The translations under genes and the position numbers were made by a program. From NCBI GenBank assembly GCA_963664405.1, contig OY761158.1, positions 5,696,001 to 5,760,000 of the forward strand: a DNA stretch of 64,000 nucleotides. The letters are read 5' to 3'. The DNA is from Thermoanaerobaculia bacterium. Its GTDB lineage: Bacteria > Acidobacteriota > Thermoanaerobaculia > Multivoradales > Multivoraceae. The notes beneath the pieces are model-generated. The model was not told the origin of the DNA. It saw only the letters and a list, made by a program, of their open reading frames with translations, and did not search any database. Positions 1 to 64,000 of this stretch are shown piece after piece; positions within the stretch are counted from its first letter, which is position 1; every line of letters starts with the position of its first letter.

Positions 1-468
1 GTTCCCCTCTATGTCGAGTATGGCGTGGCCGATTTCGGCGTAGTGGGCAGCGACGTGCTGGCGGAGCGGGATGGCGACGTACTCGTGCCCGCCAGGCTCA
101 GCGAAGGGGGCTGTCGTCTCTCTCTCATCGGGCCCGAGGGCAGTTTGCCCGCGGCGGGTAGTCAGGTACGGTTGGCCACGAAATACCCCGGGCTCGCGCG
201 CCGTCTGGTCGCGTCTCGGTCGTGGGGTGCCGAAATCGTCAAGCTTTCAGGTTCTGTCGAGCTCGGTCCCTTGCTCCAACTGAGTGATGTTGCGCTGGAC
301 ATCGTGCAGACCGGTACAACGTTGCGCGAGAATCAGCTCGTCGAGCTCGAGGTGGTGGAGGATGTTTACCCCTGCCTGATCGTGAACCGCGCCTCCTATC
401 AGCGCTACCGCTCGCGGATCAACGAGCTGGTTCGAAGATTGGAAGAACAGGAGTTGGTGCTCTTATGA
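1..468 (+). CDS. hisG: ATP phosphoribosyltransferase, short form (5' end lies outside the window)
   Basis: Frame is open from base 1 (VPLYVEYGVADFGVVGSDVL). Motifs ATKYP, LSGSVEL and DIVQTGTTLREN are present. No C-terminal regulatory domain; stop overlaps the hisD start. Confidence 0.93.
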   Translation, partial: VPLYVEYGVADFGVVGSDVLAERDGDVLVPARLSEGGCRLSLIGPEGSLPAAGSQVRLATKYPGLARRLVASRSWGAEIVKLSGSVELGPLLQLSDVALDIVQTGTTLRENQLVELEVVEDVYPCLIVNRASYQRYRSRINELVRRLEEQELVLL

Positions 469-1763
469 CGATGCGACGAGTCAAAGTAGGGTCTCGGAAG
501 GGTGAGCGCGAGCTCTCGCGACTGGTGGGGCGCGCGCGCAGAGTTGTGGACACCAAGACCCTTCGTCGTGCGTCGAAGATCGTAAATCAGGTGCGGCGAC
601 ACGGAGATCGCGCTTTGGCTGAGCTCGTGCGCGAGCTCGATGGTGTCGAGGTGGGCGAGGTGTCGAGCCTCCGCTGCCAACCGGGGCGGGTTGGCGAGTT
701 GGAGGGGGTGCTGCCACCGAATTTTGTCGAAGCACTCGAGCGAGCCATTCAATCGGTCGACGAGTTCCACGCTCCGCAGGTCAGGGCCGGCTATGAGCTT
801 GACCGTGACGGCGTCTGGCTCGAAGAGCGGCGCGCGCCTCTGCGCAGAGTTGGTGTCTACATCCCTGGGGGTCGCTTCCCTTACCCCTCGACGGTCCTGA
901 TGACCGTGATTCCCGCCAGGCTTGCCGGCGTCGAAGAGATCGTCGTGGCCACGCCACCGCGTGCCTACGCCGAGAGCGCAGCGCTGCGCTATACCCTAGC
1001 TGCTCTCGATGTTCGAGAGATCTGGGGCATGGGCGGTGCCCAGGCTGTCGCCGCGCTGGCGTATGGCACCGAGAGCATTCGCCGCGTCGACAAGATCGTG
1101 GGGCCTGGAAACGTCTGGGTGAACGCCGCCAAGAAGATCGTAGCCGGTGACGTTGCGATCGATGGAGTCCCAGGGCCGACCGAGATCGTTGTTTTCGCCG
1201 ATGGATCGGCCGACCCATCGCTGGTGGCAGCCGATCTGCTGGCGCAGGCGGAGCACGACCCGATGGCGGCCGCGATCCTGGTGACACCGGAACCGGCGCT
1301 GGCGAAGGCAGTCGATGAGGAGCTCGCAGCGCAGCTCGGCGAGCTCTCGGCTCCCGCAGTCGCGCGCGAGGCGATAAAGCGCTTCGGTGTTGCGCTGATC
1401 GTGGAGGATTTGGAAGAGGGCCTGCGTGTCGCCGAGGTGATTGCACCGGAACATCTGCAGCTCATGGGCGAGGGCCCCGAGTCCTTGTCTCATCGCGCCC
1501 ACGCCGCGGGTGCGGTTCTTGTCGGCAGCGCCACGACGGCGGTATTTGGTGACTACGTGGCGGGCCCGAGTCACGTGCTTCCCACCTGTGGGTCCGCGCG
1601 ATTCGCTTCGTCTCTCGGAGTCGAGGACTTCGTTCGTCGTAGTCACTGCATTCGTTTTAGCCGAGAAGCGGCAAGCGATTGGAGCGAGACGGCGGCGACT
1701 CTAGCCGATGTCGAAGGCCTCGAGGCCCACGCGGCGGCGGCGCGGAGGCGGAGGTCGCCGTGA
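465..1763 (+). CDS. hisD: Histidinol dehydrogenase
   Basis: Motifs GVYIPGG, GGAQAVAALAYG, KIVGPGN, QAEHD, APEHL and GDYVAGPSHVLPT; his operon context. Confidence 0.97.
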   Translation: MTMRRVKVGSRKGERELSRLVGRARRVVDTKTLRRASKIVNQVRRHGDRALAELVRELDGVEVGEVSSLRCQPGRVGELEGVLPPNFVEALERAIQSVDEFHAPQVRAGYELDRDGVWLEERRAPLRRVGVYIPGGRFPYPSTVLMTVIPARLAGVEEIVVATPPRAYAESAALRYTLAALDVREIWGMGGAQAVAALAYGTESIRRVDKIVGPGNVWVNAAKKIVAGDVAIDGVPGPTEIVVFADGSADPSLVAADLLAQAEHDPMAAAILVTPEPALAKAVDEELAAQLGELSAPAVAREAIKRFGVALIVEDLEEGLRVAEVIAPEHLQLMGEGPESLSHRAHAAGAVLVGSATTAVFGDYVAGPSHVLPTCGSARFASSLGVEDFVRRSHCIRFSREAASDWSETAATLADVEGLEAHAAAARRRRSP

Positions 1764-2863
1764 GTGCTGTTGCCGGCCCCGCCGCCTTCGTCCGACCCGA
1801 GCTGCGTGAGCTCCACGCCTATACGCTGGAGCAGAGCGCTTGCCGCTTCAAGTTGGACCAGAACGAAGTGCCTTGGGACCTTCCTCAGCGTCTCAAGCGC
1901 TTGGCGCTGGACCGTCTTGCTGGGAGCGACTGGGCCCGCTATCCGGACTTCCACGCCGATGAGTTGCGCTTAGCGCTGTCGGAGCGGCACCAATGGCCCA
2001 TCGAGGGCATTCTCGCCGGCAATGGTTCCAACGAGCTGCTCGGCATCTGTCTCGAGGCCGTCTGCCGTCCCGGGACCGAGGTCCTCGGCTGTCTACCGAG
2101 CTTCGGCCTCTACGAGATGTTCGTACGCCGTGCCGGTGGCCGCTCATGCTTTCTCGAGCCCCGCCCTGATCTGAGACTGCCGCTGGACGAGCTGATGGAA
2201 GAAGTGGCGAGAGATCCACGCCGGCCGGTGCTGCTCTGTACTCCGAACAATCCCACCGGTGCGGCGGCTAGCCCGGATCAGCTCGGGGAGTTGGCACGTA
2301 GCTTGGAAGCCCCGCTTCTCCTCGACAATGCCTATGGTGAGTTCTGCCGCTGGGACTATCGTCCGTTGCTCCGTCAGCACCCGAATCTCGTATTGTTCCG
2401 GACTTTTTCGAAGGCTTGGTCACTTGGCGGGATGCGGCTTGGCTATCTTCTTGCCAGTCCCGATCTGGTGGCTGAGCTGATCAAGGTCAAGCTTCCCTAC
2501 AACCTCAACCACGCCGCCATAGCCGCAGGTCTTGCCGTCCTCGCCGATGCCCAGGTTGCAGAACGCCGCGTTCGTGTCCTCACTGCGCGACGAGAGCAGT
2601 GGCGAGAGATGATGGTGAGTCACGGTCTTCATGTCTACCCTTCTGAGGGCAACTTTCTGCTGGTTTCCGTGGAGCCTGTATTGGCGTCGAACCAAGGCCT
2701 GGCACAAGCGGTCAGGTCTTTGCGCGATGGGCTCAGCGACCGAGGAATACTGGTTCGGGACGTCAGCGGCTATCCGGGGCTCGCCGGTTGTTTTCGAGTC
2801 GGAGTCGGCAATGGCGCTGCTCTGCGTGCGACCCGTAGCGCGCTCGAGGAGATTCTCGAATGA
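1760..2863 (+). CDS. hisC: Histidinol-phosphate aminotransferase
   Basis: Motifs KLDQNE, NGSNE, PNNPTG, DNAY and RTFSKAWSLGGMRLGY (PLP lysine). GTG at 1760 overlaps the hisD TGA. Confidence 0.95.
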   Translation: MSAVAGPAAFVRPELRELHAYTLEQSACRFKLDQNEVPWDLPQRLKRLALDRLAGSDWARYPDFHADELRLALSERHQWPIEGILAGNGSNELLGICLEAVCRPGTEVLGCLPSFGLYEMFVRRAGGRSCFLEPRPDLRLPLDELMEEVARDPRRPVLLCTPNNPTGAAASPDQLGELARSLEAPLLLDNAYGEFCRWDYRPLLRQHPNLVLFRTFSKAWSLGGMRLGYLLASPDLVAELIKVKLPYNLNHAAIAAGLAVLADAQVAERRVRVLTARREQWREMMVSHGLHVYPSEGNFLLVSVEPVLASNQGLAQAVRSLRDGLSDRGILVRDVSGYPGLAGCFRVGVGNGAALRATRSALEEILE

Positions 2864-3462
2864 GCTCACGACAGGCAGAGATTGTTCGCAAGACCAAGGA
2901 GACCGAGGTTCGGGCACGTCTGAACCTGGATGGTGGCCCGGTTGTGGTTCACGTTCCCAATGGTTTCTTCGGTCATATGCTCGAAGCGTTGGCCAAGCAC
3001 TCGGGTTTCGGACTCGAGATCGAGGCTCAGGGCGACACGCAGGTGGACCTTCACCACACCGTTGAAGATGTAGGCATCGTCCTCGGGGAGTGTCTGCGGG
3101 AGGCGTTGGGAGAGGCTCGCGGCGTTGTTCGCTTCGGGCAGGCTCACGCGCCCCTCGATGAGGCTCTGGCCCGCGCAGTCGTCGATCTTTCGGGAAGGGG
3201 CTTCCTCGATCTCACTCTGGGAGCCGAGCTTGCCGCGAGCTGGGTAACGCCGGAGTTCCCGATGACCCTGCTGCACGACTTCTTTCATGCCTTCGCCGAG
3301 CGCGGGCGGGTGACCCTGCATGTGGATGTGCTGAAAGGCCGCAATCCCCATCATGTCGCCGAAGCCAGCTTCAAGGCGGTGGCGGTGGCTCTGCGCCAGG
3401 CGACAGCTCAGCGCTCCGGTGTCGACGATGTACCTTCGACCAAGGGCACGCTGAGCTCTTGA
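2860..3462 (+). CDS. hisB: Imidazoleglycerol-phosphate dehydratase
   Basis: Motifs RKTKET, FFGHML, DLHHTVED, DEAL, DLSGR, NPHHVAEASFK and PSTKG. Confidence 0.97.
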   Translation: MSSRQAEIVRKTKETEVRARLNLDGGPVVVHVPNGFFGHMLEALAKHSGFGLEIEAQGDTQVDLHHTVEDVGIVLGECLREALGEARGVVRFGQAHAPLDEALARAVVDLSGRGFLDLTLGAELAASWVTPEFPMTLLHDFFHAFAERGRVTLHVDVLKGRNPHHVAEASFKAVAVALRQATAQRSGVDDVPSTKGTLSS

Positions 3463-3468
3463 GGTGGA

Positions 3469-4095
3469 GTGATGCGAGCTATAGTCATCGACGCCGGTGT
3501 CGGCAACCTGGGCAACTTGAAACGGGCGGTAGAGTCTCTCGGCGCCGAAGGGAAGATCACCCACGATCCGGCCGAGGTAGCCTCCAGCCGTGTACTTCTG
3601 TTGCCGGGGGTAGGTGCCTTCCGCCCTCCCCGCGAGACCCTGAGGGGTGCTCTCGAAGAAGCTATCGACCACGCTCTCGAGCAGGGGGCTTGGCTGCTGG
3701 GGATCTGCATCGGCTTCCAGCTTCTCTTCGACGAGAGCGAAGAGTTCGGTCTCACCGACGGCCTCGGCCTGCTCTCGGGCCGAGTCGAGCCGCTGCCCAC
3801 GGGTGTCGAGCTACCTCATATGGGCTGGAACCGGCTTCACTCACTGAGCCCACATCCGCTTCTCGACGGCATTGCCGAGGGATCCTTCGTGTACTTCGTG
3901 CACAGTTTCGCGCCGGCGGGGGTTCCCCTAGAGGGCACTCTTGCCGCCTGCACTCACGGCCGTACGTTTCCCGCCATCTGTGGGAGAGAGCGTGTGCTCG
4001 GCACCCAATTCCACCCCGAGAAGAGCGGTTCCATCGGCCTGCGGCTGCTGCGCAACTACCTGGAGATGGCGAATGGAACTGCTGCCGGCAATTGA
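3469..4095 (+). CDS. hisH: Imidazole glycerol phosphate synthase, glutaminase subunit
   Basis: Motifs LPGVGAF, GICIGFQ, PHMGWN, YFVHSF and QFHPEKSG; GAGGTGGAG ribosome-binding site upstream. Confidence 0.96.
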   Translation: MMRAIVIDAGVGNLGNLKRAVESLGAEGKITHDPAEVASSRVLLLPGVGAFRPPRETLRGALEEAIDHALEQGAWLLGICIGFQLLFDESEEFGLTDGLGLLSGRVEPLPTGVELPHMGWNRLHSLSPHPLLDGIAEGSFVYFVHSFAPAGVPLEGTLAACTHGRTFPAICGRERVLGTQFHPEKSGSIGLRLLRNYLEMANGTAAGN

Positions 4096-4801
4096 TCTCA
4101 GAAAGGGCCGAGTCGTTCGTTTGCGCAAGGGTGACGATGCCCAGCGCACGACTTACGATGTGGATCCGTTGGATACCCTCCTTCATTATGCCGATCTCGG
4201 AGTCGGGCGCGTTCATGTGGTCGACCTCGATGCGGCGTTCGGCGAATTGCCACAACGCGAGCTGGTCGAGAGACTCGCGGGTCACTCCCTGGCTCCACGC
4301 ATTGAGCTCGGGGGTGGGTTGCGCGACGCGGAGTCGATCGAGTGGGCTTTCGACGCCGGCGTGGAGCGCGCGGTCATAACGTCGATGATCGTCAACGATT
4401 TCGAGCTCTTCGGCGAGCTCGCAGTAGCCTGGCCCGACCGTCTGGTGGCTGCCCTCGATGTTGCGGATGGAGCTCTGCGTTACTCGGGTTGGACGGCGAG
4501 CGCCGAGAGAGATCTCGACGATATTTGCCTCGACCTTGCCCCGTTGCCGCTGGCCGCGGCCCTGGTCACCGACATCTCTCGCGACGGCACTCTCACTGGG
4601 CCCAACGTCGAGCTTCTCTGTGAGGTTGCCGGAAAGGCTTGCGCTCCTGGCATTCTCTCCGGTGGGGTGCGTTCTTTGGACGATCTTCGACAGGCTCGCC
4701 AAGCCGCCGCAGTTGCAGAGGTCGTGGTGGGAAAAGCGCTCTACGATGGCGCGATCGATGCGCGCGAGGCCATGCGGGTGTGTCGCGGGGAGGTCGAATG
4801 A
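4073..4801 (+). CDS. hisA: ProFAR isomerase
   Basis: ATG at 4073 gives [17 protein letters not shown]; motifs [13 protein letters not shown] and [11 protein letters not shown]. Confidence 0.95.
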
Positions 4802-5601
4802 CAGCGGAACCTCGGTCGGCCACCGCCACCGGCCTCACCGCTCGCATCATCCCCTGCCTCGATGTCGCGGCAGGAAGGGTGGTGAAAGGGGTCAACTTCA
4901 AAGACCTGCGCGATCAGGGCGATCCGGCCGACTGCGCTCTTCGATACGCCGAGCAGGGTGCCGACGAGATCGTCTTTCTCGACATTACGGCGGCTCCGGA
5001 GCGGCGACGGACCAACCTCGAGTGGGTCACCCGCACCGCCGAACAGGTGTTTGTACCGTTGAGCGTCGGCGGCGGCGTGCGAGAAGTGGAAGATGGACGC
5101 AAACTGCTGCAAGCGGGAGCCGACAAGGTGGCTGTGAACACCGCGGCGGTAGAGCGCCCTGGTCTACTCTCCGAGCTGGCACGGCGCTTCGGCTCGCAGT
5201 GTGTCGTACTTTCGGTCGATGCCCGCCGGATCGGCGGAGACACGGGATCGCCAGGCTGGGAAGTAGTGACCCAGGGCGGGCGGAAGCCGACTGGGAAGGA
5301 TGCGCTGACCTGGATTCGCGAAGGCGTCGAGCGCGGCGCCGGTGAGATCCTGCTCACCAGCATCGATGCGGACGGCACTCAAGACGGTTACGATCTGGAG
5401 CTCCTGCGCCGTGTCTCGGAGATTGTCTCGGTGCCGGTAGTGGCTTCCGGCGGCGCCGGCACAGTCGCGCATCTCGCCCGTGCTCTGGAGGCGGGATCCT
5501 CGGCGGTGCTCGCCGCTTCGATCTTCCATCAATCTATGTTTACTCCTAACGAGGTGAAGCGCCAGCTCGATGAGATGGGCTTCGCCATGAGGCTTCCATG
5601 A
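4798..5601 (+). CDS. hisF: Imidazole glycerol phosphate synthase, cyclase subunit
   Basis: Motifs [45 protein letters not shown] and AASIFH. Confidence 0.97.
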
Positions 5602-5918
5602 GCGCACCATCTTCGACAGGCATGGACTTGGGTTGGCTTTGGGACACTTTGGAGGAGAGGCGTCGTGAGGGCGATGCTGACAGTTCATATACGGCTCGGC
5701 TGCTCGACTCCGGCCCGGATCGCATCGCCCAGAAGGTTGGCGAAGAGGCGACAGAGACCATCATCGCCGGCCTGAGGATGCGCTTGGACGGTGGGGCGGA
5801 GGAGTTGGTCGGCGAGGCCGCGGATCTGGTGTACCACCTGATGGTCTTTCTGCTCGTCAACGACTTGACCCTGGCTGATGTGGTCGACGAGCTGCAACGG
5901 AGGCATCGAGACCCATGA
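5598..5918 (+). CDS. hisE: Phosphoribosyl-ATP pyrophosphohydrolase (stand-alone, not fused to HisI)
   Basis: Motifs [14 protein letters not shown] and [11 protein letters not shown]. Confidence 0.94.
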
Positions 5919-7402
5919 GCGCGGGCGGCACTTTGGGTCCTCCGGCTGCGGTCGCGTCTTCGCAGAGGGTGCGCACTGCTGTTCCGCACACTCTCGAGTT
6001 CATCGCCGATACTCTTACCCCGGTCGGGGTATACCGACGATTGCGTTCGGCCTCTCCGTACGCTTTTCTGCTCGAGTCGATCACGGGTGGCGAGCAGGTG
6101 TCTCGATTCAGCTTTGTCGGCGCCGGCCCTTCGGTCGTGTGCCGACTGTGGCCGGACCGCCTCGAGATCGAGGAGGGAGGCGAGAGAAGCATCGCAGACG
6201 GGTTACCTCTGGATGCACTGCAAGAATTGCTTGCCGGTATCCGCAGTACCCCTAGCGACATTCCCCTGACCGGGGGGTGGGTCGGCTTTTTCGGCTACGA
6301 CACCATCCGATTGGTCGAGCGACTCCCGAATCGCCCCACCGACCCCTATGGGCTGCCCTATGCGGCATTAGCTCGCTACGACAGCCTTGTAGTTTTCGAC
6401 CATGCCAGACAGCGAGTCGTGGCGTTGGCTAACGAGATCGAGGGCGAGGTGGACGCCGACAGAGCCAGAGCCCGGCTCGGCGAGCTTTCGGATCTGCTCG
6501 TACGTGCCGATGAGAGTGGGGCTGTCGCCATGCCGCCCGCTGGCACGGTGCAGCCGGCGGCGACCCTGCCTCCGACCCTGTCGAGCGAGGAGTACCAAGA
6601 GGCGGTGCGCAAGGCGAAGGCCTATATCCAGGCTGGGGATATCTTTCAGGTGGTCCCGGCAAGGCGTTGGCGCGCGCTGAAGTGTCCGGCACCACTGGAG
6701 GTTTATCGCGCCTTGCGCATGGTGAACCCGAGTCCCTATATGGTGCTACTCGAGACGCCGGAGCTCGCTTTGGTGTCGGGGTCGCCGGAGATGGTAGTGC
6801 GGAAATCGGGGGAAGTGCTCGAGAGTCGTCCGATTGCGGGCACACGGCCTCGTGGTGGGACTCCGGAAGAGGATCACCGCTTGGCGCAGGACCTGCTGGC
6901 GGACGCCAAGGAGAGGGCCGAGCACCTCATGCTCGTCGATCTGCATCGAAACGATCTAGGTCGGGTTGCACAGGCGGCGAGCGTTCATGTGCCCGATTTC
7001 ATGGCGGTTGAGTACTACTCGCATGTCATCCATCTGGTGTCCTCGGTCGAAGCCCGTATTCGGCCGGAGTGCTCTGCCCTCGATGCGCTGCTGGCATCTT
7101 TCCCTGCCGGTACTCTCTCGGGCGCACCGAAGATTCGGGCGATGGAGATCATCGATGAGCTGGAGCCTGAGGCGCGTGGCCCTTACGGTGGTGCCATCGG
7201 CTACTTCTCTTATTCGGGCGATCTAGACACATGCATCACCATACGTACGATCGTGATGGTTGACGGCGAGGCGTCGGTAAGCGCGGGAGCCGGCATCGTC
7301 GCCGACTCCGACCCTGAAACCGAAGTGCTAGAGACGGAGAACAAGGCGGCGGCTCTGCTACAGGCCCTGGGCTTGGCTGGCGCGTTGGAGGAGGAGCGAT
7401 GA
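5915..7402 (+). CDS. trpE: Anthranilate synthase component I
   Basis: Trp-feedback motifs FLLES and NPSPYM; also GDIFQVV, RPIAGT, KERAEHLMLVDL, GTLSGAPK and AGAGIVADS. Confidence 0.96.
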   Translation: MSAGGTLGPPAAVASSQRVRTAVPHTLEFIADTLTPVGVYRRLRSASPYAFLLESITGGEQVSRFSFVGAGPSVVCRLWPDRLEIEEGGERSIADGLPLDALQELLAGIRSTPSDIPLTGGWVGFFGYDTIRLVERLPNRPTDPYGLPYAALARYDSLVVFDHARQRVVALANEIEGEVDADRARARLGELSDLLVRADESGAVAMPPAGTVQPAATLPPTLSSEEYQEAVRKAKAYIQAGDIFQVVPARRWRALKCPAPLEVYRALRMVNPSPYMVLLETPELALVSGSPEMVVRKSGEVLESRPIAGTRPRGGTPEEDHRLAQDLLADAKERAEHLMLVDLHRNDLGRVAQAASVHVPDFMAVEYYSHVIHLVSSVEARIRPECSALDALLASFPAGTLSGAPKIRAMEIIDELEPEARGPYGGAIGYFSYSGDLDTCITIRTIVMVDGEASVSAGAGIVADSDPETEVLETENKAAALLQALGLAGALEEER

Positions 7403-7992
7403 TACTGGTGATCGACAATTATGATTCGTTCACCTACAACCTGGTGCAGCTGCTCCTCGGTCTTGAACAGGAAGTGGTGGTACGGCGCAACGACGTCGCT
7501 TCGGTGCCGGAGTTGTTGGCTCTCGAGCCCGATGCGATCGTGCTTTCGCCAGGGCCGGGCCGGCCGGAGAACGCCGGTATTTGTGTCGACCTGATTCGCT
7601 CCGAGCCGTCCGCCCCTTTGCTCGGAGTCTGTCTCGGCCATCAGGCCTTGGCCCTCGCCTTTGGTGGCGCTATCGAGGCGGCGCCGGTTCTGATGCACGG
7701 CAAGACCTCTCGAGTGCACCATACGGGCACGGGAATCCTCAGCGGTCTGCCCGACCCCTTCGAGGCTACGCGGTACCACAGCCTCCGGGTCGCGGAGGAG
7801 CATCAGCCGGATTGTCTCGAGGTACACGCTCGTGCCGAGGACGATGGCAGCGTGATGGCTATGGCGCACTGTGAGCTTCCCTACTGGGGAGTGCAGTTTC
7901 ATCCCGAGTCGATTCTCACCACGACTGGCGGCCAGCTTCTCGAGCAGTTTCTCGAGCTGTCGCGAGCCCAGACGGTCGAAGCCGGAGGTTGA
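7399..7992 (+). CDS. trpG: Anthranilate synthase component II (glutamine amidotransferase)
   Basis: Motifs IDNYDSFTYNL, SPGPG, GVCLGHQ, RYHSL and QFHPES. Confidence 0.96.
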   Translation: MILVIDNYDSFTYNLVQLLLGLEQEVVVRRNDVASVPELLALEPDAIVLSPGPGRPENAGICVDLIRSEPSAPLLGVCLGHQALALAFGGAIEAAPVLMHGKTSRVHHTGTGILSGLPDPFEATRYHSLRVAEEHQPDCLEVHARAEDDGSVMAMAHCELPYWGVQFHPESILTTTGGQLLEQFLELSRAQTVEAGG

Positions 7993-7997
7993 GGCGC

Positions 7998-9002
7998 ATG
8001 AACGAGCGAGAAGCACTGCAGCGTTGGATTGACGGCGAGGATCTCGATCGCGGCGAGGTCGAGGGGCTCTTCGGCCGTCTTATGGACGGTGCTCTGTCCG
8101 ATGTCTACAAGGCCGCCCTCTTGGCCGCTTTGGCCGGCAAAGGAGAGAGCGTCGCGGAGATCACGGGCGCCGCCGCGGCGATGCGGAGCCGGGTCACTCC
8201 GATACCGCATCATCGTGATCGTCTGGTCGACACCTGTGGAACGGGTGGCGATGGCTCCGGCAGCTTCAACATCTCGACCGCGGCTGCGCTGGTCGCGGCC
8301 GGCGCCGGCGTCGAGATCGCGAAGCATGGCAATCGGTCGGTGTCGTCGCAGTGTGGCTCCGCCGATGTGCTCGAGCAACTGGGCGTGAAAGTTCAGGTGT
8401 CGCCGGAGGAGGCCGGGCTGGCTCTCGATACGATTGGTGTCGCGTTTCTCTTTGCGCCGGGGTTACACCCGGCGATGCGAGAGGTGATGCCGGTGCGCCG
8501 CGAGCTAGGAGTGCGCACCGTGTTCAATCTCGTGGCACCGCTCACCAACCCGGCCGGAGCGCGCCGTCAGGTTCTAGGGGTTCCGGAACGACGATGGGTG
8601 TCGACGCATGCCGCGGTGCTTGCCGACCTCGGCTGTGACCATGCGCTGGTGGTGCATGGTGACGGGCTCGACGAGATCACCACCACGGGGGAGACTCACG
8701 TTGCTGAAGTCCGAGGACCCGACGTCGGGACGACCACTATCCGCCCCGAGGAGTTTGGAATTCGCCCGGTGTCGAAGGCGGATCTGGCCGGAGGCAGCGC
8801 CGAGGTCAATGCCGCCTCCATGATGAAGATCCTGGAGGGAGAAGAGGGTCCGCTGGCCGATATAAGCGCGCTCAACGCAGGCGCCGCGATCTACGTAGGA
8901 GGCTTGGCGGATGATCTCGCGAGTGGTGTCGATCTGGCCCGCGAGTGCCTCGCCTCCGGGGCCGCCCTCGCCAAACTGGAAGAGCTCAAGGGAATCGGAT
9001 GA
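7998..9002 (+). CDS. trpD: Anthranilate phosphoribosyltransferase
   Basis: Motifs DTCGTGGDG, NISTA, KHGNRSVSS, GSAD, RTVFN and HGDGLDE. ATG at 7998; an alternative TTG lies at 7989. Confidence 0.96.
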   Translation: MNEREALQRWIDGEDLDRGEVEGLFGRLMDGALSDVYKAALLAALAGKGESVAEITGAAAAMRSRVTPIPHHRDRLVDTCGTGGDGSGSFNISTAAALVAAGAGVEIAKHGNRSVSSQCGSADVLEQLGVKVQVSPEEAGLALDTIGVAFLFAPGLHPAMREVMPVRRELGVRTVFNLVAPLTNPAGARRQVLGVPERRWVSTHAAVLADLGCDHALVVHGDGLDEITTTGETHVAEVRGPDVGTTTIRPEEFGIRPVSKADLAGGSAEVNAASMMKILEGEEGPLADISALNAGAAIYVGGLADDLASGVDLARECLASGAALAKLEELKGIG

Positions 9003-9802
9003 TGACTCCGTCGGCGCCTCCAGACATCCTCTTGCGTATCGCGGCCCGTCGCCGCGTACGTTACGGATTGGCGCCCGGCGAGTACGCGGAGCCCGCCACT
9101 CCTGGGCCCGAGGGTAGCGATGTCCACAACGCCTTCTGTGCAGCCTTGGCCGATCGCCGCGGTCGCGCGGTGATTGCAGAGGTGAAGATGGGCTCGCCGA
9201 AGTTGGGCTCCTTGGTGGGGACCTTCGATCCCTTGGAGCAGGCGCGCACTTACGCCCGAAGCGGCGCCGCGGCCCTCTCGGTCGTGGTCGAGCCGGACTT
9301 CTTTCACGGTAGCTACGATTTGCTCCGCCAATGCCAGCGCGCCAGCGGCCTACCGGCGATCGCCAAGGACTTCGTGGTGTGCGGGCGACAGCTGGCCGAG
9401 GCGAAGGAGGCCGGAGCGAGCGCTGTCCTGCTGATCGCCGCTCTCTACGAGGCCGAGACCCTGCGAGCCTTCGCGGGCGAGGCCAGGCGGCTGGGTTTGG
9501 TTCCGCTGGTCGAGACCCATGATCCCTCTGACTTGGCCAAACTCGGCGGCTCGCGCTGGGAGCTGGTGGGAGTGAACAACCGAGACCTGCGCACTTTCCA
9601 AGTCGACCTCGACCGCTCGATCGGCCTGCTCGACAGGCTTCCCGCGGGTGCGCTGAAGGTCGCGGAGAGCGGTATCCACAGCTCGTGCGATGTGGAACGG
9701 CTCCGGTCGGCCGGCTTTGATGCCTTTCTCATCGGCGAGTCTCTGGTTACAGCGCAAGATCCGGCGGCGAAGTTGATGGAGCTCATGGGAGAGCCGGTAT
9801 GA
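8999..9802 (+). CDS. trpC: Indole-3-glycerol phosphate synthase
   Basis: Motifs IAEVKMGSP, ALSV, KDF, LVE, GVNNRDL, VAESGI and LIGESL. Confidence 0.94.
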   Translation: MMTPSAPPDILLRIAARRRVRYGLAPGEYAEPATPGPEGSDVHNAFCAALADRRGRAVIAEVKMGSPKLGSLVGTFDPLEQARTYARSGAAALSVVVEPDFFHGSYDLLRQCQRASGLPAIAKDFVVCGRQLAEAKEAGASAVLLIAALYEAETLRAFAGEARRLGLVPLVETHDPSDLAKLGGSRWELVGVNNRDLRTFQVDLDRSIGLLDRLPAGALKVAESGIHSSCDVERLRSAGFDAFLIGESLVTAQDPAAKLMELMGEPV

Positions 9803-10431
9803 GTCGCCCCAAGGTCAAGATCTGCGGCCTGACGACGGTCGAGGATGTCGAGACCGCGCTTGCTCTAGGAGCCGACTTCGTCGGCCTCAATTTCTACGAG
9901 CCGAGCCCGCGTTACGTGGACCTGGGGACTGCACGTCGGCTCCGCGACACTGTTGGTGACCGAGCGACGGTGGTGGGTGTCTTTGTGAATTCGACTTCGG
10001 CCGGGGAGATCGCCGATGATGTCGGCCTCGATCTCTTGCAGTTCCATGGTGACGAGGGCCCCGCGTTCGTAGCGGAGTTCGCCGAGCGAGCGATCAAGGT
10101 CTTCCGAGTTGGCAAGCACTTTGATGCCGCGCAGCTCGAAGACTATGCGGCCACGTGGGGCTACCTGTTCGACAATGGCAACGTCTCCGCGCGCGGAGGA
10201 AGCGGTTTGCCATGGTCCTGGGAACTGGTCAGCGCGGTTGCGACCGACAAACCGATTTTCATTGCCGGCGGTGTCTCTCCCCAGAACGTGGGCTCCCTCT
10301 GTGCCCGGGTTCATCCGTGGGGCATCGACGTGTGCTCGGGGGTCGAAGCCTCCAAGGGGCGCAAGGATCCCGCTCTTCTGCAACGACTCTTCCAGGAGAT
10401 TGAAGATGGCGAAGCACAAGCAGCTTCCTGA
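9799..10431 (+). CDS. trpF: Phosphoribosylanthranilate isomerase
   Basis: Motifs VKICGLT, SPRYV, VGVF, QFHGDE, GGSG, IAGG and DVCSGVE. Confidence 0.95.
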
Positions 10432-11686
10432 TCCGCAGGGGCATTTTGGCCCCTACGGCGGTCGCTACGTTCCCGAAACTCTGATGGGGCCACTCGAGGA
10501 GCTCGCCCGAGCCTATGCAAAGGCCCAGAAGAACCGCAGCTTCAAGCGGCGGCTGGACGAGCTTCTCGAGCACTACGCTGGTAGACCGACGCCGCTCTAT
10601 TTCGCCGAACAGCTTTCGAAGCACCTAGGTGGAGCCAGGATCTGGCTCAAGCGAGAGGATCTTCTCCACACCGGGGCGCACAAGATCAACAATACCCTCG
10701 GCCAGGCGTTGCTGACCAAGGAGATGGGCAAGAGCCGAGTGATCGCCGAGACCGGAGCGGGTCAGCACGGTGTTGCGACGGCAGCGGCGGCGGCCCTCCT
10801 CGACCTCGAATGCACGGTCTACATGGGTGCCGAAGACATGCGTCGGCAACGTCTCAATGTGGATCGGATGCGGCTGATGGGGGCCGAGGTGGTTGCGGTC
10901 GATTCCGGGAGTCGCACTTTGAAAGATGCCATCAACGAGGCGATGCGCGACTGGGTTAGCTCGGTCAGAACGACTCATTACATCCTCGGCTCTGTGCTCG
11001 GTCCCGAGCCTTATCCTCGTATGGTGCGTGACTTTCACAAGGTCATTGGGGAAGAGGCACGCGCACAGCTGAAGCGGCAGGCGGGCCGGCCGGACCCCGA
11101 CATCGCGATCGCCTGCGTCGGCGGCGGCTCGAACTCGATCGGTCTGTTCTGGGCCTTCCTCGACCGGCCGAGCGTCCGGTTGGTGGGTGTCGAGGCCGGG
11201 GGAAGGGGCGAAGATCTGGGCGAGCACGCGGCCCGCTTCTCGGGCGGTCGTCTCGGCGTCCTGCATGGCACTCGCACTTTGGTGCTTCAAGACGAAGACG
11301 GCCAGGTCTCGACGACCCACTCCGTCTCCGCGGGCTTGGACTACCCGGCCGTGGGACCGGAACATGTCTGGCTCCATGATCAAGAGCGTATCGAGTATGT
11401 CCACGCCTCCGATGCCGAAGCGATCGAGGCTTTTCACCTGCTCTCCTCGAAGGAAGGTATTCTTCCCGCCCTCGAGAGCTCTCATGCGATCGCGGAAGTG
11501 ATGAAGCATGCGCCGAGGCTCGGGGCGGATCGCATCATTCTGGTGAATCTCTCGGGCCGTGGTGACAAAGATGTGGAGTCTGTGAACGAGTTCGACGAGG
11601 CTCACCGGCCGCCGGTCCTGAGCGACAACGTGACGGTCCACCCCGCGGCACGGGCTGCGGCCGAGGGCGAGGAGAACCAGTCATGA
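10406..11686 (+). CDS. trpB: Tryptophan synthase beta chain
   Basis: ATG at 10406. Motifs [49 protein letters not shown] and NLSGRGDKD. Confidence 0.98.
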
Positions 11687-12555
11687 GAGCTCGCCGCCGC
11701 TTTAGCGCCGCAGTCCGAGGCCACCAGAGCGACGAAATTGCAGCGGTCTTTTCCCGCTGCCGAAAGGAGAGGCGGGCTGCCTTCATCCCCTATATCTGTG
11801 CCGGTGACCCGTCGCTCGAGCGAACCGTCGATCTGCTCGAGGCTCTGGTCGCCGGCGGCGCTGACTTGATCGAGCTCGGCGTTCCTTTCTCGGACCCGAT
11901 CGCCGACGGACCCACGATCCAACGCGCGACCACACGGGCGCTGGCCGCAGGCACGACGCTTTCTGCGATCCTACAGATCGTTGCCGAGAGTCGGCCCAGG
12001 CTCGGAGTCCCGATCGTGCTTTTCAGCTACTTCAATCCGATCCACAATCGCGGGGTCGCCACTTTCGCCGAGCAGGCCGCGTCTTCTGGAGTGGACGGAT
12101 TGCTGTGCGTGGACCTCCCTCCAGAGGAAGCCGTCGCGGAGGCGGAGCCTGCTTTGGTCGAGAGAGGTATCGATCTGATCTTTCTTCTGGCCCCCACCAG
12201 CACTCCGATGCGGATCAAGATCGTCGCCAAGGCCAGTCGAGGGTTTGTCTACTACGTTGCTCGCACTGGGGTAACCGGAGAGCGGGAGCGACTCCCCGAG
12301 GAGTTGGTCTCCGAGCTCGCGCGACTACGCAAAATCGTCAAGCTCCCCGTCGCGGTCGGCTTTGGGATTTCGAGCGCGGAGCAGGTGGCGCAGGTCGCGA
12401 GCGTGGCCGACGGGGTGGTGGTCGGATCTGCTTTGGTCCGTCTAATCGAAGAGCAGGCCGCAAGCGAGAATTTGGCGAGCATCCTCGAAACGCGAACTAG
12501 AGAGCTTTCCGAGGCGGTCAGAGAGGGCTGGATGAGAGGCGCTGAGAGCCAATGA
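11683..12555 (+). CDS. trpA: Tryptophan synthase alpha chain
   Basis: Motifs [35 protein letters not shown] and DGVVVGSA. Confidence 0.97.
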
Positions 12556-12893
12556 GTTCCGAGGAGGACAGGCCGAGCGCCGCCGCCGACTCCGACGATG
12601 ACGCGGTCGATCGAGCTCTTGCCCGTTTGCGTGAGAACATCGATCAGGTGGACGTGGTTCTGGTCAAGCTGCTCAATCAGCGGGCTGAGTGGGCGCTCGA
12701 GATCGGTGATGTGAAAAAGGCCGCGGGGCTCGCGATCTATCAGCCGGGGAGGGAGAAGAAGGTGCATGAGCGCGTGCAGTCCGAGAACCGAGGGCCGCTG
12801 GACGCCCCGGCGATGAGGCGCCTCTTCGAGCGCATCATCGACGAGGCCCGCAGTCTCGAGCGTGTCGCGAGCGGAGAGGGGGAAGAACAGTGA
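12552..12893 (+). CDS. Chorismate mutase, AroQ type (monofunctional)
   Basis: LRENIDQVD...LLNQR...IGDVK...PGRE helical AroQ signature; lies downstream of trpA. Confidence 0.9.
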   Translation: MSSEEDRPSAAADSDDDAVDRALARLRENIDQVDVVLVKLLNQRAEWALEIGDVKKAAGLAIYQPGREKKVHERVQSENRGPLDAPAMRRLFERIIDEARSLERVASGEGEEQ

Positions 12894-13903
12894 TTGTGGT
12901 GATGAAGCCGCGGGTGGACGAGTCGGCGGTGGAGAGGGTGATCGACAGGCTGGTGAAGGCCGGCTGCGACATTCACCGCTCTACCGGTGCCGAGCGCACA
13001 ATTGTCGGTGCGATAGGTGTCACCGCGGAGATGGATCTCTCCGACTACGAGATTCTGCCGGGAGTCGAGAGCGTGCTTCGCGTCTCCACGCCTTACAATC
13101 TGGTCAGCCGGGCTTTCAAGCCCGAAGGCTCGAGGATCGAGATCGGCCAGGTCACGATTGGCGGAAACGAGGTCGTTGCGATAGCCGGACCCGGGCAGGT
13201 CGAATCTAGAGAACAGATCCGTAGCACTGCTGAGCAGGTCGCGCGCGCCGGCGCCAGGATTCTACGCGCTTCGGCCTTCACCCCGCGCTCCCGTCCCTAC
13301 GCCTTTCAGGGGCTCGGGGAGCAGGGCCTGCAGTGGTTGCGCGAGGCCGCCGACGAGTTCGGCCTGCTGGTCGCGAGCGAGGTGATGGCGCCCACCCATG
13401 TCGACACCGTGGCCGGTTATGCCCATCTGCTGCTGGTGGGTGGCCGTCATATGCAGAATCACGCCCTGCTCAGAGAGCTCGGAGGGGCGCGGCGTCCGGT
13501 GATTCTGAAACGCGGGATCGCCGCGACCATGGAAGACTGGCTGCTTGCGGCCGAGTACGTAGCCGCCGCCGGTGAGGACCGGATCGTGCTCTGTGAGCGG
13601 GGGATCCGCACCTTCGAGACTGCGACCCGTTACACCCTGGATCTGTCGGTCATTCCTGCGATTCACGAGATGAGTCATCTGCCAGTGATCGCCGACCCGA
13701 GCTACGGCACGGGCCTACGGGACAAGGTCGCGCCGATGGCCCGCGCCGCGGTTGCCGCAGGTGCCGACGGGCTCTTGATCGAGGTTCATTGCGACGCCGA
13801 CGAGGCCCGCTCCGACGCAGCACAGACCCTCTACCCCGACGATTTTCAGCGCCTGATGGACCAGCTTCGTATTATCGTACCGGCTCTCGGTCGGTCGGTC
13901 TGA
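12890..13903 (+). CDS. Type I-beta DAH7P synthase-like protein with N-terminal ACT domain; degenerate active site
   Basis: AroF-like throughout (FQGLG, LKRG, CERGIRTFE, IEVH, SD..Q), but canonical IAGPC reads IAGPG, KPRTS reads TPRSR, and DPSH reads DPSY. Confidence 0.9.
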   Translation: MIVVMKPRVDESAVERVIDRLVKAGCDIHRSTGAERTIVGAIGVTAEMDLSDYEILPGVESVLRVSTPYNLVSRAFKPEGSRIEIGQVTIGGNEVVAIAGPGQVESREQIRSTAEQVARAGARILRASAFTPRSRPYAFQGLGEQGLQWLREAADEFGLLVASEVMAPTHVDTVAGYAHLLLVGGRHMQNHALLRELGGARRPVILKRGIAATMEDWLLAAEYVAAAGEDRIVLCERGIRTFETATRYTLDLSVIPAIHEMSHLPVIADPSYGTGLRDKVAPMARAAVAAGADGLLIEVHCDADEARSDAAQTLYPDDFQRLMDQLRIIVPALGRSV

Positions 13904-13942
13904 CCACCGAGCAAGTGGCTCGAGCAAAAGGGGGACGACGCG

Positions 13943-14803
13943 ATGCTTAGCAGATTTGCGCCGATTTTGGCTGCCTTGGTGGTTGTGAGCTGGGCGGGGG
14001 AGCTCTTCGCTCAGGAAGAGGAGGAGAAGGACACAGGTTGGTTCGATACCGCGGAGCTTTCTCTGGTTGCGACCGGTGGTAACACCGAGGCCAACACCTT
14101 CAGTTTCAAGAATGCGTTGCTTCGTGCCTGGAGCGAGTCCGAGCTCTTGATCGAGGCTGGAGGCTTGCGCGCCGAGACGACCAACTTCACCGTGAGGGCG
14201 ATCGGCCCTTCCGCCACCGATTTTGTGAGTCTCGAAGAGTCGATGACTGAGCTCACCGCGGAGCGCTACTATTTTCGTAGCAAGTACAGCCACGAGTTTT
14301 CCGAGCTCTTGTCCTGGTTCGCGGCGGCGGGCTGGGAGCGGAACGAGTTTGCCGGTATCTCTGGCCGGTCTTCTGTGGGTGGTGGTGTCGCACAGCGGTG
14401 GTTCGACCATGACAAATCCAAATTCCGGACCGATTCCGGTCTGTTCTACACCAAGGAGCAGACCCTCGACGGCGAGCCCGACGATGACTTCGTGGCTCTG
14501 CGTCTCGCTTTGGAGTACCGACGCGAGCTGACCGGGACCACTACTTTTGACAGCGTCTTCGCCCTCGACGAGAACCTCGAGACCACTTCGGACTATCGCG
14601 TCGATACCACCAACTCGATCTCGGTGAGCATGACCGAGGCCCTCGCCCTCAAGCTCAGTTTTCAGCTGCTCTTCGATAACGAGCCGGCCTTCGTTCTGGT
14701 CGAGAGAGAGTTCCCCGAGGGTGTCTTCAGCGGAGACATGGTGGCGGTCGAGTTGGACGAGATCGACACGCTCACGACGCTCGCGTTGGTTGTGAAGTTC
14801 TGA
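13943..14803 (+). CDS. DUF481/YdiY-like outer-membrane beta-barrel protein
   Basis: Signal peptide, W..TAELSLVATGGNTE motif, amphipathic beta strands and C-terminal Phe (LVVKF). Confidence 0.75.
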   Translation: MLSRFAPILAALVVVSWAGELFAQEEEEKDTGWFDTAELSLVATGGNTEANTFSFKNALLRAWSESELLIEAGGLRAETTNFTVRAIGPSATDFVSLEESMTELTAERYYFRSKYSHEFSELLSWFAAAGWERNEFAGISGRSSVGGGVAQRWFDHDKSKFRTDSGLFYTKEQTLDGEPDDDFVALRLALEYRRELTGTTTFDSVFALDENLETTSDYRVDTTNSISVSMTEALALKLSFQLLFDNEPAFVLVEREFPEGVFSGDMVAVELDEIDTLTTLALVVKF

Positions 14804-14874
14804 TCCCCGGTCGCCCTTTTGCCTCGGCGCTCCCGTAGCGACGGACGATCGCGGTATACAGTAGCTACTGGTCG

Positions 14875-17800
14875 ATGGGCTGTGCGGCATCACTGGCGTT
14901 GCTTGCGGCGGTTTGCGTCCTGGTCGGCCCTTGGGTCCTGGCGGTGTGGGCTTGGAGGCGTCAGGGAGTCAACCGCGGGCGGCTGGACGAGATCGAGCTC
15001 GACTTGGGAAGTGTCGCGGCTCGTCTGAGCGGGCGTCTGGAAGAGATCGAGCGGAAGCTCTCCGATGGGGCAGGATCTGCCAGTTCCGAAGCGCCGGTCT
15101 TGCCTCGAGAGGGGCTCGCCACTTCGCCGGTGGAGCCTGCTGCTGCGCCGCTCGCCTCGGAACCGCCAGGGCCGCCCCCTGAGGCCCCGCGGCCTTCAGA
15201 GCTTCCTGAATCACCAAAGGAGCTCCCAGAGCCGCCCGCGCCTCGCCAAGAGGCACCCCAGCCACCGGGTGACTCATCCCCAACACGCACGATCGAGTGG
15301 GAACGCTGGATCGGAGTCCGCGGTGCCGCGGTGCTGGGTGCGGTGGTCTTGGCTCTGGCCGGAATTCTCTTCCTGCGCTATTCGATCGAGCGTGGACTGA
15401 TCCCGCCGCCAGTTCGGGTTGCATTCGGAATTTTCGCTGGTATCACCTGCATACTGGGGTCCGAACGGCTTCGACGTCGACACTACGTGATCAATGCCAA
15501 CGCCCTTGCCGGTGCTGGTGTGGTCTTGCTCTACGCGGCACTGTGGGCCGCCCGAGCTCTCTACGAAATGATCGGCGCTGGGACCGGCTTCGCGCTGATG
15601 GTTTTGGTGACGGCGGCTTGCGGTGCCTTATCGTGGCGCTACGGGTCGCTACTGATTGCCGTCCTCGGGCTCATCGGCGGCTTCAGTACGCCGCTTCTGA
15701 TGTCCTCGGCGAGTCCCAACCCGATCGGACTTTTTGGCTACATCTTGCTCTTGGACCTCGGCCTTCTAGTTCTCGCCGGTCGCCGAGGATGGTCGGTCCT
15801 CTTTCCGCTCGCTTTGGTGGGGACGGTCCTTTATCAAGTGTTGTGGACATCGTCTTCAATGGGCCCCGAGCGCGCCATTCTCGGCCTTGTCATCGTCGGA
15901 GCCTTCGGCCTTCTCTTCGGTCTCGCTGGTTTATTGAAGAGCAAGCGGGACGATGTTGGAGCGAGTGGCGCCACAGTCTGGCGAAGCTCCGAAACGGCCG
16001 GCCTGCTCTTCTCGTTCGCCTTGGGTCTCAATTTCGCGGCCCGCGCCGAGCTCGGTCTGCATCTGTACCCGATAGGTGCGCTGCTGGTCGTCCTCAGCGC
16101 TGCGGCGCAGTGGATCGGACGAGCCCACGGAACCCAGCTCTTGAGTCTGGCCGCGGCCGCTGCGGATATCGCTGTTTTATCGGTGTGGGCCTGGCGGAGC
16201 CAATGGACTGTGCCGCTGGCGTGGGAATTGGTTCTGGTCAGTGTGGCCCTCGCGTTGGTTTTTCATGTCGGCTTCGAGGCCGATTTGCGGAAGAGTCGCG
16301 TCGGCGACGGCGTGGGTCGGGCTTTCGAGCTCGCTCCCGTTGTGGCCTCGGCCGGCCTATTAGTGCTCGTGGTCTTTTTCTCGCTGGCGTCCAACATCGT
16401 GCTGTGGCCGTGGCTGGCGGGCGTAGCGGCGCTGGCGACTCTCCTCGTGCGCCACTCCAGAGTGCCGGGTCGGGCGCCGCTCCAGGCCGTAGCGGCGGTC
16501 GGCTTTGCTACTACCTGCGCTTCCTTCTATGTGCTTGAGAAGACGAGCTCTTTCTTCCCGCACCCCGCCTTGTTCTTCGCGATGGCCACCGCCGGAGGTC
16601 TGGTCTTTCAGGTCTTGCCGGTGGTGCTACGAGGCCAGAGGGTGTGCTATTGGGGCAATGTCGGAGGGGCGCTCTGCGCGGGGATTCTGCTGTTGAGCTT
16701 GGTACCTGATTCTGGCTCGAGCCTTCCTGCGCCGGCGTTTCTCGGCTTGAGCTTGTTTTTCGGTCTTTTGGTCACGCTCTCGGTGACTCGTATGCCTTCG
16801 GCGGTCGGCTACCTGCTCGCAATGGCGCTGGTGGCCTCGGTGCATACTTTATGGGCCGCAGACGAGCCCGCGGCCGGCACGGCTCTCTTGGGGCTCATCG
16901 TCGTGGTCGTTGCCGCGGCCTTCTTTACCTTCTGGCCGTCCTTTGTCGCGGGCCACTTCGAGTCGTGGGGGCTGGTTTGGAAGGTGTCGGCCTTGGCTGG
17001 GCCTGCCTGGTTCTTCGTTGCCAAGGATCTCTTCGGGCTTCGTTTCGGTGGTTCTGCCATCGGGGTCGTTCCCTTGGTCCTTGGCGCCCTCTCTTTGAGC
17101 GCAGCTTTCCGTGGACGGTCGCTGTGGTCCCGGGATGAGTCGCTGCTGACGTCCAACTTGGCCTGGTACTCAGCTGTGGCCCTAGGCTTCGTCAGCGTTG
17201 CTGTGCCGCTGCAGCTCGACCGGGAGTGGATTACCTTGGGGTGGGCTCTCGAGGCGGCTGCGGTGACGGCTCTTTGGCGCCGCCTCGACCATGCGGGTCT
17301 CAAGTACTTTGCCCTGGCGCTGCTCGGCGCAGTCTCGGTGCGCCTCATCGCCAACCCCGCACTGTTGGGTTACCACGAGCGATCGGGATGGCCGGTACTC
17401 AACTGGTTGGCGTATACCTACCTGGTACCGGTGGCGGCACTGCTGGTCGTTGCTTACCTCCTACGCACAGTCGAGATCGAGCGGGCGCGGGGTTGGGAAG
17501 ATGCGCTTTATCGGCGAGGCCACTCTTGGTGGTCCTCGATCTGTGGGCTCGCGGCGATCCTGCTGACTTTTGTGTGGATCAATCTGACTATCGTCGATGC
17601 TTTTTCCAGCGGCCCGCGCCTGGGTCTCTCTCTCGATCGGCTTCCGGCTCGCGATCTGACCCTTTCTCTAGCCTGGGTTGTTTATGCTCTGGTCTTGCTC
17701 ACTCTGGGCGTCATCAAGGACGCCGGGGCGTTGCGCTGGCTCAGCCTCGGGTTCTTGGTGCTCTCGATCGGCAAGGTCTTTCTGTACGATCTAGGCGAGC

Positions 17801-17919
17801 TCCGTGATCTCTATCTGGTTGCGTCCCTGGTGGGGCTCGCGTTTTCGCTCATCGGGGTCTCTCTGGCGTACCAGAGATTTGTTTTTCGGCGCAGTGTCGG
17901 TGGGGAGGATTCAGCATGA
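14875..17919 (+). CDS. DUF2339-family polytopic membrane protein
   Basis: Pro-rich linker, then EWERWIG..AAVLG...GILFLRYSIERGLI, GLIGGFSTPLL and C-terminal KVFLYDL; roughly 25 hydrophobic segments. Confidence 0.8.
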   Translation: MGCAASLALLAAVCVLVGPWVLAVWAWRRQGVNRGRLDEIELDLGSVAARLSGRLEEIERKLSDGAGSASSEAPVLPREGLATSPVEPAAAPLASEPPGPPPEAPRPSELPESPKELPEPPAPRQEAPQPPGDSSPTRTIEWERWIGVRGAAVLGAVVLALAGILFLRYSIERGLIPPPVRVAFGIFAGITCILGSERLRRRHYVINANALAGAGVVLLYAALWAARALYEMIGAGTGFALMVLVTAACGALSWRYGSLLIAVLGLIGGFSTPLLMSSASPNPIGLFGYILLLDLGLLVLAGRRGWSVLFPLALVGTVLYQVLWTSSSMGPERAILGLVIVGAFGLLFGLAGLLKSKRDDVGASGATVWRSSETAGLLFSFALGLNFAARAELGLHLYPIGALLVVLSAAAQWIGRAHGTQLLSLAAAAADIAVLSVWAWRSQWTVPLAWELVLVSVALALVFHVGFEADLRKSRVGDGVGRAFELAPVVASAGLLVLVVFFSLASNIVLWPWLAGVAALATLLVRHSRVPGRAPLQAVAAVGFATTCASFYVLEKTSSFFPHPALFFAMATAGGLVFQVLPVVLRGQRVCYWGNVGGALCAGILLLSLVPDSGSSLPAPAFLGLSLFFGLLVTLSVTRMPSAVGYLLAMALVASVHTLWAADEPAAGTALLGLIVVVVAAAFFTFWPSFVAGHFESWGLVWKVSALAGPAWFFVAKDLFGLRFGGSAIGVVPLVLGALSLSAAFRGRSLWSRDESLLTSNLAWYSAVALGFVSVAVPLQLDREWITLGWALEAAAVTALWRRLDHAGLKYFALALLGAVSVRLIANPALLGYHERSGWPVLNWLAYTYLVPVAALLVVAYLLRTVEIERARGWEDALYRRGHSWWSSICGLAAILLTFVWINLTIVDAFSSGPRLGLSLDRLPARDLTLSLAWVVYALVLLTLGVIKDAGALRWLSLGFLVLSIGKVFLYDLGELRDLYLVASLVGLAFSLIGVSLAYQRFVFRRSVGGEDSA

Positions 17920-19994
17920 GATCTCGTGGCAGGCCCGGAGTGTTGTTCCTAAGCACACTACTCGCCCTTGTCTATGGGCGGAGTGTGGCTCAGCCGCCCG
18001 ACCTGGCTAGTCTCTTTCCACATCAAGCCGAGATCGAAGCCCCATCCGGTCTCGCCCGCCTGGAGCTGCCGGCCGAGGTGCTTGCAGAGTGTCGTGCGGA
18101 TCTTTCCGATCTCAGGCTCTTTGACAGTCGAGGCAACGAGGTTGCCTACGTCGTCGACAATGGTATTGAAGACGGAGTCGACCTGGAACTACGGCAGAGT
18201 GTGGGGCTGGTGTTGCTCGAGGCAGATCGCCAGACGGTTGCGCGAGGCCGCGCTCCGCGGTTGCTCGGAGAGAGATACCTTTTGGGAGTACCTCTCGACC
18301 TCCTCGAGGCCGGTGACTGGGATCTTGTTTTCGACATCGAAAGAGCTGACTTCGTGACCAAGGTCGATTTGACCGCGCTCTTCGATCGGGGCCGCGACCG
18401 GCCGCTGGTGGAGGGTGGGTCGATTTTTCGCATGGCCGGCTCTGGCCGAGAGAAGGTGCGCCTACCTCTGCCACCGCTCACCGCGTCGCGACTTCGTCTT
18501 TCCCTCGAGACCGAAGGTGGAAGTTTTCTCGAACCGCGAATGATGCTCGAGCGCCGCAGCAGGATCGAGGCACGGGAGCCCCTCGTGGTCACTCTTCGTC
18601 AGAGCTCGAGAAGAGATTTCGGGGGTTCGACTACGATCGAGCTCGAGCGCCCGCGCGGCCTCGTTCCCGAGCGTCTTCGTTTCGGCACCGCGACGCAAGC
18701 CTTCGAAAGAAGAGTCGAGGTCTGGGATCAAGGTAGCGGGGCGCGAGACGAGGTGATGGGCGAGGGAGAGATCTTTCGCCTCCAGTCTGCTGCGACGGTG
18801 GAGGGTTTGGAGCTGGCGCTGGCACCGGCGCTGGGCGAAGTGTTGCGAGTGGTGATTGAGAATCTCGACAGTCCCCCACTCGAGGAGCTCAGCTTCGAGG
18901 CCGTCCTGGGCAGTCCGGTGTTGGTCTTCGCGTTGCCCGCAGAGGAGTCCGGGCGATCTCGGGGACTGCTGCGTTTCGGTGGCGCACGAGCCCATCGCCC
19001 TCGATATGACCTCGCTCACCTGCGACCCGGACTTCCGGCACAGGGTGCCGAAGCCGTGCTGGGGGAGGTCCTCTACGACCCGATGCGCCTACCCTCAGCC
19101 AGACTGGGCGAGGTGGTCTCGAATCCAAGTTACAAGGTGGAGGCGGCGCTGGGGTGGGCGATGCGGCCAGGGGCCGAGCTCGATCCCCGTCTCTATTCCC
19201 ACCGTCGTGAGCTGGTCGCCCGCCCATCGCGAGAAGGCCTCTCACGACTTCGTTTGGGGCTGGAGGATCTGGCCGCGGCGCAACCGAGCCTTGCTGATCT
19301 GCGCCTCTTGGGGCCCAGCGACCAGCAGTGGGCTTTTCTGCTCGAGAGCGGTTCCTCGCGACTCGATCTTCCGCTCGGGCTTTCAGCTTCTTCGGTAGAG
19401 GAGGGGACGACGCACTACGAGCTGGTCCCACCAGCGGTTCCGGCGAAGTTGGATGAGATCGTGATCGACTCGGCGACCGAGTTCTTCGACCGGAGCTTCG
19501 AGCTGCTGGCTCTGCTCGAGGGTGATGCCGAGGCGACGTTGGCGCGGGGACGACTGGTTAGGCAGGCCGGAGATCCACGTGCGGTGCGGGTCGCCTTCGA
19601 GCCGCAACGAGTCGTCAGCCTTTCTCTCCGTATCGTCGACGGCGACGACGCGCCACTCCAGGGCCTGGTTGTTGGCGGGAGATTCCCGGTTCCAGATCTC
19701 TACTTCGTGGCGCCCGAGGGGCGCTATTCGCTCTTGCTTGGCAACCCCGAGGACGCGGCTCCGCGTTACGAGTTGGCTCGAGTGTCGGAGGTTGTACTGG
19801 CGGTAGCGAGCGGCGAGGCGGAGGCGGGTCCGCTCGAAGAGAACGAGCGCTTCAGCAAGCGACTACGCCTCGCGAGCGGCGCCTTCTGGCAGCAGGCCCT
19901 GCTCTGGCTCGCGATCGGCGTAGTGGTTGTCGTCTTGGTTGTTCTGACGCTGCGTCTGGTGCGTCAGGGACCGTCCCAGGACAGCGGCGAGTAG
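17916..19994 (+). CDS. Exported DUF3999-like protein with internal duplication and C-terminal membrane anchor
   Basis: Signal peptide; two similar units (DLSDLRLFD...PRYDL and SLADLRLLG...PRYEL); C-terminal TM helix; ATGA overlap with the DUF2339 gene. Confidence 0.65.
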   Translation: MRSRGRPGVLFLSTLLALVYGRSVAQPPDLASLFPHQAEIEAPSGLARLELPAEVLAECRADLSDLRLFDSRGNEVAYVVDNGIEDGVDLELRQSVGLVLLEADRQTVARGRAPRLLGERYLLGVPLDLLEAGDWDLVFDIERADFVTKVDLTALFDRGRDRPLVEGGSIFRMAGSGREKVRLPLPPLTASRLRLSLETEGGSFLEPRMMLERRSRIEAREPLVVTLRQSSRRDFGGSTTIELERPRGLVPERLRFGTATQAFERRVEVWDQGSGARDEVMGEGEIFRLQSAATVEGLELALAPALGEVLRVVIENLDSPPLEELSFEAVLGSPVLVFALPAEESGRSRGLLRFGGARAHRPRYDLAHLRPGLPAQGAEAVLGEVLYDPMRLPSARLGEVVSNPSYKVEAALGWAMRPGAELDPRLYSHRRELVARPSREGLSRLRLGLEDLAAAQPSLADLRLLGPSDQQWAFLLESGSSRLDLPLGLSASSVEEGTTHYELVPPAVPAKLDEIVIDSATEFFDRSFELLALLEGDAEATLARGRLVRQAGDPRAVRVAFEPQRVVSLSLRIVDGDDAPLQGLVVGGRFPVPDLYFVAPEGRYSLLLGNPEDAAPRYELARVSEVVLAVASGEAEAGPLEENERFSKRLRLASGAFWQQALLWLAIGVVVVVLVVLTLRLVRQGPSQDSGE

Positions 19995-20000
19995 CTCTCG

Positions 20001-21104
20001 CTAGGCGGCGACAAGCTTGAAGTTCTCGCGCGCTACCGGGCGACGGATCTCGACCTGCATCGCTTGGCGTGCCCCGATCGCGTCGAGAAGCTCGTCACAC
20101 GCATTCTTTTCCTCTTTGCCGCGGGTCTGGTAGAAGCTCACCGGACGTTGGAACATCCATTGGGAGAAGGGTCGCACGCTACGCTCGGCGCTCACCTCGC
20201 CGGTGTCGCCGCGAAGCAGCGTAAAGGTGTGGGTGCCGATGGCTCGTGGGATCTCCTCGCCGGCATGCTCATCGAGCCACTCGGCGGTCCTCTGAACGGT
20301 GTCGAGAAGTACTGGGATCTGCTCGTCGCTCATTCTTTGTAGCACGGGCAGCAGTGTTGCCGGGATCGCGTCTTCATCGAGGAAGCTCCCGCTCAGAGGC
20401 TCGGGGTGCTGCATGCGCTCAACCCACGCTGCGACATCGGGAGCGGTCCGTCTCATCAGCTCGCCAGGATAGGGGTCTCGGTAGAGGTGGGCGTAGAGCG
20501 GACCGATGAGGCCGAAGTCACCGATCGAAGGGCGCGTCCCGAAGAGGTAGGGATGGTTGCCGAAATGATCGTTCAGCTCGCCGAGGAGCGATTCGTAAGA
20601 CTGCTCGATCGCGGCCTCGGTGGCCTCGTTGATGCCAAGGAACGGGAGGGAACCGAAAAAGGCTTTGGCATTGCGCTCGCCGAGGGCGCGCTGCTCGTCT
20701 TCGGAGAGATCAGGTCGCGATAGCTTGCCGAACTCGAGGACGGTCCATTCGTAGCAGTGGTTCCATCGGTAGTGCATCGCCGGCAGACCGAGCCACTCGT
20801 CGCCGTAGACCTCGAGCAGCAGCGCGGCAAGCCGCTGGCGCGAGCCCGCGGGATAGATCGAGGGATCCGGAAAGCGGGCCTCGAGCGCGTCGATGATCTC
20901 GGTTGTGTCTTGGAGAGTCTCGCCTTCCGGGGTGATTACGACTGGGATCACAGGCCAGCCCACGCGCGGCAGGATCTCGTTCCGATAGACGTCTCGTGTG
21001 GCGAGGACTTCGTCGAAGGGGATGTTCTTATAGCGCAGGTAGGCTCGGGCCTTGCCGCTGTAGAAGGAGACTTCGCCGCCGAGAAGCCGGAATACATCGC
21101 TCAT
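20001..21104 (-). CDS. Glutathione S-transferase family protein (long form)
   Basis: Motifs SFYSGKARAYLRYK, IPV, QDTTEII and PYLFGTRPSIGDFG. Confidence 0.85.
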   Translation of the reverse strand: MSDVFRLLGGEVSFYSGKARAYLRYKNIPFDEVLATRDVYRNEILPRVGWPVIPVVITPEGETLQDTTEIIDALEARFPDPSIYPAGSRQRLAALLLEVYGDEWLGLPAMHYRWNHCYEWTVLEFGKLSRPDLSEDEQRALGERNAKAFFGSLPFLGINEATEAAIEQSYESLLGELNDHFGNHPYLFGTRPSIGDFGLIGPLYAHLYRDPYPGELMRRTAPDVAAWVERMQHPEPLSGSFLDEDAIPATLLPVLQRMSDEQIPVLLDTVQRTAEWLDEHAGEEIPRAIGTHTFTLLRGDTGEVSAERSVRPFSQWMFQRPVSFYQTRGKEEKNACDELLDAIGARQAMQVEIRRPVARENFKLVAA

Positions 21105-21214
21105 GGCGCGACTAGATCAGGAGCGGCGCGACATGTCTAGACTGGCCGGGGCTCGCCTTGGCCTCCAACCCGGGGTAGGGTCGGCGAAGTCTCTTGACGT
21201 GGAGGGTCGAGCTA

Positions 21215-22543
21215 TTGACGAACCTGGTGCAGTATCTCGTTCGCTTCTTCTTGCGTTGGGTCCCTGACGCCTTCGTGGTCGCGGCGCTGCTTACTCTGCT
21301 CACCTTCGCTCTCGCGATCGGTGTTGCCGACTACCCGGCTCAGGCGGCCCTGGAGTCATGGGGAGATTCCTTCTGGGATCTTCTCACCTTCACCAATCAA
21401 ATCGTCCTGACCCTTCTTTTTGGCTATGCCTTCGCCAATACGCCACCGGTTCGGAGGGTGCTGCTGGCTCTTGCCGGCTTGGCGCGCTCTCCGGGTGCCG
21501 CCTATGGCATGGCCTGCCTCATCACCGGCGTCTGCGCTCTCTTCAATTGGGGAATGAGCCTGATCGCCGGCGGCATCATGTCGCGAGCGATTGGTGAGTC
21601 GTGTCGCCGAGCGGGGGTGAAGGTCCATTACCCCCTGTTGGTGGCTTCGGCTTTCTCCGGCTTTGTCATCTGGCATCAGGGCCTTTCCTCCTCCATAGGG
21701 CTCGCGCTCGCGACTCCCGGACACTTCCTGGAGGAAGAGGTGGGTCTGATTTCGATCTCGCAGACCATCCTCTCTCCTTGGAGCTTGGTTGTGGCGATGA
21801 TCGTTCTGTGCACCATGCCCTTTGTGATGGCGGCGTTGAGACCGAGGTCCGAGGCCGAGATCGAGGAGATTCCGGATCGTCTCCTAGGCGTGGCCGAGAA
21901 GATTGTCGAGGATTCCCGAGCTTTGACTCCAGCGCAGAGAGTGGAGAAGTCGGCGATCCTCAATCTCTTGATCGTCGGTTGTGGTGTCTTCTACCTTTGG
22001 GTTCATTTCGTTGTTCGGGGCGACTGTTTGAATCTCAATATTCTCAACTTCTCGTTTCTGGTGGCCGGCCTTCTGCTTGCCGGGTCGCCGATCCGTTACG
22101 TCGGCATCATTGTCGAAGGTGGAAGGGTGGCAGTGCCTTTCCTTCTCCAATACCCTTTCTACGCGGCGATCTCCGGTGTTATGGCCGACTCTGGTCTGGC
22201 GCAGATGGTGGTCGAGCTCTTCACCTCGATCTCCAGCGCTCGCACCTTGCCGTTCTTCGGTTTCTTATCCGGAGGGGCGCTCAACCTCTTCGTCCCCTCC
22301 GGTGGAGGGCAATGGGCGGTCCAGGGCCCGATCATGATGGAGGCCGCTCAGCGCGTTGGAGCCGATGTTCCGAGAGTGGCGATGTCGGTTGCCCTCGGCG
22401 ATCAATGGACCAACCTCATCCAGCCGCTGGCCATCATCCCTGTCGTCACCATAGCCGGGATCCACCTTCGGGAGATCATGGGCTATTGCTTTGTGGCGTT
22501 GGCTTGGAGCGGGCTCCTCTTCAGCATAGCTCTACTCGTGTGA
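21215..22543 (+). CDS. Short-chain fatty acid transporter (AtoE family)
   Basis: Motifs PDAFV, WG..FWDLL.F, HYPLLVA, LNLN, LLQYPFYA, NLFVPSGGGQWAVQGP and GDQWTNLIQP. TTG at 21215 follows GGAGG. Confidence 0.9.
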   Translation: MTNLVQYLVRFFLRWVPDAFVVAALLTLLTFALAIGVADYPAQAALESWGDSFWDLLTFTNQIVLTLLFGYAFANTPPVRRVLLALAGLARSPGAAYGMACLITGVCALFNWGMSLIAGGIMSRAIGESCRRAGVKVHYPLLVASAFSGFVIWHQGLSSSIGLALATPGHFLEEEVGLISISQTILSPWSLVVAMIVLCTMPFVMAALRPRSEAEIEEIPDRLLGVAEKIVEDSRALTPAQRVEKSAILNLLIVGCGVFYLWVHFVVRGDCLNLNILNFSFLVAGLLLAGSPIRYVGIIVEGGRVAVPFLLQYPFYAAISGVMADSGLAQMVVELFTSISSARTLPFFGFLSGGALNLFVPSGGGQWAVQGPIMMEAAQRVGADVPRVAMSVALGDQWTNLIQPLAIIPVVTIAGIHLREIMGYCFVALAWSGLLFSIALLV

Positions 22544-22602
22544 ATAGAAAAAAGGCGCGCAGCGGCCGGTGAATTCGGTGAGGCGCTCGAGCGTCCCGGG
22601 AG

Positions 22603-22707
22603 CTAGGAGCGTGTCCGAGAATTCGGACAGGCGAGTAGTTCTCAGGCGGGGATTCTCAGGCGGGGATGGGCCGGGAAACGGGCCGAAGGCGCGTTTTCTG
22701 GGGCTAG
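22603..22707. repeat. CTAG-bounded hairpin repeat, module D (stand-alone copy with an internal 14-bp tandem duplication)
   Basis: CTAG GAGCGTGTCCGAGAATTCGGACAGGCGAGTAGTTCTCAGGCGGGGATGGGCC...GGGG CTAG; near-identical to 53220-53309 and similar to the inserts in 30320-30532 and 58954-59210. Confidence 0.85.
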
Positions 22708-23483
22708 GGCCCGCCGGCGCTCGTCTCTGGAGTCAGCCTCGCGCGGCCGCGAAAGGCGGCGACCGCGAGCCAGCCTGCCGGCAGCAGCACCAGCAGGTAG
22801 CTCAGTAGACGGCCGTAGGCACCGTCGGGGCCGTAGGGCTCGGTCGCCCAGTGAAGAGTCTCGCTGTAGGGAAGAACGTTGGCTTCGGTAAGCTCGTGGA
22901 CTCCGTAGATGAGTAGCTGTACTACGAAGACCAGAAGGAAGACGGCGGTCACCTGGAGAAAAATGCCCAGATTCAGTCGGTGACCCCAGCGCGCCCAGGC
23001 CAGTGCCAGCAGGGCGGCCGCGATGCAGCCGAGGACGGCCCCTATCAGAAGCTGAGTTGACTTGACCTGGAACACCAGAGCATTGAAGAGTAGGGCAGTC
23101 TCCATCCCCTCCCGAGTGATCATGAAGATCGTGAAGACGAAAACTCCCAGCCACGCTCCCCGCCCCTCTCGAGCCGCTGAGGTCTCCAGCCGAGACTGGA
23201 TCTGCTGGCGCATGTGCTTGCCCGCCCTCCACATATGAACGGTCAGAGAGGCCACCAGTACGGCGGCGACGATGGCCAGGATGCCCTCCCAAAGAGCTTT
23301 GTTGGCTGCCTGGTGAAACAGCCACGCTGCCGCGACGCTGCACCCGATCGAGGCGACAACGCCCCAATGAACAGCCGACACGAGTGAGCTTCGCCCAGTC
23401 TTTTTCAGATAAGAGAGACTGATGGCGACAATCAGGAATGCCTCCAGACCTTCACGAAGAGTGATAACTAGAGCTTGAAACAT
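22704..23483 (-). CDS. FTR1/EfeU-family iron permease
   Basis: Two RExxE motifs (LREGLEA, TREGMET), about 7 TM helices, and YGVHEL. Confidence 0.9.
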   Translation of the reverse strand: MFQALVITLREGLEAFLIVAISLSYLKKTGRSSLVSAVHWGVVASIGCSVAAAWLFHQAANKALWEGILAIVAAVLVASLTVHMWRAGKHMRQQIQSRLETSAAREGRGAWLGVFVFTIFMITREGMETALLFNALVFQVKSTQLLIGAVLGCIAAALLALAWARWGHRLNLGIFLQVTAVFLLVFVVQLLIYGVHELTEANVLPYSETLHWATEPYGPDGAYGRLLSYLLVLLPAGWLAVAAFRGRARLTPETSAGGP

Positions 23484-23506
23484 CGTTTATTCTTTATCTT
23501 CTTCAT

Positions 23507-23523
23507 TTGAGACAACGTCTCAA
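23507..23523. promoter_or_regulatory. Palindromic operator, probably a Fur-family or other metal-responsive repressor site
   Basis: TTGAGAC-AAC-GTCTCAA is a perfect 7-3-7 inverted repeat 23 bp upstream of the FTR1 start codon. Confidence 0.6.
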
Positions 23524-23636
23524 TAAGGGGCGCCTATTCTGACCGAGGAGGATCGCGCTGTCAAAAGACGAGTGGGTCGCCCATCCATCACCGCCTTGGC
23601 GAGATGGATAGCGTGCCTTCTCAGGACGGTAAGATG

Positions 23637-23667
23637 TTGATTTATGTCAATTTGTCGAAAAACGGCA
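23637..23667. promoter_or_regulatory. Candidate activator sites (FNR/CRP-like box and an enhancer-like palindrome)
   Basis: TTGAT-TTAT-GTCAA (23637-23650) and TGTCG-AAAAA-CGGCA (23653-23667) in an AT-rich intergenic region about 125-150 bp upstream of a sigma54-type promoter. Confidence 0.35.
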
Positions 23668-23789
23668 CCCGTATGACAATAATTGGGCGCGCACGATGAC
23701 GTTTTATGTCGACCTGGAAAGGTCCGACGACCTTGAGTTCCGGGCCTAAACCTCGCCTCGCCAAGTGTTTGCGCTAATCGTAGTTGCCC

Positions 23790-23805
23790 TGGCACGGGGC
23801 ATGCT
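23790..23805 (+). promoter_or_regulatory. Sigma54 (-24/-12) promoter candidate
   Basis: TGGCACGGGGCATGCT versus consensus TGGCACGNNNNTTGCW, about 30 bp upstream of the ORF at 23835. Confidence 0.6.
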
Positions 23806-23834
23806 TCCTAATTCGGAAAGATTAGGGGGCCAGG

Positions 23835-24473
23835 ATGGGGAGCATCACAAGAACATGGCGCCGACTTCGCGGACAGCACATCTCGGCGCCGAGCTATGAC
23901 TGCTGTCGATCCGAGCGAGAACTGCTCGGCACTCTGGGTGACGCGATTAGTGACAGCGCGCGAGACATTGCCTTGGCGGTTCGGCCTCCGGGCTGTGGGC
24001 GCCTGGCCTTGCTGGTCATGAAGTCGTTTTCTCCGACGAACTACGCGTACCACTCGATGGTCCGAGCGCGCTTGCTCTCCGAGTCGATCGTCTTCGTTGC
24101 GGGCAGGATCCGCGAAGTTCTCGCCGAGCTTTGCGAGCATGGTGACGCGGACTATCTCTATCGCGAGGCCGCGACCTGCGCCGGTGCTTCGATGGCGACA
24201 GCCGCGAACATGACCCCCGACGAGGCCGGGGAGTTCACTCGCACTCTCTCTCACGTTCTCCTACAGCATGCTCACTTCCCGCCTTCCGATGACGACCAGG
24301 CCTTGGTTCGTCTCGTCGCCTCGAGAGAGAGAAAGCTGACGGTTGCAGAAGCGGTTCGAGTGCTCCGCAAGCTCATGGGCCTGGACCCACTGATGCGTAC
24401 CGAGCCTTGGGCTTTCGCACGAAGCTGGCAGCTTCTTCGTGGCGACAGCTGGGATGCGGCCGCGAGCGTCTAG
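23835..24473 (+). CDS. Hypothetical protein
   Basis: 212-aa ORF preceded by AGGGGG and a sigma54-like promoter; no family recognised. Confidence 0.6.
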   Translation: MGSITRTWRRLRGQHISAPSYDCCRSERELLGTLGDAISDSARDIALAVRPPGCGRLALLVMKSFSPTNYAYHSMVRARLLSESIVFVAGRIREVLAELCEHGDADYLYREAATCAGASMATAANMTPDEAGEFTRTLSHVLLQHAHFPPSDDDQALVRLVASRERKLTVAEAVRVLRKLMGLDPLMRTEPWAFARSWQLLRGDSWDAAASV

Positions 24474-24668
24474 GCGACAGCGAACCGGCCTTCCTCGATC
24501 CCTTCTCGATTCTCGTGGCGTCGCCAGCGGCAGCCTGGCGAACCTCCTTGCGCTTCTTACACGAGGTGGAGCTTTAGCTCGGCTCCTGTGTCAACATATC
24601 CCTCCACACCGGGCCGCGCTCCCAAGGACGACGGCGCGCGGAGAGGATCCCCTGATTGGAGGAACTAG

Positions 24669-25433
24669 ATGGCACCCCTCGAGATCGAGATCATTCCTGT
24701 TCTGAGCGACAACTATGTCTACGCCCTCCACGAGCCCACTTCGGGTGCTACCGGAGTCGTTGACCCGCCGGTGGTCGAGCCGGTTCTTGGCTGTCTCGAG
24801 GCGCGTGGGTGGAGCCTGGACTGGATCCTTTCCACCCATCATCATGCCGACCACACCGGCGGCAATTTGGAGCTCAAGGCCAAGACCGGATGCCGAATCG
24901 TGGGCCCGAAGAACGATCCGATCCCAGGTCTGGACCAGGGGGTGGGGGAGGGTGATCGCTTCAAGCTCGGCGAAGCGGAGGCGGTCGTGTTCGAGACCCC
25001 CGGCCATACCCGCGGTCACATTTCTTATTGGTTCGAGGGAGCGAGTGCCCTCTTTTGCGCCGATACTCTCTTCTCCCTTGGCTGTGGCCGTCTCTTCGAA
25101 GGCAGCCCTGAGCAGATGTGGCATTCACTTGGTAAGTTTCTTCCACTGCCGGATGAAACTCTCGTCTACTGTGGTCACGAGTACACACTCTCCAATGCCC
25201 GCTTCGCGCTGTCGATCGATCCGGACAACGCCGCCTTGCAGTCTCGCGCCGGCGAAATAGAGCGCCTCAGAGAGCAGGGAAAGCCGACGATCCCCTCTCA
25301 GCTCGGTGAAGAGAAGGCCGCCAATCCCTTTCTTCGTCCCAACGATGCGGCGATTCGTCGACGGCTCGGTATGGAGAGTGCGTCCGAGGCCGAGGTTTTT
25401 GGCGAGATCCGTCGGCGCAAGGACGCCTTCTGA
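24669..25433 (+). CDS. gloB: Hydroxyacylglutathione hydrolase (glyoxalase II)
   Basis: Motifs LSDNY, THHHADHTGG, TPGHTRGH, DTLFSLGCGRLFEG, CGHEYT, NPFLR and RRRKD; GGAGG ribosome-binding site. Confidence 0.95.
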   Translation: MAPLEIEIIPVLSDNYVYALHEPTSGATGVVDPPVVEPVLGCLEARGWSLDWILSTHHHADHTGGNLELKAKTGCRIVGPKNDPIPGLDQGVGEGDRFKLGEAEAVVFETPGHTRGHISYWFEGASALFCADTLFSLGCGRLFEGSPEQMWHSLGKFLPLPDETLVYCGHEYTLSNARFALSIDPDNAALQSRAGEIERLREQGKPTIPSQLGEEKAANPFLRPNDAAIRRRLGMESASEAEVFGEIRRRKDAF

Positions 25434-25450
25434 GATCCGGAGCCGGCCTC

Positions 25451-27223
25451 TTAGCGGAGCAGGGCTTCGATCGTGTGAGCGGCGACGGGGTGGTAGCCGG
25501 GTTTGGCGCGCTCGAAGATCTCGACCGCCCTCTTGCACCCCGCTTCGGTCCGTGCGAGCTCATCGTAGAGAGGCTTGAGGAATTTTCGCCGACCTTGACT
25601 CATCAGGAACCTTTCCAAGGCGGCGTCCGCCGGCTGGTAAGCGTGGCGGATCGTGAGTAGCAGCCAAGCGGCGAGAATCTCGCAGTTGCCGGTCTCGGTG
25701 AAGCCGAAGGTCTTGTCGATGTCGGCGAGCTGCCTCTCCTTCAGCGCTCCTGGAAGATTGCGAAGAAAATGAAGCTTGCGCTGCGTCTCCCAGCCTTCGG
25801 TGGCGAGCTCCGCGGCTGGGGTACCGGCGAGGAGGCGTTGGATCTCCTGCTCGACGCGGGCGAGGGCCGGAGAGGAGGGTCGGGGGGCATCCGCCGGCAG
25901 GCCGGGACCGAAGACCCAGTCGTCGACATGAAGCCTCTCACGCGAGGTTCCCGCCGGCGCCAAGAGTGTAGTTTCGAGATAATCGAGGAAGCGCTCGGTG
26001 GACATCGACTGGAAGGCAAACTCGTCGAAGTAGCGGCGAACAAAGTCATCCCAGGCGCTTCGCCCGACCGCTTCCTCGAGCATGCGGAGGAAGAAGAACC
26101 CCTTGTCGTAGGCGATGAGATTCATGCCATCGTCGGGGTCGCGGCCAGCCAGAGACAGTTGCAGATGAGTGTCGGGGCTCGATGCACCGAGAGTCTCGAT
26201 TTCGTGGTCGAGCTCTTGGCGAGAGATCAGAGCGAGCATCTCGGCGTGGTCGGTCCCATACAGGGCCTCCATGATGCGATGTTCGAAGTAGGTCGTGAAG
26301 CCCTCGTTGAGCCAGAAGTCGTTCCAGCTGGCGTTGGTGACGAGGTTGCCTGACCAGGAATGAGCTAGCTCGTGGGCGACGAGCGAGACCAGGGAGCGGT
26401 CACCGGCGAGGATAGTAGGTGTCGCAAAGGTAAGGCGAGGGTTCTCCATGCCGCCGAACGGAAAGCTCGGCGGGAGGATGAGAAGGTCGTAACGGCCCCA
26501 TCGGTACGCGCCATAGAGATTCTCGGCAGCGGCGATCATCGACTCGGTGCCTGCGAGCTCCCAACTTGCGGCGTCTATCGTTTCAGGTTCAGCATAGACC
26601 CCTGTCCGGGGACCGAGCGACTGGAACTCGAGATTGCCGACAGCCAGCGCCATCAGGTATGAGGGGATCGGCTGCGTCATCTTGAAGCTGTACTTTCCGT
26701 CTCCGTTCCGCCTCCGTGGGTTTCGGGCGCTCATCAGTGCGATCATCCCGGTGGGTACGCGAACTTGCGCCTCGTAGGTGAAGCGCACGGCCGGAGAGTC
26801 CTGGAGGGGTACCCAGGTGCGTGCGAGAATTGCCTGGGACTGGGTGAACAGGAGCGGGTGATTCCCGTTTGCGGTCTGAGCCGGCTCGAGCCACTGCAGG
26901 GCGGTAGCGTTGGGACTGGTGCGATAGCTCAGGCTGACGCTCTGGGTCGAGGGGGCGAGCGATATCACCAGTGGCCGACCGAGAATCCCCTGGTCTTCAC
27001 CGAAAGCGAAGTCAAGGGCTTTGCCGTCATTCCCCTGAACCTGGTCGATGGCTAGGCCCCAGGTGTCGAGCACCAATTCCGAGGCTCCGTCGCTGCGCTT
27101 CAGTTCCAGCGTTGCCGTTCCTGTCAGCTGGCGCTGCCCGAAGTCGACCTCCAGGTCCAGGGCAAGGTGCTGAACGGAGGTCTCCCAGGGGCGTGCGAAG
27201 GAGTGAGGATCGTCGAAGCGCAT
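25451..27223 (-). CDS. M1 family aminopeptidase (leukotriene A4 hydrolase-like)
   Basis: Motifs DPHS, FPFGGMENP and HELAHSWSGN...WLNEG (HEXXH-X18-E), YDKG, and C-terminal GRRKF. Confidence 0.92.
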   Translation of the reverse strand: MRFDDPHSFARPWETSVQHLALDLEVDFGQRQLTGTATLELKRSDGASELVLDTWGLAIDQVQGNDGKALDFAFGEDQGILGRPLVISLAPSTQSVSLSYRTSPNATALQWLEPAQTANGNHPLLFTQSQAILARTWVPLQDSPAVRFTYEAQVRVPTGMIALMSARNPRRRNGDGKYSFKMTQPIPSYLMALAVGNLEFQSLGPRTGVYAEPETIDAASWELAGTESMIAAAENLYGAYRWGRYDLLILPPSFPFGGMENPRLTFATPTILAGDRSLVSLVAHELAHSWSGNLVTNASWNDFWLNEGFTTYFEHRIMEALYGTDHAEMLALISRQELDHEIETLGASSPDTHLQLSLAGRDPDDGMNLIAYDKGFFFLRMLEEAVGRSAWDDFVRRYFDEFAFQSMSTERFLDYLETTLLAPAGTSRERLHVDDWVFGPGLPADAPRPSSPALARVEQEIQRLLAGTPAAELATEGWETQRKLHFLRNLPGALKERQLADIDKTFGFTETGNCEILAAWLLLTIRHAYQPADAALERFLMSQGRRKFLKPLYDELARTEAGCKRAVEIFERAKPGYHPVAAHTIEALLR

Positions 27224-27228
27224 CAGTT

Positions 27229-27388
27229 CTAGTGTCCTGTATCAGTGGTTCGTTGCATAAATCGCGCAGTCATTTTGGGTGCTGCCAAGGCGCTACGACG
27301 AAGGTATATTGGGCAATATTTGAGCAACGACGGCAGCGCGCAAAAGGGCCAGCGAGTTGTGTGACGAACTACTGGTACAGGACACTAG
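27229..27388. mobile_element. MITE-like element, type B (TIR TGTCCTGTAYCAGTRGTTCGT), CTAG-flanked
   Basis: CTAG TGTCCTGTATCAGTGGTTCGT...ACGAACTACTGGTACAGGACA CTAG; core shared with types A and C; partial second copy at 33856. Confidence 0.8.
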
Positions 27389-27549
27389 ACCAGCGTTTCC
27401 AAAGTTCGCGCACATATCTCGGCCCCTTCTGTCCGCTGACGGCGTTTCGCCTCCTCGACATATTGCCCAATATGCCTGCGTCGGCGGGCCTGGCCAGCGA
27501 ACAGAATGACCTCGAGCTATGTACACGAACTTTGGAAACGCTGGTCTAG
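27385..27549. mobile_element. MITE-like element, type A (TIR ACCAGCGTTTCCAAAGTTCG), no D insert, CTAG-flanked
   Basis: CTAG ACCAGCGTTTCCAAAGTTCG...CGAACTTTGGAAACGCTGGT CTAG. Shares its left CTAG with the type B copy; the right CTAG is the stop of the methyltransferase gene. Confidence 0.85.
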
Positions 27550-28454
27550 GTGGGGTGGCCTTGGATCTCGTCAGGTGTGGCGGCTCCGCCGCGGGCGAAG
27601 AGTAGGATCCTGTACTCCTTGAGCGCGAGGAAAGCCTCGGGGTCGACGCGCGGCCTCCAGCGCCTCTCTACTCGTTGTCGCAGTTGTCGTACTGCCAGTC
27701 GCAGACTCCGATACTTGAATCGACGACGAAGAGTTCGGGTCCATGAGTCGATTTTCGCACACTTGACTTCGAAGTCCTTGTCGAGATCGCGCAAGGCTCT
27801 GGTCACCACGTCGTCAAGAAATCGAGCGGCGATCTCGAGCGTGGGCAGGGTCTCTTTGGTGATGTCTTCGTCGAGCTGCAGCTGGAATCCGGCGTCTGCC
27901 GCCGCCGCGCGTAGGGCGCCCAGGGGATGCCCGCTGCGTTCGATGGGATGATCCTGCTCGGAGAGGGGGCGTCGGACGAAGTAGTCTGCGATGAGGAGAT
28001 ACCCGTCCTTTGCAAGAGCTCGGTCGGCGACGTCGAAGAGCCGGCTTAGATTGATGTACTGGCTGGATTCGCTCATCAGGATCAGTTCGAAGCGGCGGTC
28101 CGGCTCGAAGTCGTCGAAGCGGGTCAGGTACTTCGAGACCAAGCCGTCGCCGAGCTCTTCGAGCTGGTAGGAGTCTGGGGACAGCACCGAGACCTGGTGC
28201 CCACGGGCGCTCAACTCTTTAGCGGTAGTGCCGAAACCGCAGCCGACGTCGAGTAGGCTCGAGACTCTCAACGAGCTCACAATGTCGAGCAGTCGGGTCG
28301 CGTAGCGAGTTTGTGCCACGCGCAGCTCGGCAAAGCCCAAGTCCGGGCCTTTTTCTTCGAACAGGCCGTAGTGTAGATGCTCGAGGCCGAGGGTGTCGTG
28401 AAGGAAGCGGAGGACTGCATCCTGACTCGCTGCCTCGGCTCCAGAGTCGGGCAT
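27546..28454 (-). CDS. Class I SAM-dependent methyltransferase
   Basis: Motifs HLHYG, LLDVGCGFG, ESSQY and LAKDGYLLIADY. Confidence 0.8.
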   Translation of the reverse strand: MPDSGAEAASQDAVLRFLHDTLGLEHLHYGLFEEKGPDLGFAELRVAQTRYATRLLDIVSSLRVSSLLDVGCGFGTTAKELSARGHQVSVLSPDSYQLEELGDGLVSKYLTRFDDFEPDRRFELILMSESSQYINLSRLFDVADRALAKDGYLLIADYFVRRPLSEQDHPIERSGHPLGALRAAAADAGFQLQLDEDITKETLPTLEIAARFLDDVVTRALRDLDKDFEVKCAKIDSWTRTLRRRFKYRSLRLAVRQLRQRVERRWRPRVDPEAFLALKEYRILLFARGGAATPDEIQGHPT

Positions 28455-28503
28455 AGGCCGGTCATCCTAGCAGCGCGCGGTGCGCTTCGGTCGACCTGAG
28501 CTA

Positions 28504-30237
28504 CTATCCACGGCTGAGAATGTCAGGTTTACGGGATGTGCTCTCGCCTGGCTGGGCTACGCTCTGATCCGTTCCTGAGTCGCGAGCCTTCGTTGACGTG
28601 CCCCTCGATCGCTGAATTCGTCCTTCGAGGCGTGGCGCCAGGGGCGAGCTCGAGCGAATGTGATCTTGCACGATGTCGGCCAGCACCTTGCCCTGGTCGT
28701 AGGGGTCGATTGCTCGCTCAGCCAGGATCGTGAACCCGTCTCCTCCGTTGCGAGTGAAATCGTTGGTGACGACTCTATAGAGGCGCTCGGGGTCGAGAGG
28801 ACTGAACCTTTCTGAGTCGAGCTCGACTTCAACCTCTTCGATTCGTTTCCCTACCGCGGCGTCCGGCGACCAGGAGTAGCGCAGCCCGGCGACCTGGAGA
28901 AAGCGACCGGTGCCGTCGTTGTCGAGGTTCTCCGCAACGCTGACGCCGTGCTCGAGGGCGGCAAGAAGGTCCTTGCCGTAGAGCGAGAAAGTGCTGGCGG
29001 TATTGCCGAAAGGGAGCACTTCGAGAATGTGGCCCACGGTGATTGGACCCGCGCTCAGGCTGGAGCGAATTCCTCCGGCGTTCTGCAGGGCGATCTCGAC
29101 CCCCTGATCTCGATGGGCGTCCAAGAGGGCGTCGGCGAGGAGATTACCCAGGTTGCACTCAGCGGCTCTGCAGACTCTCTCGCGACCGACCAGATCCACG
29201 GTCGTCTCGCCGACTGTAACCAGACTGAATCCGTCGAGCTCGGCAAGCATGGGCTCTACCAGGGTCAGGGTTTTTTCGTCCTTCTCGACTGACACGTCGA
29301 GCAGAATCGGCTCTCCTTCCCATGACCTGACCACCCCCTCTGCATCGAAGCGGGTTTCGAGGTGGCCGAGATATTTCCCCCAGGCAAAGTCGGTGACGAT
29401 GAGGACGGGCTCGCCGCGAGGCCCGTCGACCACCACCGGATACGGCCCCTCGGCGCCTTCAGCTATGTTGGAGAGCAGAGTGTTTGTGTGTCCCCCGACG
29501 ATGATGTCGAGGCCTGCCACCGATGCCGCGATCGATCGATCACGGCCGATGCCGGCGTGGCTCAGAAGGATGATCTTGTTGACGCCTTTCGCCTCCAGCT
29601 CCTCGACCCCCTCCGCTAACGATTCCTCGATCGCGAGGAAGTCGACGTCAGGCCCGGGTCGAGAGAGGATCCTGGTCTCCTCGGTCAGACAGCCCAGGAT
29701 GCCGATCTCGTGGCCTCCTATCTCGAGGATCGCCAGCTCTTCGAGCTTGCCGGCGAGGGCGGAGGTGTCGGCGACCTCGATATTGGTCATGACGACCGGG
29801 AAGTTCAGGCCCGCGATAAAGGGAGCGAGCACTTCAGGACCGTCGTCGAACTCGTGATTGCCCGGAACCATGGCGTCGTAACCCAGATGGTTCATCGCCC
29901 TCTGGGCGGCCAGTCCTCTGAAGCGGCTGTAGAAGAGAGTTCCCTGAAACTGATCTCCGGCATCGAGAAGAAGCACATGCGGTCGCTGGGCACGAACCCT
30001 CCGAATCTCAGTGGCTCGCCGGGCGACACCGCCGAAGCAAGCGCCTTCCGCTCGTTCGTCATCGCGGCACGAAGAGCCGTAGCGGTTGAACTCGACGATG
30101 CGAGCGTGGGTGTCGTTGGTATGGAGAAGAGTGAGCTCGAACGGCTCTCCAGGGTCGCCCGACTTGCAGGAGGCGCCCACGAGCAGCGCGATGGCTACGA
30201 GACCCCCGAGCAGGAGCCGGATCGCATCGTCCTTCAC
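28504..30237 (-). CDS. 5'-nucleotidase / bifunctional metallophosphatase (lipoprotein)
   Basis: Lipobox LVGASC; motifs HTNDTH, LDAGDQFQGT, GNHEFD, GGHTN, NAGGIR, LPFGN and GGDGF. Confidence 0.92.
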   Translation of the reverse strand: MKDDAIRLLLGGLVAIALLVGASCKSGDPGEPFELTLLHTNDTHARIVEFNRYGSSCRDDERAEGACFGGVARRATEIRRVRAQRPHVLLLDAGDQFQGTLFYSRFRGLAAQRAMNHLGYDAMVPGNHEFDDGPEVLAPFIAGLNFPVVMTNIEVADTSALAGKLEELAILEIGGHEIGILGCLTEETRILSRPGPDVDFLAIEESLAEGVEELEAKGVNKIILLSHAGIGRDRSIAASVAGLDIIVGGHTNTLLSNIAEGAEGPYPVVVDGPRGEPVLIVTDFAWGKYLGHLETRFDAEGVVRSWEGEPILLDVSVEKDEKTLTLVEPMLAELDGFSLVTVGETTVDLVGRERVCRAAECNLGNLLADALLDAHRDQGVEIALQNAGGIRSSLSAGPITVGHILEVLPFGNTASTFSLYGKDLLAALEHGVSVAENLDNDGTGRFLQVAGLRYSWSPDAAVGKRIEEVEVELDSERFSPLDPERLYRVVTNDFTRNGGDGFTILAERAIDPYDQGKVLADIVQDHIRSSSPLAPRLEGRIQRSRGTSTKARDSGTDQSVAQPGESTSRKPDILSRG

Positions 30238-30319
30238 TGTGGGGAGTCTATCGCCGCGCCTTGTTCATCGCGGTCTGCTTGCCGGGTTTCACACCGGACA
30301 CCGTCCATCGAGACAGAGA

Positions 30320-30532
30320 CTAGACCAGCGTTTCCGAAGTTCGAGTCGCATAGCTCGAGGTCATTCTGTTCGCTGGCTAGGAGCCTGCGAAGCAGGCGAG
30401 TAGTTCTCAGGCGGGGATGGGGGCGAGGCGCGCCGACGCAGGCATATTGGGAATCTGTCGAGGAGGTGCAACGCTGCCAGCGGGCAGAAGGGGCCGAGAT
30501 AGGTGGCGCGAACTTTGGAAACGCTGGTCTAG
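30320..30532. mobile_element. MITE-like element, type A with nested module D (second D hairpin deleted)
   Basis: TIRs ACCAGCGTTTCCGAAGTTCG and CGAACTTTGGAAACGCTGGT with CTAG on both sides; D insert at 30377-30427. Confidence 0.85.
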
Positions 30533-30537
30533 ATGGC

Positions 30538-32010
30538 CTAGCTGTCGATCCCCTCTCGAAGCTCCATGACCTCGTCGTAGAGCTTGGAGCGCCGTTGGCG
30601 CATCCGCTTGATGGCATCGAGATGCAGGCTCCCCGCGAACAGGCCTCGCAGGGTTCGAGCCAGCTCTCCGGCGAGGTGGTGATAGCGCAGGGCCAACCCG
30701 CCGCTCAGTGCGCAGAGGGCGAAGGTGAGAGCGGCTCGAGTGCTTGGGGCTTCTGGCATCCAGGATCTCGCCGGCCATAGAGAGGGTACATACCACCCAA
30801 CGACGACACTGACGGCCAGCCAGGTCAGTGGAAAGGCAAGCGTTCCGACCATGATCTTGAGGCCGGCTTGCTCCTTGCGAGTCTTCGACATGTTCTTGGC
30901 GATGTACTTGGAGAGAAGTGCGATCGGTACGTTGACGGCGTAGCCGAATAGCACCAGCGGAGGTAGTAGAACGAAGACCGCTACCGCTTCGAGCAGGAGC
31001 AACAGCGCCTGACCGCGGGCGCGACGGCGGGAGTGCGGATCGAGGTCCTTCTCCTCGATCCCGAGAATACGCATGATCTCCGCATAGTGGCGTACTCGCT
31101 TCATGAGCCTGGTTGTCTCTTCAGGATGGCTCTCTCGTCTCGAGGCATAGCCTTGCCATACACGCGCGAAGCCCATCTCTCGCTCCGCCATACCCGACGG
31201 GTCGAGGGCCGCGCCTGTCCGCGCCGCTCTCTCGGCTCGCACGAGCTCGCGAATTTGGTGCATCGCATCATGGAGCTCCCAGCTCTCCGTGGCATGCACG
31301 ACATCGTTCAAGGTGTGCTCGATGAGTGCGGTCAAAGTGGCAACGCGCTCGGTCTCCTGAGCTTCCTTGCCTTGCTCACCGGTGGCTGCGAGCTCAGCAG
31401 GAAGTTCGATGGGCGGATGGAACGCAACCAAGGCGCGAGACCGAAAGGCGTGCTTCTTGTCGTAGTGCAGCCCGACCGGAAGAATGATGGGCGCGGCGTT
31501 ACCGGCGCTCTCGTCGTTGTCGGCGCTCTCGGCTGCTAAGAAAAAGAGTCGTGCGGCTCCATAGCGAAGCTGCAGGGGCGTGGGCTCGTCGTGGGTCACG
31601 CCCTCGGGAAAGATGGCGACAAAGGAGTGTCGTGCGGCGGCCCCCATGCCGGCGAGGCTTTGCCGATTAGCCTCGCGTCGCTCCTGGTCGCTGGTGTGTG
31701 CACCGTTGTCCTGCGATCGATGAAGGGGCACGGTGCCCAGGGCGCGGAGAACGTGCCTGAGAACGGGGATGTCGAAGAGCCCATGCCGAACACCAAAGAC
31801 GACTTGGCGCGGGCAACTGGTGAGGATGAGCAGCCCGTCGACGAGACCATTGGGATGCCAGGCCACCAAGATGCCGCCACCGCGCACGGGGACATTTTCG
31901 AGGCCAAGTACCTCCACCTTGCGAAAGAAGATGGCGGCGAGTCCGGAAAGAGATCGGACCAGCAGTCGGGAGCCTAGAGTCGGCGCTGGCTTGGCGCGAC
32001 CAGCTCGAAC
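30538..32010 (-). CDS. Lysophospholipid/glycerol-3-phosphate acyltransferase family membrane protein (start codon uncertain)
   Basis: FFRKVEVLGLENVP...WHPNGLVD, IFPEGVTH, PVGLHY and C-terminal TM helices. The frame stays open upstream of the GTG at 31917, and GGAGG lies 6 nt before an in-frame GTT at 32010. Confidence 0.8.
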   Translation of the reverse strand, partial: VRAGRAKPAPTLGSRLLVRSLSGLAAIFFRKVEVLGLENVPVRGGGILVAWHPNGLVDGLLILTSCPRQVVFGVRHGLFDIPVLRHVLRALGTVPLHRSQDNGAHTSDQERREANRQSLAGMGAAARHSFVAIFPEGVTHDEPTPLQLRYGAARLFFLAAESADNDESAGNAAPIILPVGLHYDKKHAFRSRALVAFHPPIELPAELAATGEQGKEAQETERVATLTALIEHTLNDVVHATESWELHDAMHQIRELVRAERAARTGAALDPSGMAEREMGFARVWQGYASRRESHPEETTRLMKRVRHYAEIMRILGIEEKDLDPHSRRRARGQALLLLLEAVAVFVLLPPLVLFGYAVNVPIALLSKYIAKNMSKTRKEQAGLKIMVGTLAFPLTWLAVSVVVGWYVPSLWPARSWMPEAPSTRAALTFALCALSGGLALRYHHLAGELARTLRGLFAGSLHLDAIKRMRQRRSKLYDEVMELREGIDS

Positions 32011-32040
32011 TTCAGGCCTCCAGGTCTCGACCCCGACCGC

Positions 32041-32346
32041 TTACCAGCTTGCCTTGATCACGCCTGGAAGCTCGCCGCGTAGGGCGAGTTCGCGCAGGGC
32101 GATGCGAGACAAGCCGAACTTGCGGTAGTAGCCACGCGGCCGCCCGGTGACGATGCAGCGGTTGCGCACGCGCGTCGGACTCGCGTCTCTAGGCAGCTTC
32201 GACAGCTCCATCGATGCTTGCTGACGATCCGCCTGAGAGAGGCTCAAGTCCTTGGTATAGCCTTTGAGCTCTGCCCGGCGGGCTCGATAACGCTCGACGA
32301 CCTTCTTGCGCTTGTTGTTGGCAGCAATCTTTGCTTTCGTAGCCAT
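32041..32346 (-). CDS. rpsN: 30S ribosomal protein S14, long 101-aa Zn-independent form
   Basis: [36 protein letters not shown]...PGVIKASW; only one Cys, no CxxC pairs. Confidence 0.97.
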
Positions 32347-32349
32347 CGA

Positions 32350-32607
32350 TCAGGCTCCTTCGGCCTTTGCGCCGCCATACCTGCGCTGGAACTTCTCGAT
32401 GCGGCCGGCGGTGTCGACGAAGTGCTGCTTTCCGGTGAAGAAGGGGTGGGAGGCGGATGAGATCTCGAGGCGGATCACATAGTGATCGACTCCGTCGATT
32501 TCTCTCGTCTCTTCGCTCTTCATCGTCGAGCGGGACACGAACTCGAACTCGGCGCCGGCGTCGAGAAAGACGACGGGGTGGTAATCAGGGTGAATATCAG
32601 CTTTCAT
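32350..32607 (-). CDS. rpmE2: 50S ribosomal protein L31 type B (Zn-independent)
   Basis: MKADIHPDYHPVVFLD...EISSASHPFFTGKQ..DTAGRIEKFQRRY; no Cys. Confidence 0.95.
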   Translation of the reverse strand: MKADIHPDYHPVVFLDAGAEFEFVSRSTMKSEETREIDGVDHYVIRLEISSASHPFFTGKQHFVDTAGRIEKFQRRYGGAKAEGA

Positions 32608-32651
32608 AGTGGCTCTCCGGCGGGCAAAAGTCACCCGCGCACGGGAAGCGG

Positions 32652-32680
32652 ATAATAGCGGTTTTGGGTCGTGTGAGCAA
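32652..32680 (-). promoter_or_regulatory. Sigma70-type promoter of rpmE2-rpsN
   Basis: Minus strand TTGCTC-N17-TATTAT, about 45 bp upstream of the rpmE2 ATG. Confidence 0.6.
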
Positions 32681-32699
32681 GATCCGGCGGCGCTGGCGC

Positions 32700-33746
32700 T
32701 CAGTACTCCAGATCGATCTCATGCGCGGTTTCCAGAAGACGCGCAAGTAGATCGATTGTCGCTTCGAGATCGGGGGCGTAGATGGTCTCGACGACACTGT
32801 GGAGATAGCGGGTGGGGATCGACAGCGTGATCGAGGGGACCGCCTCGGCGGCGCGTTGAATGCCGCCCGCGTCGGTTCCGCCACGCGGGAGGACTTCCAT
32901 CTGGTGGGGGATGTCGTGCGCCTCCGCCAGCCGTCGACAGTGCTCGACCAGCTTGGGTGAAGCGATGAAGGAGGAGTCGAGGATCTTGATGCCGACTCCA
33001 TGCCGGAGCTGCGTTACGTACTGGGGTGGCTTCGACCCAGGGACATCGCAGGCGAGCGTGACGTCGATGGCGACGCCGATATCCGGTCGGATGCGATGAG
33101 CCGCGGTGGAGGCGCCTCGCATCCCGACCTCTTCCTGACTCGTTGCAACAGCATAGATCTCGGCTTGTGGATTCTTGGCGCGACGAAGCGCCTCGACCAG
33201 GGTGTAGATCGAGACGCGGTTGTCGAGAGCCTTTCCGGTGTAGTAGTCGCCGATCTGAATTAGGTCCTGGACCAGAGTTGCGGGATCGCCGATCTCGACC
33301 ACCTCTTTCGCCTTTGCCGGTGTAAGACCGATGTCGACGAAGAGATCGTCGAGCTCTGGGAGCTTCTTGCGCTCCTCGTCGGTCATGACGTGTACCGGCT
33401 TGGTGCCGATCACTCCGATCAGCTCATTGCCTTGCCGATTGCGAATCCGCACCCGCTTGGCGATCAGAGTCTTTGCGTCGAAGCCGCCCAGCGGCTGTAG
33501 CCTCAGAAACCCGTCGTCGTCGATGTGCTTGACGACGAAGCCGATCTCATCGAGGTGACCCGCCACCATGACCTTGCGCGGAGAGTCGCCGACTCCGTTC
33601 TTGATCGCAATCACACTGCCGAGGCCGTCGGTCTCGACCCTGTCGACCAAGGGAGCGACCTCGCGACGGTAGATGTCGCGAATACGGTCCTCGAAGCCTG
33701 GGGCTCCTGACGCTTCGCACAGTTCTTTGAGTAGCTTCAAGCGCAT
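32700..33746 (-). CDS. M42 family (TET) aminopeptidase
   Basis: Motifs PGFE, AGHLDEIG, GKALDNR, QEEVGMRGA, IDVT, GGTDAG and PTRYLHS. Confidence 0.93.
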   Translation of the reverse strand: MRLKLLKELCEASGAPGFEDRIRDIYRREVAPLVDRVETDGLGSVIAIKNGVGDSPRKVMVAGHLDEIGFVVKHIDDDGFLRLQPLGGFDAKTLIAKRVRIRNRQGNELIGVIGTKPVHVMTDEERKKLPELDDLFVDIGLTPAKAKEVVEIGDPATLVQDLIQIGDYYTGKALDNRVSIYTLVEALRRAKNPQAEIYAVATSQEEVGMRGASTAAHRIRPDIGVAIDVTLACDVPGSKPPQYVTQLRHGVGIKILDSSFIASPKLVEHCRRLAEAHDIPHQMEVLPRGGTDAGGIQRAAEAVPSITLSIPTRYLHSVVETIYAPDLEATIDLLARLLETAHEIDLEY

Positions 33747-33855
33747 TCCTCCTTGCCGAGCGGAAAGCTATCACCGGCGAGCCCTTTTTCGCCGTAGGGC
33801 GACCGATCCCGGCTGCCCTTAGCTATCATCAAGTGAGAGCCGGGGCGGACCGCCG

Positions 33856-33959
33856 CTAGTGTCCTGTATCAGTAGTTCGTCACACAACTCGCTGGCCCTT
33901 TTGCGCGCTGCCGTCGTTGCTCCTCCTAGTAATATTGCCCAATATGCCTTCGTCGTAGC
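33856..33959. mobile_element. Truncated type B MITE-like element
   Basis: CTAG TGTCCTGTATCAGTAGTTCGTCACACAACTCGCTGGCCCTTTTGCGCGCTGCCGTCGTTGCTC...ATATTGCCCAATATGCCTTCGTCGTAGC matches the reverse complement of 27229-27388; the second TIR is missing. Confidence 0.85.
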
Positions 33960-36487
33960 CCTCCGGAGCATCAGAGAATTGGAGGGTCTGAAGGTCGCGC
34001 TGTCCCTGGATCGTTTCCACCTTTGCTCCGCGGTAGAGCTCGGCGGTGGCGAGAGAAGCCTCTTCTTCAGGTGTCGGCCATCCTCCGTCGATCAACGCCG
34101 CCGAGGGTAGGCTCCGCACTTCGTCGATGGCTCTCGTGATGGTCGTTATCTCGGAGCTCGAGACTTGCTTCGGGCTCGCGAACTCTAGGTAGAGGTTGTC
34201 GTCCGTATTGAGGAACGACCCTTCGGTGAAGGCTTCCATCGCCCGGTCGTCGAGCGCGAGCTCGGCTAGGAAGGAACCGGCGTCCGCGAGCCCGATCTAC
34301 GCGAGCTGCCGGTCCACCCCGGGCTGGCGAGCCGTTGGCCGAGCTCCTCGAAGTCGAAGCTGATGGGGTTGTTGCTGCCGACCAGGATGGCGTCGTTCGC
34401 GGTCTGCCAGAGCGTCGTGTACTCGAACGCTCTGTCAAAGGAGGCCGCCGCCGCTCGCACGTTCTCCAAAGAGAGCTCGTAGAGGGGCAACCACTGACAC
34501 ATGATGCCTCCTGGAGTGAGCCGCTGAGCTGCGAGATCGTAGTACTCGAGGGTGTAGAGATAGGCCGCGCCCCGCACCCAGGGGTGGATCGGGTCGGCAG
34601 TGATGACGTCGTAGCGCTCTCGGGTGGTGAGAAGATGATTCCGCCCGTCTTGAAATGTGATCTCGAGGCGAGGGTCGTCCAGAGCCGCGGCGTTCACGTG
34701 AGAGAACAGACGGGCTGCCGCGACTACCTCGGGCTCGATCTCGATCACTGTGACCGCTTCGAGCTCTGGATGGGCAAGAACAGCGCCGAGGGTGATGCCC
34801 GCGCCCAGGCCAACGACTGCAACAGAACGGGGCCTCGGCCGAGCGAGCACAGGGATGTGCCCGAGCAGAAGCTCGTGCTGCATGTCACTAAGACCGTCGG
34901 TAGCGACCGTTTTGCCGTCGATCACGAGAGCTCGCGTACGGCGACCCTCGACGACGGCCACGTTGGCGCTCTTTCCTTCCTCGTAGTGGAGCACCGTACT
35001 TTCGCGTGCAAGCGCTTCTAGGTTACCGGCTGCCGGATCCTGGAGGTAGACGTGCATCATGTTGTTGCGGAATGCTGCCAGCACTCGAAGGTCCCAGCCG
35101 GCAGTCGTAGTGCTCCGAGAAAGGCTGCCAGAACGATGGCGGTGGTAGCCAAGGTCAGAATCCAGGGGTGCACTGTCTTGCGGGCCCTGAAGTGGGCTGC
35201 CGATACGAGTACACCATAGGAACAGAAGAGGGCAGCGATGAGCAGCATTCCGCGCTGCATTCCGACCGTTGGAATCAGGACGAAACCGGCTCCGAGCGCC
35301 CCGACTATGGCGCCGCTCGTATTGAGGGCGATGAGCTCACCGATCGAGCTGCCGACGCGATCGCGAAGTCGAGATCCCGCTTCCCCGGCCATGGGGAAGG
35401 CAAGACCCATGAAGATGCAGGGGGCTAGCATGATGGCGAAGCTCAGGAGCAGAGTGCCCCCTGCCTTGATGCCGTTCGGCTCGGTGTAGAGAGCGCGCGT
35501 CAGGCTCAGAGACCAGCTGGGAAGGTGGGGCAGAAGTTGGGAAACGATTGCGCTCGCGACGCCGAGGAGAATCATCACCGAGCCGAATTGGAGAGCCGGA
35601 CTCAATCGCTGCAGGGGAAAAGCGGCGTGAATTGTGCTGCCGATTGCAATACCAACGAGGAACGCTGCCAGCATCACCGAGAAACTGTAGGCGCTGTTGC
35701 CTACCGCGATGGTGATGCCGCGCATCCAGAGCACTTCCAGCGCCAGCGCACCCATGCCGGCGATTGCGGTGCCGTAGAAGGCCAGGCGCAGAGCCGCGGC
35801 TTCGGAGGGTGCTCGAGCGAGACTCTGATGCTCGCCGGCGTCGTGGGGCGCTGCCTTCCCGGCCACTCGAGCCCACTGACGGCTCAGGACCAGAGCGCCG
35901 ATGCCGATGGCGAGATTGACCGCTGCCGCCAAGCCGGCAGTGGCTCTCATGCCAAAGCTCGGAAGCAGGATGAAGCCCGCGCTCAAGGTTCCGAGAACCG
36001 CGCCACCGGTGTTGACGGCGTACAGAACCGCAAGCCGGTTGGCCACCTCGCTTCGCCGGGCAACCAGGAGCTGAACCAGCACCGGTAGAGTGCCTCCCAT
36101 CAGGAAGGTGGGAACTACGAGGACCGCACTCGCGAGGAAGACCCGCAAGACCTGGAGCTGCCACGGCGTACCGTCGGCGGCCAGTGCGGCGGCTACGTAG
36201 ACACGATTCACGACGGCGATGGCGCCAGGTACCAGAAGAGCCGAGATCGCGATCAGTACTTCCAGTACACCATAGAGGCGAAGGGGGCTCCGCACCCTCT
36301 CGACAACTCGCCCTAAAGCCATACCACCGAGGGCCAGCCCGCCCATGAAGGCGCCGAGAACCACGCTGACCGCCTCGTGCGTGGCTCCGAAAACGAGAGT
36401 CAGGCTGCGTGCCCAGACCGTTTCGTACACCAGCGCCGTTGCGCCGGAGAGGAGGAAGAGGCTGTAGATGAAGAGGCGCGCTTTCAT
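33880..36487 (-). pseudogene. Fused membrane domain/spermidine synthase-like (SpeE-like) gene, disrupted
   Basis: N-terminal LSGATALVYETVWAR...PTFLMGGTLP membrane domain and VVGLGAGIT...IEIEP...DGR...YDVITADP...NTDDN SAM domain. Frameshifts near 35097 and 34322, an in-frame TAG at 34297-34299, and a 3' end running into the type B repeat. Confidence 0.85.
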
Positions 36488-36707
36488 CCCAGAAGCTTCA
36501 ACGCCGATACTCCCGTCAGCTCCCTCGTGCAGTGGCAAGGTTGGTTCTATGAGGTGACTGGCCCTGATTTCACGACGCCGAGTCTATCCAACCCGAGGCG
36601 AGAGCGCATGGCTCCGAAGAAGGGTAGGAGCTATGTCTCTGCCAGCCCTGGGACTGCGAGTGACGCTCCAATAGAATAGGCGTCCAATCTAGTGGTGGAG
36701 GAGTCAG

Positions 36708-38261
36708 ATGCAGAACAATATCGGGCTGTTTCTCAGCAAGCGAGCGGAGATCTCGCCGCAGGTGGACGGCTTCGTCGACGTAGACACCCGGCGCAGCTTC
36801 ACCTTTGCCCAGTGGAACCAACGCTGCAACCAGATGGCACATGCGTTTACCGGCCTCGGGGTCGGCAAGGGTGACCGGGTCGCGCTCTTGCAGATGAACA
36901 GCGTCGAGTATATGGAGAGCTTCTTTGCGCTCGCCAAGCTGGGTGCGATCTGTGTGCCGCTCAACTGGCGCCTCGTCCCCGAGGAGCTTTCCTACATTCT
37001 GCGCGATGCCGGGGCGAAGGTGCTGATCTGGGGCACCGAGTTTCTGGGATCGGTGGAGGCTCTCCAGGCCCGCGGCGGAGGAGAGGAAGGGACGGCGGTG
37101 GAGACCTGGATTCACGTCGGACCCGCCTCGGAGAATCCCGACTGGGCCCTCTCCTACGAGGCCCTCCAGTCGGCCGAGTCGACGGAAGAGCCCGAGATCG
37201 GAGGCGGCGAAGACGACGTTCTCTACATCATGTACACCTCCGGTACGACCGGCCTGCCGAAGGGAGCCGTCCATACTCACAACACTGCCACCTGGGGCGT
37301 GCTGACCATCAACGCGACGGCGGATATCCGCGCCGGCGACCGCTTCCTGGTCGCCCTTCCGCTGTTTCATGTGGGCTCTCTCACCCCGATCACTTGCAAC
37401 GTGCATCGTGGCGCCACCAGCGTGGTGATGCGCGCCTTCGACCCCGCCCGAGCCTGGGAGCTCGTGGCAGAAGAGAAGATCGATGTGATGCTCAAAGTGC
37501 CGGCGATGCTCAACTTCATGCTGCAGGTCTACGATCCCGAGAAGCATAAGCACGAGCGGCTGCGCTGGTGTCTGAGCGGGGCGGCGCCGGTTCCGGTCTC
37601 GCTGATAGAGGCCTACGATCAGATGGGGATCGAGATCCAGCAGGTATACGGTCTCACCGAGACTTGTGGTCCAGCGTGCATGATCACTTCCGCCGATGCG
37701 ATCACTAAGGCGGGATCGACCGGCAAGGCCTTCTTTCACACTGACGTCAAGGTCGTCGACGAGGCTGGCGAGCCGATCGCGGCGGGGGAGTCCGGCGAGG
37801 TTCTGGTCCGCGGCAAGCACATCATGAAGGAGTACTGGAACCGGCCAGGAGCCACCGCCGAGGCCCTTCGCGACGACTGGTTGCACACCGGTGACGTGGC
37901 GACGATCGACGAGGACGGCTTCGTCTACATACAAGATCGCATCAAGGACATGATCATCTCCGGCGGCGAGAACGTCTACCCGGCGGAGATCGAGAGCGTG
38001 CTGATGCGCCACGAGCAGATCGTCGAGGCGGGAGTCATCGGCGCGGCGAGTGAGAAGTGGGGAGAGTCGGCCGTTGCCATCGTGGTGAGAAGAGACGAGA
38101 CTCTCGGCGGCGAAGAAGTGCTTGACTTCTGTAAAGACAAGCTGGCTCGCTTCAAGCAGCCGGTGGTCGTCCATTTCGTCGACGAGATCCCGCGCAACCC
38201 TTCAGGCAAGATTCTCAAGCGCATTCTGCGCGACCAGTTCCCGGAGCCTGCCCCTCAGTGA
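36708..38261 (+). CDS. Long-chain fatty acid--CoA ligase (ANL superfamily)
   Basis: Motifs [40 protein letters not shown] and [10 protein letters not shown]; GGAGG ribosome-binding site. Confidence 0.92.
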
Positions 38262-38869
38262 CGGAGATCCCAAACTACGAGAAGCTCGGAGCCTTCTACC
38301 TCGGTCGGCGCTACGACCTGGAGTCGGCGAGCACGACGGTGGAGCCTTACCTCTACGACTCGAAGGATCTGACCACTCACGGAGTCTGCGTCGGGATGAC
38401 CGGCAGTGGCAAGACGGGGCTCTGTATCTCGCTTCTGGAAGAGGCGGCGCTGGATGGCGTGCCGGCCATCGCTGTCGATCCCAAGGGCGATCTCGGGAAT
38501 CGCCTCGACACCGTGATGTCCATCGGCGCCACCGTCGTAGGCGCCCTCTTCGGTCGCAAGTTGGCGAGTGTTTCCAACGTCACGCGCACGCGGTCAGCGT
38601 TGCGAGGGGTAGGCCGGCAATCTCGGGAGAAGGATCAGATCGCCCGGGCCGAGCGCGAGCTGGAAGCACAGCGAGACAGGCTCGAAGAGATGGAGGCAGA
38701 GCTCGCGGACAAGATCGGCGACGTTGGGCGCGCCTTCGAAGCCGACAGCCTCGAGCTGGAAGAGGTCGATCTGGCGCCTCGCAAGAGTGATATCGGTGTC
38801 GTCGTCTTCGGCCTGGCCTGGACGCCGTGGCGGGTCGATAAGGCCGGAATCGCGGAGCGCCTGTTCTGA
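38258..38869 (+). pseudogene. HerA/FtsK-like (DUF87) ATPase with a large in-frame internal deletion
   Basis: Walker A GMTGSGKT and DPKGDLGN are followed directly (junction about 38500/38501) by a C-terminal LFGRK/coiled-coil/LAWTPW segment. No Walker B in 203 aa. Confidence 0.7.
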
Positions 38870-38871
38870 CT

Positions 38872-39945
38872 GTGAACCTCCGTAGCCTGGACCTCGCCGA
38901 GCTTCAGGCCTTTTTCGTCGAGGCTGGTGAGCCAAGCTACCGCTCGACCCAGGTGTTTCGGAGGATTCACCGACATGGCGCTCGCAAGTTGGATGAATTC
39001 ACCGAGCTGCCCGCCGAGCTGAGAAGGCGCTTGGAAGGCTGCCTGCCTTCCGCCGAGGTGGAAGATCGGGCTGTCGACGCCGGCGGAACGGAAAAGGTGA
39101 TCTTCCGAGCTCCAGATGAGAAGGGCTCTTCGAGGTTCCTGGAGGCGGTCTGGATCGTCGGCGATGAGCGGCTCACGGTTTGCGTGTCGTCTCAGGTCGG
39201 CTGCACTCTGGATTGCAGTTTTTGCGCTACCGGCACTCTCCCTTTCAAGGGCAATTTGGCGTCGTGGCAGATTGTCGATCAGGTTTACGCTCTCGAACGG
39301 CTGCGCGGGCGTCGCGCGACCAACGTCGTATTCATGGGAATGGGGGAGCCCTTTCACAACTACGATCAAGTGATCGCTGCCGCGCACCTCCTGTGTCATC
39401 CTGAGGGAGCGGCTCTCGGGGCTCGACGCATCACGATCTCTACAGCGGGGGTTACGCCGGGTGTCGACCGTTTCGCGAGCGAGCGTCAGCCCTTTCGGCT
39501 GGCGATCTCCTTGAATCATCCTGATCCCGAGCAGCGCAGCTCGATCATGCCGCATAATGAGCGATACCCTCTCCAAGAGCTGCTGGTTTCTGCGAGACGG
39601 TACACGACGGAGTCGGGGCGCTCGGTCACCTTCGAGTATGTGATGATGCCTGGGATCAATATGGGGACGAGACACCTCGAGCAGCTGGTCAAGATCGGGC
39701 GGTCGATGCGTTGCAAGATCAACCTCATCCCTCTCAACACCGATCTCGGAGGCTTGCGGCGGCCGACCACGGAAGAAGCGACGGACTTTCAGCGCCGCCT
39801 CTCCTCGGCTGGAGTGCTTGCGTTCAACCGAGGCTCTCCGGGGCGCAACGTTGAAGGGGCTTGCGGGATGCTCGCGCTGAGACGCCTAGGGTCCGCGTCG
39901 CCGGCCGGGGGTGGCGCAGAGTCACCGGCCCTGGAGGTTTTTTGA
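38872..39945 (+). CDS. rlmN: Dual-specificity rRNA/tRNA m2A methyltransferase (radical SAM)
   Basis: CVSSQVGCTLDCSFCATG, VFMGMGEP, ISTAG, LAISL, FEYV, NLIPLN and GACGML. Confidence 0.95.
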   Translation: MNLRSLDLAELQAFFVEAGEPSYRSTQVFRRIHRHGARKLDEFTELPAELRRRLEGCLPSAEVEDRAVDAGGTEKVIFRAPDEKGSSRFLEAVWIVGDERLTVCVSSQVGCTLDCSFCATGTLPFKGNLASWQIVDQVYALERLRGRRATNVVFMGMGEPFHNYDQVIAAAHLLCHPEGAALGARRITISTAGVTPGVDRFASERQPFRLAISLNHPDPEQRSSIMPHNERYPLQELLVSARRYTTESGRSVTFEYVMMPGINMGTRHLEQLVKIGRSMRCKINLIPLNTDLGGLRRPTTEEATDFQRRLSSAGVLAFNRGSPGRNVEGACGMLALRRLGSASPAGGGAESPALEVF

Positions 39946-40325
39946 GATCGCTCCTGCTGCGTTGGATCGGTACCACTTTGGCGATCTTTCTCGCCGCCAA
40001 GGTGTTGCCCGGAATCGAATATTCGGGGCCGTGGTGGGGTCTGTTGCTGGTCGCAGCGCTCTCAGGCCTGGTCAACGCTCTAGTACGACCCATCGTGGTT
40101 CTGCTGACCTGCCCCTTCGTCATTCTCACTCTGGGTCTCGGGCTGCTGCTGATCAACGCGGCGATGCTCGGTTTGGTGGCGTGGTTGGCGGGAGACTGGT
40201 TGGTCGTTTCCGGGTGCTTCCCTGCCTTCTTCGGAGCTCTCGTGATCAGTCTGGTCAGCGCTCTCTTCAACGCGCTGGTCGGGGACGATCGGATCGATGT
40301 CGAGATAGATCGGTTGCGGGGCTGA
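39942..40325 (+). CDS. Four-TM membrane protein of the YvlD / phage holin superfamily IV family
   Basis: LVNALVRPIVVLLTCPFVILTLGL..LLINA signature; TTG overlaps the rlmN stop, after GGAGG. Confidence 0.85.
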   Translation: MRSLLLRWIGTTLAIFLAAKVLPGIEYSGPWWGLLLVAALSGLVNALVRPIVVLLTCPFVILTLGLGLLLINAAMLGLVAWLAGDWLVVSGCFPAFFGALVISLVSALFNALVGDDRIDVEIDRLRG

Positions 40326-40335
40326 GGTTTTCGCC

Positions 40336-40364
40336 TTGACTCTGAGAAGCCCTTTCAATACCTT
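40336..40364 (+). promoter_or_regulatory. Sigma70-type promoter upstream of bactofilin
   Basis: TTGACT-N17-TACCTT. Confidence 0.5.
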
Positions 40365-40410
40365 TGGACATTCAGGATCTCAGACCTAGCCATCCAAAGC
40401 GAGGACACCT

Positions 40411-40953
40411 ATGAGTGTTTGGAAAAAGACAGACGCCGACGAAACGCAGCCGCAGTCGCAGTCGCATAAGCAATCGCAGAGCGCACCCCCTTCCCAGCCT
40501 CGTCGCGGAGCAGAGGCGCAGAGGTCGAGAAATGTGGCGACGATTGGCCCTTCCATCGCCATCCGCGGCGATGTCACGGGTGAGGAGGACCTACTGATCG
40601 AGGGGCGGATCGAAGGCAAGGTCTTGCTGCAGAAGAACCATGTGACCGTGGGCAAGAACGGTCGGGTGAAGGCCGATGTCTTTGCCAGGTCTGTGGCTGT
40701 CGAGGGAGAGGTCGAAGGCGACCTCATGGGCCAGGAGGAGGTCACGGTTCGACCCTCGGGCAAGGTGCGCGGCAACATCCAGGCGCCCAGTGTCACCCTC
40801 GACAGCGGCTGTCGATTCCAAGGGTCCATCGACATGGAAAAGGGGCGTCAACAGCAGGGGAAAGAAGCAAAGCCCGCGGAGGTAAAGCCGAAGGTCCAGG
40901 CTCCGAGTCAGGAACAGACGACGTTGAAGCCTGCCGCAGGTACGTCTCCGTAG
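40411..40953 (+). CDS. Bactofilin (polymer-forming cytoskeletal protein)
   Basis: TIGPSIAIRGDVTGEEDLLIEGRIEG...V.G.V.GD...G.V.GNI.AP...GCRFQGSIDM beta-helix with low-complexity tails. Confidence 0.92.
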   Translation: MSVWKKTDADETQPQSQSHKQSQSAPPSQPRRGAEAQRSRNVATIGPSIAIRGDVTGEEDLLIEGRIEGKVLLQKNHVTVGKNGRVKADVFARSVAVEGEVEGDLMGQEEVTVRPSGKVRGNIQAPSVTLDSGCRFQGSIDMEKGRQQQGKEAKPAEVKPKVQAPSQEQTTLKPAAGTSP

Positions 40954-40986
40954 CCGGGGGCTCGCCCCCCGGGGCGACATCAGGCG

Positions 40987-41625
40987 TTGGAAGAGCGCAA
41001 CACCACCCAACCGAGCGACTACTCGTCGTTCGTACTAGAAGGTCTCTTGGAGGGCCTTCGTCGGCCGCCCAAGAAGGTCGTTTTAGACCTGGGACCCGCT
41101 AGCGGCGAGAACGTCGACCAGCTGGCTGCCTATACCGGGAATAACTACAAGCTGTTCATCGCCAATTTCTTCGAGCAGCTCTCGGAGGCGGGTCCGAGCG
41201 CGCGGCGCAACCCTCCGACCTTTGCCTCCACTTGTGAGCGACTGTTGAATTTTCCAGCCGGGACTCGCTTTGATCTCATCTTCGCCTGGGACCTATTCAA
41301 CTATCTGACACTGTTGGAGGTCGAGGCCCTGGTGGGCTACTTAGGTCGGCACAGCCATGGCGGAACGCACCTCATGGCGCTGGTCTCGATCTACAAGATG
41401 ATGCCAGACAGGCCGTTTCAATTCATGATCCGCAGCCCGGACACTCTCCGCTACGAGACTCTCTCTCGGGCTCTACGCGACAGTCCACGATATACAGAGA
41501 ATCAGCTCGTCAAGCGGATGTCGGGCTTCCGCGTGGAAAAGGCGATGCTGTTGCGCAACGGCATGCAGGAGTACAGCTTCGTGCTCGATGAAAGCGAGGG
41601 AGCGGCGGAGAGCAAGGGCGGGTGA
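40987..41625 (+). CDS. Class I SAM methyltransferase-like protein
   Basis: Motifs VLDLGPASGEN and FDLIFAWDLFNYL; directly follows bactofilin. Confidence 0.65.
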   Translation: MEERNTTQPSDYSSFVLEGLLEGLRRPPKKVVLDLGPASGENVDQLAAYTGNNYKLFIANFFEQLSEAGPSARRNPPTFASTCERLLNFPAGTRFDLIFAWDLFNYLTLLEVEALVGYLGRHSHGGTHLMALVSIYKMMPDRPFQFMIRSPDTLRYETLSRALRDSPRYTENQLVKRMSGFRVEKAMLLRNGMQEYSFVLDESEGAAESKGG

Positions 41626-42138
41626 GTGTGGGTCTTCGGCTACGGGTCGTTGGTCTGGCGCCCCTCGATCCCTTTTCTCGAGCGTCAGCCGGCGTATATT
41701 GAGGGGTGGTGCCGCCGCTTCTGGCAGGGATCTCCGGATCATCGTGGACTACCGGAGGCTCCGGGTCGAGTCGCAACCCTGGTGGAGGAGAGCGGCCAGA
41801 GCTGTTGGGGCATGGCCTATCGGGTGCCCTCGGCGGAGAGCGCGGCCGTCATGGAGGCACTGGATCACAGAGAAAAGGGCGGCTACGAACGGCGCCGGGT
41901 CCGGGTTTTCTTGGCGGAGAAGGCTGAGACCGAGGTCTGCGGCCTTGTCTACATCGCACGACCGAACAACCCGCACTATCTCGGCCCCGCGTCACTAGAA
42001 GAGATCGCGGCACAGGTCCTCCGCAGCGAGGGACCTAGCGGCCACAACCGGGAGTACGTGCGACGTCTGGCGTCGGCGCTCAGAGAGATGCAGGCGACCG
42101 ACGATCACGTCTTCGCCCTTGCCCGGCTGGTTGGCTAG
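41626..42138 (+). CDS. chaC: ChaC-family glutathione-specific gamma-glutamylcyclotransferase
   Basis: Motifs WVFGYGSLVW, RRFWQGSPDHRG, PGRVATL, LDHRE and GPSGHNREY. Confidence 0.92.
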   Translation: MWVFGYGSLVWRPSIPFLERQPAYIEGWCRRFWQGSPDHRGLPEAPGRVATLVEESGQSCWGMAYRVPSAESAAVMEALDHREKGGYERRRVRVFLAEKAETEVCGLVYIARPNNPHYLGPASLEEIAAQVLRSEGPSGHNREYVRRLASALREMQATDDHVFALARLVG

Positions 42139-42168
42139 CGAATCGAAGGTCTCGAGAACCCGACAGGG

Positions 42169-42777
42169 TCACTGGCTCGCGACGACAAACCCCGGCCTCT
42201 CGGCGAGGCGGGCCTGATAGCTCTGAACGACCGGATATTGGCCATCGAGGACTCCGACCCTCTCCGCCAGCTTCAGCGAGTAGCCCATCATGATGTCGGC
42301 GGCGGTGAAGGTCTCGTCGATCAGGTATTTCTTGCCGCTTAGCGCTGTCTCCAGAGCCTCGAGACAGGTGCGGGCCCGGGCCTCAGCGTCTTTCACTACT
42401 GCAGGGATCCGCTCCGCCTCAGGCTTGAGCCGCGTATGGTGAATGATGTCGCCGAGGGGGCGGGCGAGGGTCGCTTCTGCGAACCAGCACCACTGCAGGT
42501 AGATTGCGCTTGCCGCGCTTCCAGGGGGCGGCTGGAGGCGTCCGTCGGCATAACGCTGGAGGATGTACTGGACCATCGCGCCCGACTCGAACATCGAGAA
42601 CCCCTCGTCTGACATGGCCGGGACCTTGCCGGTTGGGCTCAGTGCCCGCCACTCTGCGCGGTTGCGGTACTCGGGAGAAAAGTCGATAGGGACGACTTCA
42701 TAAGGGTGACCCAGCTCTTCGCAGAGCCAAATGACCCTGAGCGAGCGTGTGCCGGGGACGTGGTAGATCTTCAACAC
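42169..42777 (-). CDS. Glutathione S-transferase family protein
   Basis: GTG at 42777 gives MLKIYHVPGTRSLRVIWLCEELG; motifs PTGKVP, FESGA and FTAADI. Confidence 0.9.
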   Translation of the reverse strand: MLKIYHVPGTRSLRVIWLCEELGHPYEVVPIDFSPEYRNRAEWRALSPTGKVPAMSDEGFSMFESGAMVQYILQRYADGRLQPPPGSAASAIYLQWCWFAEATLARPLGDIIHHTRLKPEAERIPAVVKDAEARARTCLEALETALSGKKYLIDETFTAADIMMGYSLKLAERVGVLDGQYPVVQSYQARLAERPGFVVASQ

Positions 42778-42793
42778 TGTCCGATCTCCCTGT

Positions 42794-42805
42794 TCAAGTA
42801 CTTGA
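42794..42805. promoter_or_regulatory. Palindromic operator candidate upstream of the GST gene
   Basis: Perfect palindrome TCAAGTACTTGA just upstream of the GST ribosome-binding site. Confidence 0.35.
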
Positions 42806-42944
42806 CGACCGATAGCACGCTGCGATCGATGCGACGTTGGTACGAGACCTTGTTCATCATGGTCCGAACCAGGTGGATTCCGAGGGCGCGCTGACGAAGT
42901 GTTGAACCGATCTAGGTGCGGTGCGAACTGCGTCCTCAGCGGAC

Positions 42945-44339
42945 TCAACCCGCGTGCCAGGAGCCCTCCGCCTCGAGCTCGCCGGCGAGGTGATCGAGCC
43001 CGCGGCCAACGCAGTGAACGATCTCGTCGACGTCGCTCTTCTCGATCACTAGCGGAGGAGAGAAGGCGAGAGTGTCGCGCATGGCACGAACGATGACGCC
43101 ATCCTCGAGGGCGAGGCGCGACAACCGACGTCCGACCTTGTTCTCGGGGTCGAAAGGTCTCTTTTCCGCTTTGCTGGCGACAAGCTCGACTCCGGCAACG
43201 AGTCCCACACCTCGGACCTCGCCGACGAGCGGATGCGGCGCTAGCTCTGAGCGGAGCCGTTTCTGGAAATAGGCGCCGATGGTCGCCGCATTGTCGATCA
43301 ATCCTTCCTTTTCGATGACATCGAGATTGGCGAGCGCGGTCGCCGCCGCGACCGGATGACCGCTGTAGGTATAGCCGTGAGAGAAAGGCCCGTGCTCTTT
43401 CGAGCCCACGCGTAATACCTCCCACACTGGATCCGACACCAGGCAGGCGGACATCGGTATATAGCCGCTGGTGAGACCTTTGGCCACCGACATGAGGTCC
43501 GGCTCGAGTCCGTAATAGTCCGACCCGAAAGGAGCTCCCAGGCGGCCAAAGCCGCAGATGACTTCGTCGGCGATGAAGAGGATGTCGTGCTGGCGCAGAA
43601 GCGGCAGTATGCGCTCGAAATAGCCCTGGGGCGGTACGATCACGCCGCCTGCCCCCATCACCGGCTCGGCGATCATGGCCGCCAGGGTGTCCGCCCCTTC
43701 GTACTCGATGAGCTTGGCGAGCTCGGCCGCGAGGATGTCGGAGAACTCCTCTTCGCCGACACCCGGTGGAGCGTTTCTATAGTGATGTGGCTGCTCGAGG
43801 TGAAGGAACCCATCGAGTGGAAGGTCGAAGACTGCGTGCATCGGTGCGAGCCCTGTGAGGCTGGCGGCGCCGAGGGTGACGCCGTGGTAGGCGCCGTGCA
43901 GGGAGATGATCTTCTTCTTCGCCTTCTTGCCGCGTACATTGTTGTAGTAGCGGACGATCTTGATCTGTGTGTCGTTGGCTTCAGAGCCGGAGTTGGCGAA
44001 GAAGACTTTCGACAGATTCCCCGGGGCCATGGCGGTGAGGCGCTCGGCCAGGAGTATGGCGGGTGTCGTCGAGCTCGACGCGAAGGAGTGGTAATAGGAC
44101 AGTCGGCTTGCTTGGGCCGCCATCGCTTCCACCAGCTCCGATCGTCCGTAGCCGACGTTGACGCACCACAACCCGGCCATGGCATCGATGTATTCGCGAC
44201 CGTGGCGATCGCGAACGCGAACCCCCTTCGCCTCGTCGATGATCAGGGGCCCCTCGTCGAGGTGCTCCTGGATCGAAGTGAAAGGGTGTAGAAGGGTCCT
44301 TCGGTCGAGCTCCTCGAGGCTGACCGGCGTTGTCGTCAC
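42945..44339 (-). CDS. Class III PLP-dependent aminotransferase (omega-amine/putrescine-pyruvate type)
   Basis: Motifs HPFT, AGLWCVNVGYG, SGSEAND, AYHG, EPVMGAGG, DEVICGFGR, AKGLTSGY and HGYTYSGHP. Confidence 0.9.
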   Translation of the reverse strand: MTTTPVSLEELDRRTLLHPFTSIQEHLDEGPLIIDEAKGVRVRDRHGREYIDAMAGLWCVNVGYGRSELVEAMAAQASRLSYYHSFASSSTTPAILLAERLTAMAPGNLSKVFFANSGSEANDTQIKIVRYYNNVRGKKAKKKIISLHGAYHGVTLGAASLTGLAPMHAVFDLPLDGFLHLEQPHHYRNAPPGVGEEEFSDILAAELAKLIEYEGADTLAAMIAEPVMGAGGVIVPPQGYFERILPLLRQHDILFIADEVICGFGRLGAPFGSDYYGLEPDLMSVAKGLTSGYIPMSACLVSDPVWEVLRVGSKEHGPFSHGYTYSGHPVAAATALANLDVIEKEGLIDNAATIGAYFQKRLRSELAPHPLVGEVRGVGLVAGVELVASKAEKRPFDPENKVGRRLSRLALEDGVIVRAMRDTLAFSPPLVIEKSDVDEIVHCVGRGLDHLAGELEAEGSWHAG

Positions 44340-44680
44340 GCGGTCGGAGTGCTGGGTGGATCCGTCTCGGCGGTGCCGAAGATCTCGCCGAGCTGGCCGT
44401 TGCCGTGCATCTCCATCAGGATGTCGCAGCCGCCGATGAATTCGCCGTCAACGTAGAGTTGAGGGATGGTCGGCCAGTCGCTGAACTCCTTGATTCCCTC
44501 GCGGATCGCGGGGTCTTCGAGGACGTTCACGCTGCCGAAGTCGACGCCGTAGTGCTGCAGAATCTGCACCGTCTGCTGCGAAAAGCCGCACTGGGGAAAG
44601 GCCGGCGTGCCTTTCATGAAGAGCGTTACTCGTTTGCTCTTGAGGGTGTTCTCGATCTGGTCTTTGACGTCGCTATTCAT
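44336..44680 (-). CDS. grxD: Monothiol glutaredoxin (Grx4)
   Basis: Motifs FMKG, PQCGFS, WPTIPQLY and GGCD; ATG at 44680. Confidence 0.95.
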   Translation of the reverse strand: MNSDVKDQIENTLKSKRVTLFMKGTPAFPQCGFSQQTVQILQHYGVDFGSVNVLEDPAIREGIKEFSDWPTIPQLYVDGEFIGGCDILMEMHGNGQLGEIFGTAETDPPSTPTA

Positions 44681-44711
44681 TGCTCTTCTCCTACAGATGA
44701 CTGGGGAAGGT

Positions 44712-44975
44712 CTAGACGACCGATAGCGGTCCTTTGCTCTGCGCCTGCTCCCACTTGTCGGGAGTGTAGGTGCGCAGCTGGAGGGCGTGAACGCGCTCGC
44801 TGTCAAATTCCCCTTTGAGCGCGTTCATCACCAGCTGGTGCTGGCGTACCAGGCTGAGGTCCTCGAAGTCGACACTGATGACGACTGCCGCGAAGTGGGA
44901 GTCGTCCGGTGAGTCCACGTGAACAACAGCGTTGGGTAGCGATCTCCGGATGGCCTCTTCGATCATGTGCTTCAT
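44712..44975 (-). CDS. bolA: BolA/IbaG family protein
   Basis: HF..VVIS..F...SLVRQHQLV and VHALQLRTYTP; adjacent to grxD. Confidence 0.9.
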   Translation of the reverse strand: MKHMIEEAIRRSLPNAVVHVDSPDDSHFAAVVISVDFEDLSLVRQHQLVMNALKGEFDSERVHALQLRTYTPDKWEQAQSKGPLSVV

Positions 44976-45068
44976 CGTGCTCTGAGGGCCGGAAAAGGGC
45001 CGGGCCACAGCTCACTATGATAGCAGGCTCTCGGAGTACCGGGACAGCCGCGGGAGAGCTTCGTCGAC

Positions 45069-47737
45069 TCAGGGATCCCCGGGGAAGGCGGCGGTATCGC
45101 CCAGTCCGCAGATGTTGCCGCCCTCGTTGGCGTACTCCTTGGATACCCCGGTCGCCGTATCGGTGACCTTGATCGTGTACTCGACGTCCGACAGCGCGCC
45201 ATAGAAGAACCAGAAGCCTCCGGTGATGGCCTGGCCGTCCAAGGATTTGACGACCAGCTCGATATTGTCCGAGTCGAAGAACCAGAAGAATCCCGACTCG
45301 TCGCTGAAGGGAACGGCGGTGCCGACCCCGGTGTCGCTGTTGCGGTGATTGCGCCAATCGACACTTACCTCGAATCGACCGTCGAGGAGGCATAGCGTCA
45401 GGTCGTCGGCGACGCAGGCTTCGCGGCTGACCAGGCGAGGTCGAGGCGCCTCCAAGCCGTCGAGAGTGGAGGGATGTGACGATCGGTACAGCGCACTGGC
45501 GGATAACTCTGATCTCGTGCTTCCCGGCGCGCCCGGCTCGGGAAAAGCGAGCGTGTCCCCCAGCCCGCAGATGTTCCCAGGCTCGTTGCGGTAAAGACGT
45601 CGCGCTCCACTCGCGGTGTCGGTGACAGTAATCCAATACTCCACATCCGACAGTGCTCCATAGAAGAGCCAGTGCGCGCCGGTGAGACTTCGGCCGTCCA
45701 GAGATTTGACGATCAACTCGACATTGTCTGGGCTGAAGAACCAGAACAAGCCGCTTTGGTTGGTCCCCTCGATGGCGGTGCCGAAGCCGGTATTGCCGTT
45801 GCGCTGATTCCGCCACTCCACCTCTACCTTGAAGCGACTTTCGAGCAGACAGAGGTGCCGGTCGGAAGCCTCGCAGCCGGGTGCGTCGTCGTCATCTTCG
45901 ATGACGATCACTCCGGTCTCGAGAAGAACGCTCGGTCCTTGGCCGACCTGAAAGCTGGTGAGAAAAAGCTCGACAAGCTCGGTGCCCTCGGCGCGGAAGT
46001 CGTTGACAATCGGCACGGTGACCACCTTGGTCGTTGCGTCTTCGTTGGTCCAGGTGACCGAGACCTGCTTTGTCTCGTAATCGAGACCGGCTGCGGCGCT
46101 CAAATCGCCGGTGCTCAAGGTTACGGTCTTCGAACCGGCTGCGCCGTTGGTACGGGTCAATCTGATGACCGCGGTGCCGGTGGATTCGGAGCCGAGGATG
46201 GTGGGTGTTTCGAAGCCGATCTCGCCTGGTGACGTGTTTGCCAGGTCGATCGTTACCCGATTGCTTCCGGAGCTCTCTCCGGATTCATTGTAGGACCGTA
46301 CTTCGTAGGTCTGGCTCGATGTGACGTCGAGGTCGAGATCGATGAAGCTGGTTCCGTTCTTCGAGACCTCCGCCAAGGGCTCGAAATCGCTTCCGTCTCT
46401 ACGGCGGTAGACACGGAAGCCGTCTTCGTCGTTCGAGCGGTCGGTCCAGGTGAGGCGGATCGATCCGCCCAAGAACTCGAGGATCAGATCGGTCGGTGCC
46501 TTCGGTGGCGGTGCGCTCCCATAGACTGCTCGCGCAGCAGCTCGGTCGTCGGAGCCGATCCGCGCGCCGCGGCCGTCGTTGTGCACGGTAGCTCGCATCA
46601 GCGCTTCGTCGCGCGCCACACTCGACGAACACCTCGGAGAAGATGAGTCACCACAGGAGTGACCGAATCCAAGCGCATGCCCGATCTCGTGGGCCAGGAT
46701 CTCGGAGAGGCGCAGACTGCTATCGAGGAGATAGCAGCCGATGTTCCTGTTGGTGATGTGACTTCACCTTCAAAAATGTGGAAGTACTGCTTACCCTTGA
46801 AGCCGCCAGGGACCTGGAAGTAGCGCGTGCCGCCGATGGCGAGGATCCCACCTTCGAAGCAGAGAAAGGAGTCGTCGATGTCGCCGCTGAGGTCATTCCA
46901 GAGGAAAGTGTTTGAGCCGTCTCGGCCGGCGAAGCCGGCTGAGGCCGCGGTCTGGCCGCCGTAGTTCATGTCGATGTCGGTCCGGGAGACTTCGTTCCAG
47001 ACCGCCAAGGCACGGCGTGCCTCGGCGAAGCCACCGTTGGTCATTCCAGGCTGTCCGGAGCGGTGAGCAACCCACTCGACGCTGTCGCCGTCACCAAAAT
47101 CGAACCAGCGCAGCGGGATGTTGGTACCCGGGTCACGGATCAGAGTGAAGCGCGGCTCGAGACTTTCTCGGTCGACGTCGACAAAATAGTCGGCCCTACG
47201 TTCCGTGCCGGCGACGCGATCCTGGAGCCAGCGAACGAAGCGCGTCCGGTCTCGCCACTTCGACTCTCCCGCCAGACTGCGCCCACGGAGGTCAAACCCC
47301 TGTGCTTCTCCAAGATGAGGTCTTGCCAGCACCTCACGGCCCGCGGCCTCGAAGCTGCGGAAAGCGCCAAGAATGAGGTGGGCAACTCCCCAGGTCCGGT
47401 CGCTGCGCCGGCGAAGAAAGAGAAGGACTCTCTCGCCCGGCTCGAAGACCGGGACTCCCCAGAATCGCAGGCCTTCTCCTTCGGCGATCTCGCCTCCCGG
47501 GAGCCTGACGACGATAGTGGAGCCCGTTCGCGAGTCGCCCTTGACGAGCTCGAGGAGACGGATGCGGTAGTCGGTGGCCAGCCTCTGCGAGGGCGCTAGC
47601 CCAGCGTCCAGTACTTCGAAGACTCCAATCAGCGCGGCCCCATCGGTCAGACTCTCATCCGCCACCTGGATGTAGGTGGTCGCTCTAGACGGAGTCGAGG
47701 AGAGAAGGAGAAGCAGGAGGAGTAGACGCTGTCTCAT
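45069..47737 (-). pseudogene. Large secreted metzincin metalloprotease (FN3, Calx-beta, two C-terminal repeats), split by one frameshift
   Basis: Signal peptide MRQRLLLLLLLLSS. Shifting frame at about 46760 restores EGEV-ITNRNIGC...AHEIGHALGFGHSC...ALM (HEXXHXXGXXH plus Met-turn), followed by FN3 (LTWTDRS..EDGF), a Calx-beta-like domain, and two CL..GRF.V.V.WR...FWFF..DN.EL.VK.LDG...GALSDVEY repeats. Confidence 0.8.
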
Positions 47738-47863
47738 TGTCGGAAGCCCTCCGGGGAGGCGGGGCTCCAAGCCATTATAGGTAGGTATGTCCTCTAAGCA
47801 TATAGATACGTGTCGATTGGTGATTGAACCAGGCGCCTAAAACCTTCAGTCGACAGCCCCCCG

Positions 47864-48150
47864 CTATGGTATTTTGCAAGCGTGTCGGACACACCTGTAG
47901 GGCCCGTGGTTCGGCTCTTGGCCTACATGCGCAAGGCCCGCGGCTACTACCTGATCGGTTTCTTTCTGACCGTCGGTTATGCGTTCCTCTTCCAGCTCGT
48001 TCCGCTGTCGGTGCGTCTATGGTATTTTGCAAGCGTGTCGGACACACCGTCGTGGTTCGCTCTTGGCCTACATGCGCAAGGCCCGCGGCTACTACCTGAT
48101 CGGTTTCTTTCTGAGTGTTCCTCTTCCAGCTCGTTCCGCTGTCGGTGCGT
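47864..48150. repeat. Imperfect tandem duplication (153 bp plus a 134 bp degenerate copy) covering the 5' end of the ABC transporter gene
   Basis: CTATGGTATTTTGCAAGCGTGTCGGACACACC...CTGTCGGTGCGT at 47864-48016 and again at 48017-48150 with several short deletions. Confidence 0.9.
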
Positions 48151-49798
48151 CGCATCGTCGGCGTAGTGGGTGGGTGTGCGAGTGCGGGACCTCGCTGCGG
48201 TCTCGATAGTTTTTGCGATCTTCCGATTGGGGTCGCGGGTGGTCATGTTTCGTATCGGGCGCCAGATCGAGTATCGCCTACGCAACGACTACTTTGCGCA
48301 ACTGCAGCGCCTGCCCCAGTCGTTCTTCAATGCTCATCGCACCGGCGATCTGATGTCGAGGGCGGTGAACGACATCAACAGCGTCAGGCTGTTTCTGGGT
48401 ATGGGGCTGCTCAACATCGTCCAGACGCCGGTTCTCTACATCGGTGCGGCGATTGTGATGATCGGCATCGACCCCTGGCTCACTCTGTGGGTGATCGCAC
48501 CCTTTCCGCTTTTCGTTCTTAATGCGCGCATTTTCGGCCGACATATGTTTGCCGCCAACCTCGCCGGTCAGGAACAGCTTGGCCGCGTATCGACCCGAGT
48601 GCAAGAGAATGCCTCCGGGGTTCTTGTCGTTCGCTCCTACGGCCTCGAGGACCAGGAACGGGACCGCTTCGAGGAGGAAAATCGGACGCTTTACCAGCGC
48701 ATGATGCGGGTGGGAGTCATCAGCCTCGGTATGCAGAACATAGTCGGGCTGCTACCGGCCGTCGCCTCGGGCCTGGTGGTGCTACTTGGAGGGCGAGCCG
48801 TGGCGGCGGGGCGCCTGACCTCCGAAGATCTTTGGGTGTTCTGGGTCTACATCGGCATGCTCACTTTCCCCACGGTGATGTTGGGCTATGTGATCTCTTC
48901 GGCCCAGCGCGGTCTCGCGGCACTCCGCCGTCTCGGCGAGGTGCTCGATATCGTGCCCTCGATCGCGGATCGCCCAAACGTTGCCCAGATGGATCGAGTT
49001 CGTGGGGCGATCACGCTACGCGAGCTCTCCTTCTCCTATCCGGGCAGTGGCTCTGCGCGCGCCCTCGACGCCATCGACCTCGACATCGAAGCGGGCCAGA
49101 CCGTCGGCATTGTCGGTCCGGTAGGCGGAGGCAAGAGCACGCTGGTCAGCGTCATTCCTCGCTTACTCGAAGTTGCCGATGACCATGCGCTGATCGACGG
49201 CATCGATGTGAACAGGGTTCCGGTCAACCTGCTCCGCTCTTCGATCGCGATGGTGCCGCAGGATAGCTTCCTTTTCTCCACCACGATCGCTGAAAACATT
49301 CGCTTCGGCCGTCCCGATGCGGATCTCCACGAAGTTCGAGAGGCCGCACGACGTGCCCACGTGCTTCTGGACATCGAAGACTTCCCTGATGGTTTCGATA
49401 CCGTCGTTGGGGAGCGCGGTATTACCCTGTCCGGCGGCCAGCGCCAGCGGGTGGCCTTGGCTCGAGCGATGTTGCTCGACCCTTCGATCCTGATCCTCGA
49501 CGACTCGTTATCGAGTGTCGACCATGCGACCGAAGATGGGATCCTCACCGATCTCAGCGATGCCATGGCAGGGTGCACCTGCTTGATCGTTGCGCACCGA
49601 ATCTCGGCGGTTCGCGACGCGGACATGATCGTCGTTATCGAACAGGGTCGGCTCACCGAGCGGGGCACCCACGAGTCGTTGGTCGCGGAAGGAGGGTTTT
49701 ACGCCCGGCTTCATCAGCGCCAGAAGCTCGAGGAAGAGCTGGAGTCGCCGGAGCTGGAGGGAGCGCAGCCGATCCCACGTGCAGAGGATGTGGCATGA
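47882..49798 (+). CDS. Heterodimeric ABC exporter subunit 1 (TMD-NBD); 5' region interrupted by the duplication
   Basis: The N-terminus MSDTPVGPVVRLLAYMRK starts at 47882; the main frame is 48170-49798. Motifs RTGDLMSR, GPVGGGKST, LSGGQRQR, degenerate Walker B LILDDS, and AHR. Confidence 0.8.
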
Positions 49799-51624
49799 GC
49801 GGGATTGGCGACCAGGAAGAGCTGGCTCTCGGCAAGGTCTACGACTCAGATTTGGTGCGGCGCCTGTGGCCCTTCGCGCGGCCCCATTGGCGCTACATCA
49901 TGTTCTCGTTTCTCTTGATCCCGCTGCGGGGTCTTCTCGAAGTGGTCCCTCCTCTAGTGGTCGGCGCCGCCCTCAACTATCTCGTCGAGGGCGAGGTGTC
50001 TTCGGCGGTGCCGTTGGCTGAGGGATTCCTGCAGCCACACCTAGGTCTGGAGCCGCTCGAATGGCTGTTTGCGGTACTGATCACGGTGGCGGTGGCGCTG
50101 CTTTCGCTGGACTGGCTTCGCGGCTGGTCGATGCTCGTTCTCGGGCAGAAGACCGTATTGGACCTGCGCCGCCACCTCTTCGATCATGTTCAGCGACTCC
50201 CGATGCGCTTCTTCGACCGTTACCCGGTGGGCCGTCTGGTGACCCGGCTGACCAACGATCTCGAGAGCCTTGCCGAGATGTTCTCGATGGGGGTTGTTGC
50301 TCTCATCGCCGACCTCTTCGTCATGGCTTTCTTCGCCTATGTTGTCTTCACCATCGATCCCCGCTTAGCTGCGGTGGCGATGGCTATCGTCCCGCTGCTC
50401 GCGATCGGAGCCGGCATCTTCCGCTACAAAGTTCGAGAGGCCTTTCGTGAAGTACGCGTCAAGATCGCGAGGCTCAATGCGCAGCTGCAAGAGACCATCT
50501 CGGGGATGAAGGTGGTACAGCTGTTCGCTCGCGAGGCCCGCAACATGGCTGACTTCGATCGCATGAACGCGTCGCATCGCGACTCGTGGATTCGCTCGAT
50601 CAACTACGACGCGCTGCTGTACTCCTCGGTCGATCTCGCCACCAACCTTACGCGGGCCCTCATCTTCTGGTACGGCGCTCGGCTGATGGGTCGGGGAGAG
50701 ATCTCGATCGGCACCCTCTATGTCTTCACCGACTACATGGTGCGTTTCTTTCGCCCGCTGATGGATCTCTCCGGCAAGTACTCGATCATGCAGTCGTCGA
50801 TGGCCAGCGCCGAGCGCGTTTTCCAGCTGCTGGACGAAGAGCAGGAGCCGCCAGACCGAGCCGGGACGGAGGTCGCGGGTAAGGGCGAGGTCGTCTTCGA
50901 CCATGTGACCTTTTCTTACGGCGACGCGCCGGTGCTGAAAGATGTCTCCTTTCGGGTTGCGCCAGGAGAGCGGGTCGCCTTCGTCGGCCACACCGGGTCC
51001 GGAAAAACAACCACTCTGAAGCTCTTGGCTCGTCTCTACGAGCTCGAAGAGGGGAGCATCCGTGTGGATGGCGTGGACATTCGTGAGATACCTCGCGATG
51101 AGCTGCGACGACACATGGCGTTCGTACTACAGGACGTGTTTCTCTTTGACGGCACTCTGCGCTACAACATTCTTCTCGACTCTGAGACCGCGGGCGAAGA
51201 GGAGCTCGCCGCCGCGGTCGACGCCACCCATGTTCGGCCCCTGGTGGATCGGCTGCCGCAGGGCTATGAGCAGCCGGTGAGCGAGCGCGGGGTGAATTTC
51301 TCGACCGGCGAGCGGCAGCTGCTCTCCTTTGCCCGCGCCTTGGTTCGGCGGCCGTCCATCCTGTTGCTGGACGAGGCGACCTCGAGCGTCGATACCGAGA
51401 CCGAGGCCTTGGTGCAGGATGCCCTTCATCATCTCCTCGAGGGCAAGACTTCGATCGTCGTTGCCCACCGTCTCTCGACCATTCAGGATGTCGATCGAAT
51501 CTACGTCATGCACCACGGCTCGATCTGCGAGCGCGGCAACCATCAGGAGCTCTTGGCTCAACGTGGCCTCTACTGGCGCTTGTACCAGATTCAGTTTGCC
51601 CAGCAGGAGGGCGCGGCCGCCTAG
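49795..51624 (+). CDS. Heterodimeric ABC exporter subunit 2 (TMD-NBD)
   Basis: ATG at 49795 overlaps the upstream TGA. Motifs GKVYD, PVGRLVTRLTND, GHTGSGKTT, degenerate signature FSTGERQ, LLDEATS and AHRLST. Confidence 0.93.
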   Translation: MSGIGDQEELALGKVYDSDLVRRLWPFARPHWRYIMFSFLLIPLRGLLEVVPPLVVGAALNYLVEGEVSSAVPLAEGFLQPHLGLEPLEWLFAVLITVAVALLSLDWLRGWSMLVLGQKTVLDLRRHLFDHVQRLPMRFFDRYPVGRLVTRLTNDLESLAEMFSMGVVALIADLFVMAFFAYVVFTIDPRLAAVAMAIVPLLAIGAGIFRYKVREAFREVRVKIARLNAQLQETISGMKVVQLFAREARNMADFDRMNASHRDSWIRSINYDALLYSSVDLATNLTRALIFWYGARLMGRGEISIGTLYVFTDYMVRFFRPLMDLSGKYSIMQSSMASAERVFQLLDEEQEPPDRAGTEVAGKGEVVFDHVTFSYGDAPVLKDVSFRVAPGERVAFVGHTGSGKTTTLKLLARLYELEEGSIRVDGVDIREIPRDELRRHMAFVLQDVFLFDGTLRYNILLDSETAGEEELAAAVDATHVRPLVDRLPQGYEQPVSERGVNFSTGERQLLSFARALVRRPSILLLDEATSSVDTETEALVQDALHHLLEGKTSIVVAHRLSTIQDVDRIYVMHHGSICERGNHQELLAQRGLYWRLYQIQFAQQEGAAA

Positions 51625-51696
51625 TAGACCAGCGTTTCCAAAGTTCGGGCTGCATAGCTCGAGCTCATTCGGTTCGCTGGCCAGGCGCGCCGACGC
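51625..51696. mobile_element. Truncated type A MITE-like element
   Basis: TAG ACCAGCGTTTCCAAAGTTCGGGCTGCATAGCTCGAGCTCATTCGGTTCGCTGGCCAGGCGCGCCGACGC immediately after the ABC transporter TAG stop; the right half is missing. Confidence 0.85.
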
Positions 51697-51763
51697 GACG
51701 GCTCTCTGGAAGAGAGCTCGTTCGAGTTGGAGGACATCGTTTGCGAGTGGCACGGCGTCGTCG

Positions 51764-52489
51764 ACGAAGCTGACCTTGATCCTCTGCTCGAGGAACGACG
51801 ATTACGGAGGAGATTCGGTGGCGCGACTGACCAGCACTCTCAACCACGCTGGACAGATCCTCGCCGAGTGCGGGCACTTGGGCAATACCGAGATCGTGGT
51901 TTCCGACTGGGGCAGTGAGGAGCCGTTATCGGGGGTATTGGATCTCAACGCCGAGCCGAGGAAGATCGTTCACTTCAACTACATACCCCGCGAGGCGACC
52001 GCCAAGCTACCCACCGAGTTCTCGGAGGTCCACGCGTTGAACTCCGCTGCACGGCTCATTGCCGGCGACTTCATTGGAAGAATCGACCAGGATACGTTGA
52101 TCGGTCGGCGCTTCGTGGAGTGGTTCTTTGGAGGTGGGTTCTCGACTCGATGCGCCTATTTCTCCAGTCGGCGGGACATGGCCGAAGGCCAACCGGCGGA
52201 GCGCTATGAGGAGGCTCCGCTTTGGAAAGAGGATAGAAGGGCCTGGCATCGGAGCTGGTTCTGGCGGGCCGCGGTAGGGATCTTTCTGATTCCCCGGCAG
52301 ACCTATTGGGACCTAGGCGGATACGACGAGGCGAACATTCATCGAGGCCACATGGAGCAGGAGTTTGTCTTCCGGCTGCGGCGCGCGGGAAAGGTTCTGT
52401 GCCCCAATGGCGAGAGCTGGGGATTGCTCGGTGCCGCTCGGGAACCGCGCCGGCAAGGAACCGAGAAACCTTCTTCCGCCGAGATCTGA
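51764..52489 (+). pseudogene. GT-A fold (GT2/GT7-like) glycosyltransferase fragment lacking a canonical start
   Basis: (T)KLTLILCSRNDDYGG, EIVVSDWGS, ALNSAAR, RIDQD (DxD-like) and LGGYDE. ACG at 51764 sits where Met is expected, and the gene is preceded by a truncated repeat. Confidence 0.6.
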
Positions 52490-52491
52490 CT

Positions 52492-53187
52492 TCAGTAGGA
52501 GACACCGACCGAGTCACAGAGGAACGCTACGAAGTCGCCGGCTGCCTCGAACGCCTTGGTTACTTCATCGAGGAGCCTCGGCTGATAGAGCCGGTCGGTC
52601 GCAAGCGAACGAGTGGCGATGAAGTCTTTGCGCTTGAGATCCTCGATCTGGGGGTGGTCTTCGTCGTAACCGCGTGGTGCCCGTTTCAATGAGTCGCCTC
52701 CGAGCTCCCAGGTACGGGTGAAGGCCTTCGCGGCGCGCGCTTTGTGCCACCCTTCGGGATGAAGGTCTATCCCTCTTCGGATTCCGGCCAGGCCGGTGGC
52801 GTCTGGGCGCCACATGCCTGCGCCCAAAAAGACGGAAGCCGGCTCGAGGTGCACGTAGAAGCCGGGAGCGTGAATGTCCTTGCCTCGCTCGTGGCGGAAC
52901 TGGATGCCGAGGTTGGTTTTGTAGGGGCGCTTGTCCTTGGCGAATCGAGTGTCACGGTAGATGCGCATCATCGAACCGCCGGTCTTCTTCGCGATCGCGA
53001 GGAAGTGCGGTGAGATCGACTCTAGGCGGGGTGCCATGGCTTCGACAAAGGCCATCGCTGGCACCACTACTTCGCTCTCGTACCGGGCTTTGTTGGCGTT
53101 GAACCAATCTCTGTCGTTGTTCTCTGCGAGCTCGTCGAGAAAATCGATGAGCGAGGGCTCGAAGTGGCGAAAAGATTGTGTACCCAT
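52492..53187 (-). CDS. DUF2461 / TIGR02453 family protein
   Basis: Motifs NNDRDWF..NK..YE, RIYRDTRFAKDKRPYK, PGFYVH, LKRAPRGY and LKRKDF. Confidence 0.9.
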   Translation of the reverse strand: MGTQSFRHFEPSLIDFLDELAENNDRDWFNANKARYESEVVVPAMAFVEAMAPRLESISPHFLAIAKKTGGSMMRIYRDTRFAKDKRPYKTNLGIQFRHERGKDIHAPGFYVHLEPASVFLGAGMWRPDATGLAGIRRGIDLHPEGWHKARAAKAFTRTWELGGDSLKRAPRGYDEDHPQIEDLKRKDFIATRSLATDRLYQPRLLDEVTKAFEAAGDFVAFLCDSVGVSY

Positions 53188-53219
53188 TGTCGGTCTCGAG
53201 GTTGCGAGTATGTGCTTGT

Positions 53220-53309
53220 TAGGAGCGTGTCCGAGAATTCGGACAGGCGAGTAGTTCTTAGGGGGGGATGGGCCGGAGAACGGGCCGCAGGCCGGTTTTC
53301 CGGGGCTAG
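53220..53309. repeat. TAG/CTAG-bounded hairpin repeat, module D (stand-alone copy)
   Basis: TAG GAGCGTGTCCGAGAATTCGGACAGGCGAGTAGTTCTTAGGGGGGGATGGGCCGGAGAACGGGCCGCAGGCCGGTTTTCCGGGG CTAG; the right CTAG is the enoyl-CoA hydratase stop. Confidence 0.85.
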
Positions 53310-54043
53310 TTCTTGGCGAAGGCTTCGAGCCTCTGCTGAAGATCGGGCCCCGATCCTGGCGTCGCCGCTCGCTCGAAGGCGAGACCCTCCTTCAAAGTAA
53401 ATGCCTGGCCCTCGTTTACCAGCATCTTGTCGGCTCTGAGCGTGTGCCATGAGCTCTCTACGATGTCGCGAGCCAGCGCCAGGGTGGCGGTCTCGAGCTC
53501 CTCGTCGGGGACGCAGCGGTTGGCCAGGCCGATCCGGGCGGCTTCACGCCCCTCTACGACTCGTTGTGTGAACATCAGTTCTTTCGCAATCAGAGGGCCG
53601 ACCCGTCGGGGTAGGCGTTGGCTCATGCCCCAGCTCGGTGTCATCGCCCAGCGCCCGTGGGTGTCGGCGAATTTTGCCGATTCGGCGGCGACCAATAGAT
53701 CACAGGCCAGCGCGAGCTCGAGCGCGCCGGTGTAGCAGTGGCCTTGTACGGAGGCGATGACCGGCTGGGGAAGCGCCTCGATTGCCTCCAGGGTCTCGGC
53801 CTGGAAGTGCGGCGTCGGCGCCTTTTCGCCGCTCATCGTCGCCTTGAGGTCGTTGCCGGCGGAGAAGGAGCGTCCTTCGCCGCGAAGAATCACGCAGCCG
53901 ACCTCGTCGGTTTGCGCTGCCAGCTGGTCGATGTGATCGCGTAGCTCGACGAAGAGTGCCGGCCGAAGAGCGTTCAGCGCGTCGGGTCGATTGAAGCTTA
54001 GGGTACAGACTCCGCGGTCGTCGTGACGGAGGATATCGGTCAT
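53306..54043 (-). CDS. Enoyl-CoA hydratase/isomerase (crotonase) family protein
   Basis: Motifs NRPDALNAL, FSAGNDL, PVIASVQGHCYTGALELALACD and FADTH. Confidence 0.9.
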   Translation of the reverse strand: MTDILRHDDRGVCTLSFNRPDALNALRPALFVELRDHIDQLAAQTDEVGCVILRGEGRSFSAGNDLKATMSGEKAPTPHFQAETLEAIEALPQPVIASVQGHCYTGALELALACDLLVAAESAKFADTHGRWAMTPSWGMSQRLPRRVGPLIAKELMFTQRVVEGREAARIGLANRCVPDEELETATLALARDIVESSWHTLRADKMLVNEGQAFTLKEGLAFERAATPGSGPDLQQRLEAFAKN

Positions 54044-54062
54044 GAAGTGGCTCCTGATGGGC

Positions 54063-55136
54063 TCAAGGCGTGTGGAGTGAGGAGAGGAAATCGATCATCG
54101 CCGAGTTGGTCTCTCGCGGTGCCTCTTGCTGCACCCAGTGACCGATCTCGGGTACGACAACTACGCTACGAAGCGCCGGCGCCCAGGGGCGCATCAGAGA
54201 ATCGAGGCTGGTGGCGGACGCGCCCCGAATCACCATGTCCTTTTCCCCGGCGATAAAGAGAGCCGGTTGCTCGACCTTGGCATCGCTCAGCTGGGGAGTG
54301 AGCTCCCAGTTGCGATGGAAGTTGCGGTAGTAATTGATGCCGCCGCGGAAGCCGGCGTGAGAGAACTCGCTCACGTAGTAGTCGAGGTCCTTGGCAGCCA
54401 ACCAGGGTGGCAACTCTTTGGGAGCACCGAGACGGCCGGTCCACCCGCCGGCGCTGCGTTTGGGGTCGGTAATCTCCGGCTTCTCTCTAGGGGTGTCAGG
54501 GGAGGCGTAGACCCGGCTCAGTATGCCCCTAGGGTTCGCATCGAACTCCGTTTCCGCGACGTCCGGCTCTTGGAAGTAGAGAATATAGAAGAAGTTCTCC
54601 CCATAGGCCTGACGTAGTCGATCGGTGAGCGAGGCGTCGCCCCTTCCGGTGTAGGGAACGCTCATCGCGATCACCGAAGAGAAGCGCTCGGGCTCGAGTA
54701 GGGCGCAGTTCCAGGCGATGATGGCGCCCCAGTCGTGTCCGACCAGAACTGCTCGCTCTTCGCCGAGGGCCTCGATCATGCCGACGACAGTGCGGCAGGT
54801 ATTGATGACGTCGTAGCTCTCGACCGCCGCAGGGGAATCGCTGTGTCCATAGCCTGGCATGTCAGGGGCGACGGCGCGGTAGCCGGCCTCAGCAAGAGCT
54901 GGGAGCTGGTGGCGCCACGAGTACCAGGACTCGGGGAAGCCATGAAGAAGCAGAACGAGAGGTCCCTCTCCTCGCTCCGCCAAGCGAATTCGAAGCCCGT
55001 TGCTCTCGACATAGTGGAGGCGGTTGCCGAGCACGGTTTCATCCATGGGAGTCTCTCCTCGAATCTGCGGGCTCCCCAGGAGTAGGGCCACCAAGAGCCA
55101 TGATGAGATCAGTGGGGGAACGGGGGGTCGACGCAC
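54063..55136 (-). CDS. Alpha/beta hydrolase, soluble epoxide hydrolase-like
   Basis: Motifs HGFPESWYSWRHQ, PGYG, GHDWGA, YILYFQ, NYYRN and GHWVQQE. Possible signal peptide; an alternative start at MDETVLG is possible. Confidence 0.88.
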   Translation of the reverse strand: MRRPPVPPLISSWLLVALLLGSPQIRGETPMDETVLGNRLHYVESNGLRIRLAERGEGPLVLLLHGFPESWYSWRHQLPALAEAGYRAVAPDMPGYGHSDSPAAVESYDVINTCRTVVGMIEALGEERAVLVGHDWGAIIAWNCALLEPERFSSVIAMSVPYTGRGDASLTDRLRQAYGENFFYILYFQEPDVAETEFDANPRGILSRVYASPDTPREKPEITDPKRSAGGWTGRLGAPKELPPWLAAKDLDYYVSEFSHAGFRGGINYYRNFHRNWELTPQLSDAKVEQPALFIAGEKDMVIRGASATSLDSLMRPWAPALRSVVVVPEIGHWVQQEAPRETNSAMIDFLSSLHTP

Positions 55137-55214
55137 GAAAGTCAGTCTACCTTGCTCGCTTTGGCACCGGCGATGCCGAGTGTCCCCTGGAGAGGTCGGA
55201 TGGAGGGGAGGGCT

Positions 55215-55239
55215 GACTCACGATTTGCGCTCGTGAGTC
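55215..55239. promoter_or_regulatory. Inverted repeat, candidate upstream activator site
   Basis: GACTCACGA-N7-TCGTGAGTC is a perfect 9-bp inverted repeat about 47 bp upstream of a sigma54-type promoter. Confidence 0.4.
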
Positions 55240-55285
55240 GTCCAGAGCGCTGTAACAGCAGAGGTTCCTCGGTTTGAAAGGGTGT

Positions 55286-55301
55286 TGGCATCGAGGTTGC
55301 T
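55286..55301 (+). promoter_or_regulatory. Sigma54 (-24/-12) promoter candidate for the outer-membrane barrel gene
   Basis: TGGCATCGAGGTTGCT has the TGGCA-N6-TTGCW spacing. Confidence 0.6.
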
Positions 55302-55311
55302 CTAGGAGTAC

Positions 55312-55478
55312 CTAGTGTCGTGTCCCAGAAATGCCTACCCAATAGCTCGGCCCCTTTCGCTCGCTGCCTTCGTTACGCCTCGCCGACAGATTTCCCAATA
55401 TGCCTGCCTCGCCGCGCCTTGGCAGCGAACGAAATGACCTCGATCTATTAGGCAGGCATTTCCGGGACACGACACTAG
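55312..55478. mobile_element. MITE-like element, type C (TIR TGTCGTGTCCCRGAAATGCCT), CTAG-flanked
   Basis: CTAG TGTCGTGTCCCAGAAATGCCT...AGGCATTTCCGGGACACGACA CTAG; core GGCCCCTTT..CGCTGCC..CGTT..CCCAATATGCCT..GCGCCTTGGCAGCG..AAATGAC shared with types A and B. Confidence 0.8.
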
Positions 55479-55513
55479 GTCCCGCTGAAGCCCCTATGAA
55501 AGAGGAGAGATCT

Positions 55514-56224
55514 ATGAGCAGCCACCGATGCCTTCCCGTTCTTCTCGTCTCTGTGCCACTCCTGGTCGCCTTGGCGCCGGCGCATGGCCAGACCACCGAG
55601 CCTTACAACGATCGTCCCTCCGCGGTGCGTGTTCGCTTTGGGGAGTTTGAGCCCGAGGGAGATTCGATCTACTGGGACCAGCGCGAGATCGACTTCACCG
55701 GCAGCGTCGACGACTTTGCCGATAGCATCTACGCAGTTGACTTTGTCCACATGCTCACCGAGCGCTGGGGCGTGATGGCGTCTGCGAGTTACTACGAAGG
55801 CCAGGATAGACAGGCCTTTCGAGACTTTGTCGATGATCGGGGGGCCGATATTCTCCATGACACATCGTTGGAAGTCGCCACCTTGAATGTCGGAGTGGTG
55901 TTCCACCTACTTCGCCGCGACGCGGCCGTGAGTCCCTATATCGGAGGAGGCTTCGGTTTTTACGGCTACGATCTCGAAGAGTCGGGGGACTTCATCGACT
56001 TCGACACCTTCGAGGTCATTCCTGGCACTTTCACCGCCGACGGTGACGCCTTTGGTGCCTATCTCCTGGTGGGGCTCGAGGTCCCCCTCACAGGCCAGGT
56101 CTCGATCTTCGGAGAAGCTCGCTGGCACGACGCCGACGACGAGCTCGCGGGTGACTTTCGGGAGTTCGGCACCATCGATCTGGGCGGTCAGGAGTACTCG
56201 GCAGGTCTGTCGTTCCGCTTCTGA
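55514..56224 (+). CDS. Outer-membrane beta-barrel protein (OmpA/OmpW-like porin domain)
   Basis: AGGAG ribosome-binding site, signal peptide ending AHG, motifs SPYIGGGFG and GLEVP, C-terminal GLSFRF. Confidence 0.8.
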   Translation: MSSHRCLPVLLVSVPLLVALAPAHGQTTEPYNDRPSAVRVRFGEFEPEGDSIYWDQREIDFTGSVDDFADSIYAVDFVHMLTERWGVMASASYYEGQDRQAFRDFVDDRGADILHDTSLEVATLNVGVVFHLLRRDAAVSPYIGGGFGFYGYDLEESGDFIDFDTFEVIPGTFTADGDAFGAYLLVGLEVPLTGQVSIFGEARWHDADDELAGDFREFGTIDLGGQEYSAGLSFRF

Positions 56225-56234
56225 CGCGGCCGAA

Positions 56235-56489
56235 TCAGTCGCGCTTGCGAAAGACCCTGAAAATGGCCATGGCGAGGGTCGACCCGATGGTGGCGAAGAT
56301 GACGGTGCGCAGCCCTACCTCGGGCCCGTCCCCGTGGCTGATAAGAGATGAGAGCGCCCCCCCGAGAACCGCCCCGGCGACGCCGGTCAGGATCGTCGGG
56401 GCTAAGGCAAGGGGATCCTCGGCGGGCTTGAGCAGCCGTGCCAGCATGAAGGCGAGGGTGCCGGCGGCGAGCCAGGCGATGAGCTCCAT
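56235..56489 (-). CDS. GlsB/YeaQ/YmgE (transglycosylase-associated) membrane protein
   Basis: 84 aa, three TM segments, motifs LARLL.P, GVAGAVLGG and ATIGS. Confidence 0.7.
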   Translation of the reverse strand: MELIAWLAAGTLAFMLARLLKPAEDPLALAPTILTGVAGAVLGGALSSLISHGDGPEVGLRTVIFATIGSTLAMAIFRVFRKRD

Positions 56490-56492
56490 CTC

Positions 56493-57752
56493 TTAGCGAC
56501 CCTCGCTCGTTTGATCTTTCGCGGACACGCTCGGCCCGAGTCGAGCCGCGACCAGCTCGCGCTTGTTTCGCGCGAAGAGGACTCCGTCGGAATAGGCGGG
56601 GTAGGCCCGTACGACACCCTCGAGAAGCTTGGCCGTACTCCGGGGCTCGAATCCCGCTTCGCTTGCTGTGGCGGAGATCAGACGACCGTCTTCGTGAAGA
56701 ACGAGTAGCGTGTCACTGACGAGAGTGAGGCTTCCGGACCCGAACCTCTCGAGGCTCCAACGCACCTCGCCGGTGTCGAGCCGGATGCAGCGTAAGGCCG
56801 GCCCGTATTCCTGCCGCCCATGAAACCCGTAGAGATGACCCTTGGAGTAGACGCTGGTGGCGTAGTGGTTCGACAGGATCTCGTCCGAGGTCCACACCGG
56901 TTGTGGTTTCTCCGAGCTCAGTTGGAGGAGGGTGGCACCCGTGCCGTAGCTAGCCGAGAGAAAAACTCGATCGCCGAGTACCAGGGGGGTTGCGGCGTTG
57001 ACGGAAGAGCCCGAGCGCGAGCGCCACCTCAAAGAGTGCCGCAGCGTCCCAGTTGCGCTGTCGGTGATTACCAGGCCCTCCCGCGTCAAAAAGACAACCG
57101 CAGGCTCGCCTCCGAGCTTCGCGCTCACTGGAGAGGAGTAGCTCGCCCCTTGGCGGGTGCTCTGCCATGCCACCTCGCCGGTTTCGGCATCGAAAGCGAC
57201 GATGCCCGCGTCGGCGCCTCCGACATTCACGAACACGCGGCCGGAGTCGACGAGGGGGCTGGTGGCGGCGCCGAAGAACCCTTTGCGCACCTTGAAGCGC
57301 GGATGGGTCTCGACCTTCCAGAGGGGCCGGCCCGAGGTGAGCTCGAGGGCGCTCAGAACACCCTGTGCGCCGAAGGTGAAGACCTTGTCTCCCGCGATTG
57401 TCGGCGCCGCGCGAGGGCCCTCGTCGAAGCCGAAGTCGTCGCGGTATGCGGTGGTGTAGTGGTGGGTCCACTGGAGCTCGCCGGTGGCGGCGTCGAGACA
57501 ATCGACGACTTCGTGGCCGTTGGCGCGATGGAAGAGAATCAGTCGCCGATTCGCCACCGTTGGGGCACTGAAGCCTTCACCGACAGGTCTCGTCCAAAGA
57601 ATGGGAGGACCCGAGCTCGTCCACTGTTCAGGAGCTGGCTCTAGGGAGGTTCCGTCACGTCTCGGCCCGAGATGCTGAGGCCAGTCCTTCGCGACGACTT
57701 CAGCGCTCACCAGGAGCGCCGTAGCCGTCACCAGCAGTGGCAGCGGCCTCAT
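56493..57752 (-). CDS. PQQ-binding-like beta-propeller protein (BamB-like repeats)
   Basis: Signal peptide, DWPQHLGP.R.G, repeated LDA.TGE..W motifs, YSSP and LFARN. Confidence 0.85.
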   Translation of the reverse strand: MRPLPLLVTATALLVSAEVVAKDWPQHLGPRRDGTSLEPAPEQWTSSGPPILWTRPVGEGFSAPTVANRRLILFHRANGHEVVDCLDAATGELQWTHHYTTAYRDDFGFDEGPRAAPTIAGDKVFTFGAQGVLSALELTSGRPLWKVETHPRFKVRKGFFGAATSPLVDSGRVFVNVGGADAGIVAFDAETGEVAWQSTRQGASYSSPVSAKLGGEPAVVFLTREGLVITDSATGTLRHSLRWRSRSGSSVNAATPLVLGDRVFLSASYGTGATLLQLSSEKPQPVWTSDEILSNHYATSVYSKGHLYGFHGRQEYGPALRCIRLDTGEVRWSLERFGSGSLTLVSDTLLVLHEDGRLISATASEAGFEPRSTAKLLEGVVRAYPAYSDGVLFARNKRELVAARLGPSVSAKDQTSEGR

Positions 57753-58552
57753 CGGTCTCGCGCCAATAGGTGAACGCGGGCGACGACGCCCATGTAGTGG
57801 GGGAGGTCCAAATCACGAGCCTTCTCGATGTGCTCGCGGCCGTCCTCCGTTAGACCGATCGCTTCGAGATAGAGGCCGACGTAGAGATACCCATAGAAGA
57901 GGCGGTCGGGGTGCAGTTCACTTGCGGCAGAGCCTATCCCCGCTGTCTCGAGCACTTCTTCGACTCTGGCTTTGCCACGAAAGAGATCGTAAATCGCCAT
58001 CATCGGCAAGCGGGGGTCCGGCCCCACCGGTAGGATCAAGCGCCGGGCATTGGCGAATCCCTCGCTACCCGCGACACAGAGAAAGTGCCAGACGGCGTTC
58101 TCTACGTCGTCCGGATTGACCGAGCGATGGAGCTCGAACTGCGCTCGGCACGCTGCGTAGCGCCCGGCGTAGTACTGGGAGATCCCTCGCTGCCACAGCG
58201 AGGCTTCACGCGGGGGATCGAGCTCGACCACGCGATCGAGATCGGCCACTGAACCCTCGATGTCGCCAAGTTGAAAGCGAAGCTGGCCTCTTAGTAGAGG
58301 CCCCCTCCAGTCCTCGGGGGCGGCAGAGACCAGGCGGTCGTATTTGGCGCGAGCGCCTTCGAAGTCTCCTGCTCGCTCGAGTGACTGACCCTCCTGGAGC
58401 AAGAAGTCTGCGGAGGAGCCTGCTTGCGCCAACGCGGCGGGCTGCGCCACGGGCAGCGCCGAGGCCGTCAGGGCTACGGTCAGAGCTGGCAGCCATTTCG
58501 TCGGACGAAGTCGAGGGCGAGCTGGGCGGACGGCTTTGCGCGGGCTTCTCAA
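57749..58552 (-). CDS. TPR protein (NlpI-like)
   Basis: TPR helices, LWQRGISQYY, HRSVNPDDVENAVWHFLC and FYGYLYVGLY. Confidence 0.75.
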   Translation of the reverse strand: MRSPRKAVRPARPRLRPTKWLPALTVALTASALPVAQPAALAQAGSSADFLLQEGQSLERAGDFEGARAKYDRLVSAAPEDWRGPLLRGQLRFQLGDIEGSVADLDRVVELDPPREASLWQRGISQYYAGRYAACRAQFELHRSVNPDDVENAVWHFLCVAGSEGFANARRLILPVGPDPRLPMMAIYDLFRGKARVEEVLETAGIGSAASELHPDRLFYGYLYVGLYLEAIGLTEDGREHIEKARDLDLPHYMGVVARVHLLARDR

Positions 58553-58866
58553 TTTGGACTCTTGGGCAGCCGAAGACGTCGCTTTTCCGGATCTCGAGCC
58601 TGTCGGTACAAGATCGCGACGTGTCCGACGATGCCGGCCACCTCCGCCCGCAACTTCTCTTCGATGTCGGCGCAGAGCTCGCGCTTCTTGCCTCTGTGGT
58701 CGAGAAAGCGGATCTTGATCAGCTCGTGCTGGCCGAGAGCCTGATCGAGACTTGCGAGAACGCTCTCGCTGAGACCGGCACGGCCGATGTGGATGATGGG
58801 GTCTAGGCGGTGACCTAGACCCCGCAGGTGCTTGCGTTGAGAGCTGCTTAGTGCGTCGGAGCTCAT
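58549..58866 (-). CDS. yhbY: CRM-domain RNA-binding protein (ribosome assembly)
   Basis: Motifs QRKHLRGLGHRLDP, IGRAGL, HELIKIR and VGHVAILYR. Confidence 0.92.
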   Translation of the reverse strand: MSSDALSSSQRKHLRGLGHRLDPIIHIGRAGLSESVLASLDQALGQHELIKIRFLDHRGKKRELCADIEEKLRAEVAGIVGHVAILYRQARDPEKRRLRLPKSPN

Positions 58867-58953
58867 CTCTTACCTTCGAGAACGGCGAACCTCGATGTGG
58901 TTGTGATCATAGCTTTCTTTTGGAATCGCAGAGCCTCCAGGCTCCTGGGTCCA

Positions 58954-59210
58954 CTAGACCAGCGTCTCCAAAGTTCGTGTGTAATAGCTCGAGGTCATTC
59001 TGTTCGCTGGCTAGGAGCCTGCGAAGCAGGCGAGTAGTTCTCAGGTGGGGATGGGCCGGAGAACGGGCCGCAGGTCCGTTCTCTGGGGCGAGGCGCGCCG
59101 ACGCAGGCATATTGGGCAATATGTCGAGGAGCGCGGGGGCGCCTAGCCAACGCCGGCAGCGGGCAGAAGGGGCCGAGATATGTGCGCGAACTTTGGAAAC
59201 GCTGGTCTAG
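58954..59210. mobile_element. MITE-like element, type A with complete nested module D
   Basis: CTAG ACCAGCGTCTCCAAAGTTCG...CGAACTTTGGAAACGCTGGT CTAG; D insert at 59011-59092. Confidence 0.88.
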
Positions 59211-59236
59211 GATACTGACGTCGTTGGAGTGTGGCG

Positions 59237-60034
59237 ATGAGTGGCAGCGGGAACAATGGAGAACAATCACCGGTAGTCGTTCTGGTGGCGCCCCAGATGG
59301 CTGAGAATGTGGGCGCGGTGGCGCGGGCGATGCTCAATTGCGGGCTGCTCGAGCTACGCCTCGTGCGGCCCAGGCACGGGTGGCCCAACCTCGCGGCGGT
59401 GCCTTCTGCTTCCGGCGCCGACGAGGTCCTCGACGCTGCGCGTGTCTATTCGACGACCGCCGAGGCGATCTCCGATCTCTCTTGTGTCTACGCTACAACC
59501 GCGCGCCTTCGAGACATGATCAAGCCGCTGCTTTCGCCTCGGGAGGCGGCGGTCGAGATCCACGCCGCGACTGCTCGCGGAGCGCGGGTCGGGCTGCTCT
59601 TCGGGCCCGAGCGAACAGGGCTGGATAACGACGATGTCGTGCTCTCGGCGGGCCTTATTCATGTACCGCTGAATCCCGAGTTTTCCTCCCTGAATCTAGC
59701 GCAGGCGGTGCTACTCGTGGCCTATGAGTGGCGCATGGCGGGAGGGGCGGTAGTGGCTCCACACCGACCTCCGCGGACCCTGGAGAGGCCCGCGACTCAA
59801 GGTCAGCTGCAGAGCCTCTTCAGCCATCTGGAGGAGGAGCTCGAGGAACACAGCTTCTTTGAGGTTGCCGAGAAGCGCCCTTCGATTGTCCGACGCATTC
59901 GCGCATTCTTCGCCCGGGCGCGGCCGACGGACCAGGAGGTGCGAACGCTCCATGGTGTGATCACTGCCCTTGCTCGTCGACCGCGACGAGCAGCGAGCGA
60001 GCAGGGCGACGATTCTGAGGCCGGGGAACCCTAG
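59237..60034 (+). CDS. TrmJ/LasT-family SPOUT RNA methyltransferase
   Basis: Motifs PQMAENVGAVARAMLN, ATTAR, FGPERTGL and SSLNLAQAV. Confidence 0.9.
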   Translation: MSGSGNNGEQSPVVVLVAPQMAENVGAVARAMLNCGLLELRLVRPRHGWPNLAAVPSASGADEVLDAARVYSTTAEAISDLSCVYATTARLRDMIKPLLSPREAAVEIHAATARGARVGLLFGPERTGLDNDDVVLSAGLIHVPLNPEFSSLNLAQAVLLVAYEWRMAGGAVVAPHRPPRTLERPATQGQLQSLFSHLEEELEEHSFFEVAEKRPSIVRRIRAFFARARPTDQEVRTLHGVITALARRPRRAASEQGDDSEAGEP

Positions 60035-60067
60035 GTCGGCCTCCGCTGGAGAGCCACACAGCTCTTT

Positions 60068-61966
60068 TTACGGGTCGGCGGGGTAGCCCAGCTTTCTCAG
60101 CGCTTCGCCTATCTCGTCGAGAATCGTGGGGTCGTCGATGGTAGCGGGCACCCGCCACTCTTCAGCGTCTGCAATCTTGCGAACGGTGCCGCGCAGGATC
60201 TTCCCCGATCGCGTCTTCGGCAGTCGCTCGACGACGGTCGCGGTCTTGAACGAGGCCACCGCTCCGATCTTGTCGCGGACTTGCTTGATGCATTCGCCGA
60301 CGATGTCTCCATGCGGTCTTGTGACCCCGGCTTTGAGAACGAGAAGTCCCAGCGGCACTTGCCCTTTCAGTCCGTCCTTCACGCCGACTACCGCACACTC
60401 CGCCACGTCGGGGTGGTAGGCGAGCACTTCCTCCATGCCACCGGTGGAGAGTCGGTGTCCTGCAACATTGATGATGTCGTCGGTCCGACTCATCACGTAG
60501 AGGTAACCGTCCCCGTCGACGAAGCCCGCGTCCGAGGTCTGGTAGAAGCCAGGGTATCTCTCCATGTAGGCGTCGTGAAAGCCGGCTTGGTTGTTCCACA
60601 GAGTAGGGAGGCAACCGGGCGGCAGGGGCAGCTTGACGACCATTGCGCCGCTTTCCCCCGGCGGTAGCTGGTTGAGCTCTTCGTCGACGATGCGAACGTC
60701 GTAGCCCGGAACCGACTTGGTGGGGGAGCCGTGTTTGACAGGCAGTGGCCCCAGCCCCATGCAGTTGGCGGCTATGGCCCATCCGGTCTCGGTCTGCCAC
60801 CAGTGATCGATGACAGGAACTCCGAGCAGGTTCTCGGCCCACTTTATGGTGTCGGGGTCGGCGCGCTCTCCCGCCAAAAAGAGCGTGCGCAGCTCGGGCA
60901 TTGAATACGAGCGCAGCAGCTCCCCGTCCGGATCCTCCCGCTTGATGGCGCGAAGCGCGGTTGGCGCCGCGAAGATCGCTGCCACACCGTGCTCGGAAGC
61001 GACTCGCCAGAAGGCACCCGCGTCGGGCGTTCCGACCGGCTTGCCTTCGAAGAGAATCGAGGTGCAGCCGTGCAGCAGGGGGGCGTAGACGATATAGGAA
61101 TGACCGACGACCCAGCCCACGTCGGAGGCCGCCCAGAAAACCTCGCCCGGCGCGATGCCGTAGACGTTCTGCATGCTCCAGGCGAGCGCCACCATATGAC
61201 CGCCGTTGTCGCGTACGACGCCCTTCGGAATGCCGGTGGTGCCGGATGTGTAGAGGATGTAGAGAGGATCGGTTGCGGCGACCGGGACGCAGTCCGCCGG
61301 CTCCGCGTCGGCGACCCACTCACTCCATTCGAGGTCGCGGTCCGGAGCCAGGTCGGCGGACATTTGGGGGCGCTGAAGGATGACGCAGTGCCTTGGCTTG
61401 TGGCGCGCGATCGAGATTGCTTCGTCGAGCAGCGGCTTGTAAGGGATCCTTCGCTGCACCTCGATGCCGCAAGAGGCGGCGAGAATCACCTTTGGCTCGG
61501 CGTCGTCGATGCGTGTTGCGAGCTCTTGGGCGGCGAAACCTCCAAAAACGACCGAGTGGATGGCGCCAATGCGGGCACAGGCCAGCATGGCGATGACCGC
61601 CTCCGGCACCATTGGCATATAGATGAGGACCCGGTCGCCACGCTCGACACCGATGGAGAGCAGAGCGCCGGCGGCTCGCCGAGTCTGGTGGAGGAGCTCG
61701 CGATAGGTGAAAGTGCGCTTAACGCCGGTGACCGGGCTGTCGTAGATAAGTGCCGCTTGCTCTGCGCGGCCTCCGGCTACGTGGCGATCCAGCGCGTTGT
61801 AGCAGGTGTTCATTTCGCCACCGACGAACCAGCGCCCATTCCGTCCTTCACTGGTATCGAGGACTCGATCCCACGCCTTGTACCAATGGAGCGATTCCGC
61901 CGCCTCCCCCCAGAACCCTTCCGGGTCGTCCATCGAGCGGTGGTAGGTCTCCTCGTATTGACTCAC
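60068..61966 (-). CDS. prpE: Propionyl-CoA synthetase
   Basis: GTG at 61966 (MSQYEETY). Motifs NTCYNALDRH, YTSGTTGIPKGVVRDNGGH, SDVGWVVGHSY, WWQTETG and LPKTRSGKILR. Confidence 0.88.
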   Translation of the reverse strand: MSQYEETYHRSMDDPEGFWGEAAESLHWYKAWDRVLDTSEGRNGRWFVGGEMNTCYNALDRHVAGGRAEQAALIYDSPVTGVKRTFTYRELLHQTRRAAGALLSIGVERGDRVLIYMPMVPEAVIAMLACARIGAIHSVVFGGFAAQELATRIDDAEPKVILAASCGIEVQRRIPYKPLLDEAISIARHKPRHCVILQRPQMSADLAPDRDLEWSEWVADAEPADCVPVAATDPLYILYTSGTTGIPKGVVRDNGGHMVALAWSMQNVYGIAPGEVFWAASDVGWVVGHSYIVYAPLLHGCTSILFEGKPVGTPDAGAFWRVASEHGVAAIFAAPTALRAIKREDPDGELLRSYSMPELRTLFLAGERADPDTIKWAENLLGVPVIDHWWQTETGWAIAANCMGLGPLPVKHGSPTKSVPGYDVRIVDEELNQLPPGESGAMVVKLPLPPGCLPTLWNNQAGFHDAYMERYPGFYQTSDAGFVDGDGYLYVMSRTDDIINVAGHRLSTGGMEEVLAYHPDVAECAVVGVKDGLKGQVPLGLLVLKAGVTRPHGDIVGECIKQVRDKIGAVASFKTATVVERLPKTRSGKILRGTVRKIADAEEWRVPATIDDPTILDEIGEALRKLGYPADP

Positions 61967-61989
61967 CGGTCTCACGCGCGCGGTCGGAT

Positions 61990-62394
61990 TCAACTTGTCT
62001 CGAGTAGCTCGACCCAATTGCCGTCGGGATCCTCGATCATGGTGATCTTGATCCCGGCACGGATCTCTCTCGGAGAAACCGCGACCTTGTAGCCGGCTTC
62101 TTCACAGGCTTTGGCCACGTCTTCCAGATTCGAAACAGAGATCGTCCAGTAGCGATAGCCGGTGGCGCCTGCGATTCCACCCGGCGCGGCTTCGACGGGT
62201 GGCGCTTTTCCAGGATCCACCAGCTTGATGAGGCTGGTACCACAGAGCAGTCGGTACATGGTGCCGCCGCCGGGCATCGGCATCGTACCCTGCTCTTCGA
62301 GGCCGAGTGTGTCTCGGTAGAACTTCAGCGACGCGTCTGCGTCCTTGACGATGATGCCGAGGTCGATCGAATCTTTGGTCAGCGCAATGCTCAT
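61990..62394 (-). CDS. VOC (glyoxalase) family protein
   Basis: GIIVKD...KFYRDTLGL and EDPDGNWVEL; GGAAGGA ribosome-binding site. Confidence 0.85.
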   Translation of the reverse strand: MSIALTKDSIDLGIIVKDADASLKFYRDTLGLEEQGTMPMPGGGTMYRLLCGTSLIKLVDPGKAPPVEAAPGGIAGATGYRYWTISVSNLEDVAKACEEAGYKVAVSPREIRAGIKITMIEDPDGNWVELLETS

Positions 62395-62575
62395 GTGGGT
62401 CCTTCCTTCCAGCTAGGTCGGGATCCTACCGCAGCGGTCATCAGGACTGTCGACGGGTGCCGGCTACCCAGATTGGATGCGGCAGGGACCTCCGTATTGA
62501 CGGGTCAACAGGCCCACCATAGGAGGCTGGGCACGCGCAGCTCAGTGTCTTGCTTGACAGTGGAGGGCTTGTAGT

Positions 62576-63082
62576 ATGAGAAAGAGCTCGGGCCGTCGTT
62601 CTTTCCTGATTCTTTTCCTGCTTCTACTCGGAACCATCGTCTTCGGCCCCGGCATCGTTGCCGCGCAGGATGTACCCAAGGGGAAGCTCATCACCGTTCA
62701 CCTTAGCGGCAGCGCAAGGAATGGGAATCTGAGGATCAGCAAGGTTCTCCCCAGCGCTAAAGGAATCTGCCGCGGCAAGGCGAACAAGAAGGACGACTGC
62801 GAAGACGAGGCTGCCTGGGCACTGAAGGGGTCGAATCTACCTGACAAGTGGACGGTGACAATCGAGAAGAAGTCGCAGCAGCCCGATTGCTTCACCGCTT
62901 CGAGCTTCACTCTCTACAACACCAATAACAAGAACAATCCGGTCCCGACGGGGCCGGTTCAGGACCCCCCGTGCACGACCTACTCGGTTTGGGCCTACAA
63001 CCTCACTCTCAAAGACGAATCGGGGCAGACGGTCGGAGCGGTCGTCGATCCGCTCATTGTGATCGATTACAGTGGTCCCTAA
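62576..63082 (+). CDS. Secreted hypothetical protein with four Cys
   Basis: Signal peptide ending VAA-Q, GGAGG ribosome-binding site, C-terminal W.Y.L.L...DPLIVI motif. Confidence 0.65.
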   Translation: MRKSSGRRSFLILFLLLLGTIVFGPGIVAAQDVPKGKLITVHLSGSARNGNLRISKVLPSAKGICRGKANKKDDCEDEAAWALKGSNLPDKWTVTIEKKSQQPDCFTASSFTLYNTNNKNNPVPTGPVQDPPCTTYSVWAYNLTLKDESGQTVGAVVDPLIVIDYSGP

Positions 63083-63141
63083 GGTCGAGCGGGCTGCCCT
63101 CGTAGGTCAATAGGGTTCCATCCTCGGGTCCGTTCTCTTTT

Positions 63142-63174
63142 CGCGAGGCACCTCTCGCGGTGTGCCTCGCGTTT
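63142..63174 (+). terminator. Stem-loop, possible intrinsic terminator
   Basis: CGCGAGGCAC-N10-GTGCCTCGCG followed by TTT, 60 bp after the stop at 63082. Confidence 0.4.
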
Positions 63175-63303
63175 GAGACCCAAAACCCGGGGGTATAGGC
63201 TTCCGTAGTAAAGAGTGGGTGAGGAACCCGTCGGTGGACCGCGAGACCCGCGCCGACCCAAGTATCGTCGGCTACCCCAACGCCAACACCGTTACTCGAA
63301 TCT

Positions 63304-64000
63304 ATGCGGCTACGCACACGGCTCATCCTGGCCTTTTTCTTGTTGTCGGTGCTGCCGCTGAGCGGCATCGTCCTCTTCTCGTATCGCTCATCCCAGAAGG
63401 CTCTGCGCCAGGCGGCCGAGGCCGAAGCCGCAGTTCTCGCGGAAGAGATCTCTGAGCGCATGGAGACGGTTCGCAGCGATCTCCATCGGCGAATTGGCGG
63501 CCTTGCCGGTCTCCCGCTACGGGCGCTTCACATTGCTGGTGAGGGGGCTGATCCTGAGGTCCTCGGCAGCATCCTCGAGTCGTTGGGCGAGGCAATGCCG
63601 CTTTTCAGCTCGCTCGAGTTCATTCCGGCGGAGCCAGGGGGCCTCGAGACCGGCGGCCCGGCGCGGGTGAGAGTCGTGATTGACGCGGAGACAGACGGCG
63701 ATCAATACGAAGCGTGGGTTATAGAGACCGGCCGCGACGAGGCAGCCGAAGGTTTTCTCTACCGTCGAGGGCCGAAGCCCGAGCTGCTTGCCCGCAGGCT
63801 TGGCGCCGCGGATGACGGGAAAGGGTGGAAGCCTCCCCGGCCGCCGCCTCCACATCGGCCTTCCGGGATGCGGCCGCGCCGGGACGAGCCGTTTCCCCCT
63901 CCCCGCAGGGTGGATGAGGACCCCGGAGTGGGCGTCTCACAGATCGAACAGATCCTTGGCCGGGAGCTGGGGGTTTGGCTGAAGGATGGCGAGGAAGTCG
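63304..64000 (+). CDS. Membrane sensor protein N-terminus (probable histidine kinase or SpoIIE-type phosphatase), truncated by the window end
   Basis: MRLRTRLILAFFLLSVLPLSGIVLFSY is a typical sensor TM1; the frame is open to base 64000. Confidence 0.65.
   Translation, partial: MRLRTRLILAFFLLSVLPLSGIVLFSYRSSQKALRQAAEAEAAVLAEEISERMETVRSDLHRRIGGLAGLPLRALHIAGEGADPEVLGSILESLGEAMPLFSSLEFIPAEPGGLETGGPARVRVVIDAETDGDQYEAWVIETGRDEAAEGFLYRRGPKPELLARRLGAADDGKGWKPPRPPPPHRPSGMRPRRDEPFPPPRRVDEDPGVGVSQIEQILGRELGVWLKDGEEV

Follow-up and report, generated by a model that had tools for sequence, protein, structure and literature searches.

What keeps a gene for a DAH7P synthase (DAH7PS) homolog at the end of a trp operon once the catalytic residues of its product are gone? 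Textbooks place the control of aromatic amino-acid synthesis at DAH7PS and chorismate mutase (CM), whose assemblies are models for the evolution of allostery. In the window, by which we mean the whole analysed stretch of 64,000 nucleotides, a trp operon ends with aroQ, encoding a CM, and, as the last gene, with one for a DAH7PS-like protein (Table 1). A first interpretation from the DNA letters alone (the sequence-only reading) had taken this protein for a probable catalytically dead DAH7PS that may sense Phe and Tyr and regulate the overlapping CM or an active paralog, or may have a new activity. In our judgement there is an even chance that it is a pseudoenzyme kept as a ligand-sensing partner of the CM; we infer the loss of activity and the sensing, and the binding is predicted by a complex model.

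Table 1. Position of the trp operon, the two genes at its end and the relevant codons and domains in the window.
Feature	Position	Strand	Basis
trpE-trpG-trpD-trpC-trpF-trpB-trpA operon	5915..12555	+	Pfam match per ORF; ORF ends overlap or abut
aroQ, AroQ-class chorismate mutase (CM), 113 aa	12552..12893	+	PF01817, TIGR01807; translationally coupled on both sides
Type I-beta DAH7PS homolog without catalytic residues (candidate pseudoenzyme), 337 aa	12890..13903	+	Profiles, alignment, dN/dS
N-terminal ferredoxin-like/ACT regulatory domain, aa 1-66	12890..13087	+	PF18152; H29 and S31 kept, F26 replaced by C
Codon 102 GGG (Gly) for metal-ligand Cys	13193..13195	+	1rzm alignment, family alignment, codon reading
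TPRSR for KPRSS: T131 (ACC, 13280-13282) for PEP-binding Lys, R135 gained	13280..13294	+	Alignments, codon reading; roles after an excerpt of PMC6362186
Codon 182 CTG (Leu) for PEP-binding Gln	13433..13435	+	Family alignment, codon reading; role after an excerpt of PMC6362186
Codon 272 TAC (Tyr) for metal-ligand His	13703..13705	+	1rzm alignment, family alignment, codon reading
C-terminal helix aa 318-337 (...FQRLMDQLRIIVPALGRSV), predicted docking site of the CM dimer	13841..13900	+	Complex model; conserved motif

Loss of catalytic residues in the last gene of the operon

The start and stop codons of the last genes overlap, as ATGA between trpA and the CM gene and as GTGA between the CM gene and the DAH7PS-like gene. 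A scan of positions 5300-14100 for terminators and promoters gave counts at the level of shuffled sequence. The DAH7PS-like protein is composed of a DAHP_snth_FXD domain (residues 1-66; PF18152, 73.5 bits) and a PF00793 domain (residues 87-323; 215 bits), and its full-length match to the NCBIfam profile NF006421 (421 bits, curated cut-off 335) places it among the type I-beta DAH7PS. In the profile searches no family besides DAH7PS and KDO8PS scored well. With the Thermotoga maritima enzyme (1rzm) phmmer gave a gapless alignment of residues 1-335 on 1-335 (E = 1.8e-93), and the T. maritima residue numbering used in the sequence-only reading therefore holds.

Direct codon reading together with the alignments bears out the three substitutions first noticed in the letters: the T. 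maritima residues Cys102, Lys131 and His272 are Gly, Thr and Tyr. The roles of the metal ligands and PEP-binding residues are taken here from an excerpt of PMC6362186. Two of the four metal ligands (Cys102 and His272) are thus lost and two (Glu298, GAG; Asp309, GAC) are retained, and both the KPRT Lys131 and the PEP-binding Gln182 are replaced, by Thr and Leu. Besides Leu182, the replacements by Ser128, Arg135 and His187 are additions to the earlier list. All other PEP and E4P ligands (R126, R133, R186, K207 and R237) are present. At positions 102, 131, 182 and 272 all of 141 live relatives have Cys, Lys, Gln and His, and all 14 members of the clade described below have other residues, so that the residue loss is more than chance or error. 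Having lost half of its four metal ligands as well as the KPRT lysine and the PEP-binding glutamine, the protein is probably a type I-beta ACT-DAH7PS that would be unable to condense PEP with E4P.

The regulatory domain is preserved, as the sequence-only reading had stated. His29 (CAC) and Ser31 (TCT), which we take to be the Tyr-binding residues of the ACT domain, are kept in the window and invariant in the family alignment (A4); a literature search on His29 and Ser31 in DAH7PS found no paper with these residues. Residue 26 is Cys in 14 of 14 clade members versus Phe in 93% of the live enzymes. Catalytic residues are missing from a protein whose fold and full length are kept, with a chain pLDDT of 89-90 in the complex model.

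Conservation, selection and independent losses

The same set of replaced residues marks out 14 sequences as a monophyletic clade (SH-aLRT 99) with members in three genera and several metagenomes. All of these sequences have a full-length frame, and the signature is still kept where identity within the clade falls to 68%. A scan of named genomes returned relatives that were all live, with identities of at most 66%, and a metagenome scan contributed three usable loci. Estimated by NG86, dN/dS within the clade is 0.07-0.25 (21 pairs, many of them saturated with dS > 1), and the four pairs with dS < 0.6 gave 0.07-0.13. Replacement of Cys102, Lys131 and His272 thus marks a conserved clade under purifying selection across species and beside a CM gene, a check that the sequence-only reading had proposed. 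In the ACT domain, dN/dS is 0.143 in this dead clade versus 0.202 in live relatives. At low divergence, the dead clade has a ratio of about 0.10, roughly twice the 0.04-0.055 of live enzymes, and it is therefore under some relaxation.

Contigs of four sequencing runs from four studies cover the stretch. Two of them match it exactly, and the window's DNA may stem from these; the other two depart from the window at 21 of 1352 and at 14 of 838 bases, with no difference in codons 102, 131 and 272. Because the signature defines a well-supported clade, dN/dS is low and strain variants retain the three codons, the residue loss is neither sequencing error nor decay. That the gene is decaying, or an artefact of sequencing, and has no function would suit the doubled dN/dS at low divergence and the long branch of a copy in another genome, but is hardly credible in view of the full-length frames, the selection estimates, the retention of the signature down to 68% identity and the agreement of independent contigs.

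In at least two other genomes, catalytic residues were lost independently. The type I-beta copy of genome G300 carries C102G, K131R, R133H, Q182L, H272R, E298D and D309E, and that of genome G341 carries C102S, K131Q and H272Q. Both copies are found in a trpBA-CM context, and a type II DAH7PS is present as well in each of the two genomes. The G300 copy stands on a long branch (0.78), and among 30 family genomes no relative of it with more than 54% identity was found.

Within the dead clade, the former catalytic positions vary (Thr or Ala at 131; Tyr, Phe or Asp at 272; Leu, Ile or Val at 182), and new pocket residues are fixed: Arg135 in 14/14 members, Ser128 and His187 in 13/14 each. These fixed residues may point to a pocket with a new ligand or a new chemistry and not to a mere scaffold. 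The retained pocket residues are invariant at 8 of 9 positions versus 71 of 103 other formerly conserved barrel positions, a difference that we judge not distinguishable from the barrel background (rough binomial about 0.18). Potentially, the barrel is neofunctionalised: its pocket would bind a different substrate or effector and serve a new role in catalysis or sensing, one not primarily related to CM. The fixed residues, the retention of R126, R133, R186, K207, E298 and D309, and a barrel dN/dS of 0.150 that lies near the 0.124 of live enzymes would be in line with this. Nevertheless, we consider it unlikely, as positions 131, 272 and 182 vary in the manner of released constraint and not of a new catalytic set, the dead lineages of G300 and G341 have different replacements, and DAH7PS and KDO8PS are the only families with good scores.

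Type II DAH7PS and the neighbouring chorismate mutase

The sequence-only reading had called for a search for a second, intact DAH7PS, and the genome of the window does possess one, of type II (624 bits; full-length alignment to 5uxm, E = 7e-135). In a genome-wide profile search no other type I-beta DAH7PS was found, and the sole other PF00793 gene encodes KDO8PS. Regulation of an active paralog through hetero-oligomers, which had been suggested as an alternative to control of the CM, was therefore rejected for a type I-beta paralog. Type II DAH7PS was detected in 33 of 41 relatives; seven of the eight without it carry a live type I-beta enzyme, and the eighth (G008) is a member of the dead clade with a 90% complete genome. 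The best explanation is that DAH7P synthesis in the genome of the window is carried by the type II enzyme.

The presence of the type II enzyme also argues against the idea that the protein is still a DAH7P synthase with an altered, for example metal-independent, mechanism. Metal-independent KDO8PS are known in the same superfamily, residues E298, D309, K207, R186, R237 and R133 are kept, and the NCBIfam subfamily score exceeds its cut-off. However, four residues that are fully conserved in the 141 live enzymes, among them the lysine of KPRT and the glutamine that binds PEP (roles as given in an excerpt of PMC6362186), were lost together and their replacements vary within the clade, which makes such a mechanism highly improbable.

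The aroQ product matches PF01817 (82.6 bits) and TIGR01807 (71.2 bits, cut-off 69.55), and in the PDB it comes closest to CM domains that are fused to type I-beta DAH7PS (5j6f, 2d8d, 5gmu, 3nvt). Five residues (R44, K55, R67, E68 and E93) do not vary among 37 CMs, and R27 hardly does; we assume their mapping to the residues of Escherichia coli CM. The window's CM retains the invariant ones, so that both the profile and the conserved active-site Arg, Lys and Glu assign it to the AroQ class. Its dN/dS is about 0.32. A second CM in the genome is part of the P-protein, and the aroQ CM is therefore not essential for Phe synthesis; an AroH-type CM was not found in the genome.

The order trpB-trpA-CM-I-beta is conserved in 7/7 loci of the dead clade. 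The coupling to CM that had been read from the gene overlap stands in part: aroQ does overlap the DAH7PS-like gene, but this neighbourhood is shared with live enzymes: the order trpB-trpA-aroQ-aroF is ancestral across the Acidobacteriota, where the type I-beta enzyme is normally live. In 26 relatives the trpA locus lacks the type I-beta gene and also the CM gene, although one deletion could remove both of these adjacent genes. A motif in the C-terminal helix and an adjacent CM gene are both present in 83 of 125 loci and both absent in 30, with the CM alone in eight and the motif alone in four. By this count the motif goes with the adjacent CM gene, with 12 exceptions among 125 loci that are not phylogenetically independent.

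A multimer model, as the sequence-only reading had suggested, supported binding of the CM with an ipSAE of 0.82 in three runs, versus 0.00 for the best control; of the pairs in its alignment 6 were dead and 31 live, so that the value may reflect family likeness and speaks for the family and not for the dead pair specifically. Of 157 solved complexes 116 attained this mark, as did 2 of 215 mismatched pairs; our job, with two copies of each chain, differed from this calibration, and the model may draw on memory of solved complexes, as fused CM-DAH7PS structures exist (3nvt, 5j6f). The runs share at least 95% of their contacts, with a partner pLDDT of at least 79. In the model the CM dimer sits on the conserved C-terminal helix (residues 320, 324, 327-328, 331-332, 334 and 336), and six of these eight contact residues (D324, R327, I328, P331, A332 and G334) are invariant in 12/12 non-redundant clade members. 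The DAH7PS-like protein is thus predicted to bind the CM physically.

The same model and the C-terminal motif point away from a non-catalytic regulator that acts elsewhere, such as on the type II DAH7PS, on anthranilate synthase or on expression of the trp operon, to which the CM would be a co-inherited neighbour. Such a role would fit the location of the gene within the trp operon and the well conserved ACT domain, and the second CM and the type II DAH7PS would need control. However, the CM and type I-beta genes are present or absent together and nothing points to another partner, and we regard this role as distinctly unlikely.

Proposed function and comparison with known systems

We favour the pseudoenzyme that is kept as a partner of the CM. 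The type II DAH7PS would supply DAH7P, and the protein would be retained for an ancestral acidobacterial complex with the CM from the overlapping upstream gene, in which the conserved C-terminal helix is predicted to dock on helix 1 of the CM dimer. The intact ACT domain, and perhaps also the remodelled barrel pocket, would bind effectors and thereby tune the CM where the pathway branches at chorismate; the pair would be co-expressed with the trp genes. Phe and Tyr may be the ligands through which the CM would be controlled. One may speculate further that, on three or more independent occasions in Acidobacteriota, a catalytic DAH7PS subunit became an allosteric receptor devoted to CM. In this role reversal the ACT domain would read Tyr or Phe, the metal-free barrel pocket, rebuilt with R135, H187 and S128 beside the Arg and Lys residues still present, would read a metabolite of the pathway (for example PEP, E4P, DAH7P, chorismate or prephenate), and the two would set the split between Trp and Phe/Tyr when the trp operon is expressed. 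This extension is doubtful.

If true, the favoured reading would provide a natural example of an enzyme subunit that became a purely regulatory one, for which the live ancestor state can be identified among related genomes, a type II isozyme has taken over and independent repeats exist, and it is directly testable with two small soluble proteins. It also touches annotation: such genes pass curated DAH7PS cut-offs and would therefore be counted as functional DAH7PS in metabolic reconstructions. A literature search for DAH7PS as a pseudoenzyme or as an inactive or regulatory subunit found no such protein described, the sole near case being a 2005 remark on a fusion in the gamma-proteobacterium Shewanella. 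In that fusion, called 'bizarre' at the time, a degenerate type I-beta DAH7PS module is physically joined to an AroQ CM (excerpt of PMC1173090). It differs in being joined to a P-protein, and no function is known to have been proposed for it.

Compared with type I-beta DAH7PS of the T. maritima kind (1rzm, 3pg9), the window's protein has equal length, the same domain order and a gapless alignment, and keeps H29, S31, E298, D309, K207, R186 and R237. In contrast to that enzyme, it has neither the Cys and His ligands nor the KPRT lysine and PEP-binding glutamine, its gene follows that of a CM within a trp operon, and it is probably no enzyme. Live acidobacterial trpA-aroQ-aroF pairs (L038, L041, L150) share the gene order, the C-terminal LRII.PA.GR helix and 55-61% identity, whereas theirs retain all catalytic residues; they represent the direct ancestor state of the dead pair. 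A literature search found no description of this live pair.

In Mycobacterium tuberculosis and Corynebacterium glutamicum, a small AroQ CM is controlled by a bound DAH7PS that carries amino-acid sensing sites. The non-covalent complexes of these species (2w19, 2w1a, 5ckv, 5hud) resemble our proposal in that a small AroQ CM would be under the control of a DAH7PS. However, their partner is an active type II enzyme, whereas here it is a dead type I-beta protein with an ACT domain, and the interface predicted here is the C-terminal helix. The window's CM is closest to the CM domains of CM-fused type I-beta DAH7PS (Geobacillus, 5j6f; Listeria, 3nvt; Prevotella nigrescens, PniDAH7PS), and in PniDAH7PS the DAH7PS moiety allosterically activates the CM (excerpt of PMC8408635). 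In contrast to the pair described here, these fusions are single chains with both activities live and with no ACT domain.

Catalytic residues and operon context of the I-beta homolog

The window's 337-aa type I-beta DAH7PS homolog combines an N-terminal ferredoxin-like/ACT domain (PF18152, residues 1-66) with a DAHP_synth_1 barrel, and scores 421 bits against an NCBIfam subfamily model, above the cut-off of 335. With phmmer it aligns to T. maritima DAH7PS (1rzm) without a gap from 1 to 335 and therefore the residue numbers coincide, as the sequence-only reading had assumed. Cys102, Lys131 and His272 are indeed replaced by Gly, Thr and Tyr (codons GGG, ACC and TAC), and H29, S31, E298 and D309 are retained as claimed; R126, R133, R186, K207 and R237 are also still present. 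In a comparison of 141 relatives with canonical residues ("live") and 14 members of the window's clade, which share its lost catalytic residues ("dead clade"), 14 positions reach 90% conservation or more among the live sequences but are replaced in the clade. Seven of these lie in known ligand motifs (C102G, G128S, K131T/A, S135R, Q182L/I/V, N187H and H272Y/F/D). A passage on DAH7PS names C, H, E and D as metal ligands, R126, K131, Q182, R186, K207 and R237 as PEP ligands, and R133, T134 and D309 as E4P ligands (PMC6362186). By the roles given there, the replacements remove C102 and H272, two of the four metal ligands, as well as K131 and Q182, which bind PEP. Judged from these residues, the window's protein very probably no longer makes DAH7P.

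In the window, hisD-hisC-hisB are followed by two ORFs lacking Pfam matches and a compact trp operon. Four-base overlaps join trpA to the AroQ chorismate mutase (CM) gene (ATGA) and CM to the I-beta homolog (GTGA). The two ORFs may be spurious or unknown genes, the DNA being 63% G+C.

Coordinates of the features discussed (window positions unless a genome and contig are named)
Feature	Position	Strand	Remarks
ORF	3459-4379	+	306 aa; between hisB and trpE; no Pfam match at E 1e-5
ORF	4458-5345	+	295 aa; between hisB and trpE; no Pfam match at E 1e-5
trpE	starts 5915	+	then trpG, trpD, trpC, trpF, trpB, trpA in operon order
trpA	11683-12555	+	directly before CM
AroQ CM	12552-12893	+	113 aa
Type I-beta DAH7PS homolog	12890-13903	+	337 aa, after CM
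DUF481 protein	13943-14803	+	3' of the I-beta homolog
DUF2339 membrane protein	14875-17919	+	1014 aa; strong AT skew (-0.45) at 16001-18000 falls within the gene
Weak DUF3999 match	17916-19994	+	
P-protein (CM-PDT-ACT)	G000:C1:1843746-1844978 (L119:1393-2625)		410 aa; window's own genome
I-beta homolog, L182 = L186 = L214	G300:C15:15742-16764		trpB-trpA-CM context
I-beta homolog, L204	G341:C1:2573086-2574093		trpB-trpA-CM context; C102S, K131Q, H272Q
I-beta homolog, L202	G359:C6:4949-5956		trp operon; C102S only

Conservation of the dead clade and losses in other lineages

The signature is common to homologs at 68-99% identity (P0001-P0010), and canonical residues are found from 67% identity down. 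A quick LG+G4 tree with 90 rows recovers the 14 clade members as a monophyletic group (SH-aLRT 99, stem 0.2); their sister P0011 carries K131R and H272Q and looks like an intermediate state. Within the clade dN/dS is 0.07-0.25 (NG86, 21 pairs), with values of 0.07, 0.11, 0.12 and 0.13 where dS is below 0.6 (four pairs), many other pairs being saturated (dS above 1). The suggestion that the signature marks a conserved clade under purifying selection is thus borne out. For live enzymes, median dN/dS is 0.04-0.06 where identity is 85-100%, and at lower identity 0.12-0.20; set against these medians, the window's clade is somewhat relaxed yet clearly constrained. For the ACT domain, dN/dS is 0.143 in the clade versus 0.202 in live enzymes, and for the barrel 0.150 versus 0.124. 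Codons 102, 131 and 272 are unchanged across four runs from four studies covering the genes, in agreement with the earlier view that the substitutions are not typical indel sequencing errors. Two of the four run contigs are identical to the window and may be its source; the other two show 21 differences in 1352 bases and 14 in 838, and variants inside the I-beta gene comprise 11 synonymous and 6 non-synonymous changes. Run X7, labelled seawater metagenome, contains a strain with about 98% identity in the compared stretch of 12552-13903, and other runs with a small share of this stretch are labelled marine or marine sediment. We consider it highly likely that the window's protein is nevertheless functional.

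A trp-linked I-beta homolog was also found in G300, a genome of another family (f89), where trpB-trpA-CM precede an open 342-aa frame with C102G, K131R, R133H, Q182L, H272R, E298D and D309E. This homolog shares 43% identity with the window's protein and its best match, at 55%, is a live Solibacteraceae-type enzyme; by sequence, it qualifies as a second, independent I-beta homolog lacking catalytic residues. Its branch is long (0.78), and among 30 family genomes none has a relative above 54% identity. Canonical residues occur in 17 of 19 other f89 members, and two further f89 genomes, G341 and G359, carry substituted copies (table). A type II enzyme is present in 4/4 f89 genomes tested, and the PF00793 search, made in G300, G341 and G359, shows a second I-beta-like gene in each. 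Partial losses occur near the window's clade in the metagenome proteins P0044, P0045, P0046, P0016, P0055 and P0060; these and P0011 (61-67% identity) have each lost one or two residues (K131R or K131N, C102G, H272Q). Convergence on a new active site could be considered, but the replacement residues differ from lineage to lineage and therefore loss of catalysis fits better.

Probable source of DAH7P and inherited gene order

The window's genome (single contig, 6.78 Mb) was searched for a second, intact DAH7PS, as the sequence-only reading had proposed, and one type II enzyme was found (PF01474, 624 bits). It aligns full-length to P. aeruginosa 5uxm (E 7e-135), and the GGDC, KPRS, DPMHGN and DPRLN stretches, which we take to be motifs of type II DAH7PS, are identical or near-identical. 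Besides the I-beta homolog, PF00793 matches just one gene, a KDO8PS-like ORF of 278 aa adjoining a KpsF-like gene. Type II is present in 33 of 41 relatives from the same family and order; these include 29 genomes without any I-beta enzyme and G007, with a live-looking I-beta fragment. Seven of the eight lacking type II carry a live I-beta enzyme (about 47% identity); the remaining one, G008, belongs to the dead clade and its genome is 90% complete. In a sample of 301 genomes of the phylum, an I-beta homolog occurs in 253 and type II in 41, with three genomes flagged as unpublished counted in these tallies only.

The order trpB-trpA-CM-I-beta is found in each of the seven dead-clade loci, namely in G000, G001, G013, G008 and three metagenome contigs. 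Live enzymes, too, usually sit in this order, both in named Acidobacteriota MAGs and in the phylum sample. Of the 125 loci that have 600 or more upstream bases, 91 show a CM gene at most 400 bases upstream of I-beta. CM adjacency is therefore inherited and not special to the dead protein. The interpretation given in the sequence-only reading is partly supported, by the lost catalytic residues, the conserved clade, the intact type II enzyme and a predicted complex with CM. A related arrangement, aroG or aroH straight after trpA, is described for three Sargasso Sea contigs in part of an earlier report (PMC2395257). From 30 trpA loci of relatives, neither a CM nor an I-beta gene lies downstream of trpA in the 26 outside the dead clade (about 1.5 kb; less than 400 bases in two loci), so that the two genes are present together or absent together.

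The window's CM looks intact: across 37 sequences R44, K55, R67, E68 and E93 do not vary and R27 hardly does, and dN/dS is about 0.32, variable tails counted in. A second CM of the genome resides in the P-protein, and no AroH was found in the genome.

Predicted complex with CM and known systems

A single complex prediction, with each chain entered twice, used custom alignments of 37 matched rows, of which 6 were dead pairs and 31 live ones. ipSAE was 0.82 in 3/3 runs, and the best of three controls scored 0.00; of 157 solved complexes 116 attain this mark, as do 2 of 215 mismatched pairs, rough counts for a job unlike the tool's calibration. Contacts agree at least 95% between runs and partner pLDDT is 79-80. 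The model could stem, through memory, from solved fused CM-DAH7PS structures; the best PDB relatives of the window's CM are CM domains fused to I-beta DAH7PS (Geobacillus, Thermus, Bacillus, Listeria). The predicted interface pairs the C-terminal helix of the I-beta homolog (320, 324, 327-328, 331-332, 334, 336) with one face of CM helix 1 (25, 29, 32-33, 35-36, 39-40, 43). D324, R327, I328, P331, A332 and G334 are invariant in 12/12 non-redundant clade members. A C-terminal motif (R/K/H at 327, I/M/L at 328, P at 331, A at 332) and an adjacent CM occur together in 83 of 125 loci, with neither in 30, CM only in 8 and motif only in 4, a supporting pattern and no test, as the loci are kin and the CM-less group comes from a handful of lineages. 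All six dead-clade CMs (the window's, L005-L007, L034 and L036) display R25, N29, V36, K39 and Q43 on helix 1, and CMs adjoining live enzymes mostly R29, K36, E39 and E43, which suggests that the contact face was retuned in the dead clade.

The best-supported reading is that an ancestral acidobacterial ACT-DAH7PS would already have acted in complex with a separately encoded CM. Type II would then have taken over DAH7P synthesis, and most lineages would have deleted both CM and I-beta genes; the window's clade would instead have retained the pair with its catalytic site released, the protein becoming a putative effector-binding partner of CM. The newly fixed pocket residues R135, S128 and H187 and the ACT-domain C26 would be compatible with a new ligand or, with lower probability, a new reaction. 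This hypothesis is testable with two small proteins.

Precedents for a DAH7PS moiety controlling CM are the M. tuberculosis and C. glutamicum complexes and the P. nigrescens DAH7PS-CM. For the latter, a passage describes CM as activated by DAH7PS site occupancy (PMC8408635). An excerpt on Shewanella mentions an aroAI-beta 'pseudogene' fused to aroQ-pheA, termed 'bizarre' (PMC1173090). A literature search among papers available without subscription found nothing relevant on DAH7PS (DAHP synthase) as a pseudoenzyme, as a regulatory subunit or as catalytically inactive. Regulatory DAH7PS-CM assemblies are a known kind, as are regulators that are pseudoenzymes, and the window's pair would be a variant of these.

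Follow-up and report, generated by a model that had tools for sequence, protein, structure and literature searches.

The CTAG-flanked repeats in a 64-kb stretch of a Thermoanaerobaculia genome are small mobile elements in which a structured interior, rather than the ends, is the conserved part. On balance, they appear to form an IS630-mobilised hairpin MITE superfamily (type II), whose proliferating lineages may have been selected for a stem-loop of one single strand, either RNA or ssDNA. An initial annotation had interpreted the repeats as one covarying core carried by unrelated mobilising ends, and this interpretation as a whole is partly supported.

Elements, target site and mobility

The DNA analysed (the window, 64,000 nucleotides in length) is from Thermoanaerobaculia bacterium, assembly GCA_963664405.1, contig OY761158.1, positions 5,696,001 to 5,760,000 of the forward strand. 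Copies in the window were placed through a core profile and BLAST of the ends. By sequence, core profile and end BLAST, the repeats are present where the initial annotation had located them, as follows; strands are those of the hairpin.

27229..27388, plus strand: complete type B element, 160 bp counting both CTAGs
27385..27549, minus strand: complete type A element, 165 bp
30320..30532, plus strand: type A element with an internal insertion of ~50 bp (sequence, core profile, end match)
33856..~33961, minus strand: truncated type B element, left end and ~75 core positions (end match at 33856; core match at 33887-33961, profile positions 2-76)
51624..51696, plus strand: truncated type A element, one end and the first part of the core (end match at 51624; core match at 51654-51696, profile positions 65-107)
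55312..55478, minus strand: complete type C element, 167 bp (BLAST)
58954..59210, plus strand: type A element with nested insertions, 257-bp variant (sequence, BLAST, core profile)

Neighbouring copies pile up with one CTAG in common: the right CTAG of the B element at 27229..27388 is also the left CTAG of the A element at 27385..27549. The insertion inside the A copy at 30320..30532 is a fragment of another CTAG-bounded repeat family. The C element has two further identical copies in the genome (three 100% matches, 167 bp), and long variants like that at 58954..59210 number ~12 (11 other full-length matches to the 257-nt query, at 77.5-95% identity). The TAG stop of a minus-strand gene (27546-28454) sits inside the right CTAG (27546-27549) of the A copy at 27385..27549.

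In the 6.78-Mb genome, nhmmer finds 260 core matches at E <= 1e-3, 179 of which span at least 100 profile positions. Complete elements with paired ends number ~224, and their ends fall into five types (A 144, X 32, B 22, D 15 and C 11), of which D and X are absent from the window. The arms of every end type are paired over ~30 bp. The length is 164-168 bp in 23/23 bounded lineages, typically ~166 bp, and these multi-copy elements are non-coding, 166 bp being too short for a transposase frame.

All five complete copies in the window begin and end with CTAG, as had been claimed. This tetranucleotide is scarce in the genome (7502 observed vs ~23230 expected from base composition), and yet it is found on both sides of 121/154 A, 14/22 B, 9/12 C, 10/17 D and 20/33 X end pairs, in lists that contain some spurious 12-mer matches. 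These frequencies are far above chance and confirm that the CTAG-flanked repeat family is real. The mixed flanks (CTAG, CTAA) are seen 8 times, and not one pair has a matched duplication other than CTAG (CTAA/CTAA, for example), which fits duplication of TA.

A contig from a related strain (run X6), with a divergence of ~1-2% as estimated from its counts of other letters, provides the empty CTAG sites for which the initial annotation had proposed a search. It joins window positions 27227 and 27545, as well as 30319 and 30529, with no letters between, so that the B and A pair at 27229-27549 and the A copy at 30320-30532 are absent, and a single CTAG is kept at both sites. The elements are mobile: they insert at CTAG, and empty sites are left with a single CTAG. 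The flanks are compatible with either a TA duplication inside CTAG or a 4-bp CTAG duplication, which the empty sites do not separate.

Ends and the transposase partner

The initial annotation had described three unrelated TIRs, and had named diverged versions of one end as the contrary outcome. The latter is what we find. All end types carry G7, T8 and C11 after CTAG, most begin with TGNNCYGT, and they share one register (TGNNCYGT..C) and the fixed length of 164-168 bp. The types are therefore variants of a single kind of end that have diverged.

Three of the end types are also found on IS630-family ISs of related genomes, each on a different IS630 lineage. The type X end is identical at 15/15 positions, including CTAG, to an IS of genome G036 that starts with TGGACCGTAAC; the type B end is identical at 13/13 positions to an IS of genome G013 that ends with TGTCCTGTATCAG; and the type D end is identical at 9/9 positions to ISs of three genomes of genus g11 that start with TGCCGTGTC. 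Types A and C resemble IS630-family termini at the level of the register only. The IS630-family ISs of relatives are CTAG-flanked, and IS630 is described as inserting at TA with a preference for 5'-CTAG-3' (PMC2170065, including its reference to Tenzen and Ohtsubo 1991). In their interiors, these ISs match the elements over 13 nt at most, and the core is absent. Judging from the termini, the partner family would be IS630/Tc1-mariner, not IS5 as had been hinted, and the repeats are very probably MITEs with an IS630-family partner.

ISs with B, D and X termini are thus present in relatives. In this genome, no IS carries the exact end of any of the five types, and the two IS630-like copies have ends (TACAC.../TACTCC...) unlike all of them. 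With one protein query, no IS630 gene is detected in G004, G005, G009 and G012, despite 22, 40, 11 and 10 core matches, respectively. The earlier statement that the window contains no transposase holds as regards DDE_Tnp_1, DDE_3 and Y1_Tnp matches, none of which lies inside it.

The conserved core and its folding strand

The interior was correctly recognised as the conserved part: over 253 lineage pairs, the mean pairwise identity is 0.67 in the core and 0.44 in the ends. End identity and core identity are weakly correlated (r = 0.40). A core that switched between mobilising ends, as initially proposed, and ends that co-diverged in place with different IS630 lineages would both fit. The core is not confined to Acidobacteriota: MAGs from at least four further phyla have it too, and the ends that carry it differ greatly.

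The centre of the element is a module of stem, internal loop and apical hairpin, while each arm, inward of the outer 9-13 bp that are IS630-family termini, varies freely in sequence and is always paired. A tandem U:G is conserved in the outer core stem. The outer-stem variants noted earlier (TTCTG/CAGAA in A, TTTTG/CAAAA in B and TTTCG/CGAAA in C) and the central hairpin ATATTG-CC-CAATAT are seen in the alignments. The proposed covariation of the stem is borne out. Double changes are found in 35/49 pairs in 20 copies from this genome. Among 44 representatives, changes on both sides are found in 23/25 pairs (0/500 shuffles as high) and 91.2% of cells are paired vs 67.9% in shuffles and 30-51% in slid controls. 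Alignments A3 and A5, being fitted to the covariance model, are biased toward the pairs of the model. The apical stem was left out of that model and yet covaries (AU:20 and GC:19 at one pair).

On the hairpin strand, the loops read CAAGGC, GACGnAGG, GTCGAGGAG and GCAACG, and they stay the same from phylum to phylum. These unpaired, non-palindromic loops stay conserved while the adjoining stems and the ends change, though in 27 rows of the 44-row alignment the loop conservation is partly by construction, since these loci were fetched by the pattern GTCGAGGAGGNGCAACG. Comparison with Rfam gives no family: the window has zero matches at gathering thresholds, and five elements give only three matches, to two microRNA precursor families and to one lncRNA region, which score far below threshold (18.6-24.5 bits vs 75-105).

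The mismatches in the stems should be noted. In five consensus sequences, the end regions contain 16 G:T mismatches on the hairpin strand vs 0 on the other, and the core contains 25 vs 11. Core pairs in 18 lineages consist of 284 Watson-Crick, 36 G:T, 2 A:C and 13 other pairs, and the polarity in the end regions of 22 lineages is 48 vs 13. The hairpin strand is the better-folding one in 10/11 loci of related genomes and in 21/21 loci of named MAGs and genomes, mostly of other classes or phyla. That one strand has nearly all of its stem mismatches as G:T indicates a single-stranded structure, in line with the functional RNA or ssDNA structure suggested at first, and a strand-specific structure is probably under selection. 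The RNA and DNA energy parameters both favour the hairpin strand, so the energies do not tell RNA from ssDNA; the opposite strand folds very stably as well (-69 to -86 kcal/mol). Private substitutions in copies (38 wobble-making vs 23 mismatch-making, 61 transversions) are much less polar, so the stem polarity goes back to the founder copies.

The orientation relative to genes is random, the hairpin strand being the transcribed sense in 95/195 gene-end and 56/108 gene-start contexts. Relative to replication there is a weak bias (132:92, 59%, p 0.009), and the orientation switch point (~1.9 Mb) coincides poorly with the GC-skew minimum (2.74 Mb).

Possible explanations and known systems

In the reading that we favour, IS630-type transposases would mobilise the elements in trans through a cut-and-paste reaction that targets the TA of CTAG, and the proliferating lineages would be those in which one strand can form a stem-loop without interruption; once folded, this strand would therefore act in cis in the spread of its own element. 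The acting molecule may be ssDNA exposed at the replication fork or a transcript of the element, and the module would not work locus by locus as a regulatory site of the host. That the fold serves amplification, and not the RNA metabolism of the host, is a tentative idea that may well prove wrong. More speculative, and rather doubtful at present, is the wider proposal that the core is a functional single-stranded module shared horizontally between phyla, riding whichever IS630-type ends are usable, with the one-strand fold required for multiplication. If true, it would be the first sequence-level evidence of a folded single-strand amplification intermediate, or of a cis-acting RNA, in Tc1/IS630-type MITEs, in contrast with plain double-strand cut-and-paste. 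The chemistry counts against the favoured reading, since IS630/Tc1-mariner transposition, as outlined in PMC2170065, is double-strand cut-and-paste with no hairpin intermediate and gives a folded single strand no role.

An ordinary selfish MITE with a functionless core is an unlikely alternative, though the best of those considered. The interior would be conserved through young age and horizontal spread, and the paired changes would come from templated quasi-palindrome correction during replication. Private substitutions near neutral for pairing (38:23, 61 transversions), unbiased gene orientation (100:95 and 56:52) and loss of the palindrome by slippage, as in 11 type D remnants of 21 bp, all agree with it. 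However, templated correction yields Watson-Crick pairs without strand polarity, which does not account for the ratios 16:0, 36:2 and 48:13. The unpaired loops are conserved while the flanking stems and ends vary. Divergence is faster in the ends than in the core (identity 0.44 vs 0.67), the opposite of a decaying MITE, and from phylum to phylum the core is combined with ends that differ greatly.

A host-level RNA element, in which a co-transcribed hairpin at gene ends stabilises or processes mRNA, as with ERIC, REP and Correia repeats, and its benefit keeps the core, seems less likely again. The G:U wobbles, including the conserved tandem U:G of the outer core stem, are typical of RNA helices, and effects of ERIC and Correia elements on mRNA, as described in PMC3184786 and PMC3049150, are a precedent. 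The 224 copies lie in 71 convergent, 108 tandem, 30 divergent and 15 intragenic contexts, and 85/224 adjoin a TAG stop codon; but this abutment is a consequence of the CTAG target as such. The hairpin strand is sense in just 95/195 gene-end and 56/108 gene-start contexts, private mutations are under little constraint, and the other strand is also very stable, so that polarity would be superfluous in a generic 3' hairpin.

A REPIN-like nature of the hairpins, with HUH (Y1) transposases of RAYT/IS200 type moving them as ssDNA and an incidental likeness to IS630 termini, is very improbable. The genome has 13 Y1_Tnp matches (open frames of ~300-440 aa) and the element is a strand-specific hairpin, but a copy lies within 3 kb of only 2/13 Y1_Tnp genes, about chance. 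The elements start with CTAG-TG..., the GTAG or CGTC tag is not present, and the ends equal IS630-family termini. The target sequence is identical at both ends with one CTAG left at empty sites, a duplication-like pattern. The weak bias relative to replication points toward such a mechanism in kind, but it is just 59%, and IS200/IS605 elements have an orientation bias far above this value. An IS5-superfamily partner with a 4-bp CTAG duplication has just as little to recommend it: the genome contains CTAG-flanked DDE_Tnp_1 ISs (1564 bp, 1522 bp and ~1.7 kb) and the empty sites fit that duplication as well as one of TA inside CTAG, but the IS ends GAGTCTGCGCGGCAG, CCCCAATTCGCGAA and ATCGCGTCCGGAAACGG match no element end, matched non-CTAG duplications such as CTAA/CTAA are zero, and PF13340, PF13359 and PF13586 have no match in the genome.

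Among known systems, REP/REPIN sequences with RAYT transposases are dispersed hairpin repeats in which structure matters and which are possibly handled as single strands. The present family likewise consists of hairpin-forming dispersed repeats, but differs in the lack of a GTAG/CGTC tag and of Y1_Tnp association, in the IS630 termini and in the CTAG target duplication pattern. For eukaryotic MITEs of Tc1/mariner type such as Angel, a stem-loop amplification model has been put forward in which the intermediate is a single strand that has folded (Izsvak et al. 1999, summarised in PMC5172404). The present element is also a palindrome, a single strand of which could fold back at a replication fork; the model, still unproven, was made for MITEs of fish and plants, and the one line of support here is sequence polarity.

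A type II MITE is defined in PMC10969869 as sharing sequence with an IS in the terminal repeats only. The present elements fit, with terminal 9-15 nt shared with IS630-family ISs and an interior unrelated to the IS; the definition is silent on a conserved structured interior under many different ends. ERIC/MITEEc1 of enterobacteria, an imperfect palindrome of 127 bp, is placed with IS630 in ISfinder according to PMC11602168; its TA flanks and RNA effects are described in PMC3184786. Both families are small non-coding imperfect palindromes with TA-containing flanks and IS630-type affiliation, and the present one is ERIC-like in that the whole element forms a long hairpin, is mostly intergenic and is conserved across genera. 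Unlike ERIC, to which it was compared by description and not by sequence, it has a strict CTAG target, many end types on one core and one-strand wobble polarity, and is found in several phyla whereas ERIC belongs to one family.

RUP of Streptococcus pneumoniae and Nezha are IS630-related bacterial MITEs, as listed in PMC3184786. They and the present family are non-autonomous, multi-copy and intergenic, have inverted ends and are thought to be mobilised by IS630 in trans. The RUP and Nezha families are defined by their ends and have a narrow host range, whereas the present family has variable ends around an interior that is conserved and covaries.

Copies and empty sites

All sequences described in the initial annotation are present at their coordinates, and every complete copy starts and ends with CTAG, as claimed there. 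Seven copies were placed in the window.

Copies of the element in the window, placed by the core profile (the core being the 107-nt conserved interior) and BLAST of the ends
27229-27388, type B element, complete
27385-27549, type A element, complete
30320-30532, type A element with insertion, complete
33856 to ~33961, type B element, truncated
51624-51696, type A element, truncated
55312-55478, type C element, complete
58954-59210, type A element with insertions, complete

The window's own genome is closed (6.78 Mb, G+C 62.6%). It gives 260 core matches in nhmmer and holds 224 complete elements with paired ends (A, 144; X, 32; B, 22; D, 15; C, 11), of which types D and X are absent from the window and present elsewhere in the genome. 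The length is ~166 bp in all five types. Of the A pairs, 121/154 have CTAG on both sides, as do most pairs of types B, C, D and X. A further family of dispersed repeats bounded by CTAG, starting with CTAGGAGCGTGTCCGAGAATTCGGACAGG and giving 96 BLAST matches in the genome, is located at 22603-22690 of the window and is nested in 30363-30420 and in 58954-59210; the A variants of 213-257 bp owe their extra length to an inserted fragment of this repeat.

Empty CTAG sites were found in a related strain. A contig of DNA sequencing run X6 (record 26, 5288 nt), whose divergence from the window is ~1-2% as estimated from counts of other letters, joins window position 27227 directly to 27545 and 30319 directly to 30529 with no letters between, and the window sequence read at each joint contains a single CTAG. 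Since the contig joins across them, the B and A pair and the copy at 30320-30532 are insertions that a close relative does not have. The neighbouring B and A copies at 27229-27549 have one CTAG in common; such pile-ups can share one CTAG because each new insertion makes two. The X6 contig also carries ~122 extra letters at window ~28540-28544 (record positions 1930 to 2053), possibly an insertion confined to the related strain.

The covarying core and its folded strand

RNAalifold on 20 local copies gives a single long hairpin with compensatory double changes in 35 of 49 pairs. A covariance model was built of the core, and 44 representatives from the window's own genome, related genomes and named MAGs were collected with it. 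In the alignment fitted to this model, 23 of 25 pairs are changed on both sides. In the 25-pair structure, 91.2% of the cells are paired (67.9% in shuffles), none of 500 shuffles is as high on every measure, and pairing with slid partners gives 30-51%. The apical stem, which lies outside the model, also covaries (AU 20 times and GC 19 times at one pair, for example).

The sequences between the stems should also be noted. On the hairpin strand, which is the strand with the better fold, the non-palindromic sequences CAAGGC, GACGnAGG, GTCGAGGAG and GCAACG are at least 90% kept, the 3' loop motif being conserved by construction in the rows from the 17-mer scan described below, where it is the search pattern. 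No Rfam family matches, and the covarying nucleic-acid motif formed by the core is uncatalogued. The core was also considered, and rejected, as a promoter, a terminator, a dif-like site or an IHF site, because the apical stem covaries without an AT-rich box and, by inspection, no U-run follows the hairpin.

The hairpin strand reads GTCATT...CAGGCAT...GTCGAGGAGG and folds better than its complement by 23-37 kcal/mol in all five consensus sequences, and still by 11-17 kcal/mol with DNA parameters, because the mismatches in the stems are transitions that share one polarity. In these five sequences, the end regions have 16 G:T mismatches on the hairpin strand against none on the other, and the cores have 25 against 11. 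The core pairs of 18 lineages comprise 284 Watson-Crick, 36 G:T, 2 A:C and 13 other pairs, and the two strands compare as 48 against 13 in the ends of 22 lineages, with 37 transversions besides. The same strand is the better fold at 10 of 11 loci of related genomes and at all 21 loci from named MAGs or genomes, mostly of other classes or phyla, its orientation having been set independently by the asymmetric loops. Duplex-level processes, namely transposase binding at both ends, cruciform extrusion and templated palindrome correction, give no such polarity. One folded single strand was therefore probably under selection. The interior is a strand-specific covarying module with conserved loops, and this module is probably under selection.

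The private substitutions, i.e., the changes in individual copies, behave differently. Transitions of this kind in the five local families comprise 38 that make wobbles and 23 that make mismatches, so that single copies decay almost neutrally and the polarity belongs to the founders, the ancestral copies that multiplied into subfamilies. A functionless palindrome would accord with the almost neutral decay of single copies, but not with the polarity of the founders.

The positions of the copies relative to genes bear on the reading as a host RNA element such as ERIC or REP (PMC3184786 and PMC3049150). By crude gene calls of our own, 71 copies are in convergent, 108 in tandem, 30 in divergent and 15 in intragenic contexts, and 85/224 adjoin a TAG stop codon, as a CTAG target predicts. 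The sense strand is the hairpin strand in 95/195 gene-end and 56/108 gene-start contexts, so that a function in host mRNA at each locus is unsupported. Along the chromosome, the orientation is non-random (p 0.012, range permutation test), with 26 plus and 54 minus copies at 0-2 Mb and 52 plus and 32 minus at 2-4.5 Mb; the switch near 1.9 Mb fits the GC-skew minimum (2.74 Mb) poorly. The leading-strand sequence is the non-hairpin strand in 132/224 copies (p 0.009), and the bias has this sign in each of the five types.

Eleven 21-bp remnants of type D were observed between two CTAGs, and in each the beginning of the left end is joined to the final letters of the right end; a type A copy directly adjoins two of them.

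Type D remnants outside the window, on the chromosome of its genome (G000:C1)
515321, 970881, 1246019, 1386527, 1749802, 2162961, 4086618, 4678320, 5442182, 6310391, 6758819

Exactly such remnants would result if slippage took place across the base of the hairpin, between direct repeats of 8 nt. This resemblance suggests that the hairpin forms in vivo.

The ends and the IS630-family relatives

The initial annotation had described three unrelated terminal inverted repeats. Contrarily, the five local types share G at 7, T at 8 and C at 11 after CTAG, the ends across 16 lineages are TGNNCYGT or near it, and the element length is 164-168 bp in all 23 lineages in which both CTAGs can be placed, including MAGs of other phyla. 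Since register, start and length are all common, the ends are variant forms of a single IS630-type terminus, set in a fixed frame. In the following 17-20 bp of each arm, the sequence is free between types and the pairing is kept.

The interior is indeed more conserved than the ends, with a mean identity of 0.67 against 0.44 over 253 pairs (r = 0.40 between end and core identity). Ends diverging faster than the core are the opposite of what an ordinary decaying MITE shows. The fixed length favours divergence of the ends in place over recombination of cores onto new ends. One discordant pair, type B of the window's genome and an element of genome G004, has ends 0.92 and cores 0.75 identical.

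An autonomous partner was sought in the window's own genome among long end pairs, lone ends and ISs with transposase genes, and no IS there carries the element ends. Two pairs of A ends 2706 bp apart and one pair 3639 bp apart proved to be A copies split by other elements, and the lone type D ends are the 21-bp remnants. There are two IS630-like copies and several DDE_Tnp_1 ISs with CTAG flanks, and none of them has ends like those of the elements.

Split A copies and examples of CTAG-flanked ISs on G000:C1
6272417-6275122 and 6758844-6761549 (L001, L002), A copies split by a 2706-bp unit of identical length with an IS91-like transposase (398 aa) and a tyrosine recombinase (299 aa)
6281697-6285335 (L003), A copy split by an IS21-type IS with istA (523 aa) and istB (269 aa)
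378432-379995, 4658069-4659590, 406509-408227, ~5164180-5165423, CTAG-flanked ISs

At least four types of CTAG-flanked IS were observed in this genome: three have DDE_Tnp_1 transposases, and one is IS630-like and has its reading frame split. Genome-wide, CTAG occurs at about a third of its expected number (7502 observed, ~23230 expected) and yet flanks all of these, which makes it a landing site common to several mobile families.

With the local IS630 protein as a query, we found IS630-family ISs in related genomes that have CTAG on their flanks and the element termini at their ends. The terminus of the G036 IS (TGGACCGTAAC) agrees with type X at 15/15 positions including CTAG, and that of the G007 IS at 14/15; the G013 terminus (TGTCCTGTATCAG) agrees with type B at 13/13, and that of the ISs in three genomes of genus g11 (TGCCGTGTC) with type D at 9/9. 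The sharing is limited to the outer 9-13 bp of the ends. Because the IS interiors (G036, G007, G034) have no stretch longer than 13 nt in common with the elements, the latter are type II MITEs by a definition given in PMC10969869. At L050 in G034 (contig C5), a MITE copy (833-1000) and a 1268-bp IS630-family IS (996-2263) stand back to back with one common CTAG.

IS630-family elements duplicate TA, with a preference for TA inside CTAG, according to PMC2170065. Among the flank variants, the pair (CTAG, CTAA) was counted eight times, and no matched pair other than CTAG was seen; a TA duplication explains these variants better than a duplication of 4 bp would, though they do not prove it. The same query gave no IS630 gene in G004, G005, G009 and G012, despite 10-40 core matches there, and the phyletic correlation between elements and IS630 genes is imperfect. 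Taken as a whole, the elements are very probably IS630-type hairpin MITEs.

Two other sources of mobility have been considered. RAYT-type mobilisation could draw on the 13 diverged Y1_Tnp (HUH) matches of the chromosome (open frames of ~300-440 aa; nine in crude gene calls of 299-321 aa), but MITE copies lie within 3 kb of only 2 of the 13 genes. An IS5-family partner, hinted at in the initial annotation from the CTAG target, gives way to the IS630-family ISs that carry the termini, and PF13340, PF13359 and PF13586 have no match in the window's genome.

Spread and multiplication of the elements

The core model matches 24/40 related genomes, in 18/28 genera counting the window's own genome, and 22/150 further genomes sampled evenly across the phylum (E <= 1e-5; 21/149 without G088). 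A species-level genome collection was also scanned with the 17-mer GTCGAGGAGGNGCAACG, as an indication of presence in named taxa and not a census. Among the 80 loci listed, 29 pass the covariance model, and most of those listed are chance matches. Among the matches listed, the passing loci include MAGs labelled Thermoanaerobaculia, Acidobacteriota, Phycisphaeraceae, Planctomycetota, Brocadiaceae, Methylomirabilota, Myxococcota, Gemmatimonadota, Eisenbacteria and Gammaproteobacteria, where the labels are those of the MAGs and single records may be binning errors; many of these loci have CTAG-TG... ends as in the window's genome. As a specificity control, none of 30 loci with the same 17-mer in viral contigs passes the model, and these loci give no sign of a phage vector. 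Neither this family nor wobble polarity in bacterial MITEs is described in the literature searched; the sequence supplement of the large prokaryotic MITE census PMC11602168 lies beyond that search, so the family may be listed there.

The presence of the core in MAGs of Acidobacteriota, Planctomycetota, Methylomirabilota, Myxococcota, Gemmatimonadota and Gammaproteobacteria bears on the horizontal spread of non-autonomous elements. For annotation, element copies account for many of the repeats that soil metagenome bins have at stop codons and where contigs break off.

The IS630 chemistry described in PMC2170065 is double-stranded, without a hairpin intermediate. Because of this chemistry, together with the polarity as a property of founders and the random orientation relative to genes, we infer and favour a role in cis of the folded single strand in multiplication of the element. 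The acting strand might be single-stranded DNA at the fork, a case described by the stem-loop amplification model that PMC5172404 summarises, or the transcript of the element. How MITEs reach high copy numbers with cut-and-paste transposases is an old open question. This MITE superfamily makes that question testable: it carries a measurable sign that one folded strand has been selected (founders have the wobble polarity and private mutations do not), its natural end variants are many, and it is active on the time-scale of strain divergence.
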